Notes under the pieces: model-generated
Seen by the model: the letters and a program-made list of their open reading frames with translations, nothing else
Told to the model about the DNA's origin: nothing
Database searches by the model: none
Assembly (NCBI GenBank): GCA_902530535.1
Contig: CACAAP010000003.1
Span: forward strand, 721 to 64,720
DNA: 64,000 bases
From: an uncultured Candidatus Poseidoniales archaeon
GTDB lineage: Archaea; Thermoplasmatota; Poseidoniia; Poseidoniales; Thalassarchaeaceae
Reading direction: 5' to 3'
Part shown: positions 1-64,000 of the stretch, one piece after another
Layout: every line of letters begins with the position of its first letter
Position numbering within the stretch: the first letter of the stretch is position 1
Position numbers and translations under genes: made by a program

Positions 1-632
1 ACTTCGAGGTCCTCGCTCATCACGTGAACTGGGTCTTCGGTGAATTCCTCTGTAGCATCTAGTACCTCCTGTGGGAAGGTGGCGCTGAAGAGAAGAGTCT
101 GCTCCCTTTCGCCCATCTTCTCGACGATCCATAGGACGTCGGGAAAGAATCCCATGTCTAGCATCCTGTCTGCCTCGTCTAGGCAGAAGATTCCTATTTC
201 GGAGAGGTCTATGTGGCCCCTCTTGCTCATGTCGATCACACGCCCCGGGGTCCCTACGATCACGTCGACTCCCTTGTCCAGAAGCCTTGCCTGCTTCTCG
301 ATGTCCGTCCCTCCGTAGACAGTCTCGATTCTGAGTCCCTTCTTCCCTTGTAGGGCTTGGAACTCCTCTGCCACTTGTACGGCGAGTTCCCTGGTGGGGC
401 AGAGAACTATCGCCTGCGTCGAACCGTTTGGTTGGCAAGACTCGATGATAGGGATTCCGAAGGCGGCGGTTTTTCCAGAGCCCGTCCTGGCCTGTCCTAC
501 TACGTCCATGCCCTTTCTTGCGAATGGTATGGCCTCAACCTGTATCTGCGTCGGCTCTTCCCAGCCGAGTTGGCCTATGGCATCAGCCACGTGTTTCTCG
601 AGGTCCCAGTCATTGAATGATAGCGAGGTCAT
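1..632 (-). CDS. DEAD-box ATP-dependent RNA helicase (N-terminal part; C-terminus lies beyond the window start)
   Basis: Reverse-complement translation from ATG at 630-632 reads MTSLSFNDWDL...PTQIQ (Q motif), ARTGSGKT (motif I), PTRELA (Ia), DEAD (II), SAT (III). It is missing from the ORF track because there is no stop codon inside the window. Confidence 0.8.
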   Translation of the reverse strand, partial: MTSLSFNDWDLEKHVADAIGQLGWEEPTQIQVEAIPFARKGMDVVGQARTGSGKTAAFGIPIIESCQPNGSTQAIVLCPTRELAVQVAEEFQALQGKKGLRIETVYGGTDIEKQARLLDKGVDVIVGTPGRVIDMSKRGHIDLSEIGIFCLDEADRMLDMGFFPDVLWIVEKMGEREQTLLFSATFPQEVLDATEEFTEDPVHVMSEDLE

Positions 633-641
633 CTTTTGACC

Positions 642-929
642 TCAGGACCAGGTCTCAGCTTCTCTGATGTCCTTCTGGAGCTCGCCCATCCAGTATTTCC
701 TGCAATTATCCTTGGTCAGGAACTGGTCCTTGCTGGAGAAACCGTGGTTGTAGTGCCCCTTGTCCGCATTTGCCCACTGGTCTTTCCTGCGCTTGTGGAA
801 CTTCTGAAGGACGTGATTCCTCATGTACTGCCTGAACTTCAGGGCCTTTGTTCTGTTAACTCCTTTTGGGGTTACTCCTTCCCAGAGCCTCTCGAATCGC
901 TCAAGCTTCCCGTCGAAATCGTCACTCAT
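642..929 (-). CDS. small basic hypothetical protein (95 aa), probably co-transcribed with the helicase
   Basis: Intact ORF 10 nt upstream of the helicase start. Overlaps the upstream HEAT-repeat gene by 4 nt. No recognisable family. Confidence 0.4.
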   Translation of the reverse strand: MSDDFDGKLERFERLWEGVTPKGVNRTKALKFRQYMRNHVLQKFHKRRKDQWANADKGHYNHGFSSKDQFLTKDNCRKYWMGELQKDIREAETWS

Positions 930-2134
930 CTGCCTTCCTCGCTGCCCGGCCGACCTGACTGGCGTTTATCATCCTCACCCATGGCAGAAGGAGAGGGGAT
1001 GTCCTCTACATCGTCGTCTTTGGGCACGTAGTCCGCTGCAGCGAGTTTCAGATTCTTCTCTTGCTCTGTCCCTTCGAAGTCTGGATCCATAGCCAGGGAT
1101 TGCAGTCTCTTTTTGAGACGGGGGTCCTTCTCCTTCTTCAGGAGTTCTCCTGCCGCCTCCCTAAGCTCTTGTCCCGAGAGGATGATCGATATCTGCCTGA
1201 CGCACGCCCTCCTCATCTCGAGGTCCTTGTCAGCGGCTCCCTTGAGTATCATCTGAACTACCCTCGGACTCTGGATATCCAGCTTCTTCAGGGCCTTGAT
1301 CACGGCCCCTCTGATTTGCCTGTCATCCTCGCCGATGCTGGACTCCACCAGTATTGCGGCCACTCTTGGCTCTACGTCAGCGAGTACTGTAAGTGTCTTG
1401 GAAGCGTTTCTTCGTACTCTCACTTCCTCGTCTTGAAGCGACCACCCGATTAGGTCCCATGCCTCGGCACCCCCCTTGGATGCTATCGTCCTTAGGATCA
1501 GGGACCCTCTTATTCGTAGATCATCTTCCTCTTCCCTGATCAGCTCGTCAAGGTGTAGGCATCCTACCTCTGGCCACTCTCTTGATGCTAGCTTCAATGC
1601 CTCGAAGGCATTTCCCCTGTGGTCCTTCCTGCTGTCCCGAAGCTCCCTCCTTAGGATCTCCTCACATCCCGATGGGAATAGGGGTGCCACCTTCTTCAGA
1701 CATGTCATCGCCTCCTCTCTCACAGAATCCTCGTCGTCCACAAGCCTGTCAGAGAGGCAGTGGAGCAATATCCCCTGCCTCCTGAGTGAGAAAGAGGGCA
1801 GGGTCTTCAGAGCTGCGATCCTGACGTCTGGGAAGTCGTCCTCTAATGCATCGACCAAGGAATCGTAAGCACGCGCAGCGTCCTTTTCTGGAACCTTTGC
1901 TAGTGCCTTGATAGCGTCAATCCTTCCTAGGAGCCACCTCTTTCCGTCGGCCAAGATTTCAATCTTCCCAGACTCCCCGTTGGCGAGTGGCAGGATCTCG
2001 TGGGGCTCCAACCTCTGCCACGGCCCGCTATCTGGGGACAAGGCAGCGATCCCGACTCCCTTCCGAGCTCCTTTTCGCTTCGCTCCAATCCTCTCGCCGG
2101 TGCGCGGGTCGCGTGCGATGTACTCCCTAGCCAT
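926..2134 (-). CDS. HEAT/PBS-lyase-like repeat protein
   Basis: 402-aa ORF with repeated alpha-helical ~30-aa units (DxxVRxxAxxAL-type) typical of HEAT repeats. Confidence 0.5.
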   Translation of the reverse strand: MAREYIARDPRTGERIGAKRKGARKGVGIAALSPDSGPWQRLEPHEILPLANGESGKIEILADGKRWLLGRIDAIKALAKVPEKDAARAYDSLVDALEDDFPDVRIAALKTLPSFSLRRQGILLHCLSDRLVDDEDSVREEAMTCLKKVAPLFPSGCEEILRRELRDSRKDHRGNAFEALKLASREWPEVGCLHLDELIREEEDDLRIRGSLILRTIASKGGAEAWDLIGWSLQDEEVRVRRNASKTLTVLADVEPRVAAILVESSIGEDDRQIRGAVIKALKKLDIQSPRVVQMILKGAADKDLEMRRACVRQISIILSGQELREAAGELLKKEKDPRLKKRLQSLAMDPDFEGTEQEKNLKLAAADYVPKDDDVEDIPSPSAMGEDDKRQSGRPGSEEGR

Positions 2135-2230
2135 TGGAATCGCCCGCGGATAGTGCCATCACACTTCAATGAAGCGCGTTTTCGCTCAGGACAACCATCA
2201 AGCACATTGTCGTCTAGCCGGCCTTGAAAT

Positions 2231-2776
2231 ATGTCCCAGGATGTCGAAATTGAGATCTCGAAGCTCCTCCACTCCTCTTTCAGCGGAGGGACCGCTGTAA
2301 GTATGAGGGACCTTTCCAGAATGTGGTCCCTTGAGATGCAGTGGTTTTCTCCAGACTCTGCTTTATCCCTAGCAAGGCGCCTTCACTCGGCCGGTTGGCT
2401 GGTGGGTAGTCAGGCTTCCCTCGAGCCATCCTCCTCGATCCCAGATCACCGTCCCGAGATGGGTTGGCGACCATTCCTGTCAAGGTTCGAAGAGATGCCT
2501 GAGTCACCCGATACGGATGTGGAAGATGAAGCCCCGCCTCCTATGGATAATCCCGCTGAGAAGAATGAGGACGCGGAATCGTCAAGCATCGAAATCCCAT
2601 TGGCAAGAATGGCCTCTATTGTCTCGTCGATGTCCGGCCTCGAGAGGCACGAGGTCCTGAGGAGGGCCGAGAGGAAGAGGAGGGCATTGGGCCCTGTTTC
2701 TCTAGAGATCGCCATACTGCTCCTCGCCAGGGAGCAGAACCTGGAGGTGCGGGAGCTGATTGGGCTTTTGGACTAG
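2231..2776 (+). CDS. hypothetical protein, DUF2240-like (archaeal)
   Basis: 181-aa ORF. WFSPDxAxxLxxxxxxxGWL and acidic linker pattern resemble the archaeal DUF2240 family as I recall it. Weak. Confidence 0.35.
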   Translation: MSQDVEIEISKLLHSSFSGGTAVSMRDLSRMWSLEMQWFSPDSALSLARRLHSAGWLVGSQASLEPSSSIPDHRPEMGWRPFLSRFEEMPESPDTDVEDEAPPPMDNPAEKNEDAESSSIEIPLARMASIVSSMSGLERHEVLRRAERKRRALGPVSLEIAILLLAREQNLEVRELIGLLD

Positions 2777-5340
2777 GAGCCATTTCCATTGGTCCGCACC
2801 TCTGCCGCAAGCAGGCCCGGAAGTACCAGTAACGCAAGGACAAGCGAGAAGGTCACCGAGATGGAGCTCACGACCCCGAAGTCTCTGATTACTGGGATTG
2901 GGGAGAGCAGCAGAACCATGAATCCGCAAATGGTGGTGCCAGCTGACATCAGGAGCGCCGATCCGGTATGCGCGTACATGTCTCGCATTGCGGGCCAGAT
3001 TGCCATGCCTGAAGCCCTGTTGGACTCGAACCTCCTCCAGACGTGGATAGAGTAGTCGATTCCAAGACCTATGGTAAGTGCGGTGATCATAATCGTCAGG
3101 ACGTTCCAGTTGATTCCCAGGACCGCCATTGAGCCCACGACCCATGATCCAGCAAGGCCCACGGGCAGTATAACCAGCAGAGACTGGCCTATCCTGCGAG
3201 TAAGAGTAGCCAGAACGAGCAGAGAGACGGTTAGGCTGATCGCGGTGGAGCTTACGATAGAGGAAATTAGCCCGGACAGGAGGTTCGAGAGGGTCATCAG
3301 GTCGCCAACGGCGTACGCCCTACCCCCGGTATCCGACGAGACTATGGAAGCCTCCGCCCTCATCTCCTCAGAGATTTGCTCTACCATAGCGCTGCTCTGC
3401 GCCTCGACATCGACTCTGATTCTAAGGTACCTTATCGCAGTACCATCCTCGGTCAGTCCTACGTGCTCCTCGGCCCTCTCCGCCCAAGTGGTACCTCTGA
3501 GCTGGTCTCCAACTGTTTCGTTCTGTAGGAGCGATGAAATGGCCACGGCCAAGTCTCCCTCAACGAAGCTTTCGCTTGGTGCTAGGTCCTCGCCGAAGAC
3601 CTCCAGGTTGTTATCCACCCCGAATGAAGGATCCCGCTCTATCGCATCTGCCACTATCCTGTATATGCTGTCGTAAGAGGCCCATTCGTTGCTAGTGCCC
3701 GGGGCCTCCGTGACCACCGCCCCCTCCATCCTTGCCAAGGAGTCCTCCAGATCTCCAAGAGCCTCTATTAGCCCCTCCTCGCTATCGAATGAGGACTCCC
3801 CTTCGCTCGGCTCTAATAGGATGTAGACCGACTTCAGAGCGTTCACCTCGTAGGATCCGTAGAGGTCTTCCCTGACCTCCATGATATCCATCTCGTCCTC
3901 GGATAGGAAGTCAGTCAACTCAAAGCTGGTGTCAAGTCCCTGCATCGCGACGACTACTGATCCTGCTGTGATTATCGCTACAGATAGGAGGACCATGGGC
4001 GCCTTCCCCCTCTGGAATTCTGCTGCTCTCTCGGCTAGGTTACCCAGCTCAAGACCCCTGCTTCGAGAGGCTCCCATGGTCCTCTCTACGAAAACGTGCA
4101 TTGCCCCTACTGTTACAGTACTCGCCAGAAATGCAGATACTACCCCGAGAGCCAAGGTGGCGCCGAATGTCCTGAGGGGCGGCAAGGGGGAAAGAGAATT
4201 TGCCAGGAATGCGAAGACCGTGGTAGTTACAGCGAGTGATAGTGCAACTCTGAGCTCCATTAGGGCCTTGGCCCACGCCTCTGCGGAGCTGCTGGAACCT
4301 CCCTTGGCCCTCTCGTAAGCCCTCTGTAGGTGTATTGAGTAGTCTATACCTAGGCCGAGAACAACAGGGGCCACCGCTATCTCCAGGATCGAGAATTTCA
4401 TTCCCATCAGGGATATGGCGCCGTACGTCCAAACCAGAGAAGCCAGCAATGCGGTTAGTGGCGCCACAACCATAGTAGCGGATCTGAAGGTAAGTGCAAG
4501 GAGGACTACAACTACGATTACCGCAAGAAGAATTAGCCAGACCAGGTTATCTAGGGTGGACTCGTTGATGTCGTTACTGATTAGATCGTCAGAGATAACT
4601 CCGTACTCGAGAATGGACTGCTCGCTCAACATGCTCCTGATGTCGTTTGCATACCTCTGCCTGTCCTCGCTATCTACATCCCCCCCGATTTCGATGAGCC
4701 AAAGTGTACTGCTTGCGCTGGGTGTCGGGTTCCCAGTACCGCTTTCCAGCCAGTCACAAACCGGAGAGTAGTCCAAGTCTTCGTGTAGCAACGCAGATGA
4801 GGCGAACGCGGCATTAGCTATCGATCGCTCATCGCTTCCAATGGCGTCCCCACACTCTTCGTCTTCCAACACGCTTTCCAGCATTCCTTTCCAGTCATTG
4901 AAGTCCGTCAGATCCCCTGTGTAGTTCCTTTCCTCAAGGAACCTCTGTAGAATCTCAGCTGCATTGATTTGTGACGCGATGAAGTGCCCATTCTCGTCAG
5001 AGTGTGATTGGATTCTCTCATAGTCCTCTGATAGCCTGTGAAGTGCCTTCATCTCCAGTACATTCGCCAGCTGATCATCACTGGCTGACGGCTTCACGTT
5101 GATGTATACCAGATGCGGGGACGAACCTATCGACCCCTCGATCCTCTCCTGGGCCTCGTCGGCTTCCGTCTCGGGAGCGAAAGAAGACAGGTCAGTTGTG
5201 AAAGCAAGGCTTCCCGCTAGGAAATATGCCAGAAATCCAGTTAGGAAAAGACTCACAATTAGGATTGGCAGGGACATCCTGTCAAACGTCTCAGCCAATC
5301 GTCTTGTCATGGCATCCATCCCTGACATCGTCGCGCCCAA
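2773..5340 (-). CDS. MMPL/RND-superfamily exporter (two MMPL transmembrane modules with large extracytoplasmic loops)
   Basis: 855 aa. Duplicated 6-TM bundles, each with a GIDYSIH motif (GLGIDYSIH twice), as in MmpL/SecDF-like RND proteins. Confidence 0.75.
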   Translation of the reverse strand: MGATMSGMDAMTRRLAETFDRMSLPILIVSLFLTGFLAYFLAGSLAFTTDLSSFAPETEADEAQERIEGSIGSSPHLVYINVKPSASDDQLANVLEMKALHRLSEDYERIQSHSDENGHFIASQINAAEILQRFLEERNYTGDLTDFNDWKGMLESVLEDEECGDAIGSDERSIANAAFASSALLHEDLDYSPVCDWLESGTGNPTPSASSTLWLIEIGGDVDSEDRQRYANDIRSMLSEQSILEYGVISDDLISNDINESTLDNLVWLILLAVIVVVVLLALTFRSATMVVAPLTALLASLVWTYGAISLMGMKFSILEIAVAPVVLGLGIDYSIHLQRAYERAKGGSSSSAEAWAKALMELRVALSLAVTTTVFAFLANSLSPLPPLRTFGATLALGVVSAFLASTVTVGAMHVFVERTMGASRSRGLELGNLAERAAEFQRGKAPMVLLSVAIITAGSVVVAMQGLDTSFELTDFLSEDEMDIMEVREDLYGSYEVNALKSVYILLEPSEGESSFDSEEGLIEALGDLEDSLARMEGAVVTEAPGTSNEWASYDSIYRIVADAIERDPSFGVDNNLEVFGEDLAPSESFVEGDLAVAISSLLQNETVGDQLRGTTWAERAEEHVGLTEDGTAIRYLRIRVDVEAQSSAMVEQISEEMRAEASIVSSDTGGRAYAVGDLMTLSNLLSGLISSIVSSTAISLTVSLLVLATLTRRIGQSLLVILPVGLAGSWVVGSMAVLGINWNVLTIMITALTIGLGIDYSIHVWRRFESNRASGMAIWPAMRDMYAHTGSALLMSAGTTICGFMVLLLSPIPVIRDFGVVSSISVTFSLVLALLVLPGLLAAEVRTNGNGS

Positions 5341-5391
5341 AACCTCCCGATGTAAAACTTAGGGGAGGTTTGGTGCTCGTTTGGCTCTGCT

Positions 5392-5697
5392 TTGGCATGC
5401 AAGCCCTCAAAAGGGCCACTCATGTCGAGCGTCCGTCCCATGCCAGTAAAAGTATTGAAGAACGAGGGCAGAGAACTGCGAATTAGGGTCTTGGACGGAA
5501 ATCACACTGCATTACAGATGTTCAGGTCCCGTCTGAATGATAGGGACGACGTGGAGTATGCTAACTACTTCCAGAACCACCCAGATCTGGATGATCCGGA
5601 GCTGTATGTAAGGTCCGTCAAGGGTAAGAAGGCGGACAAAATTCTCAAAGACATATGCTCAGAGATCGCTAAGGAACTCTCCAGCATCAAGCTTTGA
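5392..5697 (+). CDS. rpoL: DNA-directed RNA polymerase subunit L (Rpb11 homologue); true start probably ATG at 5440
   Basis: MPVKVLKNEGRELRIRVLDGNHTALQMF...VEYANYFQNHPDLD matches the archaeal RpoL pattern (ExExEdHTlgN...V.fA.Y...HPl). Confidence 0.6.
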   Translation: MACKPSKGPLMSSVRPMPVKVLKNEGRELRIRVLDGNHTALQMFRSRLNDRDDVEYANYFQNHPDLDDPELYVRSVKGKKADKILKDICSEIAKELSSIKL

Positions 5698-5757
5698 GGG
5701 GGTGATTCCCTGAAAGGGAGCGAAATCGAAGAATATCTGGGACTTTCTACTTGGGTA

Positions 5758-7101
5758 GTGCCATCCGAGGGCATTGGCGGGCTGCTGAAAGCCCGAGTAG
5801 AGGACTTCCGGGTCGAGGAATCATCCAAGGTTCCCGCTTTTGACGAAAAGGGGAGGTTCACAGTCGCAAGGGTGACTATGACGAATTGGGAGACTAATCG
5901 GTACATCAGACGCATGGCGAGATCTTGCGGGATAAACAAGAACAGAATTTTCAGCTCCGGACTGAAGGATAAGAGGGCAATAACCACTCAGGTTTTGGTG
6001 ATAGACGCACCAAGGAAGAAGGTCGAGTCAGTACAGATACCAGATAGCACCATCGAGGTACTGGGGAGGACCCATCAGAAGGCAACCATGGGCGATCATG
6101 ATGGGAACCGATTCACAATTACCGTACGCGGTTGCTGCGATGAATCAGGAAATCCTATTGATGCCAAGGAGGCCATGCGCAGGGTCCACGAGATTAGAGA
6201 GGGCCTTTCCGAGGCCATAGGTTCAGATGCTTTCCCAAATTGGATCGGGCCTCAGCGCTTCGGTTCGGCCAGACCGGTTACACCTGAGGTAGGAAAGGCA
6301 GTAATCGAGGGGGACTTCGAAAGTGCGGTAGACCTCTACGTCGGCATGGAGGGTGCCCGAGAGGGCCAAGAGTCTGAGGACTTCAGATCTTCTTGGAGGA
6401 ATGAAAAGGACCCGGGAAAATCCCTCCAAATAGCCCCAGACAGGCTTGGATACGAGAAATCAATGCTGGAGCACCTTCTCAAGAAACCGGATGACTTTGT
6501 CGGCGCATTCAAGACCCTCCCCAACTCCTTGCAACTCTTGATGGTCCATTCAGCGCAGTCTCTCGCATTCAATCACTCCTTGTGTGGCAGGATGGAATCG
6601 GGAATGCCAATCATCGAACCTGTAGAGGGGGATTTGGTCGCACCGATTCTGTCTAACGGAAGGATTGACGTTGGCAAGATGGCCCGAGTCAGCAGTACGA
6701 ATCTTGAGAGGTGCCAACGAAACTGTGAACTCGGGAGGCTTGCAGTCACTGGTATCCTGCCTGGAAGTGATTCCAATCACGCCAGCTGTGAGCCCGGTGA
6801 TTTCGAAGTCCAAGGCATCGATGCTGCAGGTCTCTCTGATGTGGACTGGGTCGTGAAGGAGATCCCCCGGCTAACTACTTCAGGTACGAGGAGGGCACTT
6901 TCCGTCCCCTTCAGGGACTTGACCGTCGAGCAGGCACCCGATACAAACGACCTTTTCAATCGCTGGGAAGAAGGTCCACTCGAGGGCGATCGCTGGCATC
7001 CCGAAGGGGCTTCTCTCAGACTGAGATTCACCTTACCAGCAGGAGCATACGCAACCGTACTAATGCGTGAGTTCATGAGATCGCCACTCGACCACTACTG
7101 A
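5758..7101 (+). CDS. truD: tRNA pseudouridine(13) synthase TruD
   Basis: GLLKARVEDFRVEE near the N-terminus, GPQRFG catalytic-region motif, and C-terminal LRLRFTLPAGAYATVLMREF closely parallel E. coli TruD (GLLKANPEDFVVVE ... IRFWLPAGSFATSVVREL). Confidence 0.75.
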   Translation: MPSEGIGGLLKARVEDFRVEESSKVPAFDEKGRFTVARVTMTNWETNRYIRRMARSCGINKNRIFSSGLKDKRAITTQVLVIDAPRKKVESVQIPDSTIEVLGRTHQKATMGDHDGNRFTITVRGCCDESGNPIDAKEAMRRVHEIREGLSEAIGSDAFPNWIGPQRFGSARPVTPEVGKAVIEGDFESAVDLYVGMEGAREGQESEDFRSSWRNEKDPGKSLQIAPDRLGYEKSMLEHLLKKPDDFVGAFKTLPNSLQLLMVHSAQSLAFNHSLCGRMESGMPIIEPVEGDLVAPILSNGRIDVGKMARVSSTNLERCQRNCELGRLAVTGILPGSDSNHASCEPGDFEVQGIDAAGLSDVDWVVKEIPRLTTSGTRRALSVPFRDLTVEQAPDTNDLFNRWEEGPLEGDRWHPEGASLRLRFTLPAGAYATVLMREFMRSPLDHY

Positions 7102-7368
7102 TCAGAGGCGGCCCATTTCCAAGGCCTCGATTTGTCCCACTAGATCGTCGACCTGCTTGACCCTGTCTTCGAATCCGTCAACGATCCCCTCTCCTTCTCC
7201 CAGAACCGCCTGGACCTCTATATACATCATTCCGAATGCCAGTGGCTTGATCTCCACCTCTTGCACTTCTTCGAAGTCCGAGATTACGCTCGCTATCCCT
7301 TCGTAGTTCGGACCACCATCTTCAGGTTGGTCCAGAGTAACCTTGTACTTCACAACTACATGGCCCAT
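7102..7368 (-). CDS. ef1b: translation elongation factor aEF-1 beta
   Basis: About 89 aa from MGHVVVKYKV... with PLAFGMMYIEVQAVLGEGEG... and C-terminal ...EALEMGRL. Matches archaeal EF-1beta (MGDVVATIKV...PIAFGLVALNV...). The ORF-track start at 7377 is probably 9 nt too long. Confidence 0.7.
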   Translation of the reverse strand: MGHVVVKYKVTLDQPEDGGPNYEGIASVISDFEEVQEVEIKPLAFGMMYIEVQAVLGEGEGIVDGFEDRVKQVDDLVGQIEALEMGRL

Positions 7369-7636
7369 ATACATCACCTCAAGGCCCTACAAAATTGCAC
7401 TCAGGGCACATATACTTCACGGACTGAACCCTGCATTTCTGACTCCTCCCAAGAGGGGCCGAACATACCGGGCAGGGGAAAGAGGTGCTCTCGCTGCCCA
7501 CTAAGGGCGTCCCGGAGGACGCGCATACAGTTGCCCTTCCACTAGTCCCGGCCATTGACTTGCTGGCGTACTAGGGTCCCTTTTTAGCGTTGATTGTGGT
7601 AATCCAGTGACATCGGGGCATAGAATCTAGCCAAAA

Positions 7637-8128
7637 TTGCTGAAAATTGAAAAGATTGGACTAGTCGAGTTGAACATGGCCGAGGAAGAAATGAGCCTGA
7701 CTGGGGAGCAATCAGACCTATCAGATTACGTGAATGACGAAGGGGGCATTTGGAGTCTGAGGCAGGTAGAGAAGATCAGAGGTTGGAACAACATCGAGTA
7801 TGGGGCCGGACTCTCGGGAAAGAACACCCCTTCCACTGGGCTCTCTATGAACAGGGCATACATCCCGCCAGGAGGAATAGCGAAGGCACATATCCATGTT
7901 GACTTCGATGTCATGATATACCTCCTGAAGGGAAGTGTCAGGCACGAGTATGGGGAGGGCTGTCGCCAGTCCGTGGTACACAGTGCCGGGGACATGTTCT
8001 ACATCGAACCGGGCCTTCCTCACGAGGTGTTCAATTGCTCAGAAGACGAATGGGTGCATGCGATCGTTTCTAGGTCAGATGCATCTGAGTGGCAGAATAT
8101 CAAGCCATATGACAGAGACTCAGAGTAG
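7637..8128 (+). CDS. cupin-domain protein (start more likely ATG at 7676)
   Basis: GGIAKAHIHVDFDVMIYLLKGS...GDMFYIEPGLPHEV is a cupin_2 two-motif signature. Confidence 0.6.
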   Translation: MLKIEKIGLVELNMAEEEMSLTGEQSDLSDYVNDEGGIWSLRQVEKIRGWNNIEYGAGLSGKNTPSTGLSMNRAYIPPGGIAKAHIHVDFDVMIYLLKGSVRHEYGEGCRQSVVHSAGDMFYIEPGLPHEVFNCSEDEWVHAIVSRSDASEWQNIKPYDRDSE

Positions 8129-8905
8129 CTACTCCTTCTTGGGCAGTTTCCTGAATCCAACTATCGGATCAATCTCCTGGTCTAAGTCTTCTTCAACAAC
8201 TATTCCTATCGAGGCCAGATGATCTTCTACGTGCTGCATTGCAGACCCTTCTTTCTTTGGTTCTGGCAGCTTCCTCTGGCAGACGAGATACGTCTCAGAA
8301 GAAGCACTCCTGCTGGCAGTGGGGGAAAACCTCCCAACGGACGAGAATCTCAGCTTAGCAGCCTCAACGAGGCCCTCGATACCTGCTCCTTGGAAGACCT
8401 TCGTAACGAAGCCACCCCCCGGGGCCAGGAGATCCGATGCAACATCCAGTGCCATCGTTGAGAGCTCCAGGGATATTGCCTGATCAGTGTCATACCTGCC
8501 AGTAAGCCTAGGGGAAATGTCACTGATCACGCAGTTGAGTGGTCCTTCCGCAATCTCCCTTGTGATTTCCTCAATCGTTGAGTCATGAGTTATATCCCCG
8601 ACCAATACTGTGGCTCCCTCGACTGGAGATGTGACCAACAGGTCAACCCCGATTACCTTGCCACTCTCCCCGACCTCCTCTACTGCAACTTGAGTCCAAC
8701 CACCGGGGTGACAACCTATGTCCAATACGCAGTCTCCCTTGCGAATGATTCCGAACTTCTCTTGGATCTGCTTTAGCTTGTAAGCTGAGCGTGCCCGATA
8801 CCCCTTCGACTTCGCATCCCTCCTCCAAGGGTCGCGTTTGTTCTCCTGGTACCAGCGTTTGCTCATGCTATCACTCAAGGACTGGTGGTTAAGAATCCGA
8901 ACCAT
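8129..8905 (-). CDS. rlmE: 23S rRNA (uridine-2'-O)-methyltransferase RlmE/FtsJ
   Basis: RSRSAYKLKQIQEKF..., SAM motif VLDIGCHPGGWTQV, DISPRLTG, GGFVTKVFQG. Collinear with E. coli RlmE, with short N- and C-terminal extensions. Confidence 0.8.
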   Translation of the reverse strand: MVRILNHQSLSDSMSKRWYQENKRDPWRRDAKSKGYRARSAYKLKQIQEKFGIIRKGDCVLDIGCHPGGWTQVAVEEVGESGKVIGVDLLVTSPVEGATVLVGDITHDSTIEEITREIAEGPLNCVISDISPRLTGRYDTDQAISLELSTMALDVASDLLAPGGGFVTKVFQGAGIEGLVEAAKLRFSSVGRFSPTASRSASSETYLVCQRKLPEPKKEGSAMQHVEDHLASIGIVVEEDLDQEIDPIVGFRKLPKKE

Positions 8906-8942
8906 GGATTCCTTCTATTGGGGGCCGTTGTCCATGCCGAAC

Positions 8943-9884
8943 TCAAAGGCCGATTTCTAAAATGAGGTCCCTTGCAGTTTCTCTGATGGCATCCTCGGAC
9001 ATCGCTGTTGGCTCGAAGCCGCTGTCAAGCAGCCTGGTCACATCCAGGTAGGTCTTGGGGACATCTCCGGCCCAACCCCTCTTCCCTCCGGTGTAGGCTA
9101 TCTCGACCCTTTCTAGGCCGCTCTCTTCAATAACGATCTGCGCAATCTTAGAGACGGAGCATGTATCTCCCGTTCCCAAGTTATACAGTACAGAGCCCTC
9201 TTCACCCATCGAGATAATGTGCAGCATAGACCGAACGCAGTCGTGAGCAGACATGTATGACTTCTCCTGGTTCCCATCTCCCAAAACCTCGAGTCTACTA
9301 GGGTTCGACTTGAGTTTGTGAATGAAGTCGAATATCACGCCATGGGTCCCTCTCGGGCCGACAATGTTTGCGAATCTGTGAATGAAGCCCTTAGCTCCGA
9401 ATGTTCCTGCCCAAGCCGTGATTAGGGACTCGCTAGCTAGTTTCGAGGCTCCATACAAGGAAATAGGCATCACTGGGCCGTAGCTCTCCGGCGTAGGCAT
9501 TACGCTGGCCTCCCCATAAACTGCAGACGACGACGCAAAGGAAATCCTACCCACTTCGTTCAAGCGCATAGCCTCGAGGACGTTGTAAGTGGCAAGTGTT
9601 CCTTGCTTCAGGTCTGTATCGGTAACTTCTGTCCCCAGCCTGATATCCGGATTTGCAGCCATATGGTGCACGGTATCGATGCCCTCCATCGCAGCCATTA
9701 TCGCTTCTATATCTAACAGATCTTCATTGAAAATCTCCACAGAACCGTCATCCAGGTGATGTGAAAGGAACTCTTCTCTACCGCTACTGAAGTTGTCTAT
9801 TACTCTCACTTTCTTGCCCTGCTCTACCAAAGCATCGACCAAGTGGGAGCCGATGAAGCCGGCGCCTCCTGTGACAAGCTCCAT
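8943..9884 (-). CDS. NAD-dependent epimerase/dehydratase (UDP-sugar 4-epimerase family)
   Basis: MELVTGGAGFIGSHLVDAL Rossmann motif, YGASK catalytic YxxxK, 313 aa. Confidence 0.8.
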   Translation of the reverse strand: MELVTGGAGFIGSHLVDALVEQGKKVRVIDNFSSGREEFLSHHLDDGSVEIFNEDLLDIEAIMAAMEGIDTVHHMAANPDIRLGTEVTDTDLKQGTLATYNVLEAMRLNEVGRISFASSSAVYGEASVMPTPESYGPVMPISLYGASKLASESLITAWAGTFGAKGFIHRFANIVGPRGTHGVIFDFIHKLKSNPSRLEVLGDGNQEKSYMSAHDCVRSMLHIISMGEEGSVLYNLGTGDTCSVSKIAQIVIEESGLERVEIAYTGGKRGWAGDVPKTYLDVTRLLDSGFEPTAMSEDAIRETARDLILEIGL

Positions 9885-9996
9885 GATATCGGTCCATACA
9901 TCATACTATTGAGTACATCGGAAACCGAATTTTCCTTTTTGTCCATTAATCGGCACATCTGGATAACGCGTATCCGAACGCTTCATTTGGCTTGAG

Positions 9997-12900
9997 TTGG
10001 GGAAGGGGTCCGTGACTTCTGCGGATGGAAGACCTCAACAAGATGAAGAGCTTGTTTTCTGGTCTTGGTTCTTCGAAAGAATTAGTCCCTTCACCGATCG
10101 GTTATCGAGTCTAAGGAATGCCGTTGGAGATAGTCCCATTGGAGGTTTTATCGACACTGCGGGTCAGTTGATCAACGATATCTCGGATACCGCTCACATA
10201 GCGGCCCAGAGAGTAGTGGAGTTGACTTACAGTGCAATTCTCAGAAGTCCAGCATACCTGATAGTGACACTTCTATTGGCTTCTGCACTGATTGGATGGA
10301 GGGCCGAGGACTTCGAACACCAGATTAACGGGGATGTCGAGATTTATCTCCCCGACGGGGCCAACTCAACACTGTTGCTTAACGAGGTAAGGGAACAATG
10401 GGCCACGGACATAGTGATTCTTTACATTCAGACGAATAACGCAGCCATCGGTGCTAAGCATGGTGATGAAAACATCACAGATGCCGATATTTTGAACCAG
10501 ATTTCATGGATAGAAGGTGACGATAACAACGCCCAAGCTGGGGGATATGGGAGAGGTCTGGACTACAACAAGGAGGATCGTGGATCCTATTATTGTTCCA
10601 GCCCAATGAGCGGCTGTGATGGCGTTGTATGGATTTTATCCCCGGCCCAAATCGTGAAAGAGGCAAACTCCACCGACTATCGCTTCTCGTGCGCCGTGGA
10701 GAAGTACGGGCTACCAGGTTCAGATGGGGACTGTGATTTGGCTAGTCTGAATCCTAACGAGGGATACTCAATACCCCAAGGGGACGGAGCCCAGGATAGA
10801 ATCGATGGCTATGTCGAGAACTCCGGGGATCTGTTCTCAAACTTCGTCAGAGACACCAACAACGACGGGATATGGGATACTGGGGTGGTAATAATGGGGA
10901 TTTCATTCGATATGACCAACACCGACATCACCCCCAGGGCCGATCTCAAGACAGGTGAGGAGATCAGAGATCATAAGGCATTCATCGCGTATGTCAAAGC
11001 ACTTCTTTCCTCAGATCCAGCCAGAATCCACTGCGCTCTTTGCTTCGAAGTCTATGATGAAGTCTGGACAATGGACAAGGAGAGGTCGGACAAGATTCCT
11101 GAAAGGAGAGCAGTCACCGTCACGGGGCTAACGCCTGTCTTGCATGACGTTTCGGACGAGATATACAAGGCACTCAGGTACACTATGCTACCAGTCAGCC
11201 TAGTGCTCGTGGGCCTTACGATGTTCATTCTCCACAGGAGCTGGAAGGTAATCGTAATCTGCGGGACCCCGATAGCGATGAGCCTAGCCGTTACCTTCGG
11301 TTCCACCGTCATCTTCGACATCATGCTCACGCCCATGATCATCTCAGCAGGACCCATATTGGTGGGTCTCGGTGTGGACTATTCGTTGCACCTGACCAAT
11401 AGAATCGAGGAGAACAGGAAGGATATTCTGAAGGAGATGGAGGAGGAGGCATGGACATCGAAGAGAGACGGGGTAGAGGTCCCGGAGCCAGATCCTTTCG
11501 ACCCCCAGATTAGTCTGACTGCCAACGTCAGAGCAGCCATGACTACTGGAAACGCGATTTTCCTATCCGCATTGACTACAATAGTCGGTTTCAGCGTGCT
11601 TACCTGGCATAGTCTAGTCCCCATCGAACCAATGAGGACCGTTGGGAAGACCCTACTGATTGGCATCTCGACCACCTTCATCATCTCGATGCTAATGGTC
11701 CCTGCATGGATAGAACTCCTACGCTACAGGAAAGGGGACTCAGATGGCCTGCTTTCGAGCGGAGTGGTGGAGTCTGCTAGGAGGAAGAGGATCACGGCAA
11801 GGAGGGAGTCAAAGGAAAGAGAAACGCCTTGGATGAAGAGGGAGGAATCCGCCATAGATACCTCTGACGTTTTCGGCACAATCCTTGGGATTAACAGCAT
11901 ATTCTTCTATCTAGCTTCCACATTAATCTTCACCGGTACTCTGTTCCTCATCACCGATCTAACAAGATTGGATCTATCCCCATCAAACCTCTTGATCCTG
12001 GGTTTCACCCTTTCGACAACCCTGACCTTCTCACTACTAGATGAGTTCTGGGAGTCTGTGGGCAAGGTCCCCCTCAAGGCCACTGTTTTGGTGATCCTCA
12101 TTTCCACGGCGGCCACAGTGTGGGGCGGTATGATGTTCAAGGAGCAGTTGGGGAAGGACATCACCGGATCTTCTGACGAGGTCCCCCCTAATCTCGAGTC
12201 TTATGAAGCACTAAGGGAGTACAGCATCGTTTTCGAGGGCGGTCAGACTAACATGTTCATCGTTGACGCCACTGAATACGTAACCGAGAACGACACGGCC
12301 CCAATCAGAGATCTGCCAATCCTAGATTCGATTGAGAGGATGCAGACCATCAGGATCGACAACGTGGAGAATACAACAACCATCAGTCTCGTGAATATAC
12401 TCAAGGCAATACATGTAGACGTACAGATCGGAAATCTCGAACTATACGATCAGAGCCTCTGGGACCTAATCCATGACGAGTGTTGGGACGAGTCCACCAA
12501 CCCACTCCGTCCAGATTGCTGGCCCTACACAGTAAGCAGTAGAGAGGACATGGTGAACATCGCATTCGACACCCTGAGCCCCGAAATTAGATCGATGCTG
12601 ATGAACTCAGACGACGGCGATGGTGAGACTAAGACCCTAGTCTATGTCAACCAACCATACATCAATCTCGCAGTAGCAGGAGGCCTAAGGGACACTATCG
12701 ACGGCCACCTAGACGAGGGTGGATGCTCCGATGCACTGAGATGCAACGCTCTTGGCATACAGGGGGTCTACAACTCTCTACTAACGGGCGGTCTCCCGGT
12801 TTCCCTGGACATTAACGACGGGATTCACGAGGCCCAGTCAAAGACAACTATTGCCACGATGCTGATACTGCTACTCGTAATGGCCATACTATTCAGATCC

Positions 12901-13392
12901 GCAAGACTAGCATTATTCACCATGACTGCAGTCGGAGTCGTTGTTCTCTGGCAACCCCTGCTGATGTGGTTCTACAAGGTCAACGTCAACGTATTCACGG
13001 CAATGATAGGTACACTTGTGTTCGGCATAGGTGTCGATGACTCAATCCACATAATTGATCGAATAAAGGACGAACGAGAGACTCCATCGGGAATTCAGAA
13101 GTCGGTTTCCAGAACGGGCAGAACAATTTTCGAGACCACCGCGACGACTTGCACAGGACTGGCCGCTGGGCTTTTCGTAGCAATTCCAGGCCTGCAGAAC
13201 TTCTTCTTACTGATGATGCTACTTCTGGTCTTGGCACTTTTGACCAGCTCCATCCTCCTCCCGAGCCTGATCGTCGCCTATCACGAGATTTCCCATGCTC
13301 TTCGAGGCAAGTCCTTCGGAACATGGCAGGACTATGACGAGAGCGGCTCTATCGCAGATTCGGCGCCCCTAGACGCAGTCATCTTCAGATAG
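9997..13392 (+). CDS. large MMPL/RND-superfamily exporter (1131 aa) with extended extracytoplasmic domains; TTG (9997) or GTG (10012) start
   Basis: Two 6-TM MMPL bundles (GVDYSLH and GVDDSIH motifs) separated by large soluble domains. Paralogue of 2773-5340. Confidence 0.75.
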   Translation: MGKGSVTSADGRPQQDEELVFWSWFFERISPFTDRLSSLRNAVGDSPIGGFIDTAGQLINDISDTAHIAAQRVVELTYSAILRSPAYLIVTLLLASALIGWRAEDFEHQINGDVEIYLPDGANSTLLLNEVREQWATDIVILYIQTNNAAIGAKHGDENITDADILNQISWIEGDDNNAQAGGYGRGLDYNKEDRGSYYCSSPMSGCDGVVWILSPAQIVKEANSTDYRFSCAVEKYGLPGSDGDCDLASLNPNEGYSIPQGDGAQDRIDGYVENSGDLFSNFVRDTNNDGIWDTGVVIMGISFDMTNTDITPRADLKTGEEIRDHKAFIAYVKALLSSDPARIHCALCFEVYDEVWTMDKERSDKIPERRAVTVTGLTPVLHDVSDEIYKALRYTMLPVSLVLVGLTMFILHRSWKVIVICGTPIAMSLAVTFGSTVIFDIMLTPMIISAGPILVGLGVDYSLHLTNRIEENRKDILKEMEEEAWTSKRDGVEVPEPDPFDPQISLTANVRAAMTTGNAIFLSALTTIVGFSVLTWHSLVPIEPMRTVGKTLLIGISTTFIISMLMVPAWIELLRYRKGDSDGLLSSGVVESARRKRITARRESKERETPWMKREESAIDTSDVFGTILGINSIFFYLASTLIFTGTLFLITDLTRLDLSPSNLLILGFTLSTTLTFSLLDEFWESVGKVPLKATVLVILISTAATVWGGMMFKEQLGKDITGSSDEVPPNLESYEALREYSIVFEGGQTNMFIVDATEYVTENDTAPIRDLPILDSIERMQTIRIDNVENTTTISLVNILKAIHVDVQIGNLELYDQSLWDLIHDECWDESTNPLRPDCWPYTVSSREDMVNIAFDTLSPEIRSMLMNSDDGDGETKTLVYVNQPYINLAVAGGLRDTIDGHLDEGGCSDALRCNALGIQGVYNSLLTGGLPVSLDINDGIHEAQSKTTIATMLILLLVMAILFRSARLALFTMTAVGVVVLWQPLLMWFYKVNVNVFTAMIGTLVFGIGVDDSIHIIDRIKDERETPSGIQKSVSRTGRTIFETTATTCTGLAAGLFVAIPGLQNFFLLMMLLLVLALLTSSILLPSLIVAYHEISHALRGKSFGTWQDYDESGSIADSAPLDAVIFR

Positions 13393-13394
13393 TT

Positions 13395-13700
13395 GGCGAG
13401 GGTGCAGGGAGTAAGCCCCTTTCTGTTCACCTTTCGGCTGGTCGCATTCAACTATGCATCCTACCCGGTCCTGTCGATGCCATTCGGACCTGCTTGGACT
13501 TGCTCCGGCGTGGTTGCCCGTTCCAGCCACACTCAGGAAACCTCCCCCTCGCGGGTTCACCGTACTCCTGGCATGGTTCGTTTCTGCTGCAGAGCCGGCC
13601 CTCCCGGACCCTCGTCTTGTGACGAGACGCCTGCATCGCGGAGAGGGGACTTTCCTCAGTGTCTAACACTGTCAGCGACCCTCCTGCTCCCTCGGCTGTG
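13395..13700 (-). ncRNA. rnpB: RNase P RNA, archaeal type A (about 305 nt)
   Basis: Minus-strand reading gives ...GCUGACAGUGUUAGACACUG (P3 hairpin) AGGAAAGUCCCCUCUCC (CR-I/P4 5' strand) ... CCACGCCGGAGCAAGUCCAAGCAGG (compare E. coli M1 CCACCCGGAGCAAGGCCAAAUAGG) ... GACCGGGUAGGAUGC ... UGAAUG ... ACAGAAAGGGGCUUAC (CR-V/P4 3' strand; compare ACAGAACCCGGCUUA). P4 shows covariation CCCCU/AGGGG. A terminal helix CGAGGG/CCCUCG closes the molecule. There is no credible ORF in this 380-bp gap. Confidence 0.75.
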
Positions 13701-13774
13701 CGGATGCACCATACCCGAAGAACCCACCGCATGACAAGGGCAAGCATCATGCACGTCCTACTAGACGCGGTTTC

Positions 13775-14476
13775 ATGTCCGATGTAGAGCTCTTGAAGGA
13801 GCAAGCAGGCATCGCAGCATGCCGCTTCGTCAAAGATGGCATGGCACTCGGACTCGGCACCGGCTCTACAGTTAGGTACTCTATCATAGAGATAGCAAGG
13901 CTGATCACTGAGGAAGGGATGAACCTCGTTGGGGTCCCTACTAGTGAAGATACGAGGAGGCTTTCGGAAGAGCTGGGTATTCCTTTGTTGAAGATCGAGG
14001 ACTCAGGAACCCTAGATCTAACAATAGACGGGGCCGATGAGTTTGACCACAACTTCGATCTGATAAAGGGAGGGGGAGGCGCTCTAACTAGGGAAAAGGT
14101 AGTAGCTCTGAAATCCAAATCGATGGTTGTTGTGGCAGATCACACCAAGAAAGTGGAAGTACTGGGCGAATTCGACCTACCAGTTGAGGTCGACTCGGAC
14201 CTCTGGGAAGGAGTTAGAGATGGCATTTCTCGAATTTGTCCCGGACAAGTCAGCCTGAGGACAAACGGTTCAGAACCGTTCGAGACAGATAACAACGGCC
14301 TCATCTTGGATTGCTCCTTCGGCCCAACAATCTCCGATCCAACATCCTTGGAGAGAGCTATTTCCGATATTCCAGGAGTGGTCGAGGTAGGGCTCTTCAT
14401 AGGCATATGCGATGCAGTAATCGTCGCTTCGAGTGATGGAATCGAAGAGCTGATCAAGTCTGATGGAAGAATTTAG
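13775..14476 (+). CDS. rpiA: ribose-5-phosphate isomerase A
   Basis: GLGTGSTV phosphate-binding motif, IDGADE, KGGGGALTREK. 233 aa, full-length match to RpiA. Confidence 0.85.
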   Translation: MSDVELLKEQAGIAACRFVKDGMALGLGTGSTVRYSIIEIARLITEEGMNLVGVPTSEDTRRLSEELGIPLLKIEDSGTLDLTIDGADEFDHNFDLIKGGGGALTREKVVALKSKSMVVVADHTKKVEVLGEFDLPVEVDSDLWEGVRDGISRICPGQVSLRTNGSEPFETDNNGLILDCSFGPTISDPTSLERAISDIPGVVEVGLFIGICDAVIVASSDGIEELIKSDGRI

Positions 14477-14515
14477 CATCCGTCGTCGTTAAAGAGGGCC
14501 TGCCAATCCCGAGCC

Positions 14516-14592
14516 GGGTCTGTAGCTTAGTCAGGTAGAGCACCCGGCTCTTAACCGGGCGGTCGCGGGTTCGAACCCCGTCAGACCCGCCA
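14516..14592 (+). tRNA. tRNA-Lys (anticodon CUU), genomically encoded CCA
   Basis: Cloverleaf by hand. Acceptor GGGUCUG/CAGACCC, D arm GCUU..GAGC, anticodon stem CCCGG/CCGGG with loop CUCUUAA (anticodon CUU), T arm GCGGG-UUCGAAC-CCCGU, discriminator G, then CCA. Confidence 0.85.
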
Positions 14593-15984
14593 ATGTATAT
14601 GCCGAGCAATCGAGGATTCATAACCGATGGTCTGAGACGGACGATTGGCGACGCTATGGGGAAAGAGTACTGGATTGGAGATGTTAGGGCTGGCTCCCAT
14701 GATGCCAAAGAGGTGGTTCTCAAGGGGTGGGTCCACAGGACCCGGGGCTCCAACAAGATTCGGTTCATCGTTGTTCGAGACTCTACAGGCCACGTCCAAT
14801 GCGTGGCGAAGAGGGACGTAGTAGGTGACGAGTGCTTCGAATCTCTCAGGAACGCTCTAATCGAATCTAGTGTCGAGGTAACAGGTGTGGTAGAGCCAAC
14901 TGATCGAGAGCACGGCCATGAGGTCCAGGTTACTTCAGCCACTGTGGTCGGTCCCGTGAACCCCGATCGCCCCTTCCCTATCACCGAATCAGCGATGGAG
15001 GACTCGGATGGCGGTGAGACCGAGTTCCTACTGGACAACAGGCACCTCTACCTTCGAACGAGCCGAATGACGACCATGCTGAAGATTAGAAGCACCGTAT
15101 TCGGGGCAATCCACTCATACTTCCGTGACAGAGACTTCACTGAGTACCAGGCCCCAAACTTCGTTGCAGGGGCCGTGGAAGGTGGAAGTACACTGTTCGA
15201 AGTCCCATACTTCGGCAAGAAGGCATACCTCACCCAGTCTTGGCAGCTCTATGCAGAGGCAGCGATGCCGGCCCTAGAGCGACTGTACACGATGGCCCCC
15301 TCATTCCGAGCAGAGAAGAGCAGGACAAGGAGGCACCTAACAGAGTTCTGGCATGCTGAGATGGAGATAGCATGGGCTTCCAATGACGAGGTGATGGAAC
15401 ACGGGGAAGGAGTGGTGCGACACGTCGCGAGTACCCTACTCGAACAGAGATCAGAGGAACTCGAGGAATTGGGCCGAGATTTGTCCATGGTAGCCAGATT
15501 CGCGGAAAGCGAGTACCCCAGGATGCGCTATGACGAGGCCATTGAGACACTTCAGTCGAAGGGAGTAGAGGTCGAGTGGGGTCAGGACTTGGACTACTCC
15601 AAAGAGAAGATTCTAACCTCTGACTTCGAGGTCCCCCACTTCCTCACTCACTACCCGAGGGTGGCCAAGCCATTCTATCACCGTCCCGATCCTGAAGAAC
15701 CGAAATACGTCCTATGTCACGACCTTCTGGCTCCCGAGGGCTATGGCGAGATAATAGGAGGGGGAGAGAGGACATGGTCCGAGGAGGAAATACTCGAGAG
15801 AATTGACGAGGAGGGAACCCCTCGTGAGCCGTACGAATTCTACATCGATATCCGGAGATACGGAGGAGTCCCCCACGGAGGCTTCGGATTAGGGGTTGAC
15901 AGGCTATGCACCTGGCTTTCTGGTGCTGAGCACATCAGAGAGGCCATCCCGTTCCCAAGGGATAGCAGAAGGGTCACTCCATAG
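14593..15984 (+). CDS. asnS: class IIb aminoacyl-tRNA synthetase, most likely asparagine--tRNA ligase (a non-discriminating AspRS is not excluded)
   Basis: Motif 2 FRAEKSRTRRHLTEFWHAEMEIAW (AsnRS-like FRAExSxTRRHLxEFWMxEPE). Motif 3 GGGER...RRYGGVPHGGFGLGVDRL. N-terminal OB fold. The C-terminal FPRDSRRVTP is AspRS-like, hence the ambiguity. Start is ATG 14593 or 14599, directly abutting the tRNA-Lys 3' end. Confidence 0.6.
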   Translation: MYMPSNRGFITDGLRRTIGDAMGKEYWIGDVRAGSHDAKEVVLKGWVHRTRGSNKIRFIVVRDSTGHVQCVAKRDVVGDECFESLRNALIESSVEVTGVVEPTDREHGHEVQVTSATVVGPVNPDRPFPITESAMEDSDGGETEFLLDNRHLYLRTSRMTTMLKIRSTVFGAIHSYFRDRDFTEYQAPNFVAGAVEGGSTLFEVPYFGKKAYLTQSWQLYAEAAMPALERLYTMAPSFRAEKSRTRRHLTEFWHAEMEIAWASNDEVMEHGEGVVRHVASTLLEQRSEELEELGRDLSMVARFAESEYPRMRYDEAIETLQSKGVEVEWGQDLDYSKEKILTSDFEVPHFLTHYPRVAKPFYHRPDPEEPKYVLCHDLLAPEGYGEIIGGGERTWSEEEILERIDEEGTPREPYEFYIDIRRYGGVPHGGFGLGVDRLCTWLSGAEHIREAIPFPRDSRRVTP

Positions 15985-15995
15985 GAAGTGGTAGT

Positions 15996-16397
15996 ATGGA
16001 CTCAGAGCAGACGCGACCCCTCACTAGGCTGGTAGCGCTCTCAGCGATAACAGCCAGCCTCTGCTGCCTACCCTCAGTCGTTTGGGTCATGCTCGCGGGT
16101 TCCTCAGCCATAGTCGCAGCGGATCAGCTCTCGAACGACCTCTACTACTCGTGGGTCCGATATGCTCTATACATGGTATCACTCTCCATGCTCTCCTACG
16201 GCCTAGTAGTTTACTTCCGCAATAGGGGAGTTTGCACCCTGGACGACGTAAAGAGGGAGAAGAGGAGGGTGATCAACACAACCCTGGCAGTTTTTACAGC
16301 CGCCATTCTTACTTACCTGATTTGGAACTTCGTCATTCTGGAGGTCGTCGGGATAGCCATCGGGCTTCCTTGGGAGGACTCTGCCTTCTGGAACTAG
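15996..16397 (+). CDS. small membrane protein (about 4 TM), hypothetical
   Basis: 133-aa ORF with four hydrophobic helices. No family recognised. Confidence 0.4.
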   Translation: MDSEQTRPLTRLVALSAITASLCCLPSVVWVMLAGSSAIVAADQLSNDLYYSWVRYALYMVSLSMLSYGLVVYFRNRGVCTLDDVKREKRRVINTTLAVFTAAILTYLIWNFVILEVVGIAIGLPWEDSAFWN

Positions 16398-16412
16398 AGC
16401 CCCGCACAACGA

Positions 16413-17661
16413 ATGTCTCTTACGACGACCACCCCTACCAGCGTTATGCCCGAGAGTTGGCGAGACATGGATATCGCAAATCCCACCGAGGAACACTCGA
16501 TGCTGAGGGAGATGGTTCGAAACTTTGTCAGAGAAAGAGTAGAGCCCCAGGCCCTCGAGAGCGACAGAGAAGAGAGATTCAATTTGGAACTATTCAGAGA
16601 AATGGGGTCGATGGGGCTCCTAGGGTTAACCGCCCCCCCCTGATTACGGTGGCGCGGGGATGGATGCGACATCTGTAGCGATTGTCAACGAGGAATTATC
16701 CTATTCCGACCCGGGCCTATGCCTCGCATTTCTAGCACATGACCAACTTTTCGTGAACAACCTAGTTCATAGCGGAAGTGAATCTCAGAAGGAGCGGATA
16801 CTCCCAAAGGTCTGCAGTGGCGAGTGGGTAGGATGCCTGGGAATGAGTGAACCAAACCAAGGCACGGACGTACTTGGCATGGAAACATCTGCCAAACAAT
16901 CCGACGACGGGTCTTGGATTATCAATGGCAGGAAGATGTGGATAACAAACGGCATCATTGACGAGGAGGGTACTCCGGCAGACATCGTCTGGCTTTATGC
17001 TAGGACCGGTACTGATGAAAGAGGCAGGGCAGAAATAACCACTTTCCTGGTCGAGAACGGAATGGAGGGGTACTCCGCAGGACAAAAGATAGAGGATAAG
17101 CTGGGTATGAGGGCGAGCACCACAGCCGAGTTGGTTTTCGAGAACTGTGTCGTGCCGAGCGAGAATATCATCGGAATGCCAGGCGAGTCGAAAATCCACC
17201 TTATGAGGAACCTTGAGCATGAGAGGGTAGCATTGGCTGCAATGAGTGTCGGAATCGCCAGGAGATGCCTAGCAGACATGAACTCATACGCTAGCGAAAG
17301 GGAGGCATTCGGAAAACAAATCAGAAATTTCGGCCAGATCCAGAGACATATCGGTGAATCTTGGGCTGATTACAGGGCAATGCGGGCATATGTATACGAT
17401 ACAGCGAGACAAATCGATCTCTCAAAAGCGGGCCAGAGGCTGGACTCGGACGGTGTGAAACTCTTCGCCACAACTGCCGCCAAGAATATAGCAGACAAGG
17501 CAATTCAGGTAATGGGCGGATATGGCTACGTCGGAGAGTATGTAGTCGAGCGTCTTTGGAGGGACGCGAAGCTACTGGAAATAGGAGGAGGGACCATCGA
17601 GAGTCACCAGAAGAACATCACAAAGGACCTTTCAATTGATTCCTCCGTAATAAATCGGTAA
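16413..17661 (+). pseudogene. acyl-CoA dehydrogenase interrupted by a +1 frameshift in a C8 homopolymer (pseudogene or sequencing error)
   Basis: ORF 16413-16643 is the ACAD N-terminus (..ELFREMGSMGLLGLTAPP*). ORF 16660-17661 carries the rest (SEPNQGTDV, WITNG, ...IYEGT-like C-terminus). Deleting one C from cccccccc at 16633-16640 gives a continuous LTAPPDYGGAGMDATS, the canonical PxxYGGxGxD. Confidence 0.75.
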
Positions 17662-18063
17662 TCAGTCGACATCCTCGATTATCTGCATCTTAAGATCCCC
17701 ATTGGAGGCGGAGTATTCCACTGATTTGATGGCGACTTTCACTTCTCTTCCATCAAACGGGTCGATGATATTGGGTTGACCGCTCCTGAATACTGAAATT
17801 AGCTCATTGTACTCAGAAACCGAAGCAGTGCACAGGACATCGTAGACTGCAGACTCTGAACCCTCATCCAGCAAGTCGTCTCCCTCGCCACCCCTAATGA
17901 CAGTTCTTTGTATCCTTCTTTCTATTTTTATCGTAATTTCCTTACACGGAAGGATTAATTCGACATCTTTTGCTTTCTTTGGTTTGAGAATTGAACCCCC
18001 TTCCTCGAACACCTTACCAATCATTGTCAGGCTAAGGGGCCTGACCAACCTATCCTCGCTCAT
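17662..18063 (-). CDS. hypothetical cytoplasmic protein (133 aa), first gene of the low-GC island
   Basis: Intact ORF, about 45% GC. No family recognised. Confidence 0.4.
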   Translation of the reverse strand: MSEDRLVRPLSLTMIGKVFEEGGSILKPKKAKDVELILPCKEITIKIERRIQRTVIRGGEGDDLLDEGSESAVYDVLCTASVSEYNELISVFRSGQPNIIDPFDGREVKVAIKSVEYSASNGDLKMQIIEDVD

Positions 18064-18100
18064 GATATTCGTTTAGGGTCTCATTTAATCAACATTGCAG

Positions 18101-18883
18101 TTATGGTTCAGAAACCATTGTTGCTGTTGGTTTGAATTGATGTACAGAAATCAGGATCGTAATTTCCTCTGAGTCGTCTGCAGGGCCGAACCCGCCGTAT
18201 GAGTTTACGTCAAGGTTGATTTGCACAGAAATCACTCCGCTACCCCATCCCTCTACCGTCCAAGGTGAAAGGGCTTGGTACTCATTAACAGCCGTTTGGT
18301 TGAAGCTCTGATGTTGGTAGTAGTTTGGATATGTGACTATCCTCAAGTAAATCGGTTCGCAGTCACTATCCGAACCCGAGAGCGTATTCCCCGAGTCAAA
18401 CCACTGTCCGGTCAAAGTCGAATTATCCCCCAGAAGCGTAGCACCTATGGAGTCACACTCCCACTCCCCCCCGTCAGAAATCCAAATTCCGTTCTCACAT
18501 CTACCTTCACTGCCTGCTCTTCCATTGCATTCTTCTGGAATAACCTTCACGTCTATGTAGCCGACAAAATAACCATCATCCACCGATATTTCGTCTAAAA
18601 AGAAGTCGATCACTTTGACGTCACCGTCTGCCCATATGTCATCAAACTCGAACGTGAGGTTATCCCCATTATCGTCCACAACATTGTTTTCGAACGTAAT
18701 ATTCCAACTCTTTTCGGTCTTGACGTAGTCTACTAAGTCAGTCTGATTTAGAACCAAGTCAGCCGAGGTATAAGAGAAAATAAGCGCGGTTGCTAAGATG
18801 CAAGGCAAATACGCTGCCTTAGTCCCATTATCTTTGAATAAATTTGAGATTATTGCACCAAAAGAACCGTCGAAATCACTCAT
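18101..18883 (-). CDS. hypothetical secreted/membrane-anchored protein (260 aa) with N-terminal signal anchor and Cys-containing beta-rich ectodomain
   Basis: N-terminal hydrophobic segment AAYLPCILATALIFSYTSA. Rest is Asn/Asp/Gly-rich with 4 Cys (CNGRAGSEGRCENG...WECDS). Low GC. Confidence 0.45.
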   Translation of the reverse strand: MSDFDGSFGAIISNLFKDNGTKAAYLPCILATALIFSYTSADLVLNQTDLVDYVKTEKSWNITFENNVVDDNGDNLTFEFDDIWADGDVKVIDFFLDEISVDDGYFVGYIDVKVIPEECNGRAGSEGRCENGIWISDGGEWECDSIGATLLGDNSTLTGQWFDSGNTLSGSDSDCEPIYLRIVTYPNYYQHQSFNQTAVNEYQALSPWTVEGWGSGVISVQINLDVNSYGGFGPADDSEEITILISVHQFKPTATMVSEP

Positions 18884-18891
18884 CTTATCAC

Positions 18892-20226
18892 CTAAATCAC
18901 CGCAGAATAAAGGGCACAGATAATTAGGCTAAAGAAAACTACACTAGCAATGCTCGCACTCATTATATCATAATCCCTATCATCTATTTTTGGTATAACT
19001 AACTCGTCCATCCCAATTAACTTCTTCGACACTGTATCTCCCTCTCTCATGAGATTAGTCATTATCCGTTCCTCCCAGCCAATGAAAATCGCTACCACCA
19101 TGGCCAGAGCTGCCGATGAGATCATCTCCGGAACTGGAAGAAATGATTGTAGGAGTTCAATAACGCTGGAGGATACAATCAACAACATCAAGATTACCAT
19201 TATTCTTGTTAGCCATCGATTTTCCGATGCATCGGAGTTAATAATGTCGAAATTTAGTAGTATGTACATAAAAATAAGAGGTGTGAACAAGTAGATCAGA
19301 GTCTCAGATGTGAAATCGTACCATATCTCAAACGCCGCAGGAAAACTTTCACATTCAGTTTCCACACAACTCCTGACTATGTCCATAATCGCGTAGTCTA
19401 CAATTCCGGCAGTGAATCCAACAATTCCGACAAGGTACACGATTATTGAGAATCCACTAATCCCGGTATGATAGGTCCTCCAACTTTCGAAAAACAGCAA
19501 TATCAGTATCGTGCTCGCACCCATGGAAAGTACCAAATTTGTACCCAGCCATCCAAATGTAGATGGTTCCCAGAGACTCCATTCAACCGCAAATCTAGCG
19601 AGAAAGTCGTTGTTTATCGAAATAACCTGTGCCAACCAGTACGTCATTTGTTCCCCTAACATCGCGATTAGTAGTAATCCCGCAACCAAAGACATCCTCC
19701 TGTGAGAATTTTCCCCAGTTTCAATCTCCATCAAAAGGAAGCGGATGTAGACCAGAACGAGAATCATCATTCCAGGAATCATCAAAAACCACTCTCCATC
19801 ACTGTGCCTGTAATTTGTGAGTATGGATATAGTACTAAGGACGATTGATAGTACACATATCATAGCAGTTACTACCTTAATATTCCATTTTCTTTGGAGA
19901 ATTGGGTACGGGTAAATGAATGGAAGGAAAACCAGCAAGAGAATAGATATGGTCTTGCAAGTCCTTTGGGCGAATCTGAAGAATGAATCCTGTAAATTAT
20001 TGCTAGAATCAATTATCCACAATCCTTCATTAGCGACGATTGCTTCCATAACAGACGTGAAAGTGTATTCTAGCCCTTTCAAAACCAGAATCCATCCAAT
20101 TAGCAAACCCGCAAATTTCTCCACCCATTCCTTTTCGCCAGATCTTCTGACGAGAGCTATGGTAACAAAACCGAGAATCAAATCAACTATCGCGGCAACA
20201 GGGACAAGTGACTGACCCTCTGCCAT
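18892..20226 (-). CDS. hypothetical polytopic membrane protein (444 aa, about 10-12 TM), low-GC
   Basis: Very hydrophobic, about 35-38% GC, ends 8 nt upstream of the previous gene. No family recognised by eye. Confidence 0.5.
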   Translation of the reverse strand: MAEGQSLVPVAAIVDLILGFVTIALVRRSGEKEWVEKFAGLLIGWILVLKGLEYTFTSVMEAIVANEGLWIIDSSNNLQDSFFRFAQRTCKTISILLLVFLPFIYPYPILQRKWNIKVVTAMICVLSIVLSTISILTNYRHSDGEWFLMIPGMMILVLVYIRFLLMEIETGENSHRRMSLVAGLLLIAMLGEQMTYWLAQVISINNDFLARFAVEWSLWEPSTFGWLGTNLVLSMGASTILILLFFESWRTYHTGISGFSIIVYLVGIVGFTAGIVDYAIMDIVRSCVETECESFPAAFEIWYDFTSETLIYLFTPLIFMYILLNFDIINSDASENRWLTRIMVILMLLIVSSSVIELLQSFLPVPEMISSAALAMVVAIFIGWEERIMTNLMREGDTVSKKLIGMDELVIPKIDDRDYDIMSASIASVVFFSLIICALYSAVI

Positions 20227-20367
20227 ATTCTTTCTGGAACACCATTTTTTTTCAAGTCTATGTCGATGATTCTGGGAAATTGCGCCTTTCCAGGTATGCT
20301 AAGAACTCCGAGAAATCACCGGTATTTGCCCAGTATGCAATACAATTTCAAATATCTTACAATTTTT

Positions 20368-20443
20368 TGGTAGTCCCGCCCGGATTCGAACCAGGGTCCC
20401 CGGGACCAAAACCCGAGATGATGGACCACTACACTACGGGACT
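20368..20443 (-). tRNA. tRNA-Gln (anticodon UUG), genomically encoded CCA
   Basis: Minus-strand sequence AGUCCCGUAGUGUAGUGGUCCAUCAUCUCGGGUUUUGGUCCCGGGGACCCUGGUUCGAAUCCGGGCGGGACUACCA. Acceptor AGUCCCG/CGGGACU, anticodon stem UCGGG/CCCGG, loop UUUUGGU (anticodon UUG), T loop UUCGAAU. Resembles archaeal tRNA-Gln. Confidence 0.85.
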
Positions 20444-20529
20444 CCGTTACCCCCCTCGCACACCCACTCTTTGTATTTGACGGGACGGTTATCCGTCAAT
20501 ATCAAGCCATATTCTTCCTGCCGTGAACT

Positions 20530-23500
20530 GTGCGAGGCAGACTTGTACTGTTATCGATGGTTTTGCTACTGGCCTCTTCATTGTCTTCTTTGGCCTATGG
20601 GGCAACTCCAGACAACAATAACGATATCTCAGAAATCTCAGAAAACGAGCATAAAGTTCAGGGAACCCATAATCCATGGATAGAACAGTCACTTTTCGAT
20701 AGGTTCGAAACCGGACAGAAGAATATCCGTGTCACTGCCATCACTAGTTCTCTTGGGCACTTGGACACGTGGCAGAGGCAGATCGGAGCTATAGACAGGC
20801 AAGCTCCAGCCAGCCCGGGGGAAAGACTCTCTCATCATGAAACGACCTCCACTGGAACGGATCACCGGACCTTTTGGGTCAACTCCTCTTTTTTGCCAAA
20901 GCTAATCCAGGTTTCAGGAATCGTGGCTTTGCTGGATGCAGAGAATTCTCCAGAGCCCTATGGAATCTTACCCATCGAGCCGAGTCCCAATACTGTAAGA
21001 TCCGGAGAGATACACGGTGCGAATGATGCTTGGGAGATGGGATTCTCAGGCGAGGGGCTAATAGTCGCAGTTGCAGATACGGGGGTCGACTTCGCCCATC
21101 CCGATCTGAATGGGACCCAGGCCAGAGTTGGATTCCAGAACTCTTCATACTACGGCTGGCCTCTGATGTTCGATCACAACAGCATGTATACTTGGATGGT
21201 AGATGGAAAGGCCTACCCTGAGTCAAATACGTGGTATGCCGATACATCCATCGTAGATTTCGATAATGACTCGGACGGGATACTCGACGAATCGGGTTTG
21301 AACATCACAGGAGTGAACGAATCCCTATCAGGAGAGTATCACCTTGGGGAGCATCCTGACTGGCGCCTGCGTGACAGGGCCGGTGGCGACGTCCCGATTC
21401 TGGTCGTTGATGATCGATTATCAGGGGTATACGAGACCGTTTGGCCCGACACGGATAGAGACGGTTGGTTCGGCAACGAGACTCCCATGCGACCGGGAGA
21501 GGAGACATCTGGTAGGGATACGGATGGCGATGGTCTCTGGGACGTCTCCGCCGGACTCGTATACTGGGTATCCGATGGAGTAAACGGAGTCCCGTACGGA
21601 GGGACCTACTCTGCTAGACACGGGTACTCAGACAGGATCGCAGGACCCGGAAACCTGACTCTTTTCATGCTAGAGTCAGGAACACATGGGACCCTTTGTG
21701 CCAGTGCCATCTCCGCCCAGGGCGTCGTTGATGATGGCAGAGTACTAGGAATGGCACCAAATGCTACGATTTCCTCAATTGGAAACCACTACTCAGGAGG
21801 GCACTCATTGGATGCATGGAGATTCATTGCCGAGGGTTATGACGGAGATCCAAGCACACCAGATCAACCGAACATAGGGTCTTTCTCTTTCGGGTACTCT
21901 TCTGTCGACGACTCTGGGGCCGATGGATATTCCCTATACCTAGATTGGATAACCAGAGTTTACAACTCAAATGCATCGTACGCCGTAGCGATCGGAAACG
22001 GGGGTCACGGCTTCGGGACAACAAAGGTGCCAGGCGCTGCCCACGGGGTATTCTCAGTGGGTGCGTTCAGTAGCCGCTCCTCTGACTCATGGGGGCAGAG
22101 CGCACCATGGTCGAACAGAGGTCCAAACGCCGTTGGAAGGATGGATCCCGACATCGTAGCAGTCGGTTGGTCGGCAACTGGAGATATGCCACTCAACAAC
22201 TACGACAATGCAAACCAGGCATGGACGACATGGGGAGGGACCAGCCTGGCCACACCTGTAGTGGCTGGACTCCTCGCTCTGGTGGAGGAGGCTTGGCTGG
22301 AGAATAGGGGCTACCATCCTAAATCTCAGGAGCTCCGTGACTTCGTCCTATCAACCTCAGATGACAGAGGGTACGAGTCCTTTGTTCAGGGAGGCGGATG
22401 GATGAACGCCTCTCGTGCGGTCAAGACCCTAGCCGCAGAGAACGGAACGTGGTCTGCATCCCCTGCACAATGGAACACAGGTTGGTTCCATGGCAAGCAT
22501 AGAGACGCAAATCTGAATTCCATATCACCAGGAGAATCACAGACATTCGATGTCAAATTCGAAAACCCCGGGTCATCAGAACTCCAACTCAATCTGACAC
22601 CTGTCTCCTTCCAGCCCCTTGCTCACGAGGTCCTAGTCTGGAACAGCACAGGAAACGGATCAGGAGGCGGGGAGAACGACTCATGGGACGGACACCAAGG
22701 CGATAGACCGGACTTGCTCATACCCATACACATAACCAACGACTCCTCCCACAGACTTCACCCAGATACGGTGCAATTCAGAGCAAGAGCCACAATCCAG
22801 TATGACGCATTCGACGAGGATCTCGACAGGTCTTCAATGGAGCGGGTATATCTAGAGGTCTTCAGATGGAGTGATTTCGATGGCGATGGCACCTATCACA
22901 ACGACAGCGACAGCGATGGAATGGTTGACGAGTCAGAGTGGGAGGACTCAGAAGAGCTCGAGGAAGTGACCTACTGGTGGTATCATGGACCCCAAGCGGA
23001 GGTAAGAGTGGGCCTTCCTTTCGAAGATGCTCGAGATGGACTGCTACTTGGGGTCTGGAGGTACGATGCAAGTCCTTCGGGACTAGACCCAGTTCGGATA
23101 GAAATCGATTGGACCTCCTTCGGGATCTCCGATGACGAATGGATATCCACAAGCGAGAACATCGAAATCGAACCAGGCTCCAATCACACCGTACCCGTCA
23201 CTGTTTCAGTGCCACAAGACTCCACCCCAGGCCTCCATCAACACGGCATTCTCGTCCAATCACAATCAGCAGATGATCCCAATAATTCCAGAAGCTGGAC
23301 TCTGCCAATAGTAACAAACGTCCCTTGGGAGGGTCCCTTCTCCCTGCTCCCGAAACCCCTAGACGGCAACGTAACCAACCAGACCCTGTACACCGAATCC
23401 TGGATAAGTGGTGCGATGAGATGGGGCTGGAGGCCCGAGAGCGGGGACTGGAGGTTCCTCACAGTCGACTGGCCCGAGGAACTAGGCCAAGACGGGGCGA

Positions 23501-26496
23501 TCATCCTAGATGTTGATTGGGGTGACAACCCTTACACGGACATAGATGTGCTATGGCTTACTGAGACGGCTCACGGATACTACGATGACGATCCGGACTC
23601 GTATGGGCCTAGCACATTCTTCATCGAAGAACGATCGGTGAACAACCACGCAACGAGCGGACAGCACAACTGGGGGACATACACGGGTACCTCCAGAGAG
23701 ACCTTCGCAGTCCCAGCAACTTCCGGAACTCACCAAATGATCCTCCACACCGCACTGCACGGAGTAGAGACCAACGACAACCCCCTCAACATCTCAGTCG
23801 GATACATTTCAGCAGAATCCTCAGGCTTCAGCAGGACCGTTTCAGACTGGTCCGAGTCTGAAGGGAACGATACCGCCCTCGTGGTCTCTACAATGCCAAT
23901 GCCCGTGGAGTCCGTTTCTTCTCACGGTTGGGTCAGGCCCATCTACCTGGACAACCAGGTAGCATTCCAGGACGACCCAGGTGACAAGATGACAGCATCT
24001 TGGTGGTACAACTTGACCATGGAGGAGGCATCCGAGCTCACTGTCTCTATGGACTCTTATGATAGCGTGGATCTCGACCTATTCCTCTTCAGAGACGGAG
24101 ACGGAGACGGCATTTTCTCCTCAGGCGAAGAAGTCACGAGATCATGGAGCGGGACCTCTTCGGAAACGATTTCAGTAACAGATCCGGAGGACGGACTGTA
24201 CGGCGTAGCAGTCCACGGATATTCGGTGGATGGAGAAGGGACCGACTTCTGGATTGACATCGAGGTCGTCGCGGGGTCATCCTTGGACGTACCCTCATTC
24301 CACGATCTGAACGAATCAGTGATTTCCGATATCTGGCCTTCTGGTTCAGATTCCTTAGGGGGGCGAGTCCCCACCGGAGCGGTAGAGCTGAACATCAGCT
24401 ACCTAAGGCCTCCCGAGGAAGGGAACTGGACAGGCTTCATCGACCTATCCCTCGAAGGAGGTGCACTGATCCGACTCCCATATCACTACGAGTTAGTCGA
24501 ACTAGACCCAGAGATATCGTTCACAGCTCCCCTGAACCTCACTGAGACCAATACACAACTGCCAATAAAACTGCATGCAGCAGATATCGGAATAGGATTC
24601 AACATATCCGATCTGACTTGGACATGGCCGTCAAACAATACGACATTCCCAGCTGACTCGGTTTGGGGGTTATCCACAAACGGGACCCTCCACGACCTCA
24701 CCTCTATCTGGAATGGTGTCAGCAACTTATCCGACAACCTACTCCTGAGGGAGGCTTGGGTGAACTCGACACTCCCCGCTACCGAGCAATGGTTCGAATT
24801 CCACGCGATTGTCTCGGACGCATCCGGACGCACCTCCTCTTCGGACCTAGCCGTCTCCTACGATGTCACATCCCCGATGCTGGCCATTCACGGGGTTCCC
24901 TGGATAACAAACACCGAGACTCTGGACTTCCAGATACAAACCGAGCCCGGCTCGAACCTAGTGGTCGAAGGCTCCGTGGTCGAGACGAACGAGGAAGGCC
25001 TGGCAAACCTCTCCTTCGTACTGGAGGAATCGGAGATGGGCATATTCACTGGACAGTCTGGAGAACAGTCTTTCTACTACAACAGCGACCCTAACGTTTT
25101 CGAAGTCTCCTCTACGGACAATGCAGGCAACTCCGCCACGGCCTCTTTCCAGGTCGTTTACGACCCCTCACCTCCTTCAGAAGTATCCCTAATCACACTG
25201 CAGGACCAGGCATACTACAGCTACGGCCCAACCGAACTGCAACACCCGATCAACATAACAAGCGGCGAGGTGATCCTCGAAATCCCAGCCGATACGATGG
25301 AATGGTGCGTCTTCGTAATGTACTTCTCATGGGTCCAGACTTCAGATTGCACAGAAGAAACATCCCTGCCCCCAATCCTGAACGCGAGCACAGGATTCCC
25401 ACTTCCAGGCATTAACCAATATGAAGAAACCACAGAAATCTCCGTCCCACTCTCCCTAGAAGGGCTGGGACAGGGTGATGTAGCCATATCGATATCACTC
25501 GAGGACTGGGCCGGAAACACACACCATAGAAATTGGTCCCTGACTATGGACTCAATTGCCCCGGAAATATCCTGGGTACTCTCCCCATCCAGCGGAGATA
25601 CACTGGGGGACCACGTGCAGAACCTTTCGTGGTGGTCTTCGGAGGAAGTGTCCCTGAGGGTGTTCGTAAACGGAGTTGAGGTGACGACTCAGACCGGATC
25701 CTCCGGGTCCCGAGCGATGATTCTGAACTCCACAGGGAGCCAAACATTCTGCCTTCACGCCATTGACCGGACCTCTCCTCAGGAAAACAACAACTCATTC
25801 CACGAGTGCAGGGAAATGCAACTGCCTGAGTCAAACTACGACACATCGGTATCGGGAAGTAGCCAACCCTTGGTCTCACTCGATAGCATAGACATCATCC
25901 TAGACAGGCACCCGTCACAAGAAGTCCGCTGGACCAGCCTCACAACAGGATCAACGGGAGTGGTAGAACCGGGTACAGTCTACCCAGTCCTATCGCTCGA
26001 TCTGGTTGAAGGTCAGAACGAATTCCTAATCGAGATAGACTCACTAGATAGCACGGACTCCTACACAATTTCTGTAGAGCTAGACTCTACCCCTCCAGTA
26101 CTGGCATTCTCGGAGAAGACGTACCAGGGCTCCACACTGTCGAATCTCAGGGAGGTATCCGGAGAATGCGAACCCGGCCTTCTAGTTAGAATAAGCAGCG
26201 AAGTCCAATCGAGAGACTTAATCTGTCCTGAGACAGGCATCTTCCATCAGAACATCACCGTCCCCGACTCCCCAGGACAGCACATCTTGGAGGGATTCTC
26301 GATGGACCAAGCCAAGAACTCAAATCAATACCAGATTGACGTACTGAAGCAAGACTGGATAGACTGGGCCATAGACGATGCTCAGAACTCCGGGACCATG
26401 CTGTGGGTATTCTCCCTGAGTGGTATTGCGACTCTCTCCGTCATCATTGCAATAACGCTGAGAATAGCCAGAAGAAGGATGGTTCGGTCGGAGTAG
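20530..26496 (+). CDS. giant secreted subtilisin-like (S8) serine protease with about 1350-aa C-terminal beta-rich extension and C-terminal TM anchor (1988 aa; GTG start)
   Basis: Signal peptide MRGRLVLLSMVLLLASSLSSLAYG. Catalytic Asp in AVADTGVDFAHPDL (about 21070), His in ESGTHGTLCAS (about 21690), Ser in GGTSLATPVVAGLLAL (about 22240), with a large insert between Asp and His. C-terminal MLWVFSLSGIATLSVIIAITL + RIARRRMVRSE (TM plus basic tail). Confidence 0.85.
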   Translation: MRGRLVLLSMVLLLASSLSSLAYGATPDNNNDISEISENEHKVQGTHNPWIEQSLFDRFETGQKNIRVTAITSSLGHLDTWQRQIGAIDRQAPASPGERLSHHETTSTGTDHRTFWVNSSFLPKLIQVSGIVALLDAENSPEPYGILPIEPSPNTVRSGEIHGANDAWEMGFSGEGLIVAVADTGVDFAHPDLNGTQARVGFQNSSYYGWPLMFDHNSMYTWMVDGKAYPESNTWYADTSIVDFDNDSDGILDESGLNITGVNESLSGEYHLGEHPDWRLRDRAGGDVPILVVDDRLSGVYETVWPDTDRDGWFGNETPMRPGEETSGRDTDGDGLWDVSAGLVYWVSDGVNGVPYGGTYSARHGYSDRIAGPGNLTLFMLESGTHGTLCASAISAQGVVDDGRVLGMAPNATISSIGNHYSGGHSLDAWRFIAEGYDGDPSTPDQPNIGSFSFGYSSVDDSGADGYSLYLDWITRVYNSNASYAVAIGNGGHGFGTTKVPGAAHGVFSVGAFSSRSSDSWGQSAPWSNRGPNAVGRMDPDIVAVGWSATGDMPLNNYDNANQAWTTWGGTSLATPVVAGLLALVEEAWLENRGYHPKSQELRDFVLSTSDDRGYESFVQGGGWMNASRAVKTLAAENGTWSASPAQWNTGWFHGKHRDANLNSISPGESQTFDVKFENPGSSELQLNLTPVSFQPLAHEVLVWNSTGNGSGGGENDSWDGHQGDRPDLLIPIHITNDSSHRLHPDTVQFRARATIQYDAFDEDLDRSSMERVYLEVFRWSDFDGDGTYHNDSDSDGMVDESEWEDSEELEEVTYWWYHGPQAEVRVGLPFEDARDGLLLGVWRYDASPSGLDPVRIEIDWTSFGISDDEWISTSENIEIEPGSNHTVPVTVSVPQDSTPGLHQHGILVQSQSADDPNNSRSWTLPIVTNVPWEGPFSLLPKPLDGNVTNQTLYTESWISGAMRWGWRPESGDWRFLTVDWPEELGQDGAIILDVDWGDNPYTDIDVLWLTETAHGYYDDDPDSYGPSTFFIEERSVNNHATSGQHNWGTYTGTSRETFAVPATSGTHQMILHTALHGVETNDNPLNISVGYISAESSGFSRTVSDWSESEGNDTALVVSTMPMPVESVSSHGWVRPIYLDNQVAFQDDPGDKMTASWWYNLTMEEASELTVSMDSYDSVDLDLFLFRDGDGDGIFSSGEEVTRSWSGTSSETISVTDPEDGLYGVAVHGYSVDGEGTDFWIDIEVVAGSSLDVPSFHDLNESVISDIWPSGSDSLGGRVPTGAVELNISYLRPPEEGNWTGFIDLSLEGGALIRLPYHYELVELDPEISFTAPLNLTETNTQLPIKLHAADIGIGFNISDLTWTWPSNNTTFPADSVWGLSTNGTLHDLTSIWNGVSNLSDNLLLREAWVNSTLPATEQWFEFHAIVSDASGRTSSSDLAVSYDVTSPMLAIHGVPWITNTETLDFQIQTEPGSNLVVEGSVVETNEEGLANLSFVLEESEMGIFTGQSGEQSFYYNSDPNVFEVSSTDNAGNSATASFQVVYDPSPPSEVSLITLQDQAYYSYGPTELQHPINITSGEVILEIPADTMEWCVFVMYFSWVQTSDCTEETSLPPILNASTGFPLPGINQYEETTEISVPLSLEGLGQGDVAISISLEDWAGNTHHRNWSLTMDSIAPEISWVLSPSSGDTLGDHVQNLSWWSSEEVSLRVFVNGVEVTTQTGSSGSRAMILNSTGSQTFCLHAIDRTSPQENNNSFHECREMQLPESNYDTSVSGSSQPLVSLDSIDIILDRHPSQEVRWTSLTTGSTGVVEPGTVYPVLSLDLVEGQNEFLIEIDSLDSTDSYTISVELDSTPPVLAFSEKTYQGSTLSNLREVSGECEPGLLVRISSEVQSRDLICPETGIFHQNITVPDSPGQHILEGFSMDQAKNSNQYQIDVLKQDWIDWAIDDAQNSGTMLWVFSLSGIATLSVIIAITLRIARRRMVRSE

Positions 26497-26539
26497 CCGC
26501 ATCCCAAACCTCATCTCCCCGTCCATCCCGGAGTCAAAC

Positions 26540-27388
26540 ATGGCAGTTCACTCGGTAGGAGTCGTCGGCTCTGGGCAGATGGGGAACGGAATCGCTCAGG
26601 TCGCTGCTTGTAGCGGCAAGGAAGTCATGATGGTTGACATCAAAGAGGAGTTCCTCGAGAGAGCGGTGTCAACGATTTCCAACTCCCTGGATAAGCTTGC
26701 TTCCAAGGGAAGAATTACCGACGAGCAAGCCTCTTCCGCACTGTCCAGGATCAGTACATCAGTGAGCATGGACGCACTCTCTGCATGCGATCTAGTCGTC
26801 GAGGCGATACCCGAGATACCAGAACTGAAGTTCAGCACCTTCAGCCAACTGGACTCCATCTGCAAGCCAGAGGCAATCCTGGCAAGCAACACCTCGAGCA
26901 TCTCGATAAACGAGATAGCCAGCCACACAAAAAGGGCTGACCGAGTAATCGGGATGCACTTCATGAACCCAGTCCCGATCATGAAACTAGTAGAGGTCAT
27001 CAACGGCGAAGAAACCTCCGAAGAGGTCACTTCCGAAGTGATCTCAGCCTCCGAGGAGATGGGTAAGATCGCGCTTTCCTGCATGGACTCCCCCGGATTC
27101 GTCAGCAACAGGATCCTAATGCCAATGATCAACGAGGCAATCCTGACTCTGCAGGAGGGCGTAGCAGAGCCAGAGGCAATAGACGGGATAATGAAGCTGG
27201 GGATGAACCACCCAATAGGCCCACTTGCTCTTGCTGACCTGATTGGTCTGGATACGGTAATGCACATTCTGAACGTACTCGAAGAAGGCATGGAAGACGA
27301 CAAGTACGCACCCGCAGATCTACTCGTGGAGAAGGTATCCAAAGGAGAGCTAGGGAGGAAGTCCGGCACAGGATTCTACCATTACTAA
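26540..27388 (+). CDS. hbd: 3-hydroxyacyl-CoA (3-hydroxybutyryl-CoA) dehydrogenase
   Basis: VGVVGSGQMGNGIAQV NAD-binding motif. 282 aa, collinear with bacterial Hbd/FadB-type 3HCDH. Confidence 0.85.
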   Translation: MAVHSVGVVGSGQMGNGIAQVAACSGKEVMMVDIKEEFLERAVSTISNSLDKLASKGRITDEQASSALSRISTSVSMDALSACDLVVEAIPEIPELKFSTFSQLDSICKPEAILASNTSSISINEIASHTKRADRVIGMHFMNPVPIMKLVEVINGEETSEEVTSEVISASEEMGKIALSCMDSPGFVSNRILMPMINEAILTLQEGVAEPEAIDGIMKLGMNHPIGPLALADLIGLDTVMHILNVLEEGMEDDKYAPADLLVEKVSKGELGRKSGTGFYHY

Positions 27389-27406
27389 AACGATGCACTC
27401 GCACGC

Positions 27407-27430
27407 GGTGTGTTTTTTGCACCATTTTTC
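27407..27430 (+). terminator. terminator-like element after hbd: hairpin GGTGT-GTTTTTT-GCACC followed by ATTTTTC
   Basis: Sits 19 nt after the hbd stop codon. The same GGTGT-N7(T-rich)-GCACC plus T-run motif recurs after the next giant gene (31141). Confidence 0.4.
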
Positions 27431-30400
27431 ACCAACCTTCAATACACTCGGGCCTACGCCATAACCATGGGCGATACGGCAGCGACCGCTAGGGCACTGG
27501 CCACGATCTTGATTCTGAGCCTAATCTCCTCGATTGCAATCGCTGACGACGCAGGCTCGGGTTCAGACGCCGGTGGATCAGCTAGCACATCGACCTCCCT
27601 AAGCGCTACCAACTCAACCTACTCGGGAAACCTGTCCGCTACTGACACATCTGACTTCTACTCCATATCCATGCCCAATGGAACCGGAGTATCCGTTGGC
27701 CTGACCTCTCCCTCGGGGGCCGATTTCGACCTTTACCTATACGACTCGGGCAACTCGCAAATAGACTCCAGCCTCTCGACCTCTTCATACGACGAGGTCA
27801 CATCAAACGGCACCAGTATTGGCGGCACCACAGTCTACATCGAGGCTAGGAGGTGGTCGGGATCCGGGCAATACTCCCTACAGGTTTGGATATTCTCAGA
27901 ACCGCAAGCGCCTACCCAGAACGATGCGGGTACAGGAGGGGACGCTGGAGACGCCGCGACTTCTGCCACTGCTCTGAATTCGAGCAATCAGTCGGTATCA
28001 GGGTGGATCTCGGATACATTTGACACCCAGGATTGGTACAACATCTCAGTTCCATCTGGTAACGGCATCTTCGTTACCATGAGCTTCCCTAACGGATCCA
28101 CATCGGGCTCGCAACTCTCGCTCATCGAGTCAAGCGCAACCTACTACATCCAATACGACTACTCTTCCCCCTACGAGGTTTCGAGCAATGGCTCCAGCGT
28201 AGGGGGTAGCTACGTATACATCAGGGTACTTACCAACACAGACGAGGGCGACTACAACCTCACAATCACCCTGTTCTCCACTTCGGGGCAGCCTGGCTCC
28301 TCACAAGACGACGCTGGCTCAGGATTAGATGCAGGGGACTCATCTTCAACTGCCCTGCAGATAAACATGACCGGGAATCTCTCGACGTTCGAGGGATGGG
28401 TGGACAACAACTGGGACACAAGCGACTACTACTCCGTTTTCGTCCCTAACAACTGGACCACTTGGGCCTCATTGTCCTGGACGAACTCGTCGGCAGATCT
28501 GGACCTTTACCTCTATGACTCGAACCAGAACACCCTGTCTTACTCTTACTACGACAATCCCGAGACGGTATCAGCCAACTCATCTTCCGTTGGTGGAACA
28601 ACGGTTTACTACAACGTGTACGCCTACTCTGGCAATGACGTGTACTACAACCTGACAATAGGGCTGGCAAACCTCTCATCCAGCCCCGCCTACAATCAGA
28701 ACGACGCCAACTCCGGAGGAGACGCAGGAGATGACGTATCCACTGCACTCGACCTGGCTAACCAGAATGGGACATACTACGGATGGGTATCGGACACCTC
28801 CGACAACTACGACTTCTACTCCGTCCAAGTCCCCTCCAGCGTCGCCATAGAGGTAGAGCTTTCCTGGAACAACTCCGCAAACGACTTCGATCTCGGTCTG
28901 TACGATGAGGGCCAGTCACTGATAGACTCCAGCGTGTCTGACAACCCAGAATTCGTCGAGAGCGGCTCCACAGACGTAAGCAACACCACAGTCTACATCC
29001 TGGTTCAGTCCGTTTCGGGCACCTGGGGCAACGGAGGGGAGGGGGGATACACTCTGAACATCACATTCGTAAACCAGTCTGCCGTTCCCGGCCTGAACCA
29101 GAACGACGCATACACGGGAGGGGATGCGGGAGACGAGTACTCGAACGCCACCCCTCTAGTCAACGCAACGACCGGTTTCTCCGTATGGCCCGGGTACGTG
29201 GACAGCGGTTCAGACGACTACGACTACTACCAAGTCTACGTCCCCGTAGACCACGGAATTTCCCTCGAGCTATCTCCTGGGGCCGGTCAGTCGGACTGGC
29301 TGACACTCGCCCTCTATGACAGTTCCAACAGCCAGATAGACTCCTCCCTGTCCTCTAACCCCCAGGTCGTTTCCACAAATGCTTCCGGGACCTTCACGGG
29401 AGGGGAGAACCTCGTCATAGAGGTGTGGGCATACAGCGGGGGGGACAACTACAACCTGTCAATGTGGATATTCACCCTGGATGCGGATGGAGACGGTTAC
29501 TATGACCAAGTGGAGTACTCGTGCGGTTCCGATCCAAATGACAACTCCAGCACCCCCTCGGACGTAGACAACGACGGGATATGCGACCCGCTCGACGAGG
29601 ACATCGATGGTGACGGGGTGGACAACGCGAACGACACATTCCCGGAGGACGCGAACGAGACTACCGACAGCGATGGCGATGGAATCGGCGACAACGCGGA
29701 TACGGACGATGACAACGATGGGTGGTCAGACTCCGACGAGTACACGTGCGGTTCGGATTCGAACGACGCAGACTCATACCCCGATGACTTCGACGCAGAC
29801 TGGATTTGCGATGTTCTCGACGGGGACATTGATGGAGACGGGTACGATAACCAGTTCGACAGCTTCGACTTCGACCCCAACGAGTGGAACGACACCGACT
29901 CAGACGGAATAGGGGACAACTCAGACGGAGACGATGACGGTGACGGATTCAACGACGGAGTAGAGGAAGACTGTCTTTCCGACCCATTGGATCCCTCCTC
30001 GACACCGGAGGACACCGACTCAGACGGAGTATGCGACGAGCTAGACGATGACGTGGACGGGGACGGGATAGGCAACGACCTCGATGACTTCCCATTCGAC
30101 GATTCCGAGAGCACCGACACCGATGGGGACGGGATAGGCGACTCGTCCGACCCAGATGACGACAATGACGGATACCAGGACGACTTCGACGCCTTCCCAC
30201 TGGACTCAAGCGAGTGGAACGACAACGACGGCGACGGCCGGGGCGACAACGCGGACCTAGACGACGACAACGACGGATGGGACGATGCGGACGAGGAGTC
30301 CTGCGGTACCAACCCCTCTCTGGTGCAATCTGCCCCACAAGACTGGGACGGTGACAGGCTCTGTGACGTAAACGACCCCGACGACGACAATGACGCATGG

Positions 30401-31135
30401 AACGACACCGTTGACGCATTCCCCTACGACCCCAACGAGTGGGACGACCTGGATGCCGATGGACTGGGGTCCAACTCCGATCTCGATGACGACGGTGACG
30501 GTTGGAGCGACGACGACGAACTCAGCATATGCGGGACCGACCCCCGTGACCGGCTCTCCGTCCCAGCCGACTTCGACGGAGACAGGATTTGCGACAACCT
30601 AGACGACGATGACGACGACGACCTAGTACTGGACTTCGACGACGCCTTCCCGAAGGACCCAACAGAGACCAAGGACACGGATGGAGATGGCATCGGAGAC
30701 GGCTCAGACACCGATGACGATGGCGACGGATGGGCCGATTCCACCGAGGTGGTCTGCCAGACATCCCCAATCTCCGCCACAGAAGAGCCGTCGGACTTCG
30801 ACGACGATGGGACATGCGACCTGATAGACCCAGACGACGACAACGACGGGTGGACTGATCTCCAGGACGCCTTCCCATTCGATAGCCTCGAGTGGGAGGA
30901 CAGGAACTCTGACGGGCTAGGGGACAATGCTCACCCTCTCACGATCATGGACAAGATGAAGCTGAACCCGGGAGTATCGATAATGGCAATCGGATCGGTA
31001 GCAGCGATGCTATCTGGAACACTCGCATTCTTCTTCGGGAGAAGCAGGATGAAGGAGCAATTCGACGACGACCGGGGTTGGGACGAGGGACCCGAAGAGG
31101 ACGACGGATACTACGACGAATGGGAGTACCAGTAG
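27410..31135 (+). CDS. giant secreted protein: five tandem PPC (pre-peptidase C-terminal) domains plus thrombospondin type-3-like Ca-binding repeat array, then TM anchor and acidic tail (start probably ATG 27467)
   Basis: Five ~125-aa repeats, each QNDAGxGGDAGD...D.SD.Y...VP......DFDLYLYD...G.YNLTI (PPC signature DxDLYLYD) at about 27540-29480. Then about 30 copies of DxDGDGxGDNxDxDDDNDG (TSP3-like) at 29480-30900. C-terminal GVSIMAIGSVAAMLSGTLAFFFG plus acidic tail. Confidence 0.8.
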   Translation: MFFAPFFTNLQYTRAYAITMGDTAATARALATILILSLISSIAIADDAGSGSDAGGSASTSTSLSATNSTYSGNLSATDTSDFYSISMPNGTGVSVGLTSPSGADFDLYLYDSGNSQIDSSLSTSSYDEVTSNGTSIGGTTVYIEARRWSGSGQYSLQVWIFSEPQAPTQNDAGTGGDAGDAATSATALNSSNQSVSGWISDTFDTQDWYNISVPSGNGIFVTMSFPNGSTSGSQLSLIESSATYYIQYDYSSPYEVSSNGSSVGGSYVYIRVLTNTDEGDYNLTITLFSTSGQPGSSQDDAGSGLDAGDSSSTALQINMTGNLSTFEGWVDNNWDTSDYYSVFVPNNWTTWASLSWTNSSADLDLYLYDSNQNTLSYSYYDNPETVSANSSSVGGTTVYYNVYAYSGNDVYYNLTIGLANLSSSPAYNQNDANSGGDAGDDVSTALDLANQNGTYYGWVSDTSDNYDFYSVQVPSSVAIEVELSWNNSANDFDLGLYDEGQSLIDSSVSDNPEFVESGSTDVSNTTVYILVQSVSGTWGNGGEGGYTLNITFVNQSAVPGLNQNDAYTGGDAGDEYSNATPLVNATTGFSVWPGYVDSGSDDYDYYQVYVPVDHGISLELSPGAGQSDWLTLALYDSSNSQIDSSLSSNPQVVSTNASGTFTGGENLVIEVWAYSGGDNYNLSMWIFTLDADGDGYYDQVEYSCGSDPNDNSSTPSDVDNDGICDPLDEDIDGDGVDNANDTFPEDANETTDSDGDGIGDNADTDDDNDGWSDSDEYTCGSDSNDADSYPDDFDADWICDVLDGDIDGDGYDNQFDSFDFDPNEWNDTDSDGIGDNSDGDDDGDGFNDGVEEDCLSDPLDPSSTPEDTDSDGVCDELDDDVDGDGIGNDLDDFPFDDSESTDTDGDGIGDSSDPDDDNDGYQDDFDAFPLDSSEWNDNDGDGRGDNADLDDDNDGWDDADEESCGTNPSLVQSAPQDWDGDRLCDVNDPDDDNDAWNDTVDAFPYDPNEWDDLDADGLGSNSDLDDDGDGWSDDDELSICGTDPRDRLSVPADFDGDRICDNLDDDDDDDLVLDFDDAFPKDPTETKDTDGDGIGDGSDTDDDGDGWADSTEVVCQTSPISATEEPSDFDDDGTCDLIDPDDDNDGWTDLQDAFPFDSLEWEDRNSDGLGDNAHPLTIMDKMKLNPGVSIMAIGSVAAMLSGTLAFFFGRSRMKEQFDDDRGWDEGPEEDDGYYDEWEYQ

Positions 31136-31140
31136 AATTG

Positions 31141-31172
31141 GTGTACTTTTTGCACCTTGTGTGTTTTTTTTA
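31141..31172 (+). terminator. terminator-like element after gene 27410-31135: GGTGT-ACTTTTT-GCACC then TTGTGTGTTTTTTTT
   Basis: Sits 6 nt after the stop codon. It has an oligo-T tract, typical of archaeal termination, and shares its core motif with 27407-27430. Confidence 0.45.
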
Positions 31173-31333
31173 CTGAAATATCAACAAATCATCTTTTCAT
31201 TGGATTTACATAAACAGGAAAAAAATAATGATAAAATTTACTTTATCCGAAAAAAACTTCCTAAACAGGTTATTTTATGAGTATTATTTTCCGGAATAGT
31301 GAAAAATTATCAAGATGAGCATTCTGAGAGATG

Positions 31334-31341
31334 TTTATATT
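31334..31341 (+). promoter_or_regulatory. archaeal TATA box (TTTATATT) for gene 31376-36721
   Basis: Lies within a 240-bp, about 28% GC spacer, about 35 nt upstream of the ATG, preceded by a purine-rich BRE-like AGATG. Confidence 0.45.
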
Positions 31342-31366
31342 TGATACAAGTCGTGATAGTCACTAA

Positions 31367-34300
31367 GTGACGCCTATGAATGAAAATGCAACAAGATCAG
31401 TAAATCTGACACTGCTAATGATTGTCTCGGTTTGCCTACCGATGCTAGGGGCCCTAGATGCCCCAGCAGAGCTCGACAGAGCCGGTGAGCGAAGCGAGAC
31501 CCTCGCCAACTGCCAGGGGAACGACGCCTGCAGGGGTGTGGATGCCGGTAACTCGGCTGATACCTACATCAACCTGACAGACGACTTCTCGTGGACCGGT
31601 GAGGAGACGATAACATATTACGGAGACGAATACAACGCCACTGGCTATTCGTCATCCAGTGCCAACAACTATGACGGCTACATTATCGATCTGCCCGTTG
31701 GGTACGGTTTCACGGCAGAAGTCGTATGGAACCACACAGGTGCCTCCTTCTGGCACAACTACGCCTTCATGCTGGCATTGGGCCCAGGTGACGGGTGCAT
31801 GGTGAACTACTTCGCCTGTGACTGGGGATACAACTACTACTCCCTCACAGGAAACCTGGTGATGGGTACCGATGGAGAGAAGGAAGGCGGCAACTACGGC
31901 GGATGGTACGGCGCAGACCCGCCCATTGACCTAGTTGGCGACTCCGCAGTCGTCATGGTATGGTGCTACTACTGCTTCCAGTCCGGAGTATCCATGGACT
32001 ACACCCTGAACATCACGGTGTGGACCGGTGACGGCGGACAGAAGGGAGACGTAACATCCCCACAGTACAACGTACTTCTGGACATGCCAGACGAGCCATC
32101 CTCATGGAGCTACCAGTCAGACACGTTTGACCTCAGCTCCGGAGAATCGGCAGACCTCGTCGTGACCTACTGCGACGTATGGTGCAACCCCGAGACGTCG
32201 ATAGTGATCACCAAGCCAGACTCGACCACGGATACATTCTACCTCCAGGACTACTTCACTGGGTGGCTAGCCACCTACTCCGATGCCGGAGAATACACCG
32301 TCGAGAAGATCGACACATACGGTGACGGCGGCATGGGGCTCACAATAGGGGTCTCCCTAGGTAACTTCAGCAGTCTGCTATCGGTAGACGATTTCGTGTA
32401 CGATGATATGGCGTCCGGACACGTAGACTCAACCGACACATCAGACATCTACGCTGTCTGGCTACCGGAGAACTACAAGGCCAACATCACCCTTCACTGG
32501 GACAACAGCGCAGATCTAGACCTGCAGCTTTACTCAGACTACGACGCAGCTACCGAGACCCTATCGGGGATGTTCGACTACTCGTGGTTCGACCAGCCCG
32601 AGTTCATCGACATCGGACAGCTGGGAGACGAGACAATGTTCTTCGCAGAGGTCATCCACTACAGCGGACCATCCTCGGGATACATCTTGGAATACCAGAC
32701 GGAGCCAGGCGCACCGCCACCATGCTTCTTCCAGGACGACGGTAAGGCACCCGGCGACGGGGTCTTCACCGGAAACGGGGAAGACGCGACCGAGGGCGCA
32801 TACGCCCCTGACGACACACCGACCGACGTCACCGGATTGGTGGACGCAGACGGAAACGGCGTGTTCCAGGGCATGATGTGCGCTGGATACGACGAGGCAG
32901 ACTGGTACCAGATCAGCGTCGCAGCAGGCGACGGAGTCTGGGCCATGCTGGAGTGGCCAGAGGGCATCGACTCAAACTTCAACGACACCATAGAGATCGA
33001 GGGGGACATCTCCTTCGGAATGTACATGGTGACCTCGTCGGGCTACACGTCCTTCGTGAGCTCCTCCTACGGGTTCCACCCGCAGACAGTGGCCACCAAC
33101 GAGTCCTACTCATGGACGAACGACCTAGGAGTGGACTCCACAGTGTACCTGAGGCTTCTGCTCAACGAGATGAACGAGGACTACGAGAGCAACTACACAG
33201 TCACCTTCTCGACCTACAACGCTACCGAGGAGCCCTGGCAGATGGCCTGCCAGGACGACGCCGGGCAAGCACCGATCGGAGGATGCCTCGACGCAGGCGA
33301 CAGCTACAACGAGCCAGTGAACCTGACAACGGTAAACCAGACATTCGAGGGATGGGGCCACGACAGCATGGATGCCTACGACTTCTACAAGGTCTACCTG
33401 CCCAACAACTACGCCTTCGAGGTCTGCGTGGAGTTCCCAGAGCAGAACGACATCGACCTAGGCCTGTTCTACCTGCACCCCACATACGGGTACTTCTACT
33501 CGATCGGGAACTCGTACAACGACAACCCAGAATGCGTTTGGGCACAGTACGACGACGCCGGACAGGACATCTACATGAGGGTCTGGACGGACCGCGGGTC
33601 CGGTGACTACGAGGTCACAATCACCCTGGCCACGCCCGGCCTCGAACCAGGCGGCAACCAGGACGACTGCGGAATGGCCGGATCAGTACCAGGCGGAGAC
33701 GCCGCTGACCTGGTCTACCCTGGCGCATGGAGCGGACACACCTTCACCAACGAGAGCACCCAGGCGGATCTTAACCCGCTCGACGAGAACGGGTCACTCA
33801 GGGAATACTGGGAAGGAGGCGTCTGCACAGGCTGGATCTCATACACATGGGACTCCTACGACATGTACAGCATCTCGGTCCCAGAGGGACACTACGTGAA
33901 CGTCGAGTACGACTTCGACCTAGAGGGAGAGGGCGACCCATCGACCTACCACCGCGTCTACATGCTGATGTGCCAGAACCAGCACATGCCATGCCAGTAC
34001 CCCGCCAATGGGGCATTCTTCATCGAGCAGGACTACGGATACGGCATGGACGTCATTGAGCAGAACTCCGGACTATGGCCGGTAGGCACCCTGCACAACG
34101 CCTCGGGCTGCGACACCGCATACCCGAACCCCGTGTGCGCGGCAAACGGATGGGACGCTAGCAACGCTGTGTCCGACACGGCCGGTTGGGTCTACATCTA
34201 CATCTGGACCTGCTGCAGCAGCGCCCCCGACCACGAGTACGAGATGAACATCACCTTCGCCCCGCTTTCGGAGCTCGAGGGAGGATCTCAGAACGACGCC

Positions 34301-36721
34301 AACTCCGGAATGGACGCAGGCCCAGGACCATCCACAGCGATACACGTCAACGACTACGTGAACGCCACGAACAACACGCTATCGTGGAACGGATGGAACA
34401 AGGCAGGCCTAGACTCCACTGACAGGTTCACGTTCGACGTGCCTGCTAACCACGGGGTCAACATCGACCTGAGCCACGGCTACGACGTCCCCGACGTCTG
34501 GATGATCCTGGACATCTTCGACTCGTCCTGGAACCAGATAGGAATGTCGGCATATGGGTCCGGAGGCCAGACCTTCAACACCACCACGGTCGCTTCGCCG
34601 GCCGACTCATGGATGGGCATCGGAGTGAGGAACTGGGGCAGCTACGACACCACGGGGACCAACTACACGGTCAACGTGACATTCTACACCCTCGACGCGG
34701 ACGGCGACGGCTGGCTAGACCAGCTGGAGATCGACTGCGGCACGGATCCGAACGACGCCAACAGCACCCCAACCGACACCGACGGTGACGGAGTGTGCGA
34801 CTCGCTAGACGATGACATCGACGGAGACGGAATAGGCAACGACCTCGACGAGATGCCTCTCGACGAGAACGGGTCCTCCGATCTGGACGGAGACGGAATA
34901 TCCGACGAGGTAGACCCAGACATCGATGGCGACGGATGGTCCAACATCGCAGAGCAGATCTGCCTAGGCGCAACGAGCATGGCGCACATGGACGCCAACG
35001 TCACGCCAGGAGACTACGATGGCGACGACCTGTGCGACATCACGGCGGACTCCGACCTGGAGCACAGCTCCGCCAGCACATACCTGGACTCCGACGGTGA
35101 CAACGACGGCACGGACGACGAGACGGACGACTTCGACTTCGACGAGTGCGCCGACACCGACACCGACAGGGACGGGTTGCCCGACTCCATCGACACGGGA
35201 CTGCTGGACGCATCTAACAACACCATCTGCCTGCCAGAGACCCCAACGAACCTCACAGAGGACACGGACGACGACGGCGATGGCTTCGAGGACCTGTACG
35301 AGATCGACTGCGGAAGCAATCCGCTGCTCGCAATGGAGATGCCAACCGACAACGACGGCGACGACGAGTGCGACGCACTGGACGTTGACGACGACAACGA
35401 CGGCGTCAACGACACCGACGACCTGTGGCCGCTGGACTACACAGAGTGGTCCGACAACGACGGCGACGGACAGGGCGACAACAGGGACATGGACGACGAC
35501 AACGACGGATGGTGGGACTCCTGCGACCAGAGCGCATGGATGGCCGCCCAGAACTCGAGCCTGAACACGCCCTCTCACGTGGAGGGAGTCAACTACTTCT
35601 CAGGACAGCCTGCTGGAATAGCCAGCAACTGCCCGGACAACACGGACGCCTTCCCACTGGACGGCGCCGAGTGGATAGACACCGACGGCGACGGAGTCGG
35701 CAACAACGCTGACATAGACGACGACGGACAGATCTCCGGAAGCGCCGAGGCCCCAGGAAACAACGACTGGACCGACGCCGAGGAGGCTGCCTGCGGAACC
35801 GACCCACTGGACCACACGAGCGTCCCAGCGGACAACGACGGCGACTACATCTGCGATGCGGTCGACACGGACGACGACAACGACGGCGTGCCAGACGAGC
35901 TGGACGCGTTCCCGACTGACGAGACCGAGGCCGCTGACGCGGACGGCGACGGACAGGGCGACGCAACGGACGAAGACGACGACGATGACGGATGGACCGA
36001 CGTCGACGAGGCATCCTGCCTGACGGACCCAATGGACACCATGGACGTCCCAGCGGACAACGATGGGGACGGCGAGTGCGACCTGACCGACGGCGACGAC
36101 GACAACGACGGAGTGATCGACCTGGACGACGCGTTCCCGAACAACCCGATGGAGAGGGAAGACACCGACGGAGACGGAATCGGCGACAACACCGACAACG
36201 ACGACGACGGAGACGGATGGCTGGACGCCCAGGAGGTCGCTTGCGCCAACGCAGGCGGCTCGGGCGACAAGGACTCGGCCGCTGAGGAGCCCGTCGACCT
36301 AGACGGCGACGGACTCTGCGACGCAGTCGACCCAGACGACGACAACGACGGCTTCCCGGACCCAGCGTGCGTGAACACAGGCATCGGAACGCCATCCCAA
36401 CTCGCGTACGTCGAGTGCGCCGATGGCGACGAGGACAGATTCCCACGAGACAGCACGGAGTGGTTCGACGCCAACGAGGACGAGCAGGGAGACAACGCAA
36501 ACCCAGTCACCCTGATCGACAACGTGATGTTCGATCCCGCCCCATACGCGGGTATCGCAGTGGCAATCGGTGCCGCTGGATACGGCCTGCTACAGCTGAA
36601 CAGAAACGCTGGACAGGGAACAGAGGACGAGGCCGAGGACTACACTGAGGAGTTCGAGGACTTCGACTTCGAGGAGGACGACGAGCCATCTGACGACGAG
36701 GAAGATGGAGAGGAGGACTGA
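31367..36721 (+). CDS. giant secreted protein (1784 aa), paralogue of the previous gene: PPC-like/P-domain-like beta domains plus TSP3-like repeat array, TM anchor, poly-acidic tail (start probably ATG 31376)
   Basis: Signal peptide MNENATRSVNLTLLMIVSVCLPMLGALDA. PPC-like units (DSTDTSDIYAVWLP...DLDLQLYSD etc.) to about 34690. Junction YTLDADGDGWLDQLEIDCGTDPND... is homologous to the same junction in gene 27410-31135. TSP3 array 34690-36500. C-terminal hydrophobic helix then EDEAEDYTEEFEDFDFEEDDEPSDDEEDGEED. Confidence 0.8.
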   Translation: MTPMNENATRSVNLTLLMIVSVCLPMLGALDAPAELDRAGERSETLANCQGNDACRGVDAGNSADTYINLTDDFSWTGEETITYYGDEYNATGYSSSSANNYDGYIIDLPVGYGFTAEVVWNHTGASFWHNYAFMLALGPGDGCMVNYFACDWGYNYYSLTGNLVMGTDGEKEGGNYGGWYGADPPIDLVGDSAVVMVWCYYCFQSGVSMDYTLNITVWTGDGGQKGDVTSPQYNVLLDMPDEPSSWSYQSDTFDLSSGESADLVVTYCDVWCNPETSIVITKPDSTTDTFYLQDYFTGWLATYSDAGEYTVEKIDTYGDGGMGLTIGVSLGNFSSLLSVDDFVYDDMASGHVDSTDTSDIYAVWLPENYKANITLHWDNSADLDLQLYSDYDAATETLSGMFDYSWFDQPEFIDIGQLGDETMFFAEVIHYSGPSSGYILEYQTEPGAPPPCFFQDDGKAPGDGVFTGNGEDATEGAYAPDDTPTDVTGLVDADGNGVFQGMMCAGYDEADWYQISVAAGDGVWAMLEWPEGIDSNFNDTIEIEGDISFGMYMVTSSGYTSFVSSSYGFHPQTVATNESYSWTNDLGVDSTVYLRLLLNEMNEDYESNYTVTFSTYNATEEPWQMACQDDAGQAPIGGCLDAGDSYNEPVNLTTVNQTFEGWGHDSMDAYDFYKVYLPNNYAFEVCVEFPEQNDIDLGLFYLHPTYGYFYSIGNSYNDNPECVWAQYDDAGQDIYMRVWTDRGSGDYEVTITLATPGLEPGGNQDDCGMAGSVPGGDAADLVYPGAWSGHTFTNESTQADLNPLDENGSLREYWEGGVCTGWISYTWDSYDMYSISVPEGHYVNVEYDFDLEGEGDPSTYHRVYMLMCQNQHMPCQYPANGAFFIEQDYGYGMDVIEQNSGLWPVGTLHNASGCDTAYPNPVCAANGWDASNAVSDTAGWVYIYIWTCCSSAPDHEYEMNITFAPLSELEGGSQNDANSGMDAGPGPSTAIHVNDYVNATNNTLSWNGWNKAGLDSTDRFTFDVPANHGVNIDLSHGYDVPDVWMILDIFDSSWNQIGMSAYGSGGQTFNTTTVASPADSWMGIGVRNWGSYDTTGTNYTVNVTFYTLDADGDGWLDQLEIDCGTDPNDANSTPTDTDGDGVCDSLDDDIDGDGIGNDLDEMPLDENGSSDLDGDGISDEVDPDIDGDGWSNIAEQICLGATSMAHMDANVTPGDYDGDDLCDITADSDLEHSSASTYLDSDGDNDGTDDETDDFDFDECADTDTDRDGLPDSIDTGLLDASNNTICLPETPTNLTEDTDDDGDGFEDLYEIDCGSNPLLAMEMPTDNDGDDECDALDVDDDNDGVNDTDDLWPLDYTEWSDNDGDGQGDNRDMDDDNDGWWDSCDQSAWMAAQNSSLNTPSHVEGVNYFSGQPAGIASNCPDNTDAFPLDGAEWIDTDGDGVGNNADIDDDGQISGSAEAPGNNDWTDAEEAACGTDPLDHTSVPADNDGDYICDAVDTDDDNDGVPDELDAFPTDETEAADADGDGQGDATDEDDDDDGWTDVDEASCLTDPMDTMDVPADNDGDGECDLTDGDDDNDGVIDLDDAFPNNPMEREDTDGDGIGDNTDNDDDGDGWLDAQEVACANAGGSGDKDSAAEEPVDLDGDGLCDAVDPDDDNDGFPDPACVNTGIGTPSQLAYVECADGDEDRFPRDSTEWFDANEDEQGDNANPVTLIDNVMFDPAPYAGIAVAIGAAGYGLLQLNRNAGQGTEDEAEDYTEEFEDFDFEEDDEPSDDEEDGEED

Positions 36722-36725
36722 TAAT

Positions 36726-39700
36726 ATGGAAAAAGCAACACAGACAGCAAGAACGCTGCTTATGGTGGCTGTGATGGTAGCGGCAGCTATCGTCCCAATG
36801 GCCCCAGAGGCAGTAGAACTACGAGATGAAGCCAGGGCAATGGGGGCGTCGATTTCGACCGACGTCACCAGCCTAACCCTAGACGAGGGCGGTTCGAATT
36901 GGTACGAGGTGTCGCTAGACGAGGCACCTGATGGCACACTGGTCATCACGCCCTCTTCCGACAACTCGGTAGTCACCGTTGATCCATCGTACATCAAGTT
37001 CACGAAGGTCAACTGGGACATGCCCCAGTACATCTGGGTCGACATAACCGACACGGATGACGACGGCGCGGACACCACGGCTACTATCAGCCACAGCATC
37101 AGCGGATCCGACACAGTGTTCGCCTCCGCGACCATCGGCGACGTCTCAGTCACGGGTACCGACTACGACATCGACACGGACGGCGACGGCCTGCACGACG
37201 GCCTGGACACCGACGATGACGGCGACGGCATCGGCGACGGCAACGACGCATTCCCCCTGGACTCATCCGAGGACACCGACACCGACGGCGACGGAACGGG
37301 CGACAACGCCGACACCGACGACGACGGCGACGGCACCGCGGACTCCGACGACTGGGCACCCCTTGACGACTCGGAGGACACCGACACCGACGGCGACGGC
37401 ACCGGCGACAACGCCGACATCGACGACGACGGCGACGGCGTGAACGACTCCGACGAGGACGACGGCTGCGACCTGCTCGTAGACTGCGACGGCGACGGCG
37501 TGAACGACGACACGGACGCCTTCGACTCCGACGCCAACGAGTCAGCAGACGCTGACGGCGACGGCGTGGGTGACAACGCAGACGACTTCGACTCCGACGC
37601 GACCGAGGACACAGACACCGACGGCGACGGCGTGGGCGACAACGGGGACGCTTTCCCCGACGACTCCACCGAGACTACCGACTCCGACGGCGACGGCGTG
37701 GGAGACAACGGGGACGCTTTCCCCAACGACGCCTCCGAGACTACCGACACCGACGGCGACGGCGTGGGCGACAACTCCGACTGGAACGCCACAGACTCCA
37801 CCGAGTCCAACGACAACGACGGCGACGGCGTGGGCGACAACGCGGACACCGATGACGACGACGACGGCGTCCTGGACGTGGACGAAGACTCCAACGCGAC
37901 CCTCGACTGCAGCATCCTATCGGACTGCGACGGCGACGGGGTTGGCGACGCTACAGACGCATTCGACGTGGACCCAGAGGCATGGGACGACCTGGATGGA
38001 GACGGCCTTGCCGACACCTTCCCGAACCTGCTCGTGAACAGCTACGAGACGATCCAGCTTTGCGGACCAGAGGGCGGCACCGAGTTCTACGACGCGACTG
38101 CATACTCTGACGGCCCAACGGGCGACTACCTCGCAGTTTCGAGCTCCGACGACGACTCAAACGGAAACAACTACGAAGACACGGAGTGCACTTTCACTGT
38201 ACCATCGGGCTACACGGCCGATGTCTACCTTCAGACTGCCAGCTACGGAAGCGAGGCTAGGGTCACAGTGGACGGCACAACCTACTCGGGCTTTTCTACA
38301 GGCTCCGACAATGACGTAGTTTCCCTATCTGCAGGGACATACACCCTGTACTACGAGGACTCATACGGCGACGGATGCAACCCGAGCTCCTACTACGGGG
38401 CTTGCTTCGTGCAGGTCAGCTACGAGAACCTAGTCGGTCAGGTAGTGCCATCCACGAGCGGATTCGGCACAGACCTCGACAACGACGACGATGGCGATGG
38501 CTTCTCCGACGCAGACGAGGACACCTGCGGAACGGACTCCATGAATTCCACCGACGCCCCCACGGACACGGACTCGGATGGCCTCTGCGATGCAGGGGTC
38601 GATGACGACGATGACGACGACGGCGTGCTGGACTCCGACGAGGAGACCGGCTGCGACCTGCTGACGGACTGCGACGGAGACGGCGTGGGCGATGCAACGG
38701 ACACGCATGACAACGACGCTACAGAGACCTCCGACATGGACGGCGACGGCATCGGCGACAACTCCGACGACGACAGGGACGGCGACGGATACCTGAACTC
38801 CAACGACGAGTTCCCAGACGACGACTCGGAGTGGACTGACAACGACGGCGACGGGACGGGCGACAACGCCGACACCGACGACGACACCTGCCCAGAGGCC
38901 GACGGCACCGACGATGACGGCGACGGGACAGCCGACCACACCTGCGGCACCTTCACTGGGCTCGGATCCACTATGGGATACGACTTCTACCCAGGCGACG
39001 GCGTTGCGGACGTCGACGACGCTTTCCCCATGACTCCCGCAGAGTCCGCCGACAACGACGGCGACGGCTGGGGCGACAACGCGGACGCTGACGACGACAA
39101 CGACGGAATCAGCGACGCACAGGACGACGACATGGACGGCGACGGCTTCACCAACGACGACGAGGACACTAACTGCGTCGGCGATGGCGGAGACTCGACC
39201 AGCGCAGGCACCACCCCGGACGACATGGACGGCGACGGCACCTGCGACTACCTGGACGACGACACAGACGGCGACGGCACCGACGACACGTCAGACGCCT
39301 TCCCAGAGGACGCGTGCGCAGACACCGACACCGACGGGGACGGAGACCCAGACACGCTAGTGTCCGGCTGCTCCACCACACTGACGGAGGACGGCAACGA
39401 CGACTACGATCCAAGTGCCGCTCCTACTCCCACTTCTGTCTGCTCGATAGGATCAGGAAGCTTCGCTTCCGACAGCTGCACCTTCACGGTAGCCGCTGGC
39501 GACGAGCTAACAATCGAGATGACCACCACCAGCTGGGCTAGCGAGGCAGGACTGACTCTGCTCGAGCCAGGAGAGACGGCAGCCACCAACCTAGAGCTGC
39601 TAACGACATCCGGTTCCTTCAGCAACTACGGCAGCTACTCCTGGACCTACACTGATGCCGGTGAGTACACACTCACCATCACGGACAGCTATGGCGATGG

Positions 39701-42700
39701 CGGACAGTCAGCAAGCGCGGAGACGGTCGGAGCAACCCCCATATGGACTGACTCTGATGAGGCGACCTGTGGCACAGACCCACTAGATTCCACGGACGAG
39801 CCAACGGACACCGATGGCGATGGACTTTGCGACGACGCCCAGGACGACGACAACGACGGCGACGGCTTCTCCAACGCAGACGAGACGACCAACTGCGGCG
39901 AGGGCAACGACGCCCTGGACAGCACGGACTCCCCAACGGACACCGATGCCGATGGATCGTGCGACGCCCTCGACACCGATGACGACGGCGACGGAGTGGA
40001 TGACGCCAACGACGCCTGCCCTCTAGACGACGGCGAGTCAGTCGACACAGACGGGGACACCGTCTGCGACGGCGACGACACCGACGACGACGGCGACGGC
40101 ACGGCCGATGCAAGCGACGCATTCCCACTGGACTCGACTGAGGACACCGACACTGACAGCGACGGAATAGGCGACAACGCGGACACCGACGACGACAACG
40201 ACACAGTCGCTGACGCCAACGACGCATTCCCACTTGACGCCACCGAGACCACCGACACCGACGGCGACGGAACCGGCGACAACGCCGACACCGACGACGA
40301 CGGCGACGGCGTGGACGACGCAAGCGACGCATGCCCGCTCGATGGAGACGAGTCCGTCGACACCGACGGAGACGGCGTCTGCAACGGCGACGACACCGAC
40401 GACGACGGAGACGGCGTGGACGACGCGGACGAGGCAGATGGATCTGGCCTCGCTACCGCTACGGACTGCACACTAGTCACCGACTGCGACGGGGACGGAG
40501 TGGACGACGCGGACGAGGCAGATGGATCCGCACTGGACCTGGACGGCGATGGGACGGCTGACGGCATCGACTGCGCTGTCGACACCGACTGCGACGACGA
40601 CGGCACTGCCGACGACACCGACGCATTCCCTGTGGACGCTTCAGAGGCACTAGACACCGACGGCGACGGTACCGGCGACAACGCCGACACCGACGACGAC
40701 GGCGACGGCTACTCGGACGCTGACGAGACGACCAACTGCGGCGATGGCACCACCACGACCGCTTACTCGTCCTCCAGCGACCCGCTAAACGCATCCGACA
40801 CGCCCGACGACATGGACGGCGACGGGATCTGCGACTACACGGACACCGACAGGGACGGCGACGGACTGGCCAACGGCTGGGACGCATGCCCCGATGACGG
40901 ATCAGGATACACCGACACCGACGGCGACGGAGCCTGCGACGAGTCCGATACTGACGACGACGACGACGGCACCCTCGACGTGAATGACGCATTCCCGCTC
41001 GACGCTTCAGAGGACACCGACACCGACGGAGACGGCGTGGGGGACAACTCCGACGCTGACGACGACGGCGACGGCACTGACGACCAGGGCGACGAGTGCC
41101 CGCTCGACTCGAGCGGGATCACCGACAACGACGGCGACGGAGCCTGCGACGAGTCAGATACGGACGACGACGACGACACGGTCCTGGATGCCGACGAGGA
41201 TTCCGGCTGCGAGTTCGTGACGGACTGCGACGGAGACGGCGTGGGCGACGAGGTCGATGCGTTCGACACCGACGCCGAGGCGACGACCGACACAGACGGC
41301 GACGGCATGCCAGACTCTATCACCGGAGCAACACTGACCTCTGAGACATACACCCTAGAGGCTTGGGACGCAGCAGGATACACTGTCGTGTACGCCGAGG
41401 AGATCAACGGAGGCACGCTGTGCGTCATCGACTCCTCGCTCTTCGAGGACACATGCACATTCTCGACCTCGGTCGGAGTGAACGTCTACGCGGACAACAC
41501 GCAGTACTCCAGCTACCTGGCTGGAGACGGCGGAGCGATCCTGACGACCTCGGACGGAACCGAGCTAGTAAACGAGTCACTCGTGTACCAGTGGTACTAC
41601 GACAGCTACTTCGGAGTATACGACCTGTACTCGGACTCCGCGGTGACGACCACCGACGGTCTGGAGCTAGACGCGGACGACGACGGAGACGGATACGGGG
41701 ACGCAGCAGAGGACACCGACTGCTCAACAGGCGACTCCACCGACAGCAGCGTCACACCAGACGACAACGACGCTGACGGCATCTGCGACGATCTGGATGA
41801 CGACGACGACAACGACGGCTACAGCGACTCTCACGAGTCGGCCTGCGGCACTGACTCATTGACGGCGGACGACGTCTCAGACTTCGACGGCGACGGCACC
41901 TGCGACAGCGAGGACGCCGACGACGACGGAGACGGAACCGACGACGGCGACGACTGGGCTCCCTTCGACGGAAGCGAGTGGCTCGACACGGACAACGACG
42001 GAACCGGCGACAACGCCGATGACGACGCTGACGGCGACGGCACACCAGACTCCGACGACGTGGACGAGACCGACAGGTGCTCCAGCACGGACACCGATGG
42101 CGACGGGATGACCGACTCGTACGACGACTGCTCGGACATGGGCTTCTACTCCACGCTCGACGCTGATGCCGGTGACAACGCCGGCGAGGGCTTCGACGAC
42201 GGGGACCACGTAGGAATCACCGACGACACCACACTGTTCGGAGGCGCAGCCGCCGGCAACCAGTGGTTCCAGGTGGCTGACACAGACGGCGTGTTCAGGA
42301 TGTACTTCGACCACGCCACAGGCGTGTCCGCGGTATCTGCCTGGATAGCCCTAGCGAGCACCGACTACGAGGACGAGGACTACTACGCGTCCTACTGGGT
42401 CGGCGACGACGGCACCACCACAAAGATCGGCGACTCCCGCGACAGCTGGGGCAACATCGACAACTGCTGGTGCGAGGGATTCTGGGGCCAATGGGTCGTG
42501 GAAGTTCCCTCTGAGGACGGATACCTGATGCTCGAGGCCAGCAACGACGACGACGCCGAGCACTGGGGACTTGACAACGTGGCATACCACGACAACAACT
42601 GGGACGTAATATCGATGGTCACCTTCGAGGACTCGGTAGGGGACATGGGAGTCTACACGACCCCATCCACTCCGGCGCTCCTCGCGGGCACATACACCGT

Positions 42701-45700
42701 CCAGATCGACGACTCGTGGGGCGACGGCGGACACGGCATCACCGTGACCAACGGCGCAGACACGCTATGCACCATAGGCCAGTACGACTACACGTCCACA
42801 GCCAGCTGCACGTTCGACCTGACTGCCTACTCCGACGAGGAGATCTCGGTAGCGGTCGACACTGACAGCTACGCATCCGAGGGCACTCTTACGGTGACCT
42901 TCGACGACGGAAGCACTGCGGTTGAGACATGGTCTGGGGACACCTCGTTCGACTACGCGCACGTGGGCGACGAGCTCCTCGAGCAGGAAGGCGAGTACAC
43001 CATCACGATCTCCGACCCAGGTTGGGGAGACGGCGGTCACGGCGTCGAGGCATACTTCAACGGAGAGAGCGTCTGCTCGATAGGGCAGTACGACTACTCG
43101 AGCTCCGCGTCATGCACCTTCACCGGAACCGGATTCCCGGACTCGGTGCTGGACATCGACATCGATACCGACAGCTACCCATCAGAGGGACAGCTGGACG
43201 TGACGTTCCCAGACGGAACGACCGCTACGGAGACATGGTCCGCTGACACATCGTTCAGCTACGCAAGCCACTCGGGCACGGACGTGCAGCCAGTGGCAGG
43301 CGAGGTCATGCTGAGCAACGGGCACGGCGCCACAGTGAGCCTGGACACCTCGTCCTACCACACTGGGACCGTGGACGACGACGACGACAACGACGGCTTC
43401 GCCGACGATGACGACGCGTTCCCGACCGATGACAGCGAGTGGGACGACATGGACGGCGACGGGGTCGGATCGAACACCGACAACGACGACGACGGCGACG
43501 GCACCAACGATGGCGTAGACGACTTCCCACGCCACGCGCATGCTCAAACCGATACAGATGACGACGGTATGCCCGACGAGATAGGATGGACAAACGGAGA
43601 AATCTTCGAACACTTCGATGCTGGAAACTATACTGGTATGGACGATTACACAGACAATGGATGGGATAGATCAGGAGATTCTCTGTTCGGAATATCATCT
43701 GCTGGCTTCTTAGATGGATATGCCGCTAGAGCAGGGGCAATTTCAGATAATGAGTCCTCTTCCTTAGAGTTAGTAATTGAAACTGCAGGAGGATACCTTT
43801 CATTCGATTACATAATCGATACTGAAGAGCGCTATGACGTACTTTCATTCAGCATAGATGGGATGGAATACTTCAGTGCTAGCGGACAGGAATATCACTG
43901 GGAGTTCATTTGCGATACTGCTGGCTCATACTCAGACACATCTTGGGAAGCAAACTCTCTGAATGACGGTTCGATCCCAGGAGACTGGGTTAACGACGGA
44001 TACGCTGACTGTGGAGATACTGATGGCGATGGAATTTCAGACGATGAAGGCCAGAGTGACTGGTATTCGAAGATTGAAGGGACCTTTGAGACATGGATCG
44101 ATGAAGGAAACCACACTCTAACATGGACATACACTAAGGATGGCTCTGTTTCAGGAGGTAGCGATCGGTCATACATAGATAACATCGTCTTCCCGTACTA
44201 CGTTATTGGCGATGGAGAGTGCTCCGACGGCACAGATGACTGCAACATAGAGGACATGGACGACGACAACGACGGCGTCGACGACTGGGACGACGACTGC
44301 CCGACCGACGCAGGAGAGCAGACCGACACAGATGGTGACGGATGGTGCGACAACGCTGACGCGGACGACGACAACGACGGCACGTACGACTACAACGACG
44401 CCATGCCGCTGGACCCCAACGAGACCAGCGACTTCGATGGCGACGGAATAGGCGACAACGCCGACCCAGACGACGACAACGACGGATGCGACGACGAGGT
44501 GGACGATCTGCCTTACGACGACTCCGACTGCGTCGACACCGACGGCGATGGGGTCGGCGATGATGCCGACCTGGATGACGACGGCGACAACGTCATGGAC
44601 GTCGATGACCCATTCCCGCTAGACGGATCAGCTTGGGCAGACAACGACGGCGACGGGGAAGCAGACGTAACTGGCGACCCACCGTTCCTAGGCAACTTCG
44701 AGGGAGCCTCGATTCCAGCCGGATGGACCACATTCGGCGACGCAGACTGGTTCGTTTGCGGCATGGGAACCTGCGGCACCACCTCAGGCAACGCAATCAA
44801 CGGCTCTTACATGGCCGAGTCAGGAGACATCGCCGACGCGGAAACGAGCTCTATCGAAGTCTCAATCGACACCCTAGCAGGGGACGTCTCGTTCGCTTAC
44901 GAGACCTCCACGGAGACCAACTGGGACTACCTGAGGTTCTACGTGGATGGCAGCCTGACCATGAGCTGGTCGGGCGTGACCTCCGGAACGTACACGACCA
45001 CGGTCAGCGCTGGATACCACACTTTCGAGTGGATGTACTACAAGGACTTCAGCGTCAGCAGCAACGCCGACACAGTCTGGATCGACGACGTGAGCCTGCC
45101 AGTATCGCAGGTCACTAACAACAGCGACCCAGACGACGACAACGACGGCGTGTACGACGAGTTCGACATCGACCCGTTGGATCCATGCGTGAGCCTGGAC
45201 ACCGACGGCGACGGCGAGCCAGACTGGGTTATGACAGGACTGTTCGACATGAGCGGAACGGGCGACGAGCAGTTCATCGTGGACTGCGACGCATCGATGT
45301 GGTCCGAGGACTGGGACGACGACGGCGACGGATGGAGCGATGAGCTGGAAGAACTATGCGGATCGAACCACCTAGACGGAGACGAGATGCCGATGGACAT
45401 GGATCAGGACTTCGTCTGCGACGATCTTGACGACGACTTGGACAACGACGGGGCTGTCAACCCGGTGAACAACTGCGAACTGTACCTGAACTCAGGAGAG
45501 ACGGACGCCTTCATCGACTGCATAAGCGATAGCTTCCACGCAGTCGATGCCGACGGCGATGGAGAGGCATCCTACATGGAACTCATGCACGCATGGACCT
45601 TCCAGTGGGCCTCCTCCGACATTGACGACGGGGACGACATGGTCACCTTCTTCTGCGGCGACGGCTCGGAGATACCCTTCGAGTGGGTCAACGATGAGAT

Positions 45701-47639
45701 GGATGACTGCGAGGACGGAGCCGATGAGCAGCAGTACGACGAGAACGGCGATCCGATCAACTGGTTCGACTGCTATGACGGCACCCAGGTGTGGATCTAC
45801 CAGGTCAACGACGGCTATCCAGACTGCCCAGACGGGGATGACGAGATGCCTGACGACGACTGGGACGACGAGGGCGACGACGACTGGGACGACGAGGACG
45901 ACGACGGCGGCGATGACGAAGGTAGCGAGGACATGGGCGGAATCGGATCACGTGACAACCACGAGAACGGCACCGACGAGAACGGCACCGACGAGAACGG
46001 CACCGACGACGGCGACGACCACGACCACGGCGACGACCACGACCACGGCGACGAGAACGGCACCGACGACGACGGCGATGACGGCGGCGATATGGTCTGC
46101 TACAACATCATGACCCATTCGGTGACCAACGACACCAGCGAGGAAAGCTGCGACGGGTACGCGTACTACGAGAACGCCTCCTTCAACGGGGCGAACTTCA
46201 CTGGATGCTACAACATGGTAACACACGTGGTGACCGGTGACGACGAGGCAACCTGCGATTCATACATGTGGGTCAGCGCATCTGGAGGACCAGGTGACGG
46301 AGGAGATGGTACCGACGACGGGGACGATGACACTGAAGAGCCCGAGGAGCCCGAGGAACCCGAGTCATGGCCAAGCCAAGACGACATGGCTGAATTCGAC
46401 ATGATGTTCTGGGACTGGGTCTCCCAGTGGGACGCGGACGCTAGCGACTCCCTGAGCTTCGACGAATTCTGGCAGATCAACAATGATACTGAGGAAGACT
46501 GGGACTTCGAGAACCCAGGTTGGTCAGAGGACACGACCGATTGGGACCAGTTCCCCTTCGACCCATCAGAGCAGACTGACACCGACATGGACGGAATGGG
46601 CGACAACTCCGACACAGACGACGATAACGACGGCGTCCCGGACGGCCTCGACGCCTTCCCATACGACCCGACCGAGTCTGCCGACCTGGACGGTGACGGA
46701 ATCGGGGACAACTCCGACAACGACACAGACGGTGACGGAATCGACAACGATCAGGACGACTTCGACAGCGATCCAAACGCTGCCGCGGACAACGACCAGG
46801 ACGGCGTCGACGACGCTTCTGACTCGGACGACGACAACGACGGCGTGCCCGACGTTGCAGACTGGGCGCCTTTCGACGCCTCCGAGCAGTACGACACAGA
46901 TGGCGATGGAGTTGGTGACAACGCAGACACGGACGACGACAACGACGGAACCGCTGACGCTGACGACGCCTTCCCGCTGGATGCCAGCGAGAACGCGGAT
47001 GCTGACGGCGACGGGGTTGGGGACAACTCCGACCCAGACGACGACAACGACGGCACACCTGATGGTCTGGACGACTTCCCGAACGATGCCACTGAGCAGA
47101 GGGACTCTGACGGAGACGGAATCGGAGACATAGCCGATCCTGACAGGGACGAGGACGGATACCTGAACTCGGACGACGCGTTCCCGATGAACGCCAACGA
47201 GTGGATGGACACCGACGGCGACAACATCGGCGACAACTCCGATCCAGATATTGACGGAGACAACGTCCTGAATGACGACGACTGGTCACCCTACGATGAA
47301 AACTGCAGAGTTTCCATCGAGAACTGTGAGTGGATGGACACCGACGGCGACGGAACCGGGGACAACGCTGACTCAGACGACGATGACGATACATGGTCGG
47401 ATGCAGACGAGTACTCCTGCGGAACTGACTCGAAGAATGCGAACGCAGTTCCATCGGACTTCGACGGCGACGGAATCTGCGACGCCCTGGACTCCGAGGA
47501 CAACAGGGGAGACGCCGGAGCCGGAGCTGCACCAGACGTGGTCCAGGAGGAACCAGGCTTCACGCCAGGCTTCGCATCCGTGCTAGCAGTCGTGTCCCTA
47601 CTGGGCGCAGCCGCACTAGGACGACGCGAAGAGGACTGA
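36726..47639 (+). CDS. giant secreted mosaic protein (about 3640 aa): more than 40 TSP3-like Ca-binding repeats interspersed with P-domain-like repeats, two MAM-like domains, LDL-receptor-A-like modules and a hyper-acidic region; C-terminal PGF-CTERM sorting signal
   Basis: Signal peptide MEKATQTARTLLMVAVMVAAAIVPMA. Start is 4 nt after the stop of the previous gene, with GGAGG 11 nt upstream. TSP3 motif arrays are throughout. C-terminus reads EEPGFTPGFASVLAVVSLLGAAALGRREED (PGF motif, TM helix, basic residues). Confidence 0.8.
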   Translation: MEKATQTARTLLMVAVMVAAAIVPMAPEAVELRDEARAMGASISTDVTSLTLDEGGSNWYEVSLDEAPDGTLVITPSSDNSVVTVDPSYIKFTKVNWDMPQYIWVDITDTDDDGADTTATISHSISGSDTVFASATIGDVSVTGTDYDIDTDGDGLHDGLDTDDDGDGIGDGNDAFPLDSSEDTDTDGDGTGDNADTDDDGDGTADSDDWAPLDDSEDTDTDGDGTGDNADIDDDGDGVNDSDEDDGCDLLVDCDGDGVNDDTDAFDSDANESADADGDGVGDNADDFDSDATEDTDTDGDGVGDNGDAFPDDSTETTDSDGDGVGDNGDAFPNDASETTDTDGDGVGDNSDWNATDSTESNDNDGDGVGDNADTDDDDDGVLDVDEDSNATLDCSILSDCDGDGVGDATDAFDVDPEAWDDLDGDGLADTFPNLLVNSYETIQLCGPEGGTEFYDATAYSDGPTGDYLAVSSSDDDSNGNNYEDTECTFTVPSGYTADVYLQTASYGSEARVTVDGTTYSGFSTGSDNDVVSLSAGTYTLYYEDSYGDGCNPSSYYGACFVQVSYENLVGQVVPSTSGFGTDLDNDDDGDGFSDADEDTCGTDSMNSTDAPTDTDSDGLCDAGVDDDDDDDGVLDSDEETGCDLLTDCDGDGVGDATDTHDNDATETSDMDGDGIGDNSDDDRDGDGYLNSNDEFPDDDSEWTDNDGDGTGDNADTDDDTCPEADGTDDDGDGTADHTCGTFTGLGSTMGYDFYPGDGVADVDDAFPMTPAESADNDGDGWGDNADADDDNDGISDAQDDDMDGDGFTNDDEDTNCVGDGGDSTSAGTTPDDMDGDGTCDYLDDDTDGDGTDDTSDAFPEDACADTDTDGDGDPDTLVSGCSTTLTEDGNDDYDPSAAPTPTSVCSIGSGSFASDSCTFTVAAGDELTIEMTTTSWASEAGLTLLEPGETAATNLELLTTSGSFSNYGSYSWTYTDAGEYTLTITDSYGDGGQSASAETVGATPIWTDSDEATCGTDPLDSTDEPTDTDGDGLCDDAQDDDNDGDGFSNADETTNCGEGNDALDSTDSPTDTDADGSCDALDTDDDGDGVDDANDACPLDDGESVDTDGDTVCDGDDTDDDGDGTADASDAFPLDSTEDTDTDSDGIGDNADTDDDNDTVADANDAFPLDATETTDTDGDGTGDNADTDDDGDGVDDASDACPLDGDESVDTDGDGVCNGDDTDDDGDGVDDADEADGSGLATATDCTLVTDCDGDGVDDADEADGSALDLDGDGTADGIDCAVDTDCDDDGTADDTDAFPVDASEALDTDGDGTGDNADTDDDGDGYSDADETTNCGDGTTTTAYSSSSDPLNASDTPDDMDGDGICDYTDTDRDGDGLANGWDACPDDGSGYTDTDGDGACDESDTDDDDDGTLDVNDAFPLDASEDTDTDGDGVGDNSDADDDGDGTDDQGDECPLDSSGITDNDGDGACDESDTDDDDDTVLDADEDSGCEFVTDCDGDGVGDEVDAFDTDAEATTDTDGDGMPDSITGATLTSETYTLEAWDAAGYTVVYAEEINGGTLCVIDSSLFEDTCTFSTSVGVNVYADNTQYSSYLAGDGGAILTTSDGTELVNESLVYQWYYDSYFGVYDLYSDSAVTTTDGLELDADDDGDGYGDAAEDTDCSTGDSTDSSVTPDDNDADGICDDLDDDDDNDGYSDSHESACGTDSLTADDVSDFDGDGTCDSEDADDDGDGTDDGDDWAPFDGSEWLDTDNDGTGDNADDDADGDGTPDSDDVDETDRCSSTDTDGDGMTDSYDDCSDMGFYSTLDADAGDNAGEGFDDGDHVGITDDTTLFGGAAAGNQWFQVADTDGVFRMYFDHATGVSAVSAWIALASTDYEDEDYYASYWVGDDGTTTKIGDSRDSWGNIDNCWCEGFWGQWVVEVPSEDGYLMLEASNDDDAEHWGLDNVAYHDNNWDVISMVTFEDSVGDMGVYTTPSTPALLAGTYTVQIDDSWGDGGHGITVTNGADTLCTIGQYDYTSTASCTFDLTAYSDEEISVAVDTDSYASEGTLTVTFDDGSTAVETWSGDTSFDYAHVGDELLEQEGEYTITISDPGWGDGGHGVEAYFNGESVCSIGQYDYSSSASCTFTGTGFPDSVLDIDIDTDSYPSEGQLDVTFPDGTTATETWSADTSFSYASHSGTDVQPVAGEVMLSNGHGATVSLDTSSYHTGTVDDDDDNDGFADDDDAFPTDDSEWDDMDGDGVGSNTDNDDDGDGTNDGVDDFPRHAHAQTDTDDDGMPDEIGWTNGEIFEHFDAGNYTGMDDYTDNGWDRSGDSLFGISSAGFLDGYAARAGAISDNESSSLELVIETAGGYLSFDYIIDTEERYDVLSFSIDGMEYFSASGQEYHWEFICDTAGSYSDTSWEANSLNDGSIPGDWVNDGYADCGDTDGDGISDDEGQSDWYSKIEGTFETWIDEGNHTLTWTYTKDGSVSGGSDRSYIDNIVFPYYVIGDGECSDGTDDCNIEDMDDDNDGVDDWDDDCPTDAGEQTDTDGDGWCDNADADDDNDGTYDYNDAMPLDPNETSDFDGDGIGDNADPDDDNDGCDDEVDDLPYDDSDCVDTDGDGVGDDADLDDDGDNVMDVDDPFPLDGSAWADNDGDGEADVTGDPPFLGNFEGASIPAGWTTFGDADWFVCGMGTCGTTSGNAINGSYMAESGDIADAETSSIEVSIDTLAGDVSFAYETSTETNWDYLRFYVDGSLTMSWSGVTSGTYTTTVSAGYHTFEWMYYKDFSVSSNADTVWIDDVSLPVSQVTNNSDPDDDNDGVYDEFDIDPLDPCVSLDTDGDGEPDWVMTGLFDMSGTGDEQFIVDCDASMWSEDWDDDGDGWSDELEELCGSNHLDGDEMPMDMDQDFVCDDLDDDLDNDGAVNPVNNCELYLNSGETDAFIDCISDSFHAVDADGDGEASYMELMHAWTFQWASSDIDDGDDMVTFFCGDGSEIPFEWVNDEMDDCEDGADEQQYDENGDPINWFDCYDGTQVWIYQVNDGYPDCPDGDDEMPDDDWDDEGDDDWDDEDDDGGDDEGSEDMGGIGSRDNHENGTDENGTDENGTDDGDDHDHGDDHDHGDENGTDDDGDDGGDMVCYNIMTHSVTNDTSEESCDGYAYYENASFNGANFTGCYNMVTHVVTGDDEATCDSYMWVSASGGPGDGGDGTDDGDDDTEEPEEPEEPESWPSQDDMAEFDMMFWDWVSQWDADASDSLSFDEFWQINNDTEEDWDFENPGWSEDTTDWDQFPFDPSEQTDTDMDGMGDNSDTDDDNDGVPDGLDAFPYDPTESADLDGDGIGDNSDNDTDGDGIDNDQDDFDSDPNAAADNDQDGVDDASDSDDDNDGVPDVADWAPFDASEQYDTDGDGVGDNADTDDDNDGTADADDAFPLDASENADADGDGVGDNSDPDDDNDGTPDGLDDFPNDATEQRDSDGDGIGDIADPDRDEDGYLNSDDAFPMNANEWMDTDGDNIGDNSDPDIDGDNVLNDDDWSPYDENCRVSIENCEWMDTDGDGTGDNADSDDDDDTWSDADEYSCGTDSKNANAVPSDFDGDGICDALDSEDNRGDAGAGAAPDVVQEEPGFTPGFASVLAVVSLLGAAALGRREED
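37620..37751 (+). repeat. 66-bp in-frame tandem duplication (2 copies, about 93% identical, with a partial third) inside the TSP3 array
   Basis: gacggcgacggcgtgggcgacaacggggacgctttccccgacgactccaccgagactaccgactcc is repeated with 4-5 substitutions. Confidence 0.8.
45963..46007 (+). repeat. 15-bp microsatellite (gagaacggcaccgac x3 = ENGTD x3), followed by an 18-bp x2 (DHDHGD x2) repeat
   Basis: Perfect direct repeats seen directly in the hyper-acidic region of the 3644-aa gene. Confidence 0.85.
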
Positions 47640-47663
47640 TCCGAAAGGATCCACACAACGTAA

Positions 47664-47699
47664 CCCCGGGCCGGGGGCCACCCGGCACCCGGCCCGGGG
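47664..47699 (+). terminator. perfect GC-rich inverted repeat (12-bp stem CCCCGGGCCGGG / CCCGGCCCGGGG) downstream of the 3644-aa gene
   Basis: Sits 25 nt after the stop codon. Seen directly in the sequence. Its function as a terminator, RNA-stability element or protein site is inferred. Confidence 0.4.
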
Positions 47700-47709
47700 C
47701 CACAACCCA

Positions 47710-48129
47710 ATGCTGATAAGTCCCCCATATCACAAGGGAATCATGCCAGGCACGACAAGGGCCGAGATCAGGACGCTGAAGATAGGGAGATACGTAGCGA
47801 TCGAGGAAGACGCATACAAGATTCTCAGCATGTCCAAGTCCAAACCGGGCAAGCACGGCTCAGCCAAGGCCAGGATAGAGCTGGAGGACATCTTCACAGG
47901 TCAGAAGAAGTCACACGTCGGTACCGTTACCGATACCATAAACATCCCACTCATCGAGAAGGGATCTGCCATAATCACCCACATCCAGGGCAACGAGGTC
48001 CATGCAATGGACAACAAGACCTACCAGACGCTCATCCTACCAGTCGAGGAAGGTATGAACCTGCAGTCCGGAGGGGAGATCCAATGGATGGAGGCAATGG
48101 GCAGGTACAAGATCAGCAGGGACCACTAG
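47710..48129 (+). CDS. eif5a: translation initiation factor 5A (aIF-5A); start probably ATG 47743
   Basis: SKSKPGKHGSAKARIE hypusine loop (the K in GKHG). Collinear with archaeal aIF-5A (MAGTKQVNVGSLKVGQYV... compared with MPGTTRAEIRTLKIGRYV...). Confidence 0.85.
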   Translation: MLISPPYHKGIMPGTTRAEIRTLKIGRYVAIEEDAYKILSMSKSKPGKHGSAKARIELEDIFTGQKKSHVGTVTDTINIPLIEKGSAIITHIQGNEVHAMDNKTYQTLILPVEEGMNLQSGGEIQWMEAMGRYKISRDH

Positions 48130-48163
48130 TCGCGTTTTCCAGTCCATAGTACGTCTCGCCCAC

Positions 48164-50584
48164 GTGAAGTATAAGCGTCGTTCTCGTACGCTCGGAACGA
48201 GAGACATGTCTGACGTTGAGCGTTCGGCCTACAGGCAGCCAGTAACTGCCTCCGGACTAGAGGCGATAGAGTCCGGAACACTAACCTGGCTAGACGAGGA
48301 CATGTACAACAACCTGAACACCGGGGTCCTAGAGCAGTACCTGGAGGAGAAGAACCTCTCCGAATCTTTCGAGGTAAGCCACTGGGACACTCGCAAGGTC
48401 CTCATCGGGATCCTCGTAGGGGCGGTCTTCAGCGGAGTCACTGCCTACATCGGCCTCAAGATAGGGCTAGCCGTCTCAGCAGCATGGTACGTAGCATACC
48501 TGCTGGGGATGGCCCTCCAGTGGTCACCCTCCGAGGTGAACATAGCTACTAGCGCCACCACGGGTGCGACAAACGCGTCAATAGGCTTCATCTTCACATT
48601 CCCCGCCATCTTCCTACTGGCCTACTCAGACGACTACAGGGTCGGTGACGGGCATCTCCTGAGCTCCGTCGATACCCTGAATCTCGCATTCGTGGGAATA
48701 ATAGCCTCGATGTTCGCGGGTTTCCTGGGTGTGATGTACTTCATCATATTCAGACGAGTCTGGCTGGTCGAGGACCCACTGCCCATGCCCGGATTCGAGG
48801 CCACCCTCAAGATGCTGGACATATCCTCGGACGTTAGCGCAGGCTCGGCCGATGCAGCACGAGACTCCCTACGAACCGTAGGGGTGTGGACGGTTCTGAC
48901 GATGGGGATCATGTTCGTAATCGACTACCCCATTCGCTGGTCAAAGAAGCTCGCAGGAGTGCCGAGCAGCATCGCTGACTGGTTCGCGATGACACTGTCC
49001 GGTGAGAAGTGGGGCCTTGCTTCGGTCTACACAGAGAGGTGGATCCACCAGCCGAGCGAACTAGTCGAGGGCAAGTACGCCCCCTTCAACGGCATAACCC
49101 CCTACGAAGAGGGGAATCCCATGTCCTACACCTTCCTCGGCGTGGAGATCAGCCCGACCCTATTCGCAATAGGATGGTTCATGAAGTTCAGAGCAGCCCT
49201 ACTAGTAAACCTCGGGGCAATCCTCGCATGGTTCTGGCTTATCCCCCTTGCAGTGCTTCAGGACGTCCCTGTGTACGACCCAGAGCAGGGAGTCTACAAG
49301 GACATCACTGAGATGGGCCCCATCGTCCAATGGCAGGCCTTCGGCTCAATAATCCGTACCGTCGCGATAGGAGCGATCCTTGGAGGGGGATTCCTGGGAC
49401 TGTTCAAGATGGCCCCGACGTTCATCGGAATCTTCGGCGACATCACGCAGGCCTTCTCGGGAGAGCAGGGGGAGGAATACGTGGAAGGAAAGGGTTGGTA
49501 CGAATGGCCGCTGTACCACATCCCCATTTTCATGGCGATCTCGCTAGTTGCAATCACGGCCATCTTCGTCATAGGGGGATACCCTGTGTTGCCTTCGTTG
49601 ATATTCTCAGTCGTACTGCTATCGACTACTTTCCTCCTGGGTGCCATCGCCGTTAGGGTGATGGGGGAGACGGGAATCGAGCCAGTCTCAGGGACCTCGT
49701 TCATCGTCCTCCTTATTCTGCTGATGATATTCCTGAACCTGGACGTAGGGCTCAGCAAGGAGGAGTCAATACTGATGTCCCTCGTGGGGACTACGGTATT
49801 CGGCTCGGCGATCAGCATGAGTGGAACCGTTGTGGGTGACTACAAGAACAGCCTCTACATCGGAAACAGGCCATACCACATCTCCAAGGGCAACATAATG
49901 GGAGTAGTGCCCGGAGCCATTCTCGGTGCCGGAGTAGCCATATTCCTATCCAAGCTCCTAGCCGACGGTACAATAGAGCTGCTAGCCCCACAGGCAAATG
50001 CATTCGCATACTTCACCACCATACTGGCAGAGGGCCAGGGCAACTGGAGCGCACTACTTCTTGGCATGGCCCTCGGAGCCTTCGCCGAGTGGGCCACAGG
50101 GATGGGCACGTCATTCGGCTTGGGAATGTACCTCCCCACTCCTGCAACATTTCCGATGTTGATCGGCGGCGCCTACCGCTCTTGGTGGGAGGAGCGGAGG
50201 CTCAAGCCCATCGTGGAGTCTGTCAGGAAGGAGAAGGGAAACGCTGCTGCAGAGAAGAAGAGCGCGAGAATGCTCCTCCTGACGTTCATGATTGCAGCGG
50301 GAGCATTGACCGGTGAGGCATTCTACGGCGTCGAGGCTGCAATACTAGCCGTCCTAGACGAGATTTCGCTTGGAGGGGAGTTGCTCAAGACGTACTCCTG
50401 GTGGCCCTTTGCAAGACTGGCAGGCTTCGTAATCATCAATGTGGCACTAGGAATGATCGTTTACGTCCTTTTCAGAAAGGCCGGAATCATAGGGGGAGGG
50501 TCCAACGAAACTCCCCCTGAGACAAAGGCCACCACGCCTAAGGTTCCTTCCTGGGTCCCCTTGGATGCCGAGCTGGCGGACTGA
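48164..50584 (+). CDS. OPT-family oligopeptide transporter
   Basis: 806 aa, about 16 TM. N-terminal ...VLIGILVGAVFSGVTAYIGLKIGLAVSAAW matches the OPT-superfamily first-helix signature (AxNxYxGLKxGxTxSAS). Confidence 0.6.
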   Translation: MKYKRRSRTLGTRDMSDVERSAYRQPVTASGLEAIESGTLTWLDEDMYNNLNTGVLEQYLEEKNLSESFEVSHWDTRKVLIGILVGAVFSGVTAYIGLKIGLAVSAAWYVAYLLGMALQWSPSEVNIATSATTGATNASIGFIFTFPAIFLLAYSDDYRVGDGHLLSSVDTLNLAFVGIIASMFAGFLGVMYFIIFRRVWLVEDPLPMPGFEATLKMLDISSDVSAGSADAARDSLRTVGVWTVLTMGIMFVIDYPIRWSKKLAGVPSSIADWFAMTLSGEKWGLASVYTERWIHQPSELVEGKYAPFNGITPYEEGNPMSYTFLGVEISPTLFAIGWFMKFRAALLVNLGAILAWFWLIPLAVLQDVPVYDPEQGVYKDITEMGPIVQWQAFGSIIRTVAIGAILGGGFLGLFKMAPTFIGIFGDITQAFSGEQGEEYVEGKGWYEWPLYHIPIFMAISLVAITAIFVIGGYPVLPSLIFSVVLLSTTFLLGAIAVRVMGETGIEPVSGTSFIVLLILLMIFLNLDVGLSKEESILMSLVGTTVFGSAISMSGTVVGDYKNSLYIGNRPYHISKGNIMGVVPGAILGAGVAIFLSKLLADGTIELLAPQANAFAYFTTILAEGQGNWSALLLGMALGAFAEWATGMGTSFGLGMYLPTPATFPMLIGGAYRSWWEERRLKPIVESVRKEKGNAAAEKKSARMLLLTFMIAAGALTGEAFYGVEAAILAVLDEISLGGELLKTYSWWPFARLAGFVIINVALGMIVYVLFRKAGIIGGGSNETPPETKATTPKVPSWVPLDAELAD

Positions 50585-50586
50585 AA

Positions 50587-51537
50587 ATGCCCGAGCAAAA
50601 GGAAATCCCGGCAAGCGCGTGGCTGATACTCTCTGTAGCAGTAATCGCAGTTTCTAGCGCAGGGATAGTGCTACAGGAGATGTCCAACGTCAAGCCTCTC
50701 CTACGTGCCTCATGGAGGATGCAGGGGACGGCACTGGTATTGCTTCCCGGATTCCTGTACCAGTTCAACCGTCTAGAGACTCCCTCGCTGACCATGAACG
50801 ACTGGCTTCTGATCATCGCTTCCAGCGGGTTCTTGGCAATTCACTTCGGAAGCTGGGTATGGTCTTTGGATAACACCAGCCTAGTCCACAGCCTCCTGTT
50901 CGTGAACACTCACCCGCTAATCGTGGTCGCACTGATGCCAATAATGGGAGAAGTAGTTCGTAGAGGACACCTAGAGGGGGTAATCATTGGCTTCGCAGGA
51001 GCCCTTGTAGCCCTGATGGACCTGGGAGATGGGGGAGAAGTGACCCTGATGGGAGATTTTGCCGCATTCCTGGGGGCAGTAACCATTGTCGGCTACATCC
51101 TAGTGGGCAGGGAGCTCAGATCTAACAGGGACATGCCGATTTTCGTCTATGCATTCCCCGTGACCATGGGCGCAGGAATCTGGCTGTCTCTTGGAACCGT
51201 GCTGTTCGAAGGCTCAGCCGTTACTTCCTTGCACCCCGAATCCTCGATCTTCGGATGGACAGACCCCTTCTGGATAGTTTGGGTTGGATACCTGTCTCTC
51301 GGTCCGGGACTCTGCGGGCATACAGGCTTCAACACGGTTCTGCGATGGATACCTCCGATAATAGTCTCAATCACGATGCTTTTGGAGCCCGTGATAGGGG
51401 CCATAATCGGCTACATGTGGACTGGAGATTCTTTGATAGGACTACCCACAGTAATAGGTGGACTGATGATGATGGCAGGAGCGATGCACGTGACTCTACA
51501 AGGAAAATCGAAATCCGAGGGGGAATCGGTTTCTTAA
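50587..51537 (+). CDS. EamA/DMT-superfamily permease
   Basis: 316 aa, 10 predicted TM in a 5+5 duplicated arrangement. Confidence 0.55.
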   Translation: MPEQKEIPASAWLILSVAVIAVSSAGIVLQEMSNVKPLLRASWRMQGTALVLLPGFLYQFNRLETPSLTMNDWLLIIASSGFLAIHFGSWVWSLDNTSLVHSLLFVNTHPLIVVALMPIMGEVVRRGHLEGVIIGFAGALVALMDLGDGGEVTLMGDFAAFLGAVTIVGYILVGRELRSNRDMPIFVYAFPVTMGAGIWLSLGTVLFEGSAVTSLHPESSIFGWTDPFWIVWVGYLSLGPGLCGHTGFNTVLRWIPPIIVSITMLLEPVIGAIIGYMWTGDSLIGLPTVIGGLMMMAGAMHVTLQGKSKSEGESVS

Positions 51538-51558
51538 CCGCCCCATCGTGCGGAAAAC

Positions 51559-52485
51559 ATGCCAAGGTTCCCCATTCTCCTTACCAATGACGACGGCATT
51601 CACTCCCCCGGACTTCAGCATCTGGCATCGTCATTGCACTCTCTTGGACACCCGATAGCCATACTAGCACCTCTTACAGAGCAATCAGCGGTAGGGATGA
51701 AGCTCACTCTAAGAGATGACATGGCCTTCGAAGAGCACACTGATATCACTGAAAAAATCAGGACCGACGAGGCAGTTCCCCTGCGCGTGTTCTCGCTCGA
51801 TGGGTCTCCCTGCGACTGCGTCATCGTTGCTATCGATGGGGGGTTGAGGTCCTGGGCACCAGAGATACGGCCGTGGCTCTGCATTTCCGGCATCAACCGA
51901 GGGCCAAACCTCTCTGTGGACGTTCTTCACTCCGGAACGGTTTCCGCTGCTCGCGAGGCATCTCTATATGGCCTGCCATCTCTTTCCGTAAGCCTAGCCA
52001 CATACTCTCACCAAGACTACTCGCAATCCATAGAGGCAACCCTGGCTCTGGTGGAAAGACTATCCGAACTGGTCACAGTAGAACCGAGCAACATCCTGAG
52101 GCCAGCGGGTTCGAGGACAAGGCCGATTGAGGGAACCGGTCCACACTCTCTTAGATCATGGTTCATGCAGGGGAACATGTTCCTGAACCTAAACATCCCT
52201 GAAAATTGGAACGGCACATTCCAGACCGTGCCCCTAGGTGCTAGATGGTACCACAACGCGACTGACATGATAGATCAGAAATCCATGGGGGTGGCCTTTG
52301 AGGTCGGGGCAGCCAGAATCGTCGACGAGGAAATTGAAATGACTGACTGCCATGCAATCGCGTCCGGGAGCGCATCGATTACCCCTTTGGCAAGCTGGCC
52401 CCAGAATCACCCGCTCGGAGTCCCGCAATCGATTATGGAAGCGTCTACGGTGATGGATGCTGATGGGATGCCTTCATGGATCTAG
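51559..52485 (+). CDS. surE: 5'/3'-nucleotidase SurE
   Basis: N-terminal ILLTNDDGIHSPGL (SurE NDDG metal-binding motif) and SGINRGPNL. Confidence 0.85.
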   Translation: MPRFPILLTNDDGIHSPGLQHLASSLHSLGHPIAILAPLTEQSAVGMKLTLRDDMAFEEHTDITEKIRTDEAVPLRVFSLDGSPCDCVIVAIDGGLRSWAPEIRPWLCISGINRGPNLSVDVLHSGTVSAAREASLYGLPSLSVSLATYSHQDYSQSIEATLALVERLSELVTVEPSNILRPAGSRTRPIEGTGPHSLRSWFMQGNMFLNLNIPENWNGTFQTVPLGARWYHNATDMIDQKSMGVAFEVGAARIVDEEIEMTDCHAIASGSASITPLASWPQNHPLGVPQSIMEASTVMDADGMPSWI

Positions 52486-53099
52486 GACTCGTCAAGGAGA
52501 TGATGGATTATGGAGATGCAGGAGTGCCCCTGCAACCACTCTCTTCCCAGCGAGAGTGAATATAAACTGCGAACACTGGCCTTGTCATGATCCGAAAGGG
52601 GCTGATCATCCGATAGAATGAACCCTAGGTCATTGGGATGTTGTATCGAATTGAAATCTCTCCCTTCAGCATCTAGCAATACTGGGATAACCCCTCTTTC
52701 CTCCCAATCCTGGAGGGTCTGGTTGATATCCCCTCCAGAGTGCAGTATCCCACTTGAGAACTCTTTGAATCGATCCCTCGGAGGAATCGGAAGCTTGTTT
52801 ATTCCCTTAATCTGCCCAGCAATTGATCTTTCATCCGGCCTTAATCCCCCTATTCTGGTACCATCGAACCATATCCTCCTATTCGGACCTCCTCCTCCCA
52901 TCAGGTGAAGAATCACATGGCAATAATCGCGAATTCCATGTGAGACAAACAGGGCAGCATTTACCGCTCTAACAAGGACGTCCATCCTGCCTCCAGAACC
53001 AGGAAGGTCATTCAGATTAAGCGGCCCTTCGCTTGGAGCCCTATGGCCGATTATAGCGAACCATCTCTCCAGAAGATCACCCCAGATCGATCTCTTCAT
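52482..53099 (-). CDS. trmY: tRNA (pseudouridine54-N1)-methyltransferase TrmY (SPOUT, DUF358)
   Basis: NLNDLPGSGGRMDVLVRAVNAALFVSHGIRD ... WFDGTRIGGLRPDERSIAGQI parallels haloarchaeal TrmY ([27 protein letters not shown]...FDGSTLRGLHPDERNVAARI). Confidence 0.65.
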   Translation of the reverse strand: MKRSIWGDLLERWFAIIGHRAPSEGPLNLNDLPGSGGRMDVLVRAVNAALFVSHGIRDYCHVILHLMGGGGPNRRIWFDGTRIGGLRPDERSIAGQIKGINKLPIPPRDRFKEFSSGILHSGGDINQTLQDWEERGVIPVLLDAEGRDFNSIQHPNDLGFILSDDQPLSDHDKASVRSLYSLSLGREWLQGHSCISIIHHLLDES

Positions 53100-54432
53100 C
53101 GAGCCCCATCATGGACTCCATCTGGCGTCTCATCTTCCTATCTCCTCTGAATCCACGCATCATCTTCTTGCTCCTATTCCATTGAGTAATGAGTTCCTTG
53201 ACCTCTCTTTCCTCACATCCAGAACCTCTGGCGATCCTCCTAATTCTACTCGACTTCAGGAGCAGGGGGTCGTCCTTCTCCTCTTGGGTCATCGAGTCCA
53301 TAACTATCCTGTACTTATCCAGGTTAGACTGCATCTGCTTCTTCTGAGCCACTCCCATATTGCCCATTCCTCCGAACATAGCGTCTGGGAGGTGTGATAG
53401 GACCTTGTCAAGAGTTCCAATTTTGCTCATCATCTCCATCTGCGCATACATGTCGGTGAGAGTGAATCTCCCTGACATCAACCTCTTTGTCAGGCGCATT
53501 GCCTCCTGCTCGTCTAGGTCCTCGGGGGCTAGGTCGATGAGGCCCTTGATGTCACCCATTCCAAGAAGCCTGGAAATGAACCGATCAGACTCGAATTTCT
53601 CTATATCACCAATCCTCTCCCCCTCTCCCACGAAGACGATCGGCGCACCTGTCGTAGAAACCGCGCTTAACGCCCCCCCTCCTCTAGCAGTTCCATCTAA
53701 CTTGGTCACGATTGTCCCAGTAACTCCTACCAACTCATGAAAGGTCTCGGCCATAGGCCCGGCAGCCTGCCCGACTTGAGCGTCAATTACCAGAAAGCGC
53801 TCTGAAGCGTTCGCAATACTTGCAATCTCCAGTAGTTCTTCCTTAAGCTCCCCATCTAGGCTGTCCCTGCCGGCGGTGTCTATGATCACGATGTCTGCGG
53901 TTCCAACCTTGCTGAGGCCATTTCTAACTATCTGGGATGCAACCTTTTCTCCAGGCTCTCCGTATACCTCTATGCCAGTACCCTCGAGCATCTGACTGAG
54001 TTGTTCGAACGCTCCTGGCCTATGCACGTCCGCTTCGATAACTGCAACCTTTGCTCCGTGCGCTTTTCTCCACCAGTCTGCCAATTTTGCGGTGGTGGTT
54101 GTCTTTCCCTGACCATAGAGGCCTACCATAAGCACTGTTTGGTTGTGTGGCTTGATCTCCCTAGGCGGTCCAAGAATCCTTACTAGTTCAGAATATATGA
54201 GGTTCATAGCATGAGTTTCGAGCTTCACTCCCGGTCGCGACTCCTCTTCCAAAATCCCCCTTTCTACCCTTTCAGTCAGCTCCTTTGCCTGTCTGACATT
54301 GAAATCTGCTTCTAGTAGGGCCCTCCTGAGTGACTTGCTAAGATCCTTGACGGTGTCCTGATCGACTTTCCTCTTTCCCTTCAGGAGCCCTATTGATCCT
54401 AGAACTCTACGCTTGAATCCCTCCAGAGCCAT
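53077..54432 (-). CDS. srp54: signal recognition particle protein SRP54
   Basis: GLYGQGKTTTTAKLA (G1), DTAGR (G3), TKLDG (G4), Met-rich M-domain at the C-terminus. 451 aa. Confidence 0.9.
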   Translation of the reverse strand: MALEGFKRRVLGSIGLLKGKRKVDQDTVKDLSKSLRRALLEADFNVRQAKELTERVERGILEEESRPGVKLETHAMNLIYSELVRILGPPREIKPHNQTVLMVGLYGQGKTTTTAKLADWWRKAHGAKVAVIEADVHRPGAFEQLSQMLEGTGIEVYGEPGEKVASQIVRNGLSKVGTADIVIIDTAGRDSLDGELKEELLEIASIANASERFLVIDAQVGQAAGPMAETFHELVGVTGTIVTKLDGTARGGGALSAVSTTGAPIVFVGEGERIGDIEKFESDRFISRLLGMGDIKGLIDLAPEDLDEQEAMRLTKRLMSGRFTLTDMYAQMEMMSKIGTLDKVLSHLPDAMFGGMGNMGVAQKKQMQSNLDKYRIVMDSMTQEEKDDPLLLKSSRIRRIARGSGCEEREVKELITQWNRSKKMMRGFRGDRKMRRQMESMMGLDEEIDLG

Positions 54433-54535
54433 ATTGTCCGGCTACAATCGTGCCGTTTGAACGTTATCTGGTTATTCGAGCCATTTGACGCTTACTTATC
54501 CGCTGTACTGAAAGGGTGCGCGTCATGGGAAGTGT

Positions 54536-55327
54536 GTGGCTGACGCTCCTATTGAGATGTGGGAGATGCAACTGGCTTTTGCAATAGGATTGCTGGGCAT
54601 CTACGTAGGCTGGAGGGGAACTATAGCCAGGATGACGGGTTTCTATGACCTATCTGGTGCTGCAAAGTCATTGTTATTTGGAATTGTCTCAGGAGTGCTT
54701 GCCGCTTCAGCAATCGACGCACTAATTCTAGCCGAAGTTAGGAATCAATCTCAGAACATCATCTCACTTAGCTCGATAGCTTTCATGATAGCTCTGGCTG
54801 AATCGTCTTTCGTACTTTTTCTGCTCGGTAGAACTAGAACTGTTGGATTGAGGGCTTGCGCCCCTTACGGATGGACTCTAGGTTTGGGTTTCGGTGCAAT
54901 GCGCTCAGCCCACCTCAACGTACGTCTATTCGATCCAGTAGTCTGGGAAGGTACCGGATTCAGTGCTCAGAACATCGCTCTAGCGTGTTTACTGACAATT
55001 ACTACCTGCCTAGCGCATGCATCCATAGGTACTTGGCAAGGGTCTAGAATTCTGGATAATCAAAGATTTCGACCTCTTGTATACGCCTCATTCGCTAGGA
55101 TGGTAGTTATTCTAGTGACGGTGCTTTCTGTCTTCTTCCCATTGACCATCGCTCTCTTGGCCCCATTCGTCGTTTGGTCTTGGTTTCCAGCCCAGGAGTC
55201 TTGGCTGCCGTCTGGTATGACTCCAGCAGCCAGACAGGCATACAGGCGCACACTTCGGCAATCCGTCGTCAACCGGTCTCGAGCACAAACCAGAATTAGG
55301 GGAGAAACCGTGGAATCAGAAGAATAG
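54536..55327 (+). CDS. hypothetical integral membrane protein (about 7 TM)
   Basis: 263-aa hydrophobic ORF. No confident family. Confidence 0.4.
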   Translation: MADAPIEMWEMQLAFAIGLLGIYVGWRGTIARMTGFYDLSGAAKSLLFGIVSGVLAASAIDALILAEVRNQSQNIISLSSIAFMIALAESSFVLFLLGRTRTVGLRACAPYGWTLGLGFGAMRSAHLNVRLFDPVVWEGTGFSAQNIALACLLTITTCLAHASIGTWQGSRILDNQRFRPLVYASFARMVVILVTVLSVFFPLTIALLAPFVVWSWFPAQESWLPSGMTPAARQAYRRTLRQSVVNRSRAQTRIRGETVESEE

Positions 55328-55404
55328 TTCCGTTCTAGGACACTTTAGGCCTTTTTCCACATATGGCGCAGGATTATATCCAGTCCGCATATTCATTTGT
55401 TTGA

Positions 55405-56829
55405 ATGCGAGTGATTATCGCAGGTGCCGGCGAGGTCGGCCGGGGTGTTGCCGCAGCGCTTCGAGGCGAGAAGCGAGGAGTTGCGATGATCGATCCCGAC
55501 CCCAATGCAATTAGCGACTCCCAATCTCTAGATTGCTTGCTGATAACGGGCAACGCCCTATCAAGGGACTCTCTAGTAAGAGCTGGAATCAATGATGCTG
55601 AGATCATCGTCTTCGCAACCAATGATGACAATGTCAACATCTTAGGATGCGCTTTCGCCAAGAGGGTGTTCAGCGAACAGGTGGGCGACAGAACTGCTTC
55701 CGGGCTGATCACTATCGCCAATGTACGTGACTCAGAGATAACTCACCCTTCGAGGGGTGCCGGACCGTTGGAGAATTGGGCTCGTACAAACTTTGTTGTT
55801 TCACCTTCGACAGATGTTGTAGAACAACTAATCTCCGGATTAGTATCCCCTACCCTTTCTGATATCATCCCAATGGGTGATAACGCTTGGATTGTCGAGT
55901 CTGCTGTATCAGTTGGCTCTCCTATGGTTGGCTCAACAATCGAAGATGCCAATTCGAGCTCCACAAAAGATCCGGATTATCCCCGAATCATAGCAATGAA
56001 AGCGGGTAGCAGGAAGGGGCGAATAGTTTCAGGAAATGAAATAATCCAACAGGGGGACATGTTGGTCTTTGTTACAGGTTCAACCAAATTCTTCGGTGAG
56101 ATTGCCCGATTGGTCGGGGATGAGAATTCTGAGATGCCGGATAAGCCGACTGTGGCAATTTTCGGAGCAACCAACTTCGGTAGCAAACTAGCGGAGCACT
56201 ACCTCAATATGGGCTCGAACGTAGTAATCATTGAACCCGATCTAGACTCAGCTAACGCAATAGTTGGATCCCGCATTGGTGTCAATAAGAGGTTGGACGT
56301 GATACACGGTGATCCTCAGGACGAGGATCTTCTACGCGAACTCGCAGTGGAAGATCACGATATTGCAATCTCTACTCTCAGTGATGATAATCTGAATATT
56401 TCGATAGCTATGAGGACATTCGACAAAGGCGTTTCCAGAACTGGCTTAATTCTCAAGGATAGGGCCCTAGTAGAGGCAATTCAGCGTATTGGACTAAGGC
56501 CGGTGAGTAAGCGCAGAGTGGCAATAAAGTCGATTCTCAAAGCCATCCACATGCATGTCCCAGGACTATACGAGCCAATTCCCAGAATCCCATCTTTGGT
56601 ATCTATGTCTGCTGAGATAAATGCCGGAAACGGACTACTAGGGAAGGAATTGCCAGAAGTAGAGGACATAATTGGGGCTAACCTAGTTATGCTGGAGAGG
56701 CTAGATAATGATGGAACATTCAACAACATAATCGAGGAAAACATCGGAACCATCCAAGAAGGTGACAGGCTCTACTTGATTCTTGAGATAGATGATGTAG
56801 GCAAGGCCGAGGAGATATTGCGGAGCTAG
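55405..56829 (+). CDS. trkA: Trk potassium uptake system NAD-binding subunit TrkA (two TrkA-N/TrkA-C pairs)
   Basis: MRVIIAGAGEVGRGVA and a second VAIFGATNFGSKLA Rossmann motif. 474 aa. Confidence 0.85.
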   Translation: MRVIIAGAGEVGRGVAAALRGEKRGVAMIDPDPNAISDSQSLDCLLITGNALSRDSLVRAGINDAEIIVFATNDDNVNILGCAFAKRVFSEQVGDRTASGLITIANVRDSEITHPSRGAGPLENWARTNFVVSPSTDVVEQLISGLVSPTLSDIIPMGDNAWIVESAVSVGSPMVGSTIEDANSSSTKDPDYPRIIAMKAGSRKGRIVSGNEIIQQGDMLVFVTGSTKFFGEIARLVGDENSEMPDKPTVAIFGATNFGSKLAEHYLNMGSNVVIIEPDLDSANAIVGSRIGVNKRLDVIHGDPQDEDLLRELAVEDHDIAISTLSDDNLNISIAMRTFDKGVSRTGLILKDRALVEAIQRIGLRPVSKRRVAIKSILKAIHMHVPGLYEPIPRIPSLVSMSAEINAGNGLLGKELPEVEDIIGANLVMLERLDNDGTFNNIIEENIGTIQEGDRLYLILEIDDVGKAEEILRS

Positions 56830-56830
56830 T

Positions 56831-58432
56831 ATGCGTTGGGGAGTAGTTAGCCTAATTCTCGGCTGGACTATCGGGCTCGTCTCAGTACCATTAGTGGTTG
56901 TCGGTCTTTACAGCCTCTATGTCGAGGGATTTGAACAAGCTATTCGCACCTTCGCTCTTCCGGCGACTATTTCACTTTCATTGGGCTATTTGATGATTTT
57001 CCGCTCAGGCGTATCTGAGCCTTCATCCCTGGTTCGAGATAGAGAGGCATTCGCTTCTGTGGCCCTTGGTTGGATCCCTGTGGTCATAGTGGGGGCTCTT
57101 CCTCTTTGGCTAGGGGGAATGTTTCACGGCCCCTTCGGGGATTTCTGGAACCCAGGGGGAGCAAACTCAAACTCTCAGATGATGTATGGGCTACTCCACT
57201 CTTGGTTCGAGTCGATGTCTGGATTCACAACTACGGGGGCTTCCATTGTAGACCCAGCAACTAGCCCTGTTTGCGGTTCTGGAGCCGCCGTGTTAAACGA
57301 TTTCAGTGGTGACTGCCTTGGTAGTCAGAGGAAAAGCCTGATTCTATGGAGGTCAGTTTCTCAATGGATTGGCGGGATGGGGGTCATTATGCTCGGGCTT
57401 CTCATCTTCTCAAGGGCCCTAGGAGGGGGCATGGCATTAGCGAGAGCAGAATTGACAGGGCCATCTGTGTCGAACCTTGGAACTACTCTCGAGAGCACGG
57501 CTAGGAAACTCTGGGGGATATACGTAGGTCTCACAGTACTCCAGGCGATACTCCTCTCACAACTGACTAGTATGGACCCATTCGATGCGGTCAACTATGC
57601 TCTAACAACAATGCCTTCAGGTGGTTTTGGAACAACTGATTCTGGAATAATGCAGTTTGATGACTACATTATTGAGTCGATTGTGATGCTCTTCATGCTT
57701 CTAACTTGTATTAACTTCAGCCTCCTGTATTTCGCATTTTCAGGAAGGTCGAATGAGATTTGGAAGGACGAGGAGCTTCGAACTTATCTGCTAATTGTCT
57801 TCATCGCATGGATTGCCATGGCAGTCAATATATCTCGCTCTAGCGATTTAGATTATGGAATATTGGAATCCATCAGATACTCCATATTTCAGGCAATCTC
57901 AATCACCAGTACTGGTTACTCTAGTGCAGATTTCTCCCAGTGGCCAGTATTCAGTCAATTTGTTCTGCTACTGCTGATGATAATCGGGGCCAGTGCTGGA
58001 TCTACTGGTGGCGGACTCAAGGTGCTTAGGATCCGCATTGCCTTCGAACTGGCGAAGAGGGAGGTCATGAAGATAATTCAGCCAAGGAAGGTTGTTGCGA
58101 TTAGGTTCAATAGATCCGTTGTTGATGAGCAGCGGGTTTGGATAATTCTTGGAATGGTAAGCTCATGGATGGTCTTGGTCACAGCGTCAATGCTCACTAT
58201 TTCCTTCCTAGAGCCAGATTTGACTATGACAGATGTACTCTCTGTTTCCATCTCCCTTCTCGGTAATACTGGTCCCGCATTGGGAGAATTCGGACCTTCC
58301 GGTGCTGCTGCTGCATGGGCTGGGATGAGTATTCCTTCGTTACTGGCTTCTACGATATTGATGTGGCTAGGTCGTCTCGAACTTCTGACTGTACTCGTTC
58401 TTCTCCATCCAAGGACTTGGGATTCAGACTAA
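56831..58432 (+). CDS. trkH: Trk/Ktr potassium transporter membrane subunit TrkH
   Basis: 533 aa. Repeated M1-P-M2 units with selectivity-filter-like GFTTTGASI, TMPSGGFGT, ITSTGYSS, GNTGPALG. Start is 2 nt after the trkA stop. Confidence 0.85.
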   Translation: MRWGVVSLILGWTIGLVSVPLVVVGLYSLYVEGFEQAIRTFALPATISLSLGYLMIFRSGVSEPSSLVRDREAFASVALGWIPVVIVGALPLWLGGMFHGPFGDFWNPGGANSNSQMMYGLLHSWFESMSGFTTTGASIVDPATSPVCGSGAAVLNDFSGDCLGSQRKSLILWRSVSQWIGGMGVIMLGLLIFSRALGGGMALARAELTGPSVSNLGTTLESTARKLWGIYVGLTVLQAILLSQLTSMDPFDAVNYALTTMPSGGFGTTDSGIMQFDDYIIESIVMLFMLLTCINFSLLYFAFSGRSNEIWKDEELRTYLLIVFIAWIAMAVNISRSSDLDYGILESIRYSIFQAISITSTGYSSADFSQWPVFSQFVLLLLMIIGASAGSTGGGLKVLRIRIAFELAKREVMKIIQPRKVVAIRFNRSVVDEQRVWIILGMVSSWMVLVTASMLTISFLEPDLTMTDVLSVSISLLGNTGPALGEFGPSGAAAAWAGMSIPSLLASTILMWLGRLELLTVLVLLHPRTWDSD

Positions 58433-59928
58433 CCAAAACTATCTAGCGTGGATTGGCTCTCATCATTGCTTTCCTCCACTATGTCCTTTGATACGTCCTC
58501 CTCTATCTCGAACTTCTCTTCAAGCTGTCCGAACTCCTCCAGTATTGTCTTCCCAACTTTGCTGGTCTTCGGAATACCTAGAACTGCAAGATGATCTTCC
58601 CCCGTCATCCCTATCTTCTTCGCTACAGTAAAGTCGCTCTCAGATGCTCCGAGGCTCTTATCGTGAATCGCCAGAAGAGCAGGCCATAGATCTTCTCTGA
58701 ATGATGATTTGCTAGTTCCTAGGGATCCCGCTAGTCTCTCAATCAAGTCGATATTCCTCCAAGTTTCACCCCCCCTTCTCAGGAATTCTGGAAAACTAAT
58801 GAAGACGCCCCCATCGTTCTTTGAATTAGAGACCGCTGCAATGGCCTGAGTTGGCAATGATGAGCCCCAATACCAAGATCTGAAAGCACGATTGGTGAAT
58901 TTTGTAGCCAGATAGGAATCCGAGTTGCACATAGCTCCAGAGATCGCCTCAAGACCCCTGCTGCTAATCACCGATTGATTGTTCCACGAGAACCATGCTA
59001 GAATCTCGTCTGGGTCCTTGTCTGAGTTTAGGATGGCCTCTGATGCTAGAAGGCCCGAATCAGAATTGTAGGCTCTTTTCAGGGATTCGAACACGTTAAT
59101 CTGTGAGTCCCTGAGTACCGATCCAGATAGCTCACTCACTGAGGCCATGTCTACGTGCCCATTTGCAGTAACCGATAGAGATTGTAAATCCTTCACGAGA
59201 GCCCTGAGGTCTCCGGGATTCCTTCGAATTAGAGCATCTAGAGCCTCCGGATCAATTCCTACACTTTCCGAATCAAGAACTCTTAGGGCTATCCTCCTAA
59301 GATCTGTAGGCCCGACTCTCTCGAATATGATGTTTTCAGATACTCTGTTTACCCTATCCCTATTCCTTCTCCAATTCCCTCTCCCCCAGAGCTTCATCGG
59401 ATCATTACAGGTCATAATTACTGGATTTTCAGTTTTGTTGAGTAGATTGAGTAACTCCGCCTTCCCCCCCGAGTCCCCCTTCAGTACTGGTCCTTCTTCT
59501 GACCCCATGGTGGTGTGGATTCTTTCTTCTGATACCTGTGAGAAGCCTCCGCTAAGGTGATCTACCTCATCTAGGAGTATCACAGTTTTTCCAGTAGTTT
59601 CAGATCCCCTGGAGAAGTTCTCTAGTGAGACGTATTGCGAGCCCCTAGTTGCAGAGGATCTTATGGCGGCCGCATTCCTTTGCTCGGAGGCATTCAATTC
59701 TACAATCGACCAACCCTTCTCTTTTGCTATTGCATGTGCCAGCGTAGTTTTCCCCACTCCCGGGGGGCCAGAGAGCAGCAGCCCCCTCTTTTTCGGAGCC
59801 TTCCCAGAATCCCATCCTTCTAGCCAAATCCTCACTCTTCTTATCTTATCCCCATTACCCTCCATATCCGACAAAGTGGAAGGGCGGTATCTCTCCGCCC
59901 AGTCACCATCCTCCTTGCCCTGCTCCAT
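58429..59928 (-). CDS. rfcL: replication factor C large subunit
   Basis: LLLSGPPGVGKTTLAHAIAKE Walker A, ILLDEVD (DEVD box), RFC box VII/VIII. 499 aa with an archaeal RFC-L specific C-terminal domain. Confidence 0.8.
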   Translation of the reverse strand: MEQGKEDGDWAERYRPSTLSDMEGNGDKIRRVRIWLEGWDSGKAPKKRGLLLSGPPGVGKTTLAHAIAKEKGWSIVELNASEQRNAAAIRSSATRGSQYVSLENFSRGSETTGKTVILLDEVDHLSGGFSQVSEERIHTTMGSEEGPVLKGDSGGKAELLNLLNKTENPVIMTCNDPMKLWGRGNWRRNRDRVNRVSENIIFERVGPTDLRRIALRVLDSESVGIDPEALDALIRRNPGDLRALVKDLQSLSVTANGHVDMASVSELSGSVLRDSQINVFESLKRAYNSDSGLLASEAILNSDKDPDEILAWFSWNNQSVISSRGLEAISGAMCNSDSYLATKFTNRAFRSWYWGSSLPTQAIAAVSNSKNDGGVFISFPEFLRRGGETWRNIDLIERLAGSLGTSKSSFREDLWPALLAIHDKSLGASESDFTVAKKIGMTGEDHLAVLGIPKTSKVGKTILEEFGQLEEKFEIEEDVSKDIVEESNDESQSTLDSFG

Positions 59929-59964
59929 GAGAGAAAATTCGCGCGGCGACTCTTGAAGATTAGC

Positions 59965-61683
59965 CTAGAACATCGAGGATAAAGAACCCGATTTCAGGCC
60001 ACCAATCAAACCATCTAGATCGGTACGTACTTGCTTCTGATCATCTCTTCTCCTGATTGTTACAGTGTTGTCCTCTAATGATTGGTGATCAATTGTCACT
60101 GCCCAAGGAATCCCAATCTCATCGGCCCTGGCATACCTTCTTCCTATCGATCTGCTGGTATCTATTTCTGCGATTATTCCTCTGAATGAGTTTATCTGTG
60201 CCATAATGTCCCTAGCCATTTGGTCCATTCCGTCTTTATCGAAAAGAGGTAGAATAACTAGATCGGCAGGGGCAATCGCGGGATTTAGTGACAAGATCGT
60301 GTACCCCTCGCCCTCTTTGTCCACTTCCTTGTAGTTATGATCAAGAATATGCCATATTATCCTATCAATCCCAAATGCTGGCTCGATAACATGTGGCGTG
60401 AAATATTCCCCAGAAATTATGGAATCCTCTACGGCGGTATTAACCATATCTTCTCCAATATGCACCATGGTCCCATCCGGGAGTTCCAAGTCAAACGGGA
60501 ATGACGATGGAATCTCTTGTAATTGAGATAGGGCAGAAGAAACCTCGCCTGCCCTTTCTCTGAAAGTTGGACCAATCACAGAACCTACTGGCTTGAGAAC
60601 TTCCGACTTTTTCTTTACTGGTTTTTCGTATGTCCTCCAAGCGCGTAAAAGACTCGATTTCGACAGCTCTTCGTGAGATTCCAGGTCATGACAGGTCCTA
60701 TTGGCAATTCCTACGACTTCCACCCAACCATGCTCTCCCATAAGCTCACAGTCCCAGCAATCAGATGCATAGTGAGCCATCTCAGAGCCTGCATGTTGCC
60801 TGAATCGAACCTTTGCCCTGTCTATCCCTACAGACACGAGAAACTCCATGGTCATTGCCAGGAACCACGCTACAGTGGGGTGCTTAACAATTCCAGACTC
60901 TAACGCTTCCTTGAATGACATCTCAAATTCTCCGGGTCTTGGACCGTCAGGATCGGGGACCATGCAAACTCTATCTGGCCATTTGCTGAGGTCGTCAATC
61001 GGCGGGTCATCTGGGTCAATGAAGTACTCAAGCTCAGCCATATTGAATTCTCTAAGCCTAATCATCCCCTGTCTCGGACTGATCTCGTTCCTGTATCCCT
61101 TCCCCGTCTGCATCGCACCGAAAGGCAACTTCTGTCTGAAGTGCCTGTATAGGGCAGGGAATAGCATGAACATTCCCTGAGCGGTTTCCGGTCTCAGAAA
61201 TGCGATCCTCGATCCGCCCATTGCTCCAATGCTGGTCTGGAACATTAGACTCATCGGCATTGCCTTTTTCCAGTCTAATGAGTCACAGCTCGGACAACGC
61301 ACGCCCTCTCTTTCAATCAGCTCATCCAGTTCACTGGAGCTAAGAGTGTCTGGAGCCTCGTGGAACTCAGCCACAAGGTGATCGCTCCTGAAAGCACCAC
61401 CGCAAGATCTGCATTCTGACATTTTGTCGTTGAACTCTCCAACATGTCCGCTGGCGATAAGTACAGGCTCCGGAGTGATAGTGGGGGAGTCTATCTCTAC
61501 AACGTTTGTAATGCTGCCCCAATGTTCAATCCAGGCATCAATTACTCTTCTCTTTATCCTTGCACCAACTGGTCCGTAGTCAACAAGACCGGAAACTCCT
61601 CCGTAAATTTCGAATGATGGAAGAACTAATCCTCTGCGCCTTAGGAGTGAGACAAGTCTAGACATCCTTTCTCTGTCTTCCAC
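59965..61683 (-). CDS. glyS: glycine--tRNA ligase (archaeal/eukaryotic-type homodimeric GlyRS)
   Basis: N-terminal RRRGLVLPSFEIYGGVSGLVDYGPVG, class II motifs, C-terminal anticodon-binding domain. 572 aa. Confidence 0.85.
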   Translation of the reverse strand: MEDRERMSRLVSLLRRRGLVLPSFEIYGGVSGLVDYGPVGARIKRRVIDAWIEHWGSITNVVEIDSPTITPEPVLIASGHVGEFNDKMSECRSCGGAFRSDHLVAEFHEAPDTLSSSELDELIEREGVRCPSCDSLDWKKAMPMSLMFQTSIGAMGGSRIAFLRPETAQGMFMLFPALYRHFRQKLPFGAMQTGKGYRNEISPRQGMIRLREFNMAELEYFIDPDDPPIDDLSKWPDRVCMVPDPDGPRPGEFEMSFKEALESGIVKHPTVAWFLAMTMEFLVSVGIDRAKVRFRQHAGSEMAHYASDCWDCELMGEHGWVEVVGIANRTCHDLESHEELSKSSLLRAWRTYEKPVKKKSEVLKPVGSVIGPTFRERAGEVSSALSQLQEIPSSFPFDLELPDGTMVHIGEDMVNTAVEDSIISGEYFTPHVIEPAFGIDRIIWHILDHNYKEVDKEGEGYTILSLNPAIAPADLVILPLFDKDGMDQMARDIMAQINSFRGIIAEIDTSRSIGRRYARADEIGIPWAVTIDHQSLEDNTVTIRRRDDQKQVRTDLDGLIGGLKSGSLSSMF

Positions 61684-61852
61684 ACACTTACCACAACCAA
61701 CGTGGTTTTCAAGCCATCCTCGTATACAGCGCCCTTGTTGTTATTGTGGGACCATAGGAGATTCCCCAGCATTTGCGTACGAAAAACGCTGAAATTAGAG
61801 AAGCATTCATTTATCCAATCGATAGCCTGAGTCGCAAGGTGGCTATGAAAAA

Positions 61853-64000
61853 ATGCCTGAAATAAAGTATGTATCTGAGATTTCGGAATCTGAGGATATC
61901 CTGTCCAAACTTTCATCCCCGGTGAGAAATTGGTTCTTGGACAAGTTTCCAGACTTTACTGAGCCCCAGAAAGTGGCGATCCCACAGATTCTTGCAGGCG
62001 AGCATCTACTACTGTGTTCCCCCACTGGTTCCGGAAAGACCCTAACTGCGTTTCTTTCGATAATTGACGATCTGGTTCGCCAGTCAATGGCAGGATCTCT
62101 TTCCGATACAGTGCATTGCATCTACATCTCTCCAATAAAGGCTCTAGCAAACGATATCCAGAAGAATCTGATAGGGCCACTTAATGAGATCAAGGAGAGA
62201 TTCCTACCCGGAAGGGCTCAGGATATCAAAGTGGGACTCAGGACTGGGGACACTCCCCAGAAAGAGCGAGAGAGAATGCTCAGAAAACCTCCACATATCC
62301 TAATCACAACCCCCGAGTCTCTAGGACTTGCGTTGGCATCCAAGAGATTCCGGCCCCTATTGAATGACTTGAAATGGCTGATAGTGGATGAGTTGCACTC
62401 TCTTGTACCGACTAAAAGAGGGACTCACCTTTCATTGAGTCTAGCATTGATGGATTCTGTTGTGGAATCTGATGTTCAGAGAATCGGGATTAGCGCAACA
62501 ATGGAGCCTCTGAACGAGGTTGCTGAATTTCTGGTAGCAAGCGATTCAAGGGAAGACGAGGGAAATACCCAGAGAGTCTCGATAGCAAAGATCTCCGGAT
62601 CTAGGAAACTAGACCTCGACATCATCTTGCCTACCCCTAGATTCACATCGATCCCGGTGAAGGAGATTCTAGATCACAATATTGATCGAATCAAGGAACT
62701 AGTCGAGTCTCATACTACGACACTTGTCTTCGTGAATACTAGGAATATGACTGAGACATTCGTCCAACGCCTCAAAGTTGCTGGATTGGAGGGAGTAGAG
62801 GGGCATCACGGATCAATGGACAAATCGATCCGACTGGATGTAGAGCAGCAACTCAAGGAAGGCATGCTGAGATGCGTTGTCTCTTCATCCAGCCTGGAGA
62901 TGGGGATAGATATCGGATCCGTTGACCTTGTCATTCAGGTCGGCTCCCCAGGTTCGATTGCCACTGCCCTGCAAAGGATAGGGAGGGCTGGACACCAAGT
63001 AGGGGGACTTCCCAGAGCTAGATTCCTCCCGACTTCCTCGCACGACTTGCTTGAGATTGTAGCCCTCCAGAACGGAATCCTCTCCGGCAATATGGACTTG
63101 CTAAAGTTCCCGCAGAATTGCCTAGATGTACTCGCTCAGTTCTTAATCGGGCTCACAATCATTCGAGAATGGGACATAGATGAGGCTTACGAATTGGTTC
63201 AGGCATCTTGGCCATATCGGAACCTTCCATACGACGATTACATCGAGGTTCTAGACCTGCTAGAGGAAGAAAGGAGAATATGGGTAGATTGGGAGGAGAA
63301 TCGTTTCGGAAAGAGGGGATACGCCCAGATGATCTACTACACCAATATCGGTACAATATCTCCTGACAACAATTATCTAGTTTTCACATCTGATGGCACG
63401 CTGGTAGGACAACTCTCCTCATCCTTCGTTTCAAGCCTGAGGAACGGGGATGTATTTCTCCTTGGAGGGTCTACCTACAGGGTCTCAAGTGTAATTGGAA
63501 CTAGGGTAAATGTCACGCCCGCGACAGGATTCAGGCCCACCATCCCTTCATGGACAGGAGAGGCTATGAGCAGGACCAGCGAACTAAGTTTCGAGGTCCT
63601 AGAACTACTCAGCATCCTAACTGTCCAGTATAGGAGGGGGAACTCGATCACTCCCTTCCTAATCGATGTTCTAGGCCTGAACAAGCCAGTAGCCAACGCA
63701 CTTTCCCAATTTCTGGATGAGCACTCAGCAACTACGTTCCAAGTTCCTTCCAAAGATAGAATCCTCGTCGAACAGGTCGAAGCTCCATTGCCCACCTATG
63801 TCGTAACTACTTGTAGGGGTCGAGCATTCAACCTCGCTCTCGGATACCTTTTCGCAGGAATGGCAGTCAGGGACGAGATTACGGTTCACGAACTTTCATT
63901 CGACGAGAATGGGTTCATGGCCAAATTAAGTCATGAGGTGGAGATTTCATCTATACCCGAGGTTTTTCGTAGCAGAGGGAGCGAGGAAATTCTGAATAAA
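61853..64000 (+). CDS. lhr: Lhr-family ATP-dependent DNA helicase (N-terminal about 715 aa; continues beyond the window end)
   Basis: Manual translation from ATG 61853 gives MPEIKYVSEI...FTEPQKVAIPQILAGEHLLLCSPTGSGKTLTAFLSIID (Lhr motif I region), later LIVDELHSL (DExH). It is missing from the ORF track because it has no in-window stop. Confidence 0.75.
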   Translation, partial: MPEIKYVSEISESEDILSKLSSPVRNWFLDKFPDFTEPQKVAIPQILAGEHLLLCSPTGSGKTLTAFLSIIDDLVRQSMAGSLSDTVHCIYISPIKALANDIQKNLIGPLNEIKERFLPGRAQDIKVGLRTGDTPQKERERMLRKPPHILITTPESLGLALASKRFRPLLNDLKWLIVDELHSLVPTKRGTHLSLSLALMDSVVESDVQRIGISATMEPLNEVAEFLVASDSREDEGNTQRVSIAKISGSRKLDLDIILPTPRFTSIPVKEILDHNIDRIKELVESHTTTLVFVNTRNMTETFVQRLKVAGLEGVEGHHGSMDKSIRLDVEQQLKEGMLRCVVSSSSLEMGIDIGSVDLVIQVGSPGSIATALQRIGRAGHQVGGLPRARFLPTSSHDLLEIVALQNGILSGNMDLLKFPQNCLDVLAQFLIGLTIIREWDIDEAYELVQASWPYRNLPYDDYIEVLDLLEEERRIWVDWEENRFGKRGYAQMIYYTNIGTISPDNNYLVFTSDGTLVGQLSSSFVSSLRNGDVFLLGGSTYRVSSVIGTRVNVTPATGFRPTIPSWTGEAMSRTSELSFEVLELLSILTVQYRRGNSITPFLIDVLGLNKPVANALSQFLDEHSATTFQVPSKDRILVEQVEAPLPTYVVTTCRGRAFNLALGYLFAGMAVRDEITVHELSFDENGFMAKLSHEVEISSIPEVFRSRGSEEILNK

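Follow-up and report, generated by a model that had tools for sequence, protein, structure and literature searches.

The window, the whole 64,000-nt stretch of DNA analysed here, derives from a Marine Group II archaeon (Poseidoniales, Thalassarchaeaceae) and contains three tightly packed minus-strand genes. These encode proteins of 444 aa (A1, positions 18892–20226), 260 aa (A2, 18101–18883) and 133 aa (A3, 17662–18063), as defined by open reading frames, alignments and, for A1 and A3, AlphaFold2 models. The intergenic gaps are 8 nt (A1/A2) and 37 nt (A2/A3). A1 and A2, in that order, are together referred to as the cassette, which in the window belongs to subfamily A; loci of relatives are denoted by L-numbers. 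ARAGORN identified tRNA-Gln(UUG) (anticodon ttg) at 20368–20443, a conserved gene that bounds the cassette site on the left, with A3 bounding it on the right. As this tRNA is also on the minus strand, A1, A2 and A3 lie on its 3' side. An earlier sequence-only reading had described the same three genes and the same placement, and both were borne out. Sequence reading and blastn against L013 defined a 141-nt minus-strand spacer (20227–20367) between the tRNA and the A1 start, within which an A-rich box ~22 nt upstream of the A1 ATG may represent an archaeal promoter.

Outside this module, the conserved outer left flank is a giant S8 subtilase anchored by a C-terminal TM segment (20530–26496, plus strand; Pfam PF00082 and synteny) and the conserved outer right flank is an acyl-CoA dehydrogenase (ACAD; 16413–17661, plus strand; Pfam and synteny). 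ACAD is convergent with A3, such that both stop codons abut, and in the window a +1 frameshift within a C8 run splits the ACAD gene. Other genes near the locus include 3HCDH, a class II aaRS and an OPT transporter. Between the S8 protease and ACAD, the window holds no genes other than A1, A2 and A3, none of which matched integrase families in Pfam, NCBIfam or PHROGs. Within the window, the last 25 nt of tRNA-Gln were found a single time when ≤3 mismatches were allowed, and the search for a direct repeat that had been suggested as a check returned nothing relevant in 16.5–21.5 kb. The lack of both an integrase and an attR, noted from the letters, was thus upheld.

No other 2.8-kb stretch of the window has a GC content as low as the three-gene region (0.43, z = −2.2). 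GC content was 0.413, 0.450 and 0.455 for A1, A2 and A3, respectively, versus a window mean of 0.543. The low GC previously described was therefore reproduced, except for its lower bound of 35%, as the minimum among 400-nt windows was 0.395. GC at third codon positions (GC3) was 0.45, 0.48 and 0.51 for A1, A2 and A3, compared to 0.56–0.69 in the immediate neighbours, and equally low values (0.45–0.50) were found in genes at 52–62 kb. The proposed composition check gave a divided answer: the GC minimum of the window was located here, but the GC-normalised tetranucleotide signature (rank 16/154) was no extreme outlier, with 54–57 kb deviating more.

Protein families and predicted structures

A1, A2 and A3 had no match in Pfam, NCBIfam, PHROGs, PADLOC or PDB sequences, in agreement with the earlier failure to recognise a family. 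Homologue clusters numbered 101 for A1, 8 for A2 and 140 for A3. Nearly all named clusters were assigned to Poseidoniales, Thalassarchaeaceae, 'Euryarchaeota' or Thermoplasmatota, and the exceptions look mis-binned. For the A1 family, only 98 clusters were retrieved when 1.84 billion representatives were searched with a profile, and every named member of ten distant clusters was from Poseidoniales. All 79 loci identified in GTDB species genomes also belonged to Poseidoniales, save two that are probably mis-binned, and no homologues were found in viral contigs or phage genomes. Judged by their sequences, all three are orphan families restricted to Poseidoniales, a distribution in which nothing points to a donor outside this lineage.

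The AlphaFold2 model of A1 (pLDDT 79.6, pTM 0.82) has ~12 TM helices, consistent with the polytopic protein of 10–12 TM helices previously proposed. Alignment revealed four near-invariant motifs (YxRF...E, GExWR, SCxETxCE and FIGWEE(R/K)I), a very conserved TM10–TM11 hairpin and invariant charged or polar residues (R162, E167, R176, R211, E247, R250, R341, E357 and Q360). On the inferred topology, the most conserved motifs (YxRF..E, GExWR, FIGWEERI) are predicted to be cytoplasmic. The two invariant Cys residues, located in the short loop SCxETxCE, are predicted to be extracellular and probably form a disulfide. The A1 fold matched nothing in the PDB at E ≤ 0.001 (best E = 0.15).

Exosortases/archaeosortases and O-antigen ligases/Wzy resemble A1 in being polytopic, similar in size and encoded beside a secreted or anchored protein. 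Neither group was matched at E ≤ 1 (exosortase/archaeosortase in Pfam and NCBIfam; O-antigen ligase/Wzy also in distant family members). A1 has no invariant His and so lacks the Cys-Arg-His triad, and its invariant Cys pair sits in the short, predicted extracellular loop. The suggestion of a sortase, exosortase or O-antigen-ligase-like enzyme was not supported.

A2 has a short cytoplasmic N-terminus, a single N-terminal TM anchor and an acidic ectodomain that is probably beta-rich. The anchored, Cys-containing protein previously described was recovered, with four ectodomain Cys residues in the window copy; most members have two, and one Cys pair is invariant across the alignment. N-glycosylation sequons were enriched (observed/expected 1.62), a feature shared with the secreted S8 protease but not with cytoplasmic proteins. 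Together, the TM anchor, Cys pair and sequon enrichment suggest that the ectodomain faces outward and is disulfide-bonded. A2 was found directly 3' of A1, on the same strand, in 79/79 species-level loci from hosts with a GC content of 36–60%. Pairwise identities of A1 and A2 were correlated (r = 0.90), indicative of co-diversification, and the nearest neighbour of A2 was located in a cassette of the same A1 type in 84/86 cases. In close relatives of the window, divergence was faster for A2 than for A1 (94% identity for A1 versus 80% for A2; 79% versus 59%). The cassette family comprises at least five subfamilies, with several copies per genome.

A3 is an acidic cytoplasmic protein whose alignment contains a near-invariant hairpin motif of 30 residues (IERRIQRTVIRGGEGDDLLDEGxESAVY). 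Its AlphaFold2 model (pLDDT 80.4) displays the beta-sandwich, long beta-hairpin and flanking helix of a tube fold. Foldseek returned eight PDB matches at E ≤ 1e−3 (best 1.7e−4) and 62 BFVD matches at E ≤ 1e−3, with TM scores up to 0.60. The best 50 PDB matches were mostly tail components of phages, gene transfer agents (GTA), tailocins or eCIS (tube, tube-initiator/baseplate, neck, Dit), and the top PDB and BFVD matches listed with a description were also phage, GTA, tailocin or eCIS tail components. This assignment derives from one predicted model with moderate scores (TM 0.4–0.6, RMSD 4–9 Å). No sequence profile in Pfam, PHROGs or PDB sequences supported a tail-tube family, and tblastn against phage genomes and viral contigs gave no match. 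A3 therefore resembles the tail-tube superfamily (tail tubes, Hcp, tube initiators, the Dit N-domain, the lambda tail-tip and the tubes of eCIS, GTA and tailocins) in predicted topology and in size (~130 aa) but has no detectable sequence similarity to it. Unlike the genes of those systems, A3 is a solitary cellular gene with metabolic neighbours, with no tail gene beside it and no sheath, baseplate, capsid or terminase nearby, and a single backbone locus has retained it throughout an archaeal order. The acidic hairpin is its most conserved part, whereas tube-protein hairpins would be expected to be variable. The model suggests that A3 is a domesticated tube-family protein, which may form rings.

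Turnover of cassettes at the tRNA-Gln site

The gene order S8, tRNA-Gln, cassette(s), A3, ACAD, MerT-like gene, class II aaRS, tRNA-Lys and RpiA was common to L006, L011, L013, L016, L020, L050–54 and L058–71. The backbone S8/tRNA-Gln/A3/ACAD/aaRS/tRNA-Lys/RpiA was seen at >20 loci, giving the site the conserved position of a flexible genomic island, and tRNA-Gln itself occupied the same position in L006, L011, L013, L020, L050–53 and L058–71. The shared position persisted in relatives down to 33% identity, and a similar GC dip over the cassettes was present in many Thalassarchaeaceae. The sequence-only reading had proposed a newly acquired island and had set beforehand, as evidence against it, the presence of the same genes at the same position with similar GC in all relatives. 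This was found in many of them and, together with the confinement of the families to Poseidoniales, it left that proposal unsupported.

Site content ranged from zero to two cassettes and differed in both number and order. A single A cassette was present in the window, L011 and L016; B+A in L006, L013, L015 and L020; B+A' in L050; A'+B in L052 and L053; B only in L058–71; and none in L009 and L092–97. In L050, L052 and L053, an extra whole copy of tRNA-Gln was located between the cassettes. Across the family, a tRNA (Gln, Ala or Leu) was found ≤400 nt from a cassette at 25/79 loci, compared to ~1% expected.

Comparison of individual genomes revealed changes in cassette number, order and alleles where flanks were 91–99% identical. 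L013, the closest relative, was collinear with the window at 87–89% nucleotide identity and carried, immediately after tRNA-Gln, an additional 2,146-bp B-type cassette that the window lacks. Blastn aligned window positions 26103–20346 to L013 7–5761 and 20319–12001 to L013 7908–16228, mapping the junction of the extra cassette to ~20320–20345, inside the tRNA-Gln/A1 spacer. L058 and L065 shared flanks at 91–98% identity, and identity dropped to 60–79% exactly over A1–A2, so that strongly divergent versions occupied the same place. Where flanks were 91–98% identical, the nucleotide difference between cassette alleles amounted to 30–40%. L006 and L050 shared S8 and the B cassette at 91–98%, beyond which A versus A', and A3, differed. 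The A cassette of the window was as conserved relative to L013 (A1 95%, A2 93%) as the backbone (ACAD 95%); allele replacement is hence demonstrated in relatives rather than in this genome.

A3 adjoins tRNA-Gln without any cassette in three lineages, and its GC3 follows that of the backbone on average (mean difference 0.009). A3 is a conserved backbone gene, apparently at a single locus, and lies outside the variable low-GC unit. In this respect, the three-gene unit of the sequence-only reading needs correction. Its emphasis on the 3' side of tRNA-Gln holds good in that this is a variable site occupied by cassettes, but not in the sense of an insertion point of an integrase-type island.

Candidate roles of the cassette and of A3

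We favour, with a probability of roughly 65%, a Poseidoniales-specific A1–A2 cassette at a swappable tRNA-Gln site, plus a separate backbone gene for the tube-fold protein A3. A1–A2 is one copy of a Marine Group II-specific two-gene cassette, and the interval from tRNA-Gln to the following backbone gene is a hot spot in which cassettes are duplicated, lost, reordered or replaced. Exchange may proceed without an integrase, by homologous recombination through the conserved sequences that flank the site (S8/tRNA-Gln to the left, A3/ACAD to the right). Our best guess is that A1–A2 is a surface-exposed envelope complex under putative diversifying selection. Predicted topology, sequons and co-evolution suggest that A2 is exposed on the surface and that the two proteins interact physically. 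A1 would form the membrane base of this heteromeric complex and A2 its exposed, fast-evolving subunit, a putative surface identity, receptor or binding module that may be under selection from, for example, viruses.

The same pair could instead constitute a solute transporter or permease (A1) with an accessory or substrate-capturing subunit (A2), with paralogues differing in substrate. The ~12 TM helices of A1 in ~440 aa, its invariant charged or polar residues and TM10–TM11 hairpin, the several paralogues per genome and neighbours serving peptide or lipid use (S8 protease, ACAD, 3HCDH, OPT transporter) are in keeping with this. However, A1 showed no similarity to transporter families in Pfam, NCBIfam or the PDB, no internal repeat of the kind found in many 12-TM carriers was detected, and most of its conserved charges are predicted at cytoplasmic helix ends. 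In addition, replaced alleles in otherwise near-identical genomes are seen more typically for exposed structures (PMC4898812). We regard a transport function as unlikely.

More doubtful still is a single three-component machine, in which a ring of tube-fold A3 docks onto the cytoplasmic face of A1 with A2 facing outward. The shared strand, the short A2/A3 gap and the predicted cytoplasmic location of the most conserved A1 motifs are consistent with such a machine. At the tRNA-Gln locus, the last cassette is immediately followed by A3 regardless of subfamily; A3 also follows a B cassette in an unrelated context in L004, L056, L057, L060, L061, L064 and L067, and it changed along with the adjoining cassette in the L006/L050 mosaic. 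Against this, A3 occurs beside tRNA-Gln without a cassette in three lineages, A3 is missing from the vicinity of most cassettes (A in Poseidoniaceae and subfamilies D, E and F), a single A3 locus accompanies several cassettes per genome, and both the GC3 and the conservation of A3 are backbone-like. A bolder version would make A1–A2 a new class of envelope machine, of which each Marine Group II cell would carry several interchangeable versions as surface identity or as virus or ligand receptor, A3 a domesticated tail-tube protein whose cytoplasmic ring couples to the conserved inner face of A1, and tRNA-Gln the exchange site of a three-part system without known counterpart; this we consider speculative and somewhat less probable again.

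Low GC, flexible islands and implications

Low GC could also be a by-product of amino-acid composition (hydrophobic A1; an Asn/Asp/Ile-rich ectodomain) in an ordinary, stably inherited operon. The GC1 (0.43), GC2 (0.36) and hydrophobic fraction (0.53) of A1 agree with this, as does a cassette GC3 close to that of the host in low-GC and very high-GC relatives. Yet GC3, which has little amino-acid dependence, was 0.10–0.20 below the backbone in ~20 GC-rich relatives, for A1 and also for the non-membrane A2, whilst the neighbouring MerT-like membrane gene had a high GC3 (0.50–0.71) in these loci. Turnover of cassettes between near-identical flanks is likewise at odds with a stable operon, making this explanation very improbable. 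A classical genomic island, recently received from an outside donor by integrase insertion into tRNA-Gln, is largely refuted: despite the GC minimum on the 3' side of a tRNA, a site varying among relatives and the duplicated tRNA-Gln flanking cassettes in L050, L052 and L053, the families are Poseidoniales-only and without homologues in viral contigs or phage genomes, the same position is occupied in many relatives down to 33% identity, the window has no integrase or att repeat, and the tetranucleotide signature is no outlier.

A1, A2 and A3, despite their low GC, are not foreign DNA. In GC-rich relatives, cassette GC3 was 0.44–0.57 compared to a backbone GC3 of 0.55–0.68, and in low-GC lineages it equalled or slightly exceeded the backbone. 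In GC-rich Thalassarchaeaceae, low GC is a standing property of the cassettes and not of the A3 gene. It may reflect flow of cassettes between lineages of differing GC, reduced GC-biased gene conversion where the sequence is hypervariable, or a combination of the two.

Flexible genomic islands of marine prokaryotes, in the scheme set out for Alteromonas, comprise additive islands (tRNA-linked cassette hot spots) and replacement islands (surface-structure loci) (PMC4898812). The cassette site shares with these islands a fixed position between conserved flanks and an adjoining tRNA, a variable number of cassettes with tRNA repeats between some of them, strongly divergent versions with near-identical flanks and GC below the core (PMC4898812); the putative surface exposure of its products would fit as well. 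In contrast to additive islands, which carry unrelated cargo, all cassettes here are paralogous copies of one two-gene module specific to the lineage; replacement islands, by comparison, carry glycosylation clusters. The cassette site also differs in having no integrase, integron or mobile-element gene, in repeating whole tRNA copies rather than 3' fragments in some genomes, and in its host, an uncultured archaeon. An integrase-type, tRNA-targeted island was rejected, as integrase, att repeat and foreign cargo were all absent. For genome scans, this locus is a caution that a GC dip and an adjoining tRNA are insufficient to call DNA foreign; the dip here is a conserved trait of a cassette family endemic to Poseidoniales.

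Marine Group II archaea are still uncultured, and to our knowledge no role has been assigned to most of the genes specific to their lineage. They are among the most abundant planktonic archaea of surface oceans (PMC6461757). What is new here is an order-wide, multi-copy, obligate two-gene membrane module as the cargo of a hypervariable tRNA-linked site. A3, with its predicted tube fold conserved order-wide, is a candidate example of a fold from viral structural proteins that has been taken over for a cellular function. In marine bacteria, sharply differing alleles in near-identical genomes mark virus-targeted surface structures (PMC4898812); by analogy, A1–A2 is a candidate receptor or surface-identity determinant of Marine Group II.

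Conservation of the tRNA-Gln locus and its composition

Downstream of the 3' end of a tRNA-Gln(ttg) gene (20368–20443, minus strand) lie three closely packed ORFs on the same strand. These are A1, encoding a 444-aa membrane protein (18892–20226; start 141 nt from the tRNA), its 260-aa partner A2 (18101–18883) and the 133-aa A3 (17662–18063), separated by 8 nt (A1 to A2) and 37 nt (A2 to A3). The A1–A2 pair is hereafter termed the cassette. This arrangement, including the ORF sizes and the tRNA, agreed with a sequence-only reading of this DNA, which had interpreted the genes as a candidate acquired island of low GC.

No 2.8-kb stretch of the window was lower in GC than the three-gene region (0.43 versus 0.543, z = −2.2; A3 0.455, A2 0.450, A1 0.413), so the dip seen by eye held quantitatively. 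The tetranucleotide signature, which that reading had proposed to check, was unremarkable in the region after normalisation for GC (rank 16 of 154 windows). Third-position GC (GC3) was 0.51 in A3, 0.48 in A2 and 0.45 in A1, versus 0.56–0.69 in adjacent genes. Genes at 52482–61683 had GC3 as low as the cassette (0.45–0.50), thus low GC3 is not unique to the cassette. It was at 54–57 kb that the GC-normalised tetranucleotide signature deviated most within the window. The tRNA-Gln 3' end had no second copy anywhere in the window, where no att-like repeat was found, and a direct-repeat search around the region returned none that was meaningful at its bounds. The absence of an attR and an integrase had likewise been noted from sequence.

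Gene order around the locus was conserved in the window and >20 homologous loci fetched from related genomes (loci are given L numbers below). This comprised (relative orientation in brackets) a giant subtilase (S8, −), tRNA-Gln (+), one or more cassettes, A3, an acyl-CoA dehydrogenase (ACAD, −), a MerT-like gene, a class II aminoacyl-tRNA synthetase (aaRS), tRNA-Lys, RpiA and MMPL. ACAD proteins in loci with this common order were 85–96% identical to that of the window. Low-GC lineages (L001, L021, L023, L026, L027) carried a variant order, namely S8, A1, A2, tRNA-Gln, HD and ACAD. The sequence-only reading had itself held that the same three genes at this position with similar GC in all relatives would mark the locus as ancestral, and the shared order refutes it on those terms. 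Recent acquisition of a foreign island is therefore not upheld: the position is ancestral (>20 loci), the families are endemic to the order (see below) and the GC dip recurs in relatives.

In GC-rich Thalassarchaeaceae, cassette GC3 was 0.44–0.57 versus 0.55–0.68 for the backbone (0.50–0.71 for the MerT-like gene in the same loci), whilst in low-GC lineages (backbone GC3 0.21–0.28) it was equal to the backbone or slightly higher. The mean cassette deficit was 0.08 over 32 loci, and the mean difference between A3 and the backbone was 0.009. The dip is thus a conserved property of the cassette and not a sign of recent arrival here. In A1, low GC1 and GC2 follow from amino-acid composition; the GC3 deficit does not. 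This deficit could plausibly stem from cassettes moving among lineages that differ in GC, or from reduced GC-biased gene conversion where sequences have diverged too far to recombine often.

Several features of the surrounding genes were also recorded. In ACAD (16413–17661), one extra base in a tract of eight C residues near 16633–16640 breaks the reading frame into two ORFs of 76 and 333 aa, whilst relatives encode a single ORF of ~415 aa. Either ACAD is genuinely a pseudogene here or the extra base is a homopolymer error in sequencing or assembly. Adjoining ACAD, the MerT-like gene (15996–16397) encodes a membrane protein of 133 aa that bears a CC motif and matches MerT only weakly (E = 0.0024), short of the Pfam cut-off; the gene is conserved in Thalassarchaeaceae relatives with this synteny. 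The listed ORF of the aaRS (Asp/Asn/Lys type, 14593–15984) begins at the very next base after tRNA-Lys (14516–14592); judging by relatives, which begin at MGK(D/E)(F/Y)WIGD, its true start is probably near 14656. Beyond the locus, three consecutive giant ORFs (27410–47639; 1241, 1784 and 3644 aa) were highly acidic (D+E 22–31%, K+R 1–2%) and had the highest GC3 of the window (0.70–0.79). The first carries PPC and TSP3 repeats, and all three probably encode giant surface or adhesion proteins.

An order-endemic, paired gene cassette

Searches of A1, A2 and A3 against Pfam, NCBIfam, PHROGs and PADLOC returned sub-threshold noise only (eS8, RavZ, DUF6064, holin, Tox-MPTase3), and ten distant A1 relatives also lacked any Pfam domain. 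Sequence-profile searches of the PDB gave nothing significant for the three proteins, the matches including MJ0480 (E = 0.32, a TM segment only) and L24 (E = 1.1). The absence of a recognisable family, already remarked upon from sequence, was therefore borne out, and no description of the three families was found in the literature. No relatives were detected among viral contigs (A1, A3) or phage genomes (A2, A3), hence a virus-borne origin is unsupported by sequence.

A word-based search recovered 101, 8 and 140 homologue clusters for A1, A2 and A3, respectively, whose source names were nearly all Poseidoniales, Thalassarchaeaceae, 'Euryarchaeota' or Thermoplasmatota, and the remainder appear to be mis-binned. 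An exhaustive search of 1.84 billion representatives with an A1-alignment profile found only 98 clusters, either full-length (415–460 aa) or fragments, and the named members of ten distant A1 clusters all belonged to the same order. Scanning one genome per GTDB species identified 79 loci, which came from Poseidoniales MAGs and SAGs except for two contigs. This distribution places the source of the window among the Marine Group II archaea, in the Thalassarchaeaceae, and marks all three families as endemic to the order. The locus content consists of orphan order-specific families that are not housekeeping in any recognisable sense. The two exceptional contigs, L079 (CALDQY010000024.1) and L083 (NZEQ01000056.1), held typical Poseidoniales cassettes in MAGs labelled Rhodobiaceae and Verrucomicrobiales, and one A3 homologue (P0115) was labelled Actinobacteria; these labels are probably binning errors in public MAGs.

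Loci were searched with A1, A2 and A3 profiles, the flanking proteins of the window and ARAGORN. A2 directly followed A1 on the same strand in every fetched locus, across genomes of 36–60% GC. Clustering of 92 full-length A1 proteins gave at least five subfamilies (A, A', B, D, E) and a singleton (F), from which the cassette types take their names; several subfamilies occurred within single MAGs. Pairwise identities of A1 and A2 were correlated (r = 0.90), and 84/86 A2 proteins had their nearest relative among cassettes that share their A1 type. A1 and A2 are an obligate, co-evolving pair.

Cassette turnover between conserved flanks

The slot between tRNA-Gln and A3 held a single A cassette in the window, L011 and L016; B then A in L006, L013, L015 and L020; B then A' in L050; A' then B in L052 and L053; A' in L051 and L054; and B only in L058–L071. 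In L009 and L092–L097 it held none, the order being 3HCDH, tRNA-Gln, A3, ACAD. The closest long relative of the window, L013 (SAG AG-422-I20; A1 95% identical), was collinear at 87–89% nucleotide identity and contained 2,146 extra bases (5762–7907 of that locus). These correspond to exactly one B cassette, beginning 22 nt past tRNA-Gln, at a position where the window has 26 nt (20320–20345). No B-type copy occurred elsewhere in the 64-kb window.

Allele replacement was seen as well. Between L058 and L065, ACAD, A3 and S8 proteins were 98–99% identical and nucleotide flanks 91–98%, whereas nucleotide identity dropped to 60–79% exactly from the A1 start to the A2 end. L006 and L050 formed a mosaic: S8 and the B cassette were 91–98% identical, the second cassette was A in one and A' in the other, and the A3 proteins were 76% identical. 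These comparisons show that cassettes have been gained, lost, reordered and replaced between conserved flanks. Accordingly, the notion of a variable, tRNA-linked site survives from the sequence-only reading, whilst that of an acquired foreign island does not. Between its B and A cassettes, L006 also encodes a 312-aa predicted secreted protein (6830–7768) with no recorded Pfam match, noted in L007 and L008 too; at the L006 position L050 has a tRNA-Gln copy instead.

A tRNA gene (Gln, Ala or Leu) lay within 400 nt of the cassette block in 25/79 species loci, versus ~1% expected from tRNA density in distant flanks. A second, partly decayed tRNA-Gln was found between two cassettes in L050 (5570–5644), L052 (~10110–10185) and L053 (9381–9455), and in L035 the cassette was flanked by two tRNA-Ala (7682–7755, 10116–10191). 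Such whole extra tRNAs suggest duplication or mobilisation of a tRNA-plus-cassette unit. Other arrangements included two convergent cassettes around one tRNA-Ala (L038, 8001–12437) and a tRNA-Leu pair upstream of E-type cassettes (L080, L083).

Flexible genomic islands of marine bacteria include additive tRNA hot spots, where inserted cassettes are followed by tRNA repeats, and replacement islands encoding exposed structures (PMC4898812). The site described here resembles these in its tRNA-linked cassette hot spot, tRNA repeats and replaced versions. It differs in lacking an integrase and in that its cassettes are all paralogues of a single endemic module. Exchange may proceed by homologous recombination, with tRNA-Gln/S8 on one side and A3/ACAD on the other serving as the shared flanks.

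Protein features of A1, A2 and A3

The AF2 model of A1 (pLDDT 79.6, pTM 0.82) was all-helical with ~12 TM helices. It had no fold match in the PDB at E ≤ 0.001 (Foldseek), and no internal duplication was detected (hhalign of N- and C-terminal halves, probability 0.3%). Invariant residues include Y160, R162, E167, R176, R211, E247, R250, C287, C292, R341, E357, Q360 and FIGWEE(R/K)I. By the positive-inside rule, the YxRF..E, GExWR and FIGWEERI motifs would be cytoplasmic and the SCxETxCE loop would face outward. The TM10–TM11 hairpin through FIGWEERI (residues ~330–400; window ~19027–19237) was the most conserved stretch, yet had the lowest model confidence in the TM region (pLDDT 60–68). This would fit a segment that packs against another chain, for instance the A2 anchor or a further A1 subunit.

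From the PDB, Foldseek returned nothing for the A1 model but GPCR-like 7-helix bundles (E ≥ 0.15, TM ~0.3, RMSD ~9 Å), which were rejected as generic helix-bundle matches. An exosortase or O-antigen ligase, which the sequence-only reading had proposed checking for, fails on both profiles and catalytic residues, with no profile match and no invariant His in the A1 alignment. A CPBP/CAAX protease was also rejected: these enzymes carry EExxxR, FxxxH and HxxxN motifs, which the EER of FIGWEERI does not fit, and an invariant His is again missing.

In A2, a short N-terminal segment precedes a single TM helix; the ectodomain is acidic (D+E 20%, K+R 3%), shows strand-like periodicity and contains an invariant Cys pair. 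N-glycosylation sequons exceeded compositional expectation 1.6-fold in A2 and 2.4-fold in the secreted S8 protease, versus ≤0.95 in cytoplasmic proteins. Among close relatives of the window, A2 diverged faster than A1 (80% versus 94% identity; 59% versus 79%), which would fit A2 as the exposed subunit. A1–A2 could instead be a transporter with an accessory subunit, although we regard this as unlikely. A heteromeric envelope complex with A2 exposed is our preferred reading, and its diversity may be kept by selection on the exposed part, e.g., by viruses.

The A3 model (pLDDT 80.4) consisted of a strand, a very long hairpin (31–56, 63–79), a helix (82–94) and three further strands. Its best 50 PDB matches by Foldseek (E from 1.7e−4, probability ~1) were mostly tail components of phages, GTAs, tailocins and extracellular contractile injection systems. 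These included PVC and AFP baseplate/tube-initiator chains, the GTA neck, Mu and Milano baseplates, monocin and diffocin tubes, the lambda tail tip and SPP1 Dit. A further 62 matches at E ≤ 1e−3 (TM up to 0.60) were found in BFVD, some of them annotated as tail tube, TP901-1 major tail or DNA-circulation N-terminal proteins. No sequence similarity to tail proteins was detected in Pfam, PHROGs, PDB profiles, phage genomes or viral contigs. Faint matches to ribosomal protein eS8 or KOW proteins were rejected, as A3 is acidic and lineage-specific. The hairpin motif IERRIQRTVIRGGEGDDLLDEGxESAVY is nearly invariant across the order, and A3 may be a domesticated tube-fold protein.

Functional coupling of A3 to the A1–A2 module seems improbable. 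A3 does lie close to A2 on the same strand, always follows the last cassette at the tRNA-Gln locus, and follows a B cassette in a different context in a 36%-GC lineage (L004, L056, L057, L060, L061, L064, L067). However, in three lineages A3 adjoins tRNA-Gln with no cassette present, A3 is missing from the vicinity of most cassettes at other sites, and its composition and conservation are backbone-like. A3 is therefore treated as a backbone gene bounding the cassette hot spot. Taken together, the locus combines a flexible island, which carries one endemic two-gene module as its only kind of cargo, with a cellular protein of predicted tail-tube fold.

Follow-up and report, generated by a model that had tools for sequence, protein, structure and literature searches.

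The question raised by this locus is whether four giant genes, closely spaced on the chromosome of a marine archaeon, encode one dedicated surface system or several surface proteins that are simply neighbours. The host of the 64-kb stretch of DNA analysed here (the window) is a Marine Group IIb (MGIIb) archaeon (Thalassarchaeaceae). Marine Group II (MGII) archaea are among the most abundant archaea of the surface ocean and are still uncultured, so that their cell surface is nearly unexplored. An earlier note on this DNA had described four giant open reading frames of 1988, 1241, 1784 and 3644 aa, and all four (g1 to g4) are present, each on the + strand. These four surface proteins take up about 26 kb of coding sequence and are conserved throughout the MGIIb family, which makes them concrete candidates for contact with particles, algae, viruses and dissolved protein. 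The region is probably an ordinary piece of MGIIb chromosome carrying several separately transcribed genes for cell-surface proteins, with g1 a protease and g2 to g4 calcium stalks that bear binding modules.

The first giant gene and the gene that follows it have these features:

20530..26496, + strand: g1, predicted membrane-anchored S8 (subtilisin-family) protease, 1988 aa (Pfam, PDB subtilase matches, hydropathy)
21049-22386, + strand: g1 S8 domain, aa 174-619 (Pfam Peptidase_S8 PF00082)
21076-78, 21685-87 and 22243-45, + strand: g1 catalytic codons for Asp, His and Ser
24004-24219, + strand: g1 PPC-like domain (Pfam PPC 25.3 bits)
26392-26460, + strand: g1 C-terminal transmembrane segment (TM), then a basic tail (hydropathy)
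26540..27388, + strand: 3-hydroxyacyl-CoA dehydrogenase, 282 aa (Pfam 3HCDH_N 1e-63, 3HCDH 5e-33)

The g1 protein matches Peptidase_S8 with 116.5 bits against a cut-off of 21.8 (E 1.9e-33). The Asp/His/Ser triad is intact, as the earlier note had read it, with the catalytic residues in canonical motifs and canonical order: D183 (VAVADTGVD), H386 (SGTHGT), N490 of the oxyanion (AIGNGG) and S572 (GGTSLATP). An insert of about 200 aa separates the catalytic Asp from the His. The PDB matches to the S8 region are the subtilases SubHal, KP-43 and Tk-SP, with a weak match to C5a peptidase. These features support g1 as an active-looking S8 protease adjoining predicted calcium-binding surface proteins, and its catalytic domain would carry extra DxDxDG calcium loops. 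The protein as a whole would be a cell-envelope protease with a Sec-type signal peptide, as judged from hydropathy, in which the S8 domain is followed by a beta-rich spacer of about 1300 aa and one C-terminal membrane helix; it may cleave extracellular proteins close to the cell surface. Orthologs of g1 are found in about 20 genomes at 51-95% identity.

The features of g2, g3 and the spacer between them are as follows:

27410..31135, + strand: g2 surface protein, 1241 aa; the ATG at 27467 is the likelier start
27545-29479, + strand: five tandem PPC domains of g2 (repeat alignment and Pfam)
29480-30934, + strand: TSP3-type calcium-repeat array of g2 (TSP3_bac, TSP_3 and MtsC matches)
30968-31036, + strand: g2 TM, then an acidic, predicted cytoplasmic tail (hydropathy)
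31136..31366, + strand: AT-rich g2-g3 spacer, 231 nt (read directly)
31140-31156, + strand: short hairpin GGTGTACTTTTTGCACC, then T8
31334-31340, + strand: TATA-like TTTATAT, about 27 nt before the g3 start
31367..36721, + strand: g3 surface protein, 1784 aa
32384-34681, + strand: Cys-rich N-terminal beta-domains of g3, including PPC-like units (PPC 32.7 bits on a segment)
34682-36502, + strand: TSP3-type array of g3 with 13 strict calcium loops (TSP3_bac and MtsC matches)
36536-36595, + strand: g3 TM, a weaker segment (hydropathy only)
36638-36670, + strand: acidic tail motif DYTEEFEDFDF of g3, conserved among orthologs

The five PPC domains proposed for g2 hold up as five repeats, paralogous to one another and about 128 aa long, each with NDAGSGGDAGD at its start, and three of the five match PPC (27.6, 20.5 and 21.1 bits). 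The PPC PF04151 cut-off of 25.9 bits is passed in segment scans by g2 repeat 1 (27.6 bits) and by g3 aa ~1018-1068 (32.7 bits); other PPC copies score 17-22 bits, yet they are clear paralogs of the passing copies (28-44% identity). The PPC-like units proposed for g3 are therefore real at 32.7 bits, but the P-domain-like units proposed beside them are not recovered. The P-domain reading of the DSYGDGG modules has no HMM support, since P_proprotein PF01483, with E limits of 1-10, matches none of the GxYTLxIxDSYGDGG modules in g3 and g4; one such module has a weak PPC match of 22 bits. Signal peptides and membrane anchors had been assigned to all four proteins. By hydropathy, each has an N-terminal hydrophobic segment and the C-terminal segment is clear in g1, g2 and g4, whereas that of g3 is weaker and Ala/Gly-rich (Kyte-Doolittle 1.28). 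On these features, g2 and g3 would be type-I membrane proteins with distal PPC-type beta-sandwich domains atop a stalk of disulfide-stapled, thrombospondin-type-3-like calcium loops.

Long arrays of such loops, said to exceed 100 copies in g2 to g4, are well supported. The three proteins together contain 85 strict DxDxDGxxDxxD loops and 175 looser DxDxDG sites. The looser sites number 26, 26 and 123 in g2, g3 and g4 against 0.8, 0.8 and 7.3 expected from composition-matched shuffles, and the strict loops 10, 13 and 62 against about 0. At the DNA level the repeats recur every 105 nt (35 aa). The only solved structures that match the repeats are the type-3 repeats of COMP, TSP-1 and TSP-2 (E 8e-9 to 5e-7, PDB sequences). 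Whole-protein scores against TSP_3 PF02412 and TSP3_bac PF18884 are 24.3 (g4), 23.4 (g3) and 22.0 bits (g2), just below the 25-bit cut-off (E 2.5e-5 to 1.5e-4), and the NCBIfam model throspo3_MtsC gives partial matches in all three (E 2.6e-20 to 2.4e-14). With the hydrophobic termini, this evidence supports g2 to g4 as predicted secreted, membrane-anchored, calcium-binding surface proteins.

The repeats share with the type-3 repeats of thrombospondin and COMP the DxDxDGxxDxxD loop, a period of about 35-36 residues and paired cysteines. However, the three archaeal proteins hold 85-175 loops, compared with about 13 motifs per thrombospondin subunit, and they lack the EGF, lectin-like C-terminal and coiled-coil domains of thrombospondin/COMP. 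The repeats are nearer to the bacterial TSP3_bac or 'FPxDxxE' flavour and to the MtsC type, so the description of the modules as eukaryote-like is superficial. Myxococcus MtsC/MtsD, TSP3 proteins of cell-cell cohesion with MYXO-CTERM, resemble the archaeal proteins in that TSP3 repeats are joined to a tripartite sorting tag at the C-terminus, through which the protein becomes lipid-anchored at the surface. The MtsC scores of 53-73 are far below the equivalog cut-off of 350, which means that g2 to g4 are not MtsC orthologs; in addition, the predicted tag is PGF-CTERM (archaeosortase) in g4 and MYXO-CTERM (myxosortase) in MtsC/MtsD, and g4 is about eight times as long as MtsC and has additional modules. 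In seawater (~10 mM Ca2+), 85 or more loops would be calcium-loaded, which would neutralise a net charge of roughly -1000 and turn the chains into stiff, extended stalks. As in TSP/COMP and MtsC, taken as analogues, such stalks might display their binding modules to the surfaces of algae, to particles or to other cells.

The largest protein, g4, has the following features:

36705..47639, + strand: g4, 3644 aa (3637 aa from ATG 36726), 25% Asp
43587-44204, + strand: jelly-roll domain 1, with an inserted LDLa-like cage at 43974-44042
44676-45107, + strand: jelly-roll domain 2
45648-45848, + strand: two LDLa-like cages (Pfam Ldl_recept_a)
45849-46094, + strand: hyper-acidic His/Asp block
47553-47636, + strand: predicted PGF-CTERM (Pfam 19.8 bits vs 18.8)

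Many TSP3-type arrays in g4 are broken up by beta-sandwich modules. A MAM domain has four conserved cysteines. Two MAM-like domains had been proposed, and the modelled domain does have a MAM-type jelly-roll fold, but MAM PF00629 matches neither domain, even with E allowed to reach 10, and the four cysteines are not there: domain 2 has only two, in one loop (FVCGMGTCG), and those of domain 1 flank or lie in an insert of about 60 aa. The AF2 model of the second domain reaches pLDDT 92.6 with an alignment from an exhaustive profile search and pLDDT 55 with one from a word-indexed search (5 matches). PDB-sequence profile searches with this domain return weak CBM22 and VesC matches only, with no MAM chain. 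Identity of the jelly roll to the VesC C-terminal domain, CBM61/CBM22/CBM35, the gingipain 'cleaved adhesin' and MAM is just 11-20%, and no Pfam MAM, CBM or Cleaved_Adhesin model matches it. Pfam and NCBIfam offer no name for the domain; it belongs to a very large family of its own, of which Pfam Big_7 covers fragments only, and which turns up very often in giant proteins encoded by public genomes and metagenomes (a library without taxonomy).

The LDL-receptor class A module has six cysteines forming three disulfides. The g4 copies have two cysteines each and keep only the acidic cage W/VxNDGxxDCxDGxDE, in agreement with their earlier description as degenerate. Their match to Ldl_recept_a PF00057 is marginal (24.7 bits vs 24.1, E 2.7e-5, two stretches) and arises when the segment aa 2840-3052 is scanned alone; the whole-protein scan does not report it. 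The hyper-acidic block likewise lies where it had been described. For the PGF-CTERM assignment the two models differ: PF18204 scores 19.8 bits, above the cut-off of 18.8, and TIGR04126 scores 17.8 bits, below its cut-off of 24.5. The tail, EEPGFTPGFASVLAVVSLLGAAALGRREED, is tripartite (PGF, hydrophobic helix, basic residues), sits at the extreme C-terminus and is conserved in g4 orthologs as well as in no fewer than 8 further Poseidoniales TSP3 proteins. No archaeosortase A is encoded within the 64-kb window, and the literature searches found no work on archaeosortase or PGF-CTERM in MGII or Poseidoniales. Taken together, g4 would be a very long TSP3 thread that carries LDLa-like, PPC-like and jelly-roll (CBM/MAM-like) modules, and an archaeosortase is predicted to cleave its PGF-CTERM signal and attach a lipid anchor.

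The predicted surface proteins and protease agree with published views that place MGII among particle- and protein-degrading heterotrophs (PMC6461757, PMC6336850, PMC6864105, PMC4511931). Thrombospondin genes in MGII are read as adhesion genes (PMC6461757), 1-4 extracellular S8 proteases are counted per genome (PMC6864105), extracellular peptidases and an oligopeptide transporter are listed as core traits (PMC6336850), and proteins with calcium-dependent adhesin domains are present in particle fractions (PMC4511931). In-situ transcription of a TSP3-repeat gene and a subtilase of one MGIIb bin appears in the supplement of PMC9723583. The same organisms, gene classes and interpretation as adhesion and proteolysis are thus already in these sources, and the earlier claim of an undescribed system was overstated. 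The text consulted in the four reports gives gene presence only, and neither the conserved arrangement nor the sizes of g1 to g4, nor their PGF-CTERM tags, nor the modules of jelly-roll and LDLa-like type. The four genes are an elaborate case of a type of surface protein that had been noted in MGII before, and no new kind of system; they refine the existing picture of the MGII surface without overturning it. They also provide defined targets (the protease domain, the TSP3 segments, the confidently modelled jelly-roll domain and the PGF-CTERM tail) for expression studies, for antibodies in enrichment or imaging, and for metatranscriptome and metaproteome mapping.

MGIIb is reported to be mostly free-living (PMC6864105, PMC8821943), which is awkward for the particle attachment in the preferred reading, and conservation in every relative examined is compatible with a structural envelope role too. 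It is possible, although unlikely, that g2, g3 and especially g4 are the main components of the MGIIb cell coat, S-layer-like or glycocalyx-like, rather than adhesins for external particles: a calcium-cross-linked layer of acidic glycoproteins, lipid-anchored via PGF-CTERM. Genes, architecture and anchors are the same in all of the ~20 related genomes recovered, the largely free-living habit reported for MGIIb (PMC6864105) suits a coat, and no MGII S-layer protein was found in the literature searched, where searches for MGII metaproteome or S-layer work gave nothing useful. The acidity of the proteins is extreme, and g1 to g3, unlike g4, carry an about 2-fold excess of N-glycosylation sequons. 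The S-layer glycoprotein of Haloferax bears a PGF-CTERM tag (PMC11980579). The Haloferax volcanii protein, of the ArtA / PGF-CTERM pathway, is acidic like g4 and has the same C-terminal PGF motif, hydrophobic stretch and basic residues; beyond the tag there is no sequence similarity, and g4 is a repeat thread whereas the Haloferax protein forms a lattice. Thread-like arrays of repeats with binding modules between them are not the architecture of known S-layer proteins. The length of g4 varies among relatives from 2768 to 3644 aa, and g3 and g4 diverge faster than g1 and g2, which is more typical of variable adhesins. The order also has many smaller TSP3 proteins with PGF-CTERM, so that g4 is a family member and not a unique wall protein. 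A stronger form, in which MGIIb has no conventional S-layer and is wrapped in a calcium-loaded coat of the giant TSP3 glycoproteins g2, g3 and g4, anchored by membrane helices and an archaeosortase-attached lipid, with the tethered S8 protease working inside it, is highly doubtful. If true, one of the most abundant groups of archaea in the surface ocean would have a kind of cell envelope not recognised before in archaea, and TSP3 proteins would be the main archaeosortase substrates in MGIIb.

Under the reading preferred here, the genes are separately transcribed. The earlier note had instead joined the four giant genes and a downstream transporter into one co-regulated, functionally integrated system by which the cell would attach with the help of calcium, cleave proteins and take up peptides, a reading that now appears improbable. 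Three further features bear on it:

47663..47700, + strand: G+C-rich hairpin, 12-bp stem without mismatches, about 25 nt past the g4 stop (-41.5 kcal/mol for the folded 90-nt stretch)
47743..48129, + strand: aIF5A, translation initiation factor, between g4 and the transporter (TIGR00037 113.6 bits vs cut-off 75.45)
48164..50584, + strand: OPT-family oligopeptide transporter, 806 aa, about 12 or more TM segments (Pfam OPT E 7e-33)

The transporter is sound (114.6 bits against a PF03169 cut-off of 25.8, model positions 4-622 of 623 covered), and peptides released by g1 could be imported through it and other transporters, which is ecologically plausible. All genes lie close together on the same strand and their functions are complementary. 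An analogy can be drawn with lactococcal PrtP and Opp: PrtP and streptococcal C5a peptidase are, like g1, surface-anchored S8 proteases of ~1900 aa with long non-catalytic beta-domain stalks, and the peptides made by PrtP enter an amino-acid-dependent heterotroph through an oligopeptide importer. However, g1 is anchored by a membrane helix instead of LPXTG, its large insert sits between Asp and His, and the OPT family is distinct from Opp.

The arrangement of the genes argues against integration. The four giant genes are not consecutive, as had been claimed, because the 3-hydroxyacyl-CoA dehydrogenase, a housekeeping beta-oxidation gene outside the surface set, sits between g1 and g2, in the identical position in all orthologous loci. 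The transporter is indeed downstream of g4, but the conserved hairpin and aIF5A, a second housekeeping gene, intervene. Hairpin/T-run elements resembling terminators follow the dehydrogenase, g2 and g4, with putative transcript ends at 27407, 31140 and 47663. The hairpin after g4 is likely a transcript end or stabiliser; its position is conserved in loci L017 and L020, with changed stem bases and a T-run following. A terminator and an AT-rich promoter had been proposed between g2 and g3: the hairpin/T-run and the TATA-like box are both seen, and we infer their roles from the letters only. Of all these genes only g3 and g4 abut and would be translationally coupled, as proposed, with the 4-nt gap applying only if g4 starts at ATG 36726; ATG 36705 gives a 17-nt overlap.

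Synteny with related genomes does not decide for a system either. The order acyl-CoA dehydrogenase, g1, 3-hydroxyacyl-CoA dehydrogenase, g2, g3, g4 recurs in about 20 species genomes, with OPT likewise 3' of g4 in L017 and L020. Yet the flanking housekeeping genes for AspRS and acyl-CoA dehydrogenase are collinear to the same degree, so that the order reflects general collinearity within the family and is no proof of a functional system. The MGIIa genomes recovered have TSP3 proteins but no detected g1-like gene in the ~10 kb fetched on either side.

That the frames are low-complexity Asp-rich sequence or mis-assembled, collapsed repeats is effectively refuted: many public contigs do stop inside g3 or g4, which marks the region as hard to assemble, and one ortholog, L017, appears to be frameshifted in g3, but the repeat copies are just 60-80% identical in DNA, the motifs are structured beyond Asp richness and far above shuffles, S8 and PPC models give specific matches, and about 20 independent assemblies, single-cell genomes and 70-170-kb contigs among them, carry the same genes, order and anchors, with full-length g3 orthologs in about 20 Thalassarchaeaceae genomes (38-87% identity).

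Three ORFs of a low-GC islet have no PADLOC or PHROGs match. The dehydrogenase between g1 and g2 is not the one reported as highly transcribed in MGII, which in the supplement of PMC9723583 is a fused enoyl-CoA hydratase/3HCDH (K15016). The 17-nt motif of the g2-g3 spacer hairpin occurs in only two copies in the window, one before and one after g2, and follows g2 in loci L001, L003 and L015 too.

The locus is a well-resolved, unusually large case of a recognised gene class of Marine Group II archaea (MGII), the calcium-dependent surface adhesins and proteases. The features on which the argument rests are the following:

13400-13691, minus strand: archaeal RNase P RNA (235.7 bits)
14516-14592: tRNA-Lys(ctt), just upstream of AspRS
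20530-26496, plus strand: g1, giant surface-protein ORF
26540-27388, plus strand: 282-aa 3-hydroxyacyl-CoA dehydrogenase (3HCDH) gene, gX (Pfam 1e-63)
27410-31135, plus strand: g2, giant surface-protein ORF
31367-36721, plus strand: g3, giant surface-protein ORF
36705-47639, plus strand: g4, giant surface-protein ORF
43587-44204 (aa 2295-2500): first jelly-roll domain of g4
44676-45107 (aa 2658-2801): second jelly-roll domain of g4
47743-48129: aIF5A (TIGR00037, 113.6 bits)
48164-50584, plus strand: oligopeptide transporter, OPT

The RNase P RNA and the tRNA-Lys(ctt) beside AspRS confirm that the window is archaeal chromosome, which also encodes SRP54, TrkAH and beta-oxidation genes. The four large ORFs lie exactly where the earlier note placed them. 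With g3 as query and one genome per species, full-length orthologs occur at 38-87% identity, and the ~20 genomes labelled Candidatus Thalassarchaeaceae or Poseidoniales that carry them belong to Marine Group IIb. An artefact, whether of ORF calling, repeat collapse or misassembly, is rejected: DNA identity among repeat copies is only 60-80%, and ~20 independent assemblies share the genes, order, anchors and similar lengths, among them contigs of 70-170 kb as well as the single-cell genomes AG-422-I20 and AH-287-M04 (88% nucleotide identity). Breaks within g3 or g4 are frequent in public contigs. The g4 protein has 3644 aa here, at least 3349 aa in another relative and 2768-2903 aa in distant relatives. 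On contig CALSZZ010000003 (L017, 12530-17741) the g3 ortholog occupies two overlapping frames, 12530-16633 and 16611-17741, through a frameshift error or because it is a genuine pseudogene. The locus diverges unevenly: in a comparison over 20530-37800, which also took in L002, protein identity to the closest relative, L003, is 93-95% for g1, gX and g2 but only 80% for g3, and relative L001 is 92% identical in g1 but only 66% in the g4 N-terminus. This pattern suggests faster evolution of, or recombination in, g3 and g4.

The giant proteins are extremely acidic; g4 has 25% Asp, with 1112 Asp and Glu against 32 Lys and Arg. The strict 12-residue calcium loop occurs 10, 13 and 62 times in g2, g3 and g4, compared with about zero in composition-matched shuffles, and so does not simply follow from the abundance of Asp. 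The DNA repeat period is 105 nt (35 aa), and a search of all PDB sequences with the g2 array hits nothing but type-3 repeats, those of COMP, TSP-2 and TSP-1 (E 7.8e-9 to 4.5e-7). The Pfam models for thrombospondin type-3 (TSP3) repeats, TSP_3 and TSP3_bac, score slightly below their cut-offs. Myxococcus MtsC, a MYXO-CTERM-sorted TSP3 cell-cohesion protein, gives partial NCBIfam matches here.

The g1 protein has an intact S8 triad, as first read (Peptidase_S8, E 1.9e-33), with D183, H386, N490 and S572 in textbook motifs and a ~200-aa insert carrying DxDxDG loops between Asp and His; a near-threshold PPC domain, ~1300 aa of beta-rich sequence with no assigned domain, a C-terminal helix and a basic tail complete it. 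The five tandem PPC domains proposed for g2 are borne out as paralogous ~128-aa units, each beginning NDAGSGGDAGD, three of which match PPC (27.6, 20.5 and 21.1 bits), followed by ~485 aa of TSP3-type repeats. The N-terminal domains of g3 are Cys-rich, include PPC (32.7 bits, segment scan) and precede ~600 aa of TSP3-type repeats. Past its membrane helix, g3 has a cytoplasmic tail motif, DYT(E/D)EFEDFDF (aa 1758-1768; 36638-36670), whose invariance in the L017, L020 and L013 orthologs despite an overall identity of only 46-48% points to a sorting signal or an intracellular interaction under constraint.

In g4, TSP3-type arrays run throughout, broken up by beta-sandwich modules. The LDLa-like cages are real (Ldl_recept_a 24.7 against 24.1 bits, isolated segment) and, as described earlier, degenerate, each copy keeping two of six cysteines and the acidic cage; a third copy lies within a ~60-aa insert of the first jelly-roll domain. 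The P-domain-like units did not survive, Pfam scans of the g3 and g4 modules giving no P-domain match. The C-terminal PGF-CTERM signal scores 19.8 against 18.8 in Pfam and below cut-off with TIGR04126, and is conserved in orthologs; the tail also occurs on at least eight other, smaller Poseidoniales TSP3 proteins, so that TSP3 with PGF-CTERM is a recurrent architecture in the order. In the hyper-acidic block (45840-46094), a perfect 15-nt x 3.3 micro-repeat encodes NGTDE (N-glycosylation sequons) and a second, 18-nt x 2.8, encodes the His/Asp motif DHDHGD, possibly metal-binding. These micro-repeats look young, and the diverged TSP3 repeats much older.

The two jelly-roll domains are paralogous (E 3e-12). 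When 1.84 billion representative proteins were searched exhaustively with a profile, 13,525 matched at E<=1e-3 and 8,747 at E<=1e-10; in protein clusters at 50% identity the family has at least 13,525 members. Many are giants, the longest of 7,781 aa, and one protein can carry up to ~30 copies; the consensus is ...SFYWKVSSE..YD.L.FYIDG...ISGE.DW...L.AG.HTL.W.Y.KD.S.S.G.D.AWID.V. Pfam and NCBIfam hold no whole-domain model, only partial sub-threshold Big_7 matches, and the domain may merit its own family definition. AlphaFold2 with a 50-sequence alignment modelled it with confidence as a jelly roll of 11 strands (pLDDT 92.6, pTM 0.88).

Jelly-roll model comparison (entry, value)
VesC C-terminal domain, 14.6
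Elapor1, 14.3
CBM61, 13.6
Reelin, 13.3
PTPRK MAM, 13.3
Gingipain K1 adhesin, 13.1
SR-C MAM, 13.0
RPTPmu MAM, 13.0
Neuropilin MAM, 12.9

MAM chains are among the entries, and no MAM relationship appears in Pfam, NCBIfam or PDB sequences; thus "MAM-like" fits the fold, not the family. The domain itself is a generic jelly roll of the binding type.

The genes had been read as four consecutive members of one system for attachment, proteolysis and peptide uptake. However, 3HCDH sits between g1 and g2, and OPT, although downstream of g4, is separated from it by aIF5A. The g2 start is most plausibly ATG 27467, a start that yields a normal signal peptide. In all 64 kb there are exactly two copies (0 expected) of a 17-nt hairpin/T-run motif, GGTGTnnTTTTTGCACC, one on each side of g2: past the 3HCDH stop (27407-27423) and past the g2 stop (31140-31156). 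The relatives L001, L003 and L015 keep it after g2, and L004 keeps it before g2; it may be a terminator-like hairpin or the trace of a g2 insertion. The 231-nt AT-rich spacer between g2 and g3 contains a T8 run and, ~27 nt before the g3 start, a TTTATAT box, which would suit an archaeal promoter giving an almost leaderless mRNA; the elements behind the proposed terminator and promoter are present, their functions predicted. The g3 stop is TGA 36719-36721, and g4 may start at ATG 36705 (17-nt overlap) or ATG 36726 (4-nt gap, GGAGG upstream); coupling holds with either, the 4-nt spacing only with the latter. A perfect 12-bp G+C hairpin lies 3' of the g4 stop (47663-47712 region); its position and pairing persist even where the g4 of an ortholog is only ~48% identical. 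In L017 and L020 it pairs with different stem bases, followed by a T-run. In the same region a conserved AATGCTGATAAG box precedes aIF5A. The interposed genes, hairpin/T-run elements, spacer and g3-g4 coupling therefore make separate transcription units likely (g1, gX, g2, g3-g4 and aIF5A(-OPT)); the set is not one operon.

The block is conserved in relatives, in the order acyl-CoA DH, g1, 3HCDH, g2, g3, g4, then OPT, with AspRS further upstream in some loci. Since this collinearity takes in unrelated housekeeping genes, it cannot be read as functional linkage or as proof of an integrated system. In the MGIIa genomes recovered, the matches were confined to TSP3 regions, and the ~10 kb on either side showed no g1-like gene.

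Calcium-occupied loops stiffen the chain in the TSP/COMP "wire". By the mechanism that appears somewhat the most probable, g1 would be a tethered protease of the cell envelope, and g2 and g3 type-I membrane proteins whose calcium-loaded TSP3 stalks hold PPC-type modules. Co-produced with g3, g4 would form a very long TSP3 thread bearing jelly-roll, PPC-like and LDLa-like modules, lipid-anchored via archaeosortase, and seawater calcium would occupy the loops, neutralising charge and stiffening the chain. Beyond the motifs, fold, tags and conservation observed here, we infer export, anchoring chemistry, calcium loading, ligand binding and peptide hand-off to OPT. The main rival, that the g2-g4 proteins form the cell coat itself, seems unlikely.

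Thrombospondin genes are reported as widespread in Ca. Poseidoniales and taken as adhesion evidence (Rinke et al., PMC6461757), every MGII genome has 1-4 extracellular S8 genes (Orellana et al., PMC6864105), and extracellular peptidases and an oligopeptide transporter are among shared traits (Tully, PMC6336850). Orsi et al. report, from particle fractions, hypothetical proteins of MGII that contain calcium-dependent adhesin domains, and they cite the first MGII genome as having multiple such adhesion-type domains (PMC4511931). The literature that could be searched describes neither the conserved g1-g4 arrangement nor the PGF-CTERM tags, the LDLa-like modules or the jelly-roll modules, and it nowhere mentions archaeosortase together with MGII. 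The earlier note was largely right in observation and right in spirit in interpretation, with integration and novelty overstated.

Directly upstream of g1 is a 2.7-kb low-GC islet (17631-20443; GC 0.43 against 0.50-0.55), between acyl-CoA DH and tRNA-Gln(ttg) (20368-20443, minus strand). Its three minus-strand ORFs (133, 260 and 444 aa, the last with ~10 TM) have no match in Pfam, NCBIfam, PADLOC or PHROGs. L003 lacks the islet, with a gap of ~50 nt there, and the versions in L015 and L002 have diverged to 31-39% aa identity; the islet has the look of a variable insertion linked to the tRNA.

Follow-up and report, generated by a model that had tools for sequence, protein, structure and literature searches.

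The window analysed here, a stretch of 64,000 nucleotides from an uncultured Poseidoniales (Marine Group II, MGII) archaeon, contains the gene for a giant surface protein of 3644 amino acids (Table 1). It combines a hydrophobic signal-like segment at the N-terminus and a PGF-CTERM anchor at the C-terminus with many acidic thrombospondin-type-3-like (TSP3) repeats, among which globular domains are interspersed. It has a TSP_3 Pfam match with E = 2.5e-5, 25% of its residues are Asp and the GC3 of the whole gene is 0.77. The anchor scores 19.8 bits with PF18204 against a cut-off of 18.8, and in the C-terminal sequence ...PGFTPGFASVLAVVSLLGAAALGRREED the PGF motif is accompanied by a transmembrane helix and a basic tail. 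Moreover, bona fide LDL-receptor class A (LDLa) modules are located at 45666-45845. An exact protein look-up returned no record for the 3644-aa protein. The loci used for comparison comprise two single-cell genomes (L006 and L007), a MAG (L005), two contigs of 1.45-1.55 Mb (L085 and L087), whose names indicate polished long-read assemblies, small metagenome contigs (L001-L003), a GOS sequence (P0002), a more distant sequence (P0032), a 39%-GC genome (L086) and the MGIIb orthologs L015, L016 and L025. The synteny of the gene with OPT, EamA, SurE and SRP54 is kept in L005, L006, L007, L085 and L087.

Table 1 Features of the giant surface protein gene, with positions counted from the first letter of the window
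Feature	Position	Strand	Basis and remarks
Giant surface protein gene	36705..47639	+	3644 aa; ORF list and translation
Block A, a further mosaic block formed by the second WGDGGH-type unit of a tandem pair	42960..43270	+	identity, site counts
Conserved acidic linker upstream, likely 5' homology arm	43275..43538	+	nucleotide identity, dS
Low-GC3 block	43539..44180	+	214 codons, GC 0.455, GC3 0.40; change-point likelihood
Island-type domain, predicted jelly-roll, paralog of copy 2	43584..44201	+	alignment A3, tblastn
58-aa insert within the predicted jelly-roll	43887..44060	+	QEYHWEFIC...SIPGDWVNDGYADCGDTDGDGISDDEGQSD; two conserved Cys, acidic LDLa-like motif
Conserved Cys-containing and acidic linker downstream, likely 3' homology arm	44202..44675	+	identity profile
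Copy-2 domain, predicted jelly-roll	44676..45113	+	AlphaFold pLDDT 87.2, Foldseek
LDL-receptor class A-like modules of the same protein	45630..45900	+	Pfam PF00057, E = 2.3e-6, 28.2 bits vs cut-off 24.1
PGF-CTERM archaeal surface-anchoring signal	47553..47621	+	Pfam PF18204, aa 3620-3641

The gene is interrupted by an island of low GC content. The sharp intragenic fall described in the initial annotation was retained when sliding windows and codon usage were recomputed: the GC content of 43551-44210 is 0.455, compared with 0.634 upstream and 0.618 downstream, and windows of 200 nt range from 0.425 to 0.49 over 43600-44199 and from 0.60 to 0.68 on either side. The change occurs at the codon level. 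GC3 is 0.40-0.42 in the block vs 0.80 in the remainder of the gene, with per-window values dropping from 0.75-0.92 to 0.28-0.48, and GC1 and GC2 stay within the range of the flanking stretches, GC1 at its low end. Amino-acid composition can be ruled out as the source of the low GC because the change sits at third codon positions. For instance, GAT encodes 20 of 33 Asp residues in the island and 97 of 889 elsewhere (Fisher p = 3.6e-11), and synonymous shifts from GGC to GGA (Gly), from ACC to ACA or ACT (Thr) and from GAG to GAA (Glu) are found as well. The island is the sole stretch with a GC3 below 0.55 in the entire ORF, the first 60 codons aside, and the lowest 220-codon GC3 in 2000 within-gene codon shuffles was 0.636, compared with 0.42 for the island. 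The maximum-likelihood boundaries, 43539-44180 (43542-44180 in an unconstrained scan, 2dLL = 129.7), differ by 12 and 30 nt from the limits first proposed. Low GC3 belongs to the block as a whole, including its best-conserved sub-window. Short ORFs in the other frames of the block are unremarkable.

The composition of the block is atypical for its gene and close to that of the ordinary genes of the window, so that it lacks the host-atypical character of a foreign segment. The background GC of the window is 0.54 and its ordinary genes have a GC3 of 0.45-0.64; therefore, the three giant acidic genes present in the window, with a GC3 of 0.70-0.79, are high outliers. The island falls slightly below the lower limit of the GC3 range normal for the genome. 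In codon usage, it is closest to the low-GC3 genes of the window itself (-1.55 bits per codon, vs -2.28 bits per codon for the rest of the gene), and idiosyncrasies such as TTC at 0.89 and GAT at 0.61 are common to the island and the window's own genes.

The block overlaps a discrete domain that, as the initial annotation stated, has a homologous copy of high GC content downstream. Copy 2 and the island domain share 30-37% identity (tblastn E = 7.8e-7 and 3.9e-6), and the two align across the whole domain in alignment A3, in which the island domain was compared with the copy-2-type domains of 18 loci. Copy 2 has a GC3 of 0.72-0.90, is widespread in Poseidoniales, with orthologs of 45-50% identity in many MGII loci, and is 93-99% identical in L006, L085 and L087. 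When the copy-2 model was compared with the PDB by Foldseek, matches were obtained with the MAM domains of meprin alpha (TM 0.68-0.72) and neuropilin-1 (TM 0.60), with the gingipain K2 adhesin (TM 0.70, E = 9e-6) and with CBM61 (TM 0.61), and CBM35, CBM6 and CBM22 appeared with E about 1e-4. The fold of the island was taken from copy 2 because the AlphaFold model of the island domain itself is poor (pLDDT 51.7); in a Foldseek search with this low-confidence model, pro-meprin chains were placed at ranks 16 and 46 (E = 0.015-0.04). Homology to copy 2 suggests that the island domain adopts a jelly-roll like that of MAM, cleaved-adhesin and CBM6/35 domains and, judging from the fold predicted for its paralog, it may be a ligand-binding-type domain for a glycan or a protein. 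At E <= 0.01, Pfam assigned no family to the island or to copy 2 and the MAM profile PF00629 was unmatched; at E <= 10, only sub-threshold hints of TSP3_bac, WDGH and CBM_35_2 emerged, the latter with E = 0.011. Searches of Pfam and of PDB sequences with the domain likewise identified no family and gave matches exclusively in the TSP3 flanks. Thus, the earlier description as MAM-like holds for a discrete domain whose second copy has a predicted jelly-roll matching MAM among others, and not for a match to the MAM sequence profile. The predicted beta-jelly-roll of copy 2 (TM 0.60-0.72, E down to 9e-6) resembles MAM, gingipain cleaved-adhesin and CBM6/35/61 domains; unlike these families, the domains of the giant protein have no Pfam match at threshold, and the island adds an LDLa-like insert of 58 amino acids unseen there.

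This insert is the best-conserved part of the block, and the most variable part of the island domain is its N-terminal half (about 43600-43810). The insert is kept in all island alleles, also in P0032 and L086, and is missing from every copy-2-type domain in A3. Its native relatives are the LDLa modules of the same protein, which it resembles at the motif level only (IPxxWVNDGxxDCxD...DE). The insert has only two Cys, in place of the six-cysteine pattern of LDLa modules, and PF00057 did not match the segment 43869-44066 even at E <= 10.

All orthologs examined (L005, L006, L007, L085, L087, L001-L003, P0002, P0032 and L086) carry the island domain at the same site, bordered by the same linkers. 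Hence, the comparison of orthologs proposed in the initial annotation revealed a resident domain and not a new insertion. In the MGIIb orthologs L015, L016 and L025, the equivalent position lacks the domain and the neighbouring domains are otherwise adjacent; therefore, the domain is a clade-restricted but old gain. The compositional dip recurs with near-identical boundaries in L005 (43578-44216, GC3 0.54 vs 0.82), L006 (0.61 vs 0.79), L085 (0.59) and L087 (0.57), and in L007, the most distant ortholog, it is nearly absent (0.68). The GC content of the other alleles is 0.51-0.56, that of the window's allele 0.45 and that of the linkers 0.63-0.68. Low-GC Poseidoniales with a GC3 of 0.2-0.4 in the orthologous gene do exist, and L086 among them carries an island-type domain. 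The L086 island is about 33-45% identical to the window's allele, and in this frameshift-ridden assembly, where a reduced codon bias of the block would predict an island less biased than its flanks, the difference is marginal (about 0.25 vs 0.19-0.21).

A low-GC donor lineage was found neither in genome, metagenome and viral collections nor by a word-based protein search or a HMMER search of 1.84 billion representatives, and viral scans uncovered no relative of the block. The best matches, at 75-77% amino acid identity, are alleles of sister lineages, and a second copy of the window's exact allele was not found. The window's ORFs include no mobility genes, and direct repeats and target duplications were not detected. 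An intein or mobile element was rejected since splice motifs and mobility genes are missing. Similarly, a diversity-generating retroelement was rejected, given that no reverse transcriptase is present among the window's ORFs of at least 300 aa, that the 64 kb contain no template repeat or second block copy, and that C>T, G>A and C>A, not changes at A, prevail in the substitution spectrum of the block. No second copy that could act as a silent donor cassette was found in the window or in the same genomes' loci, which, for a search confined to these loci, is weak evidence.

The block is far more divergent than its surroundings. Between genomes that are otherwise 88-98% identical and have 88-94% identical flanking DNA, block identity is 58-70%. 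For the window and L006, four neighbouring housekeeping genes show 93-98% amino acid identity and a dS of 0.31-0.36, vs 67% amino acid identity, 69% nucleotide identity, a dS of 1.6-2.1 and a dN of 0.15-0.29 for the block. The block dS is thus 5-6 times that of weakly biased neighbour genes; its dN/dS of about 0.12 is not elevated and therefore gives no direct sign of positive selection. Pairwise nucleotide identities among the window, L085 and L006 are 0.65-0.70 in the block vs 0.85-0.93 in the linkers and downstream. Indeed, different alleles reside in near-identical backgrounds in the window, L085/L001, L006 and L087, a fourth close relative with an allele of its own (linkers 0.85-0.93, blocks 0.58-0.70). 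Alleles are also shared across independent samples (L085 and L001, 0.91; L002 and L003, 0.90-0.92), and the nine sequences fall into at least seven allele classes. In the flanks, site patterns favour the pair of window and L006 by 53:22:24 and 47:10:11, vs 11:18:16 in the block, and of 500 four-point bootstrap replicates, 500 and 498 recover the species tree for the flanks and 11 for the block. The latter result could in part be caused by long-branch attraction. Lineage-specific changes in the block number 87 for the window and 76 for L006, with 50 GC>AT and 16 AT>GC changes in the window's lineage.

The 5' break is abrupt. In the upstream linker, the window is 93% identical at the nucleotide level to L001 and L085, with a dS of 0.356 to L001; from 43539 onwards, this identity drops to 62% and dS is saturated. 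The breakpoint lies at about 43539-43545, at the 3' end of the linker, and in the nucleotide alignment window-specific third-position changes from G/C to A/T begin at about 43540. The 3' boundary is more gradual (about 44180-44240), and identity is back at 0.85-0.94 from 44241. The evolutionary history of the block differs from that of its flanks, and this discordance and the breakpoints point to recombination as the process that would have produced it. A second mosaic block, block A, lies upstream of the linker. Here, the window has 46-60% amino acid identity to L005, L006 and L007, which are mutually 83-100% identical, and 91 window-only site changes, equally distributed over codon positions, vs 1-7 in the others. 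Moreover, the second of the tandem units is 58% identical to the first in the window and 30-40% in the orthologs. Block A shows the same degree of hypervariability among close relatives but keeps a GC3 of 0.72-0.83; therefore, hypervariability alone does not predict low GC3.

Several causes of the low GC3 were considered and found insufficient. Codon bias that tracks protein constraint (Akashi-type accuracy selection) does not suffice, as divergence and GC3 are uncorrelated outside the block (rho -0.07 in the window and -0.05 in L006) and the conserved insert is still low; other windows of equal divergence hold a GC3 of 0.8-0.97. Relaxed codon selection in situ is insufficient as well because dS in the block exceeds the genome level by a factor of 5-6. 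Distance from the TSP3 repeats, in which gene conversion between repeats might raise GC3, was rejected since the 1.2-kb repeat-free stretch 42200-43400 has a GC3 of about 0.8.

In view of the compositional step, the conserved position, the excess divergence, the lost species-tree signal, the sharp 5' breakpoint and the recurring allele classes observed here, we consider it probable, with moderate confidence, that the low-GC block is a resident hypervariable allelic cassette exchanged by homologous recombination. The cassette would correspond to a resident, clade-specific domain of putative ligand-binding type in a giant PGF-CTERM-anchored surface protein, and its deeply diverged alleles would predate the species splits among genomes otherwise 88-98% identical. 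Homologous recombination may carry the alleles from one lineage to another, the crossovers falling in the two conserved acidic linkers that border the block, and diversifying or balancing selection could be the driver. The window would hold an allele for which no other copy has been sampled, probably following the replacement of one allele of the resident domain by another. Because of its separate deep genealogy and because its alleles would be too divergent to recombine with each other, the block might escape the force that holds GC3 at about 0.8 in the rest of the gene, be it codon selection or GC-biased conversion acting on third positions. It would then sit near the genome's unbiased codon usage, with the window's allele furthest in that direction; either cause of the dip is suggested with reservation. 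It is also conceivable, although we are inclined to doubt it, that the block serves the major adhesin or surface protein of the genus as a dedicated specificity cassette open to exchange, with ancient trans-species alleles held by negative frequency-dependent selection and recombination suppressed inside and free at the linkers. The loss of GC3 would then be the footprint of that regime, brought about by less effective codon selection or by exclusion from GC-biased conversion, and the selective agents could be virus recognition or particle/algal-glycan specificity.

Mosaic, hypervariable surface domains that are shuffled by recombination are known from Neisseria porins, transferrin-binding proteins, pneumococcal PspA and the tips of intimin/FimH-type adhesins. 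By analogy, the cassette may be compared with these bacterial proteins, as a presumably exposed domain is far more divergent than its flanks and shows discordant phylogeny, sharp breakpoints and alleles distributed across lineages. Unlike the bacterial cases, the locus belongs to an uncultivated archaeon and to a 3644-aa TSP3-repeat PGF-CTERM protein, GC3 is depressed over the whole block in all alleles of a strongly GC3-biased gene, and no silent donor cassettes or switching machinery were seen in the window or the same genomes' loci. The locus is also reminiscent of the cell-surface 'metagenomic islands', for instance the cell-wall-associated genomic island of Haloquadratum walsbyi (PMC4535781) and the islands of Salinibacter ruber (PMC2800850), where co-occurring close relatives differ mainly in cell-surface proteins, which is usually interpreted as phage- or niche-driven. 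However, those islands are multi-gene regions with differences in gene content, and here a single domain of 214 codons in a conserved syntenic gene is concerned. Thrombospondin-type adhesion proteins are widespread in Poseidoniales and a role in adhesion has been proposed (Rinke et al. 2019, PMC6461757). The organism group and the repeat type are the same as here; the passages of that paper dealing with thrombospondin genes concern their presence or absence and the role in adhesion and do not touch on intragenic allelic hypervariability or compositional mosaicism.

The archaea of Marine Group II, still uncultured, rank among the most abundant in the surface ocean. With regard to their attachment to particles or algae and to how they cope with viruses, the locus points to a single domain of 214 codons in a giant surface protein as the main site of difference between genomes otherwise 88-98% identical. 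The island is thereby a concrete candidate for that part of the cell surface which determines specificity or is exposed to viruses. If the link between hypervariability and lost codon bias were general, local GC3 dips could offer a cheap means of detecting balanced hypervariable modules from sequence alone, in single genomes of uncultivated microbes.

Among the other explanations, an old acquisition from a low-GC source, followed by incomplete amelioration and fast evolution in situ through relaxed constraint or local hypermutation and by no later exchange, is unlikely. It would fit the lack of the domain in the MGIIb orthologs, the depression of GC3 in all alleles, with the most distant one, L007, being the most 'ameliorated', and the about equal numbers of lineage-specific changes in the window and L006. 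However, relaxed codon selection reaches the neutral rate at most and does not account for the block dS, and the signal shared by the window and L006 is gone in the block. Moreover, the excess of GC>AT changes moves the window's lineage away from host composition, the opposite of amelioration, and one allele occurs in L001 and L085 whereas the equally close window, L006 and L087 have others. This reading is further opposed by the results on reverse transcriptase, template repeat and substitution spectrum given above.

Less credible still is a strain chimera, in which the contig would be a consensus of co-occurring strains and the assembler threaded the allele of another strain into the window's flanks at a 'bubble'. 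The window's allele was recovered from no other assembly, even though a 99%-identical copy-2 fragment (P0007) was found, the linkers that contain the breakpoints are conserved and repeat-like, a setting in which graph assemblers can change path, and block A is a second anomalous block 270 nt upstream. Yet the same architecture and GC dip are present in L005, L006, L007, L085, L087 and small contigs of other samples. As an explanation of the phenomenon itself, the metagenomic chimera offered as an alternative in the initial annotation is unlikely because the same junctions and dip recur in two single-cell genomes and two Mb-scale contigs; for the window's own allele, a chimera is conceivable. 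Furthermore, a chimeric join needs an exactly shared stretch, so that the low-GC3 allele should adjoin the same high-GC3 linker in a real cell; therefore, the compositional step would be real even then.

It is very improbable that the dip reflects functional codon choice, that is, selection for AT-rich or rare codons that slow translation while a Ca-binding, disulfide-bonded domain folds co-translationally or is exported, or that carry an internal regulatory signal. The position of the dip is kept across divergent alleles and it spans the whole domain, the conserved insert included. However, its depth varies from a GC3 of 0.40 to 0.68, the copy-2 paralog of the same fold has a high GC3, the excess of dS and dN and the phylogenetic discordance are left unexplained, and the short ORFs in other frames do not stand out.

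Finally, the original proposal, in which a foreign domain cassette was recently inserted in frame by horizontal transfer (domain shuffling) from an unrelated lineage of low GC, would agree with the sharp step, with the lack of the domain in some other Poseidoniales genera and with the existence of low-GC relatives such as L086, but is largely refuted and extremely improbable, as orthologs both close and moderately distant all carry the domain at this site, its codons are native-like, native paralogs of its insert motif occur elsewhere in the protein, traces of mobility are missing, and no donor was found, with sister lineages, at higher identity than L086, as the closest relatives of the allele. 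From that proposal, a history different from that of the flanks is retained, and the foreign source and the recent insertion are not. A sharp intragenic GC step alone is thus no evidence for foreign DNA or for a chimera: at this locus, the codon usage of the 'island' is normal for the genome, and the gene around it is the unusual part.

The 3644-aa gene has a mean GC content of 61.6%, that of the window being 54%. Between positions 43600 and 44199, GC falls to 0.425-0.49 in 200-nt windows, and it is back at 0.60-0.64 by 44300. The change is carried by the third codon positions, where GC3 goes from 0.75-0.92 to 0.28-0.48; GC1 and GC2 lie inside the range of the flanks, GC1 at its low end. In this block, GAT encodes 20 of 33 aspartates (97 of 889 elsewhere in the gene; Fisher p = 3.6e-11), and the favoured codons change from GGC to GGA for glycine, from ACC to ACA or ACT for threonine and from GAG to GAA for glutamate. 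Shuffling the codons of the gene 2000 times gave no 220-codon GC3 lower than 0.636, and 0.42 is observed; the only other part of the gene below 0.55 is the first 60 codons. The initial annotation had reported a sharp intragenic GC drop at 43551-44210, a shift to gat codons and a high-GC homologous copy downstream. Sliding GC, codon tables and shuffles agree, the likelihood change-points lie close to the limits proposed, and the downstream copy (copy 2; GC3 0.72-0.90) is homologous by tblastn (E = 7.8e-7 and 3.9e-6); the earlier observation is therefore confirmed. The block is a real and statistically strong feature.

The compositional outlier is the surrounding giant gene. GC3 is 0.45-0.64 in ordinary genes and 0.70-0.79 in the giant acidic genes, of which three lie in succession; the block falls just under the normal range of the genome. 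The best predictor of the block's codons, at -1.55 bits per codon, is the set of low-GC3 genes of the window itself, and the worst, at -2.28 bits per codon, is the remainder of the giant gene. Even its quirks (TTC 0.89, GAT 0.61) are reproduced in the usage of the low-GC3 genes, and its codon usage is native-like.

Features of the window in and around the giant gene
Feature	Coordinates	Strand	Remarks
444-aa ORF	18892-20226	minus	GC3 0.45, Asp 3.6%, no Pfam match
Four large secreted-type genes in a row	20530-47639		1988-aa subtilase with PPC domain, then acidic proteins of 1241, 1784 and 3644 aa
3644-aa gene	36705-47639		overlaps the 1784-aa gene by 17 nt (36705-36721)
Block A	42960-43270		second WGDGGH-type tandem unit, 270 nt upstream of the island
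Upstream linker	43275-43538		conserved, acidic
Low-GC3 block	43539-44180		limits from likelihood change-points
Island-type globular domain	43584-44201		the block corresponds to one such domain
Insert of island-type domain	43887-44060		58 aa, outside the copy-2 alignment
Downstream linker	44202-44675		conserved, acidic
Copy 2	44676-45113		homologous downstream domain
LDL-receptor class A modules	45630-45900		PF00057, 28.2 bits, above cut-off
Acidic low-complexity stretch	45861-46316		DDWDDEGDDDWDDEDDD... and NGTDE repeats

The 3644-aa protein contains thrombospondin type-3 repeats and a PGF-CTERM anchor, aspartate makes up 25% of its residues, and nearly all loci related to its gene belong to Poseidoniales (Marine Group II) archaea. 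According to one report, thrombospondin-type proteins are widespread in the Poseidoniales as putative adhesins, and the genomes range from 34.5 to 62.7% GC (PMC6461757). Except for its insert, the island-type domain aligns over its full length with copy 2 and with copy-2 orthologs from 18 loci. Neither domain matches a Pfam family at threshold. The copy-2 structure model is confident (pLDDT 87.2) and in silico superposes on the gingipain K2 'cleaved adhesin' (TM 0.70), on the MAM domains of meprin (TM 0.68-0.72) and neuropilin (TM 0.60) and on CBM61, CBM35 and CBM6. The island-type domain's own model is poor (pLDDT 51.7), its structural matches being compatible with a jelly-roll and uninformative. 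The earlier label 'MAM-like' or 'concanavalin-like' is therefore fair at the level of the fold and does not extend to the sequence family. The insert has two conserved cysteines and a motif (IPGDWVNDGYADCGD...DDE) that resembles the genuine LDLa modules farther along the protein, and it does not match the PF00057 profile. A PRKCSH-like hint also occurs in the archaeal surface protein that bears these modules. A HMMER scan of 1.84 billion representatives found 3163 proteins with the island-type domain, many of the best matches being very long proteins with multiple matched stretches each.

Orthologs were recovered from a MAG (L005), from the single-cell genomes AH-287-M04 (L006) and AG-422-I22 (L007), and from the Mb-scale ENA contigs L085, L087 and L086 (39% GC), whose names end in '_pilon', which suggests polished long-read assemblies. 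Small contigs (L001-L004) and two fragments, P0002 from GOS and the more distant P0032 (1030 aa), supplied further orthologs. Where enough downstream sequence is available, OPT, EamA, SurE and SRP54 come after the giant gene just as they do in the window; in L086 only OPT, EamA and SRP54 do so. Apart from those of MGIIb (L015, L016, L025), in which about 220 aa of linkers separate the upstream WGDGGH-type domain from copy 2, all recovered orthologs have the island-type domain complete with insert, ahead of copy 2 and flanked by the same acidic linkers. On this distribution, the domain was gained long ago in a restricted clade and did not arrive recently; it is plausibly a diverged duplicate of copy 2. 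In L086 (positions 5400-9500 of a 1.57-Mb contig), which has the same synteny, the N-terminal part of the domain contains an extra LDLa-like element (AYWINDGYDDCNDASDE). The giant gene of L086 is broken by many frameshifts, probably long-read errors, and its GC3 stays at 0.12-0.27 over the whole length, D-rich repeats included.

The neighbouring genes give the species relationships ((window, L006), L005), L007. Window and L006 share 93-98% amino acid identity in these genes (dS 0.31-0.36) and 87-93% in the giant gene downstream of the block. In the block itself, the identity is 67% for amino acids and 69% for nucleotides (dN 0.15-0.29), and dS reaches 1.6-2.1, which is 5-6 times that of neighbouring genes with weak codon bias. 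Codon selection relaxed in situ cannot yield such an excess. Site patterns uniting window and L006 dominate the flanks (53:22:24 and 47:10:11) and not the block (11:18:16), and the share of four-point bootstrap replicates recovering the species tree is 500/500 and 498/500 for the flanks and 11/500 for the block. Between L085 and the window, nucleotide identity drops from 94% over OPT-SurE and 93% for the linker upstream of the block to 66-67% within the block, where window, L085 and L006 show pairwise identities of 0.65-0.70. Likewise, L087 shares 92-96% of amino acids with the window in the linker, dn1, copy 2 and dn2, and about 55-58% (nt/aa) in the 5' part of the block. The 264-nt upstream linkers of window and L001 are 93% identical (dN 0.015, dS 0.356), and from 43539 on identity is 62% with saturated dS. 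In the nucleotide alignment, window-specific third-position changes from G/C to A/T start at about 43540, in still-conserved codons; compared with this abrupt 5' edge, the transition on the 3' side is drawn out (about 44180-44240). At least seven allele classes occur among nine block sequences (identity 0.52-0.74 in the 5' part). One allele is found in both L085 and L001 (0.91), whose samples and assemblers differ, and a second one in L002 and L003 (0.90-0.92).

On the simplest account, one domain has a set of ancient alleles, which would pass between lineages by homologous recombination; the crossovers would fall in the conserved linkers. An assembly chimera, unlikely for the window's own allele, does not account for the phenomenon, which recurs in single-cell and Mb-scale assemblies, and a graph chimera would still need a low-GC3 allele abutting the same linker in a real molecule. 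Selection for rare codons is unlikely, as it leaves the divergence and the variable depth of the GC3 dip unexplained. The recently inserted foreign cassette proposed in the initial annotation is very unlikely in view of the domain's presence at the same site in all recovered orthologs but those of MGIIb and of its native-like codon usage; the block is not a foreign insertion. Acceleration or hypermutation in situ conflicts with the loss of the species signal and with the alleles common to different loci, and no components of a diversity-generating retroelement are present in the window. The block is probably an allele cassette, hypervariable and subject to recombination, that encodes a binding-type domain with a jelly-roll fold; the giant protein to which it belongs is adhesin-like and lies on the surface of a Marine Group II archaeon. 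Mosaic hypervariable surface-protein domains are a known kind, and so are surface 'metagenomic islands' (PMC4535781; PMC2800850). What distinguishes this new example is its host, its restriction to one domain and a conserved loss of GC3 bias over the whole block.

The GC3 dip is a property of the module and not of the window's allele alone. In unconstrained change-point scans, the block reappears in L005 (GC3 0.54 vs 0.82; 43578-44216 when converted to window positions) and a broader one is detected in L006 (0.61 vs 0.79); L007 has a weak dip (0.68), its top segment lying elsewhere. Block GC3 is 0.59 in L085 and 0.57 in L087 (flanks 0.75-0.90). The other alleles have block GC of 0.51-0.56 (linkers 0.63-0.68), the window's being extreme at 0.45. 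Polarised with L005, the window lineage has 50 GC>AT and 16 AT>GC changes in the block, the L006 lineage 22 and 27. The conserved insert is also low in GC3. Outside the block, protein divergence does not correlate with GC3 in the window (rho -0.07) or L006 (rho -0.05), and other strongly divergent segments keep 0.8-0.97. The acidic low-complexity stretch is highly length-variable, with 80-90-nt gaps relative to L085 and segments missing in L005; its L007 ortholog is that gene's strongest GC3 anomaly (0.59 vs 0.76).

Some force seems to keep the GC3 of these giant genes well above the ordinary level of the genome in this genus; in low-GC relatives, the orthologous gene has uniform GC3 (0.12-0.27 in L086, 0.38-0.39 in MGIIb). 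We prefer the explanation that the block alleles are too divergent to recombine together, which may shield the block from this force, be it codon selection, inefficient under subdivision into allele classes, or GC-biased conversion. The block would then drift to the unbiased codon usage of ordinary genes. Two findings weaken this idea of shielding: the bias of the L086 island is barely smaller than that of its flanks, and block A is equally variable among close relatives, yet has GC3 of 0.72-0.83, though the adjacent paralogous unit may have given rise to its variation by conversion. Alternatively, alleles may have been imported repeatedly from Poseidoniales of lower GC that also have the module, such as L086, but the window's allele is nearest to sister-lineage alleles (75-77% aa) and only 33-45% identical to L086.

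Block A of the window is 46-60% identical (aa) to those of L005, L006 and L007, which are 83-100% identical among themselves. The 91 window-only changes are spread evenly over codon positions, GC3 is unchanged, and the closest relative is L087 (78% aa). Its identity to the adjacent first unit is 58%, compared with 30-40% in the orthologs, a pattern suggestive of gene conversion within the gene or of a separate allele of the unit.

Base composition varies along the genome at the 10-kb scale. The region 55400-63600 (TrkA/TrkH, AAA ATPase, class II aaRS) has GC of 0.44-0.50 and GC3 of 0.48-0.50, and the left-hand housekeeping genes are clearly above this right-hand end (GC3 0.56-0.64). Along the four-gene row, GC3 steps up from 0.59 to 0.70, 0.79 and 0.77. 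The lowest GC of the window (0.41) is found at 18600-20400, where the 444-aa ORF is encoded, and this stretch could be a genuine gene-level compositional island.

Several related contigs show oddities. The small scaffold L004 (1-614) encodes an island-type domain about 71% identical (aa) to the window's, with a frameshift near 117-125, followed by a non-homologous Tyr/Asp-rich tail of 30-34% GC and then by a stop codon and a hairpin resembling a terminator; the scaffold is either chimeric or a truncated variant from a different context. Poseidoniales-type giant genes also occur on contigs labelled as Gammaproteobacteria, Moraxellaceae or Ilumatobacteraceae MAGs (L010, L018 and L019, as well as L028, L030 and others). 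The copy-2 domain of L010 is near-identical to that of the archaeal MAG L009, and L010 at least is probably a mis-binned contig; the other non-archaeal-labelled contigs may merely have TSP3 repeats in common. Finally, the ENA predictions P0001, P0003, P0004 and P0006 (loci L001-L003) end in LSLIHI or CLLYTS(P/D).., which look like translated Nextera adapter; in that case, the contig ends would carry untrimmed adapter.
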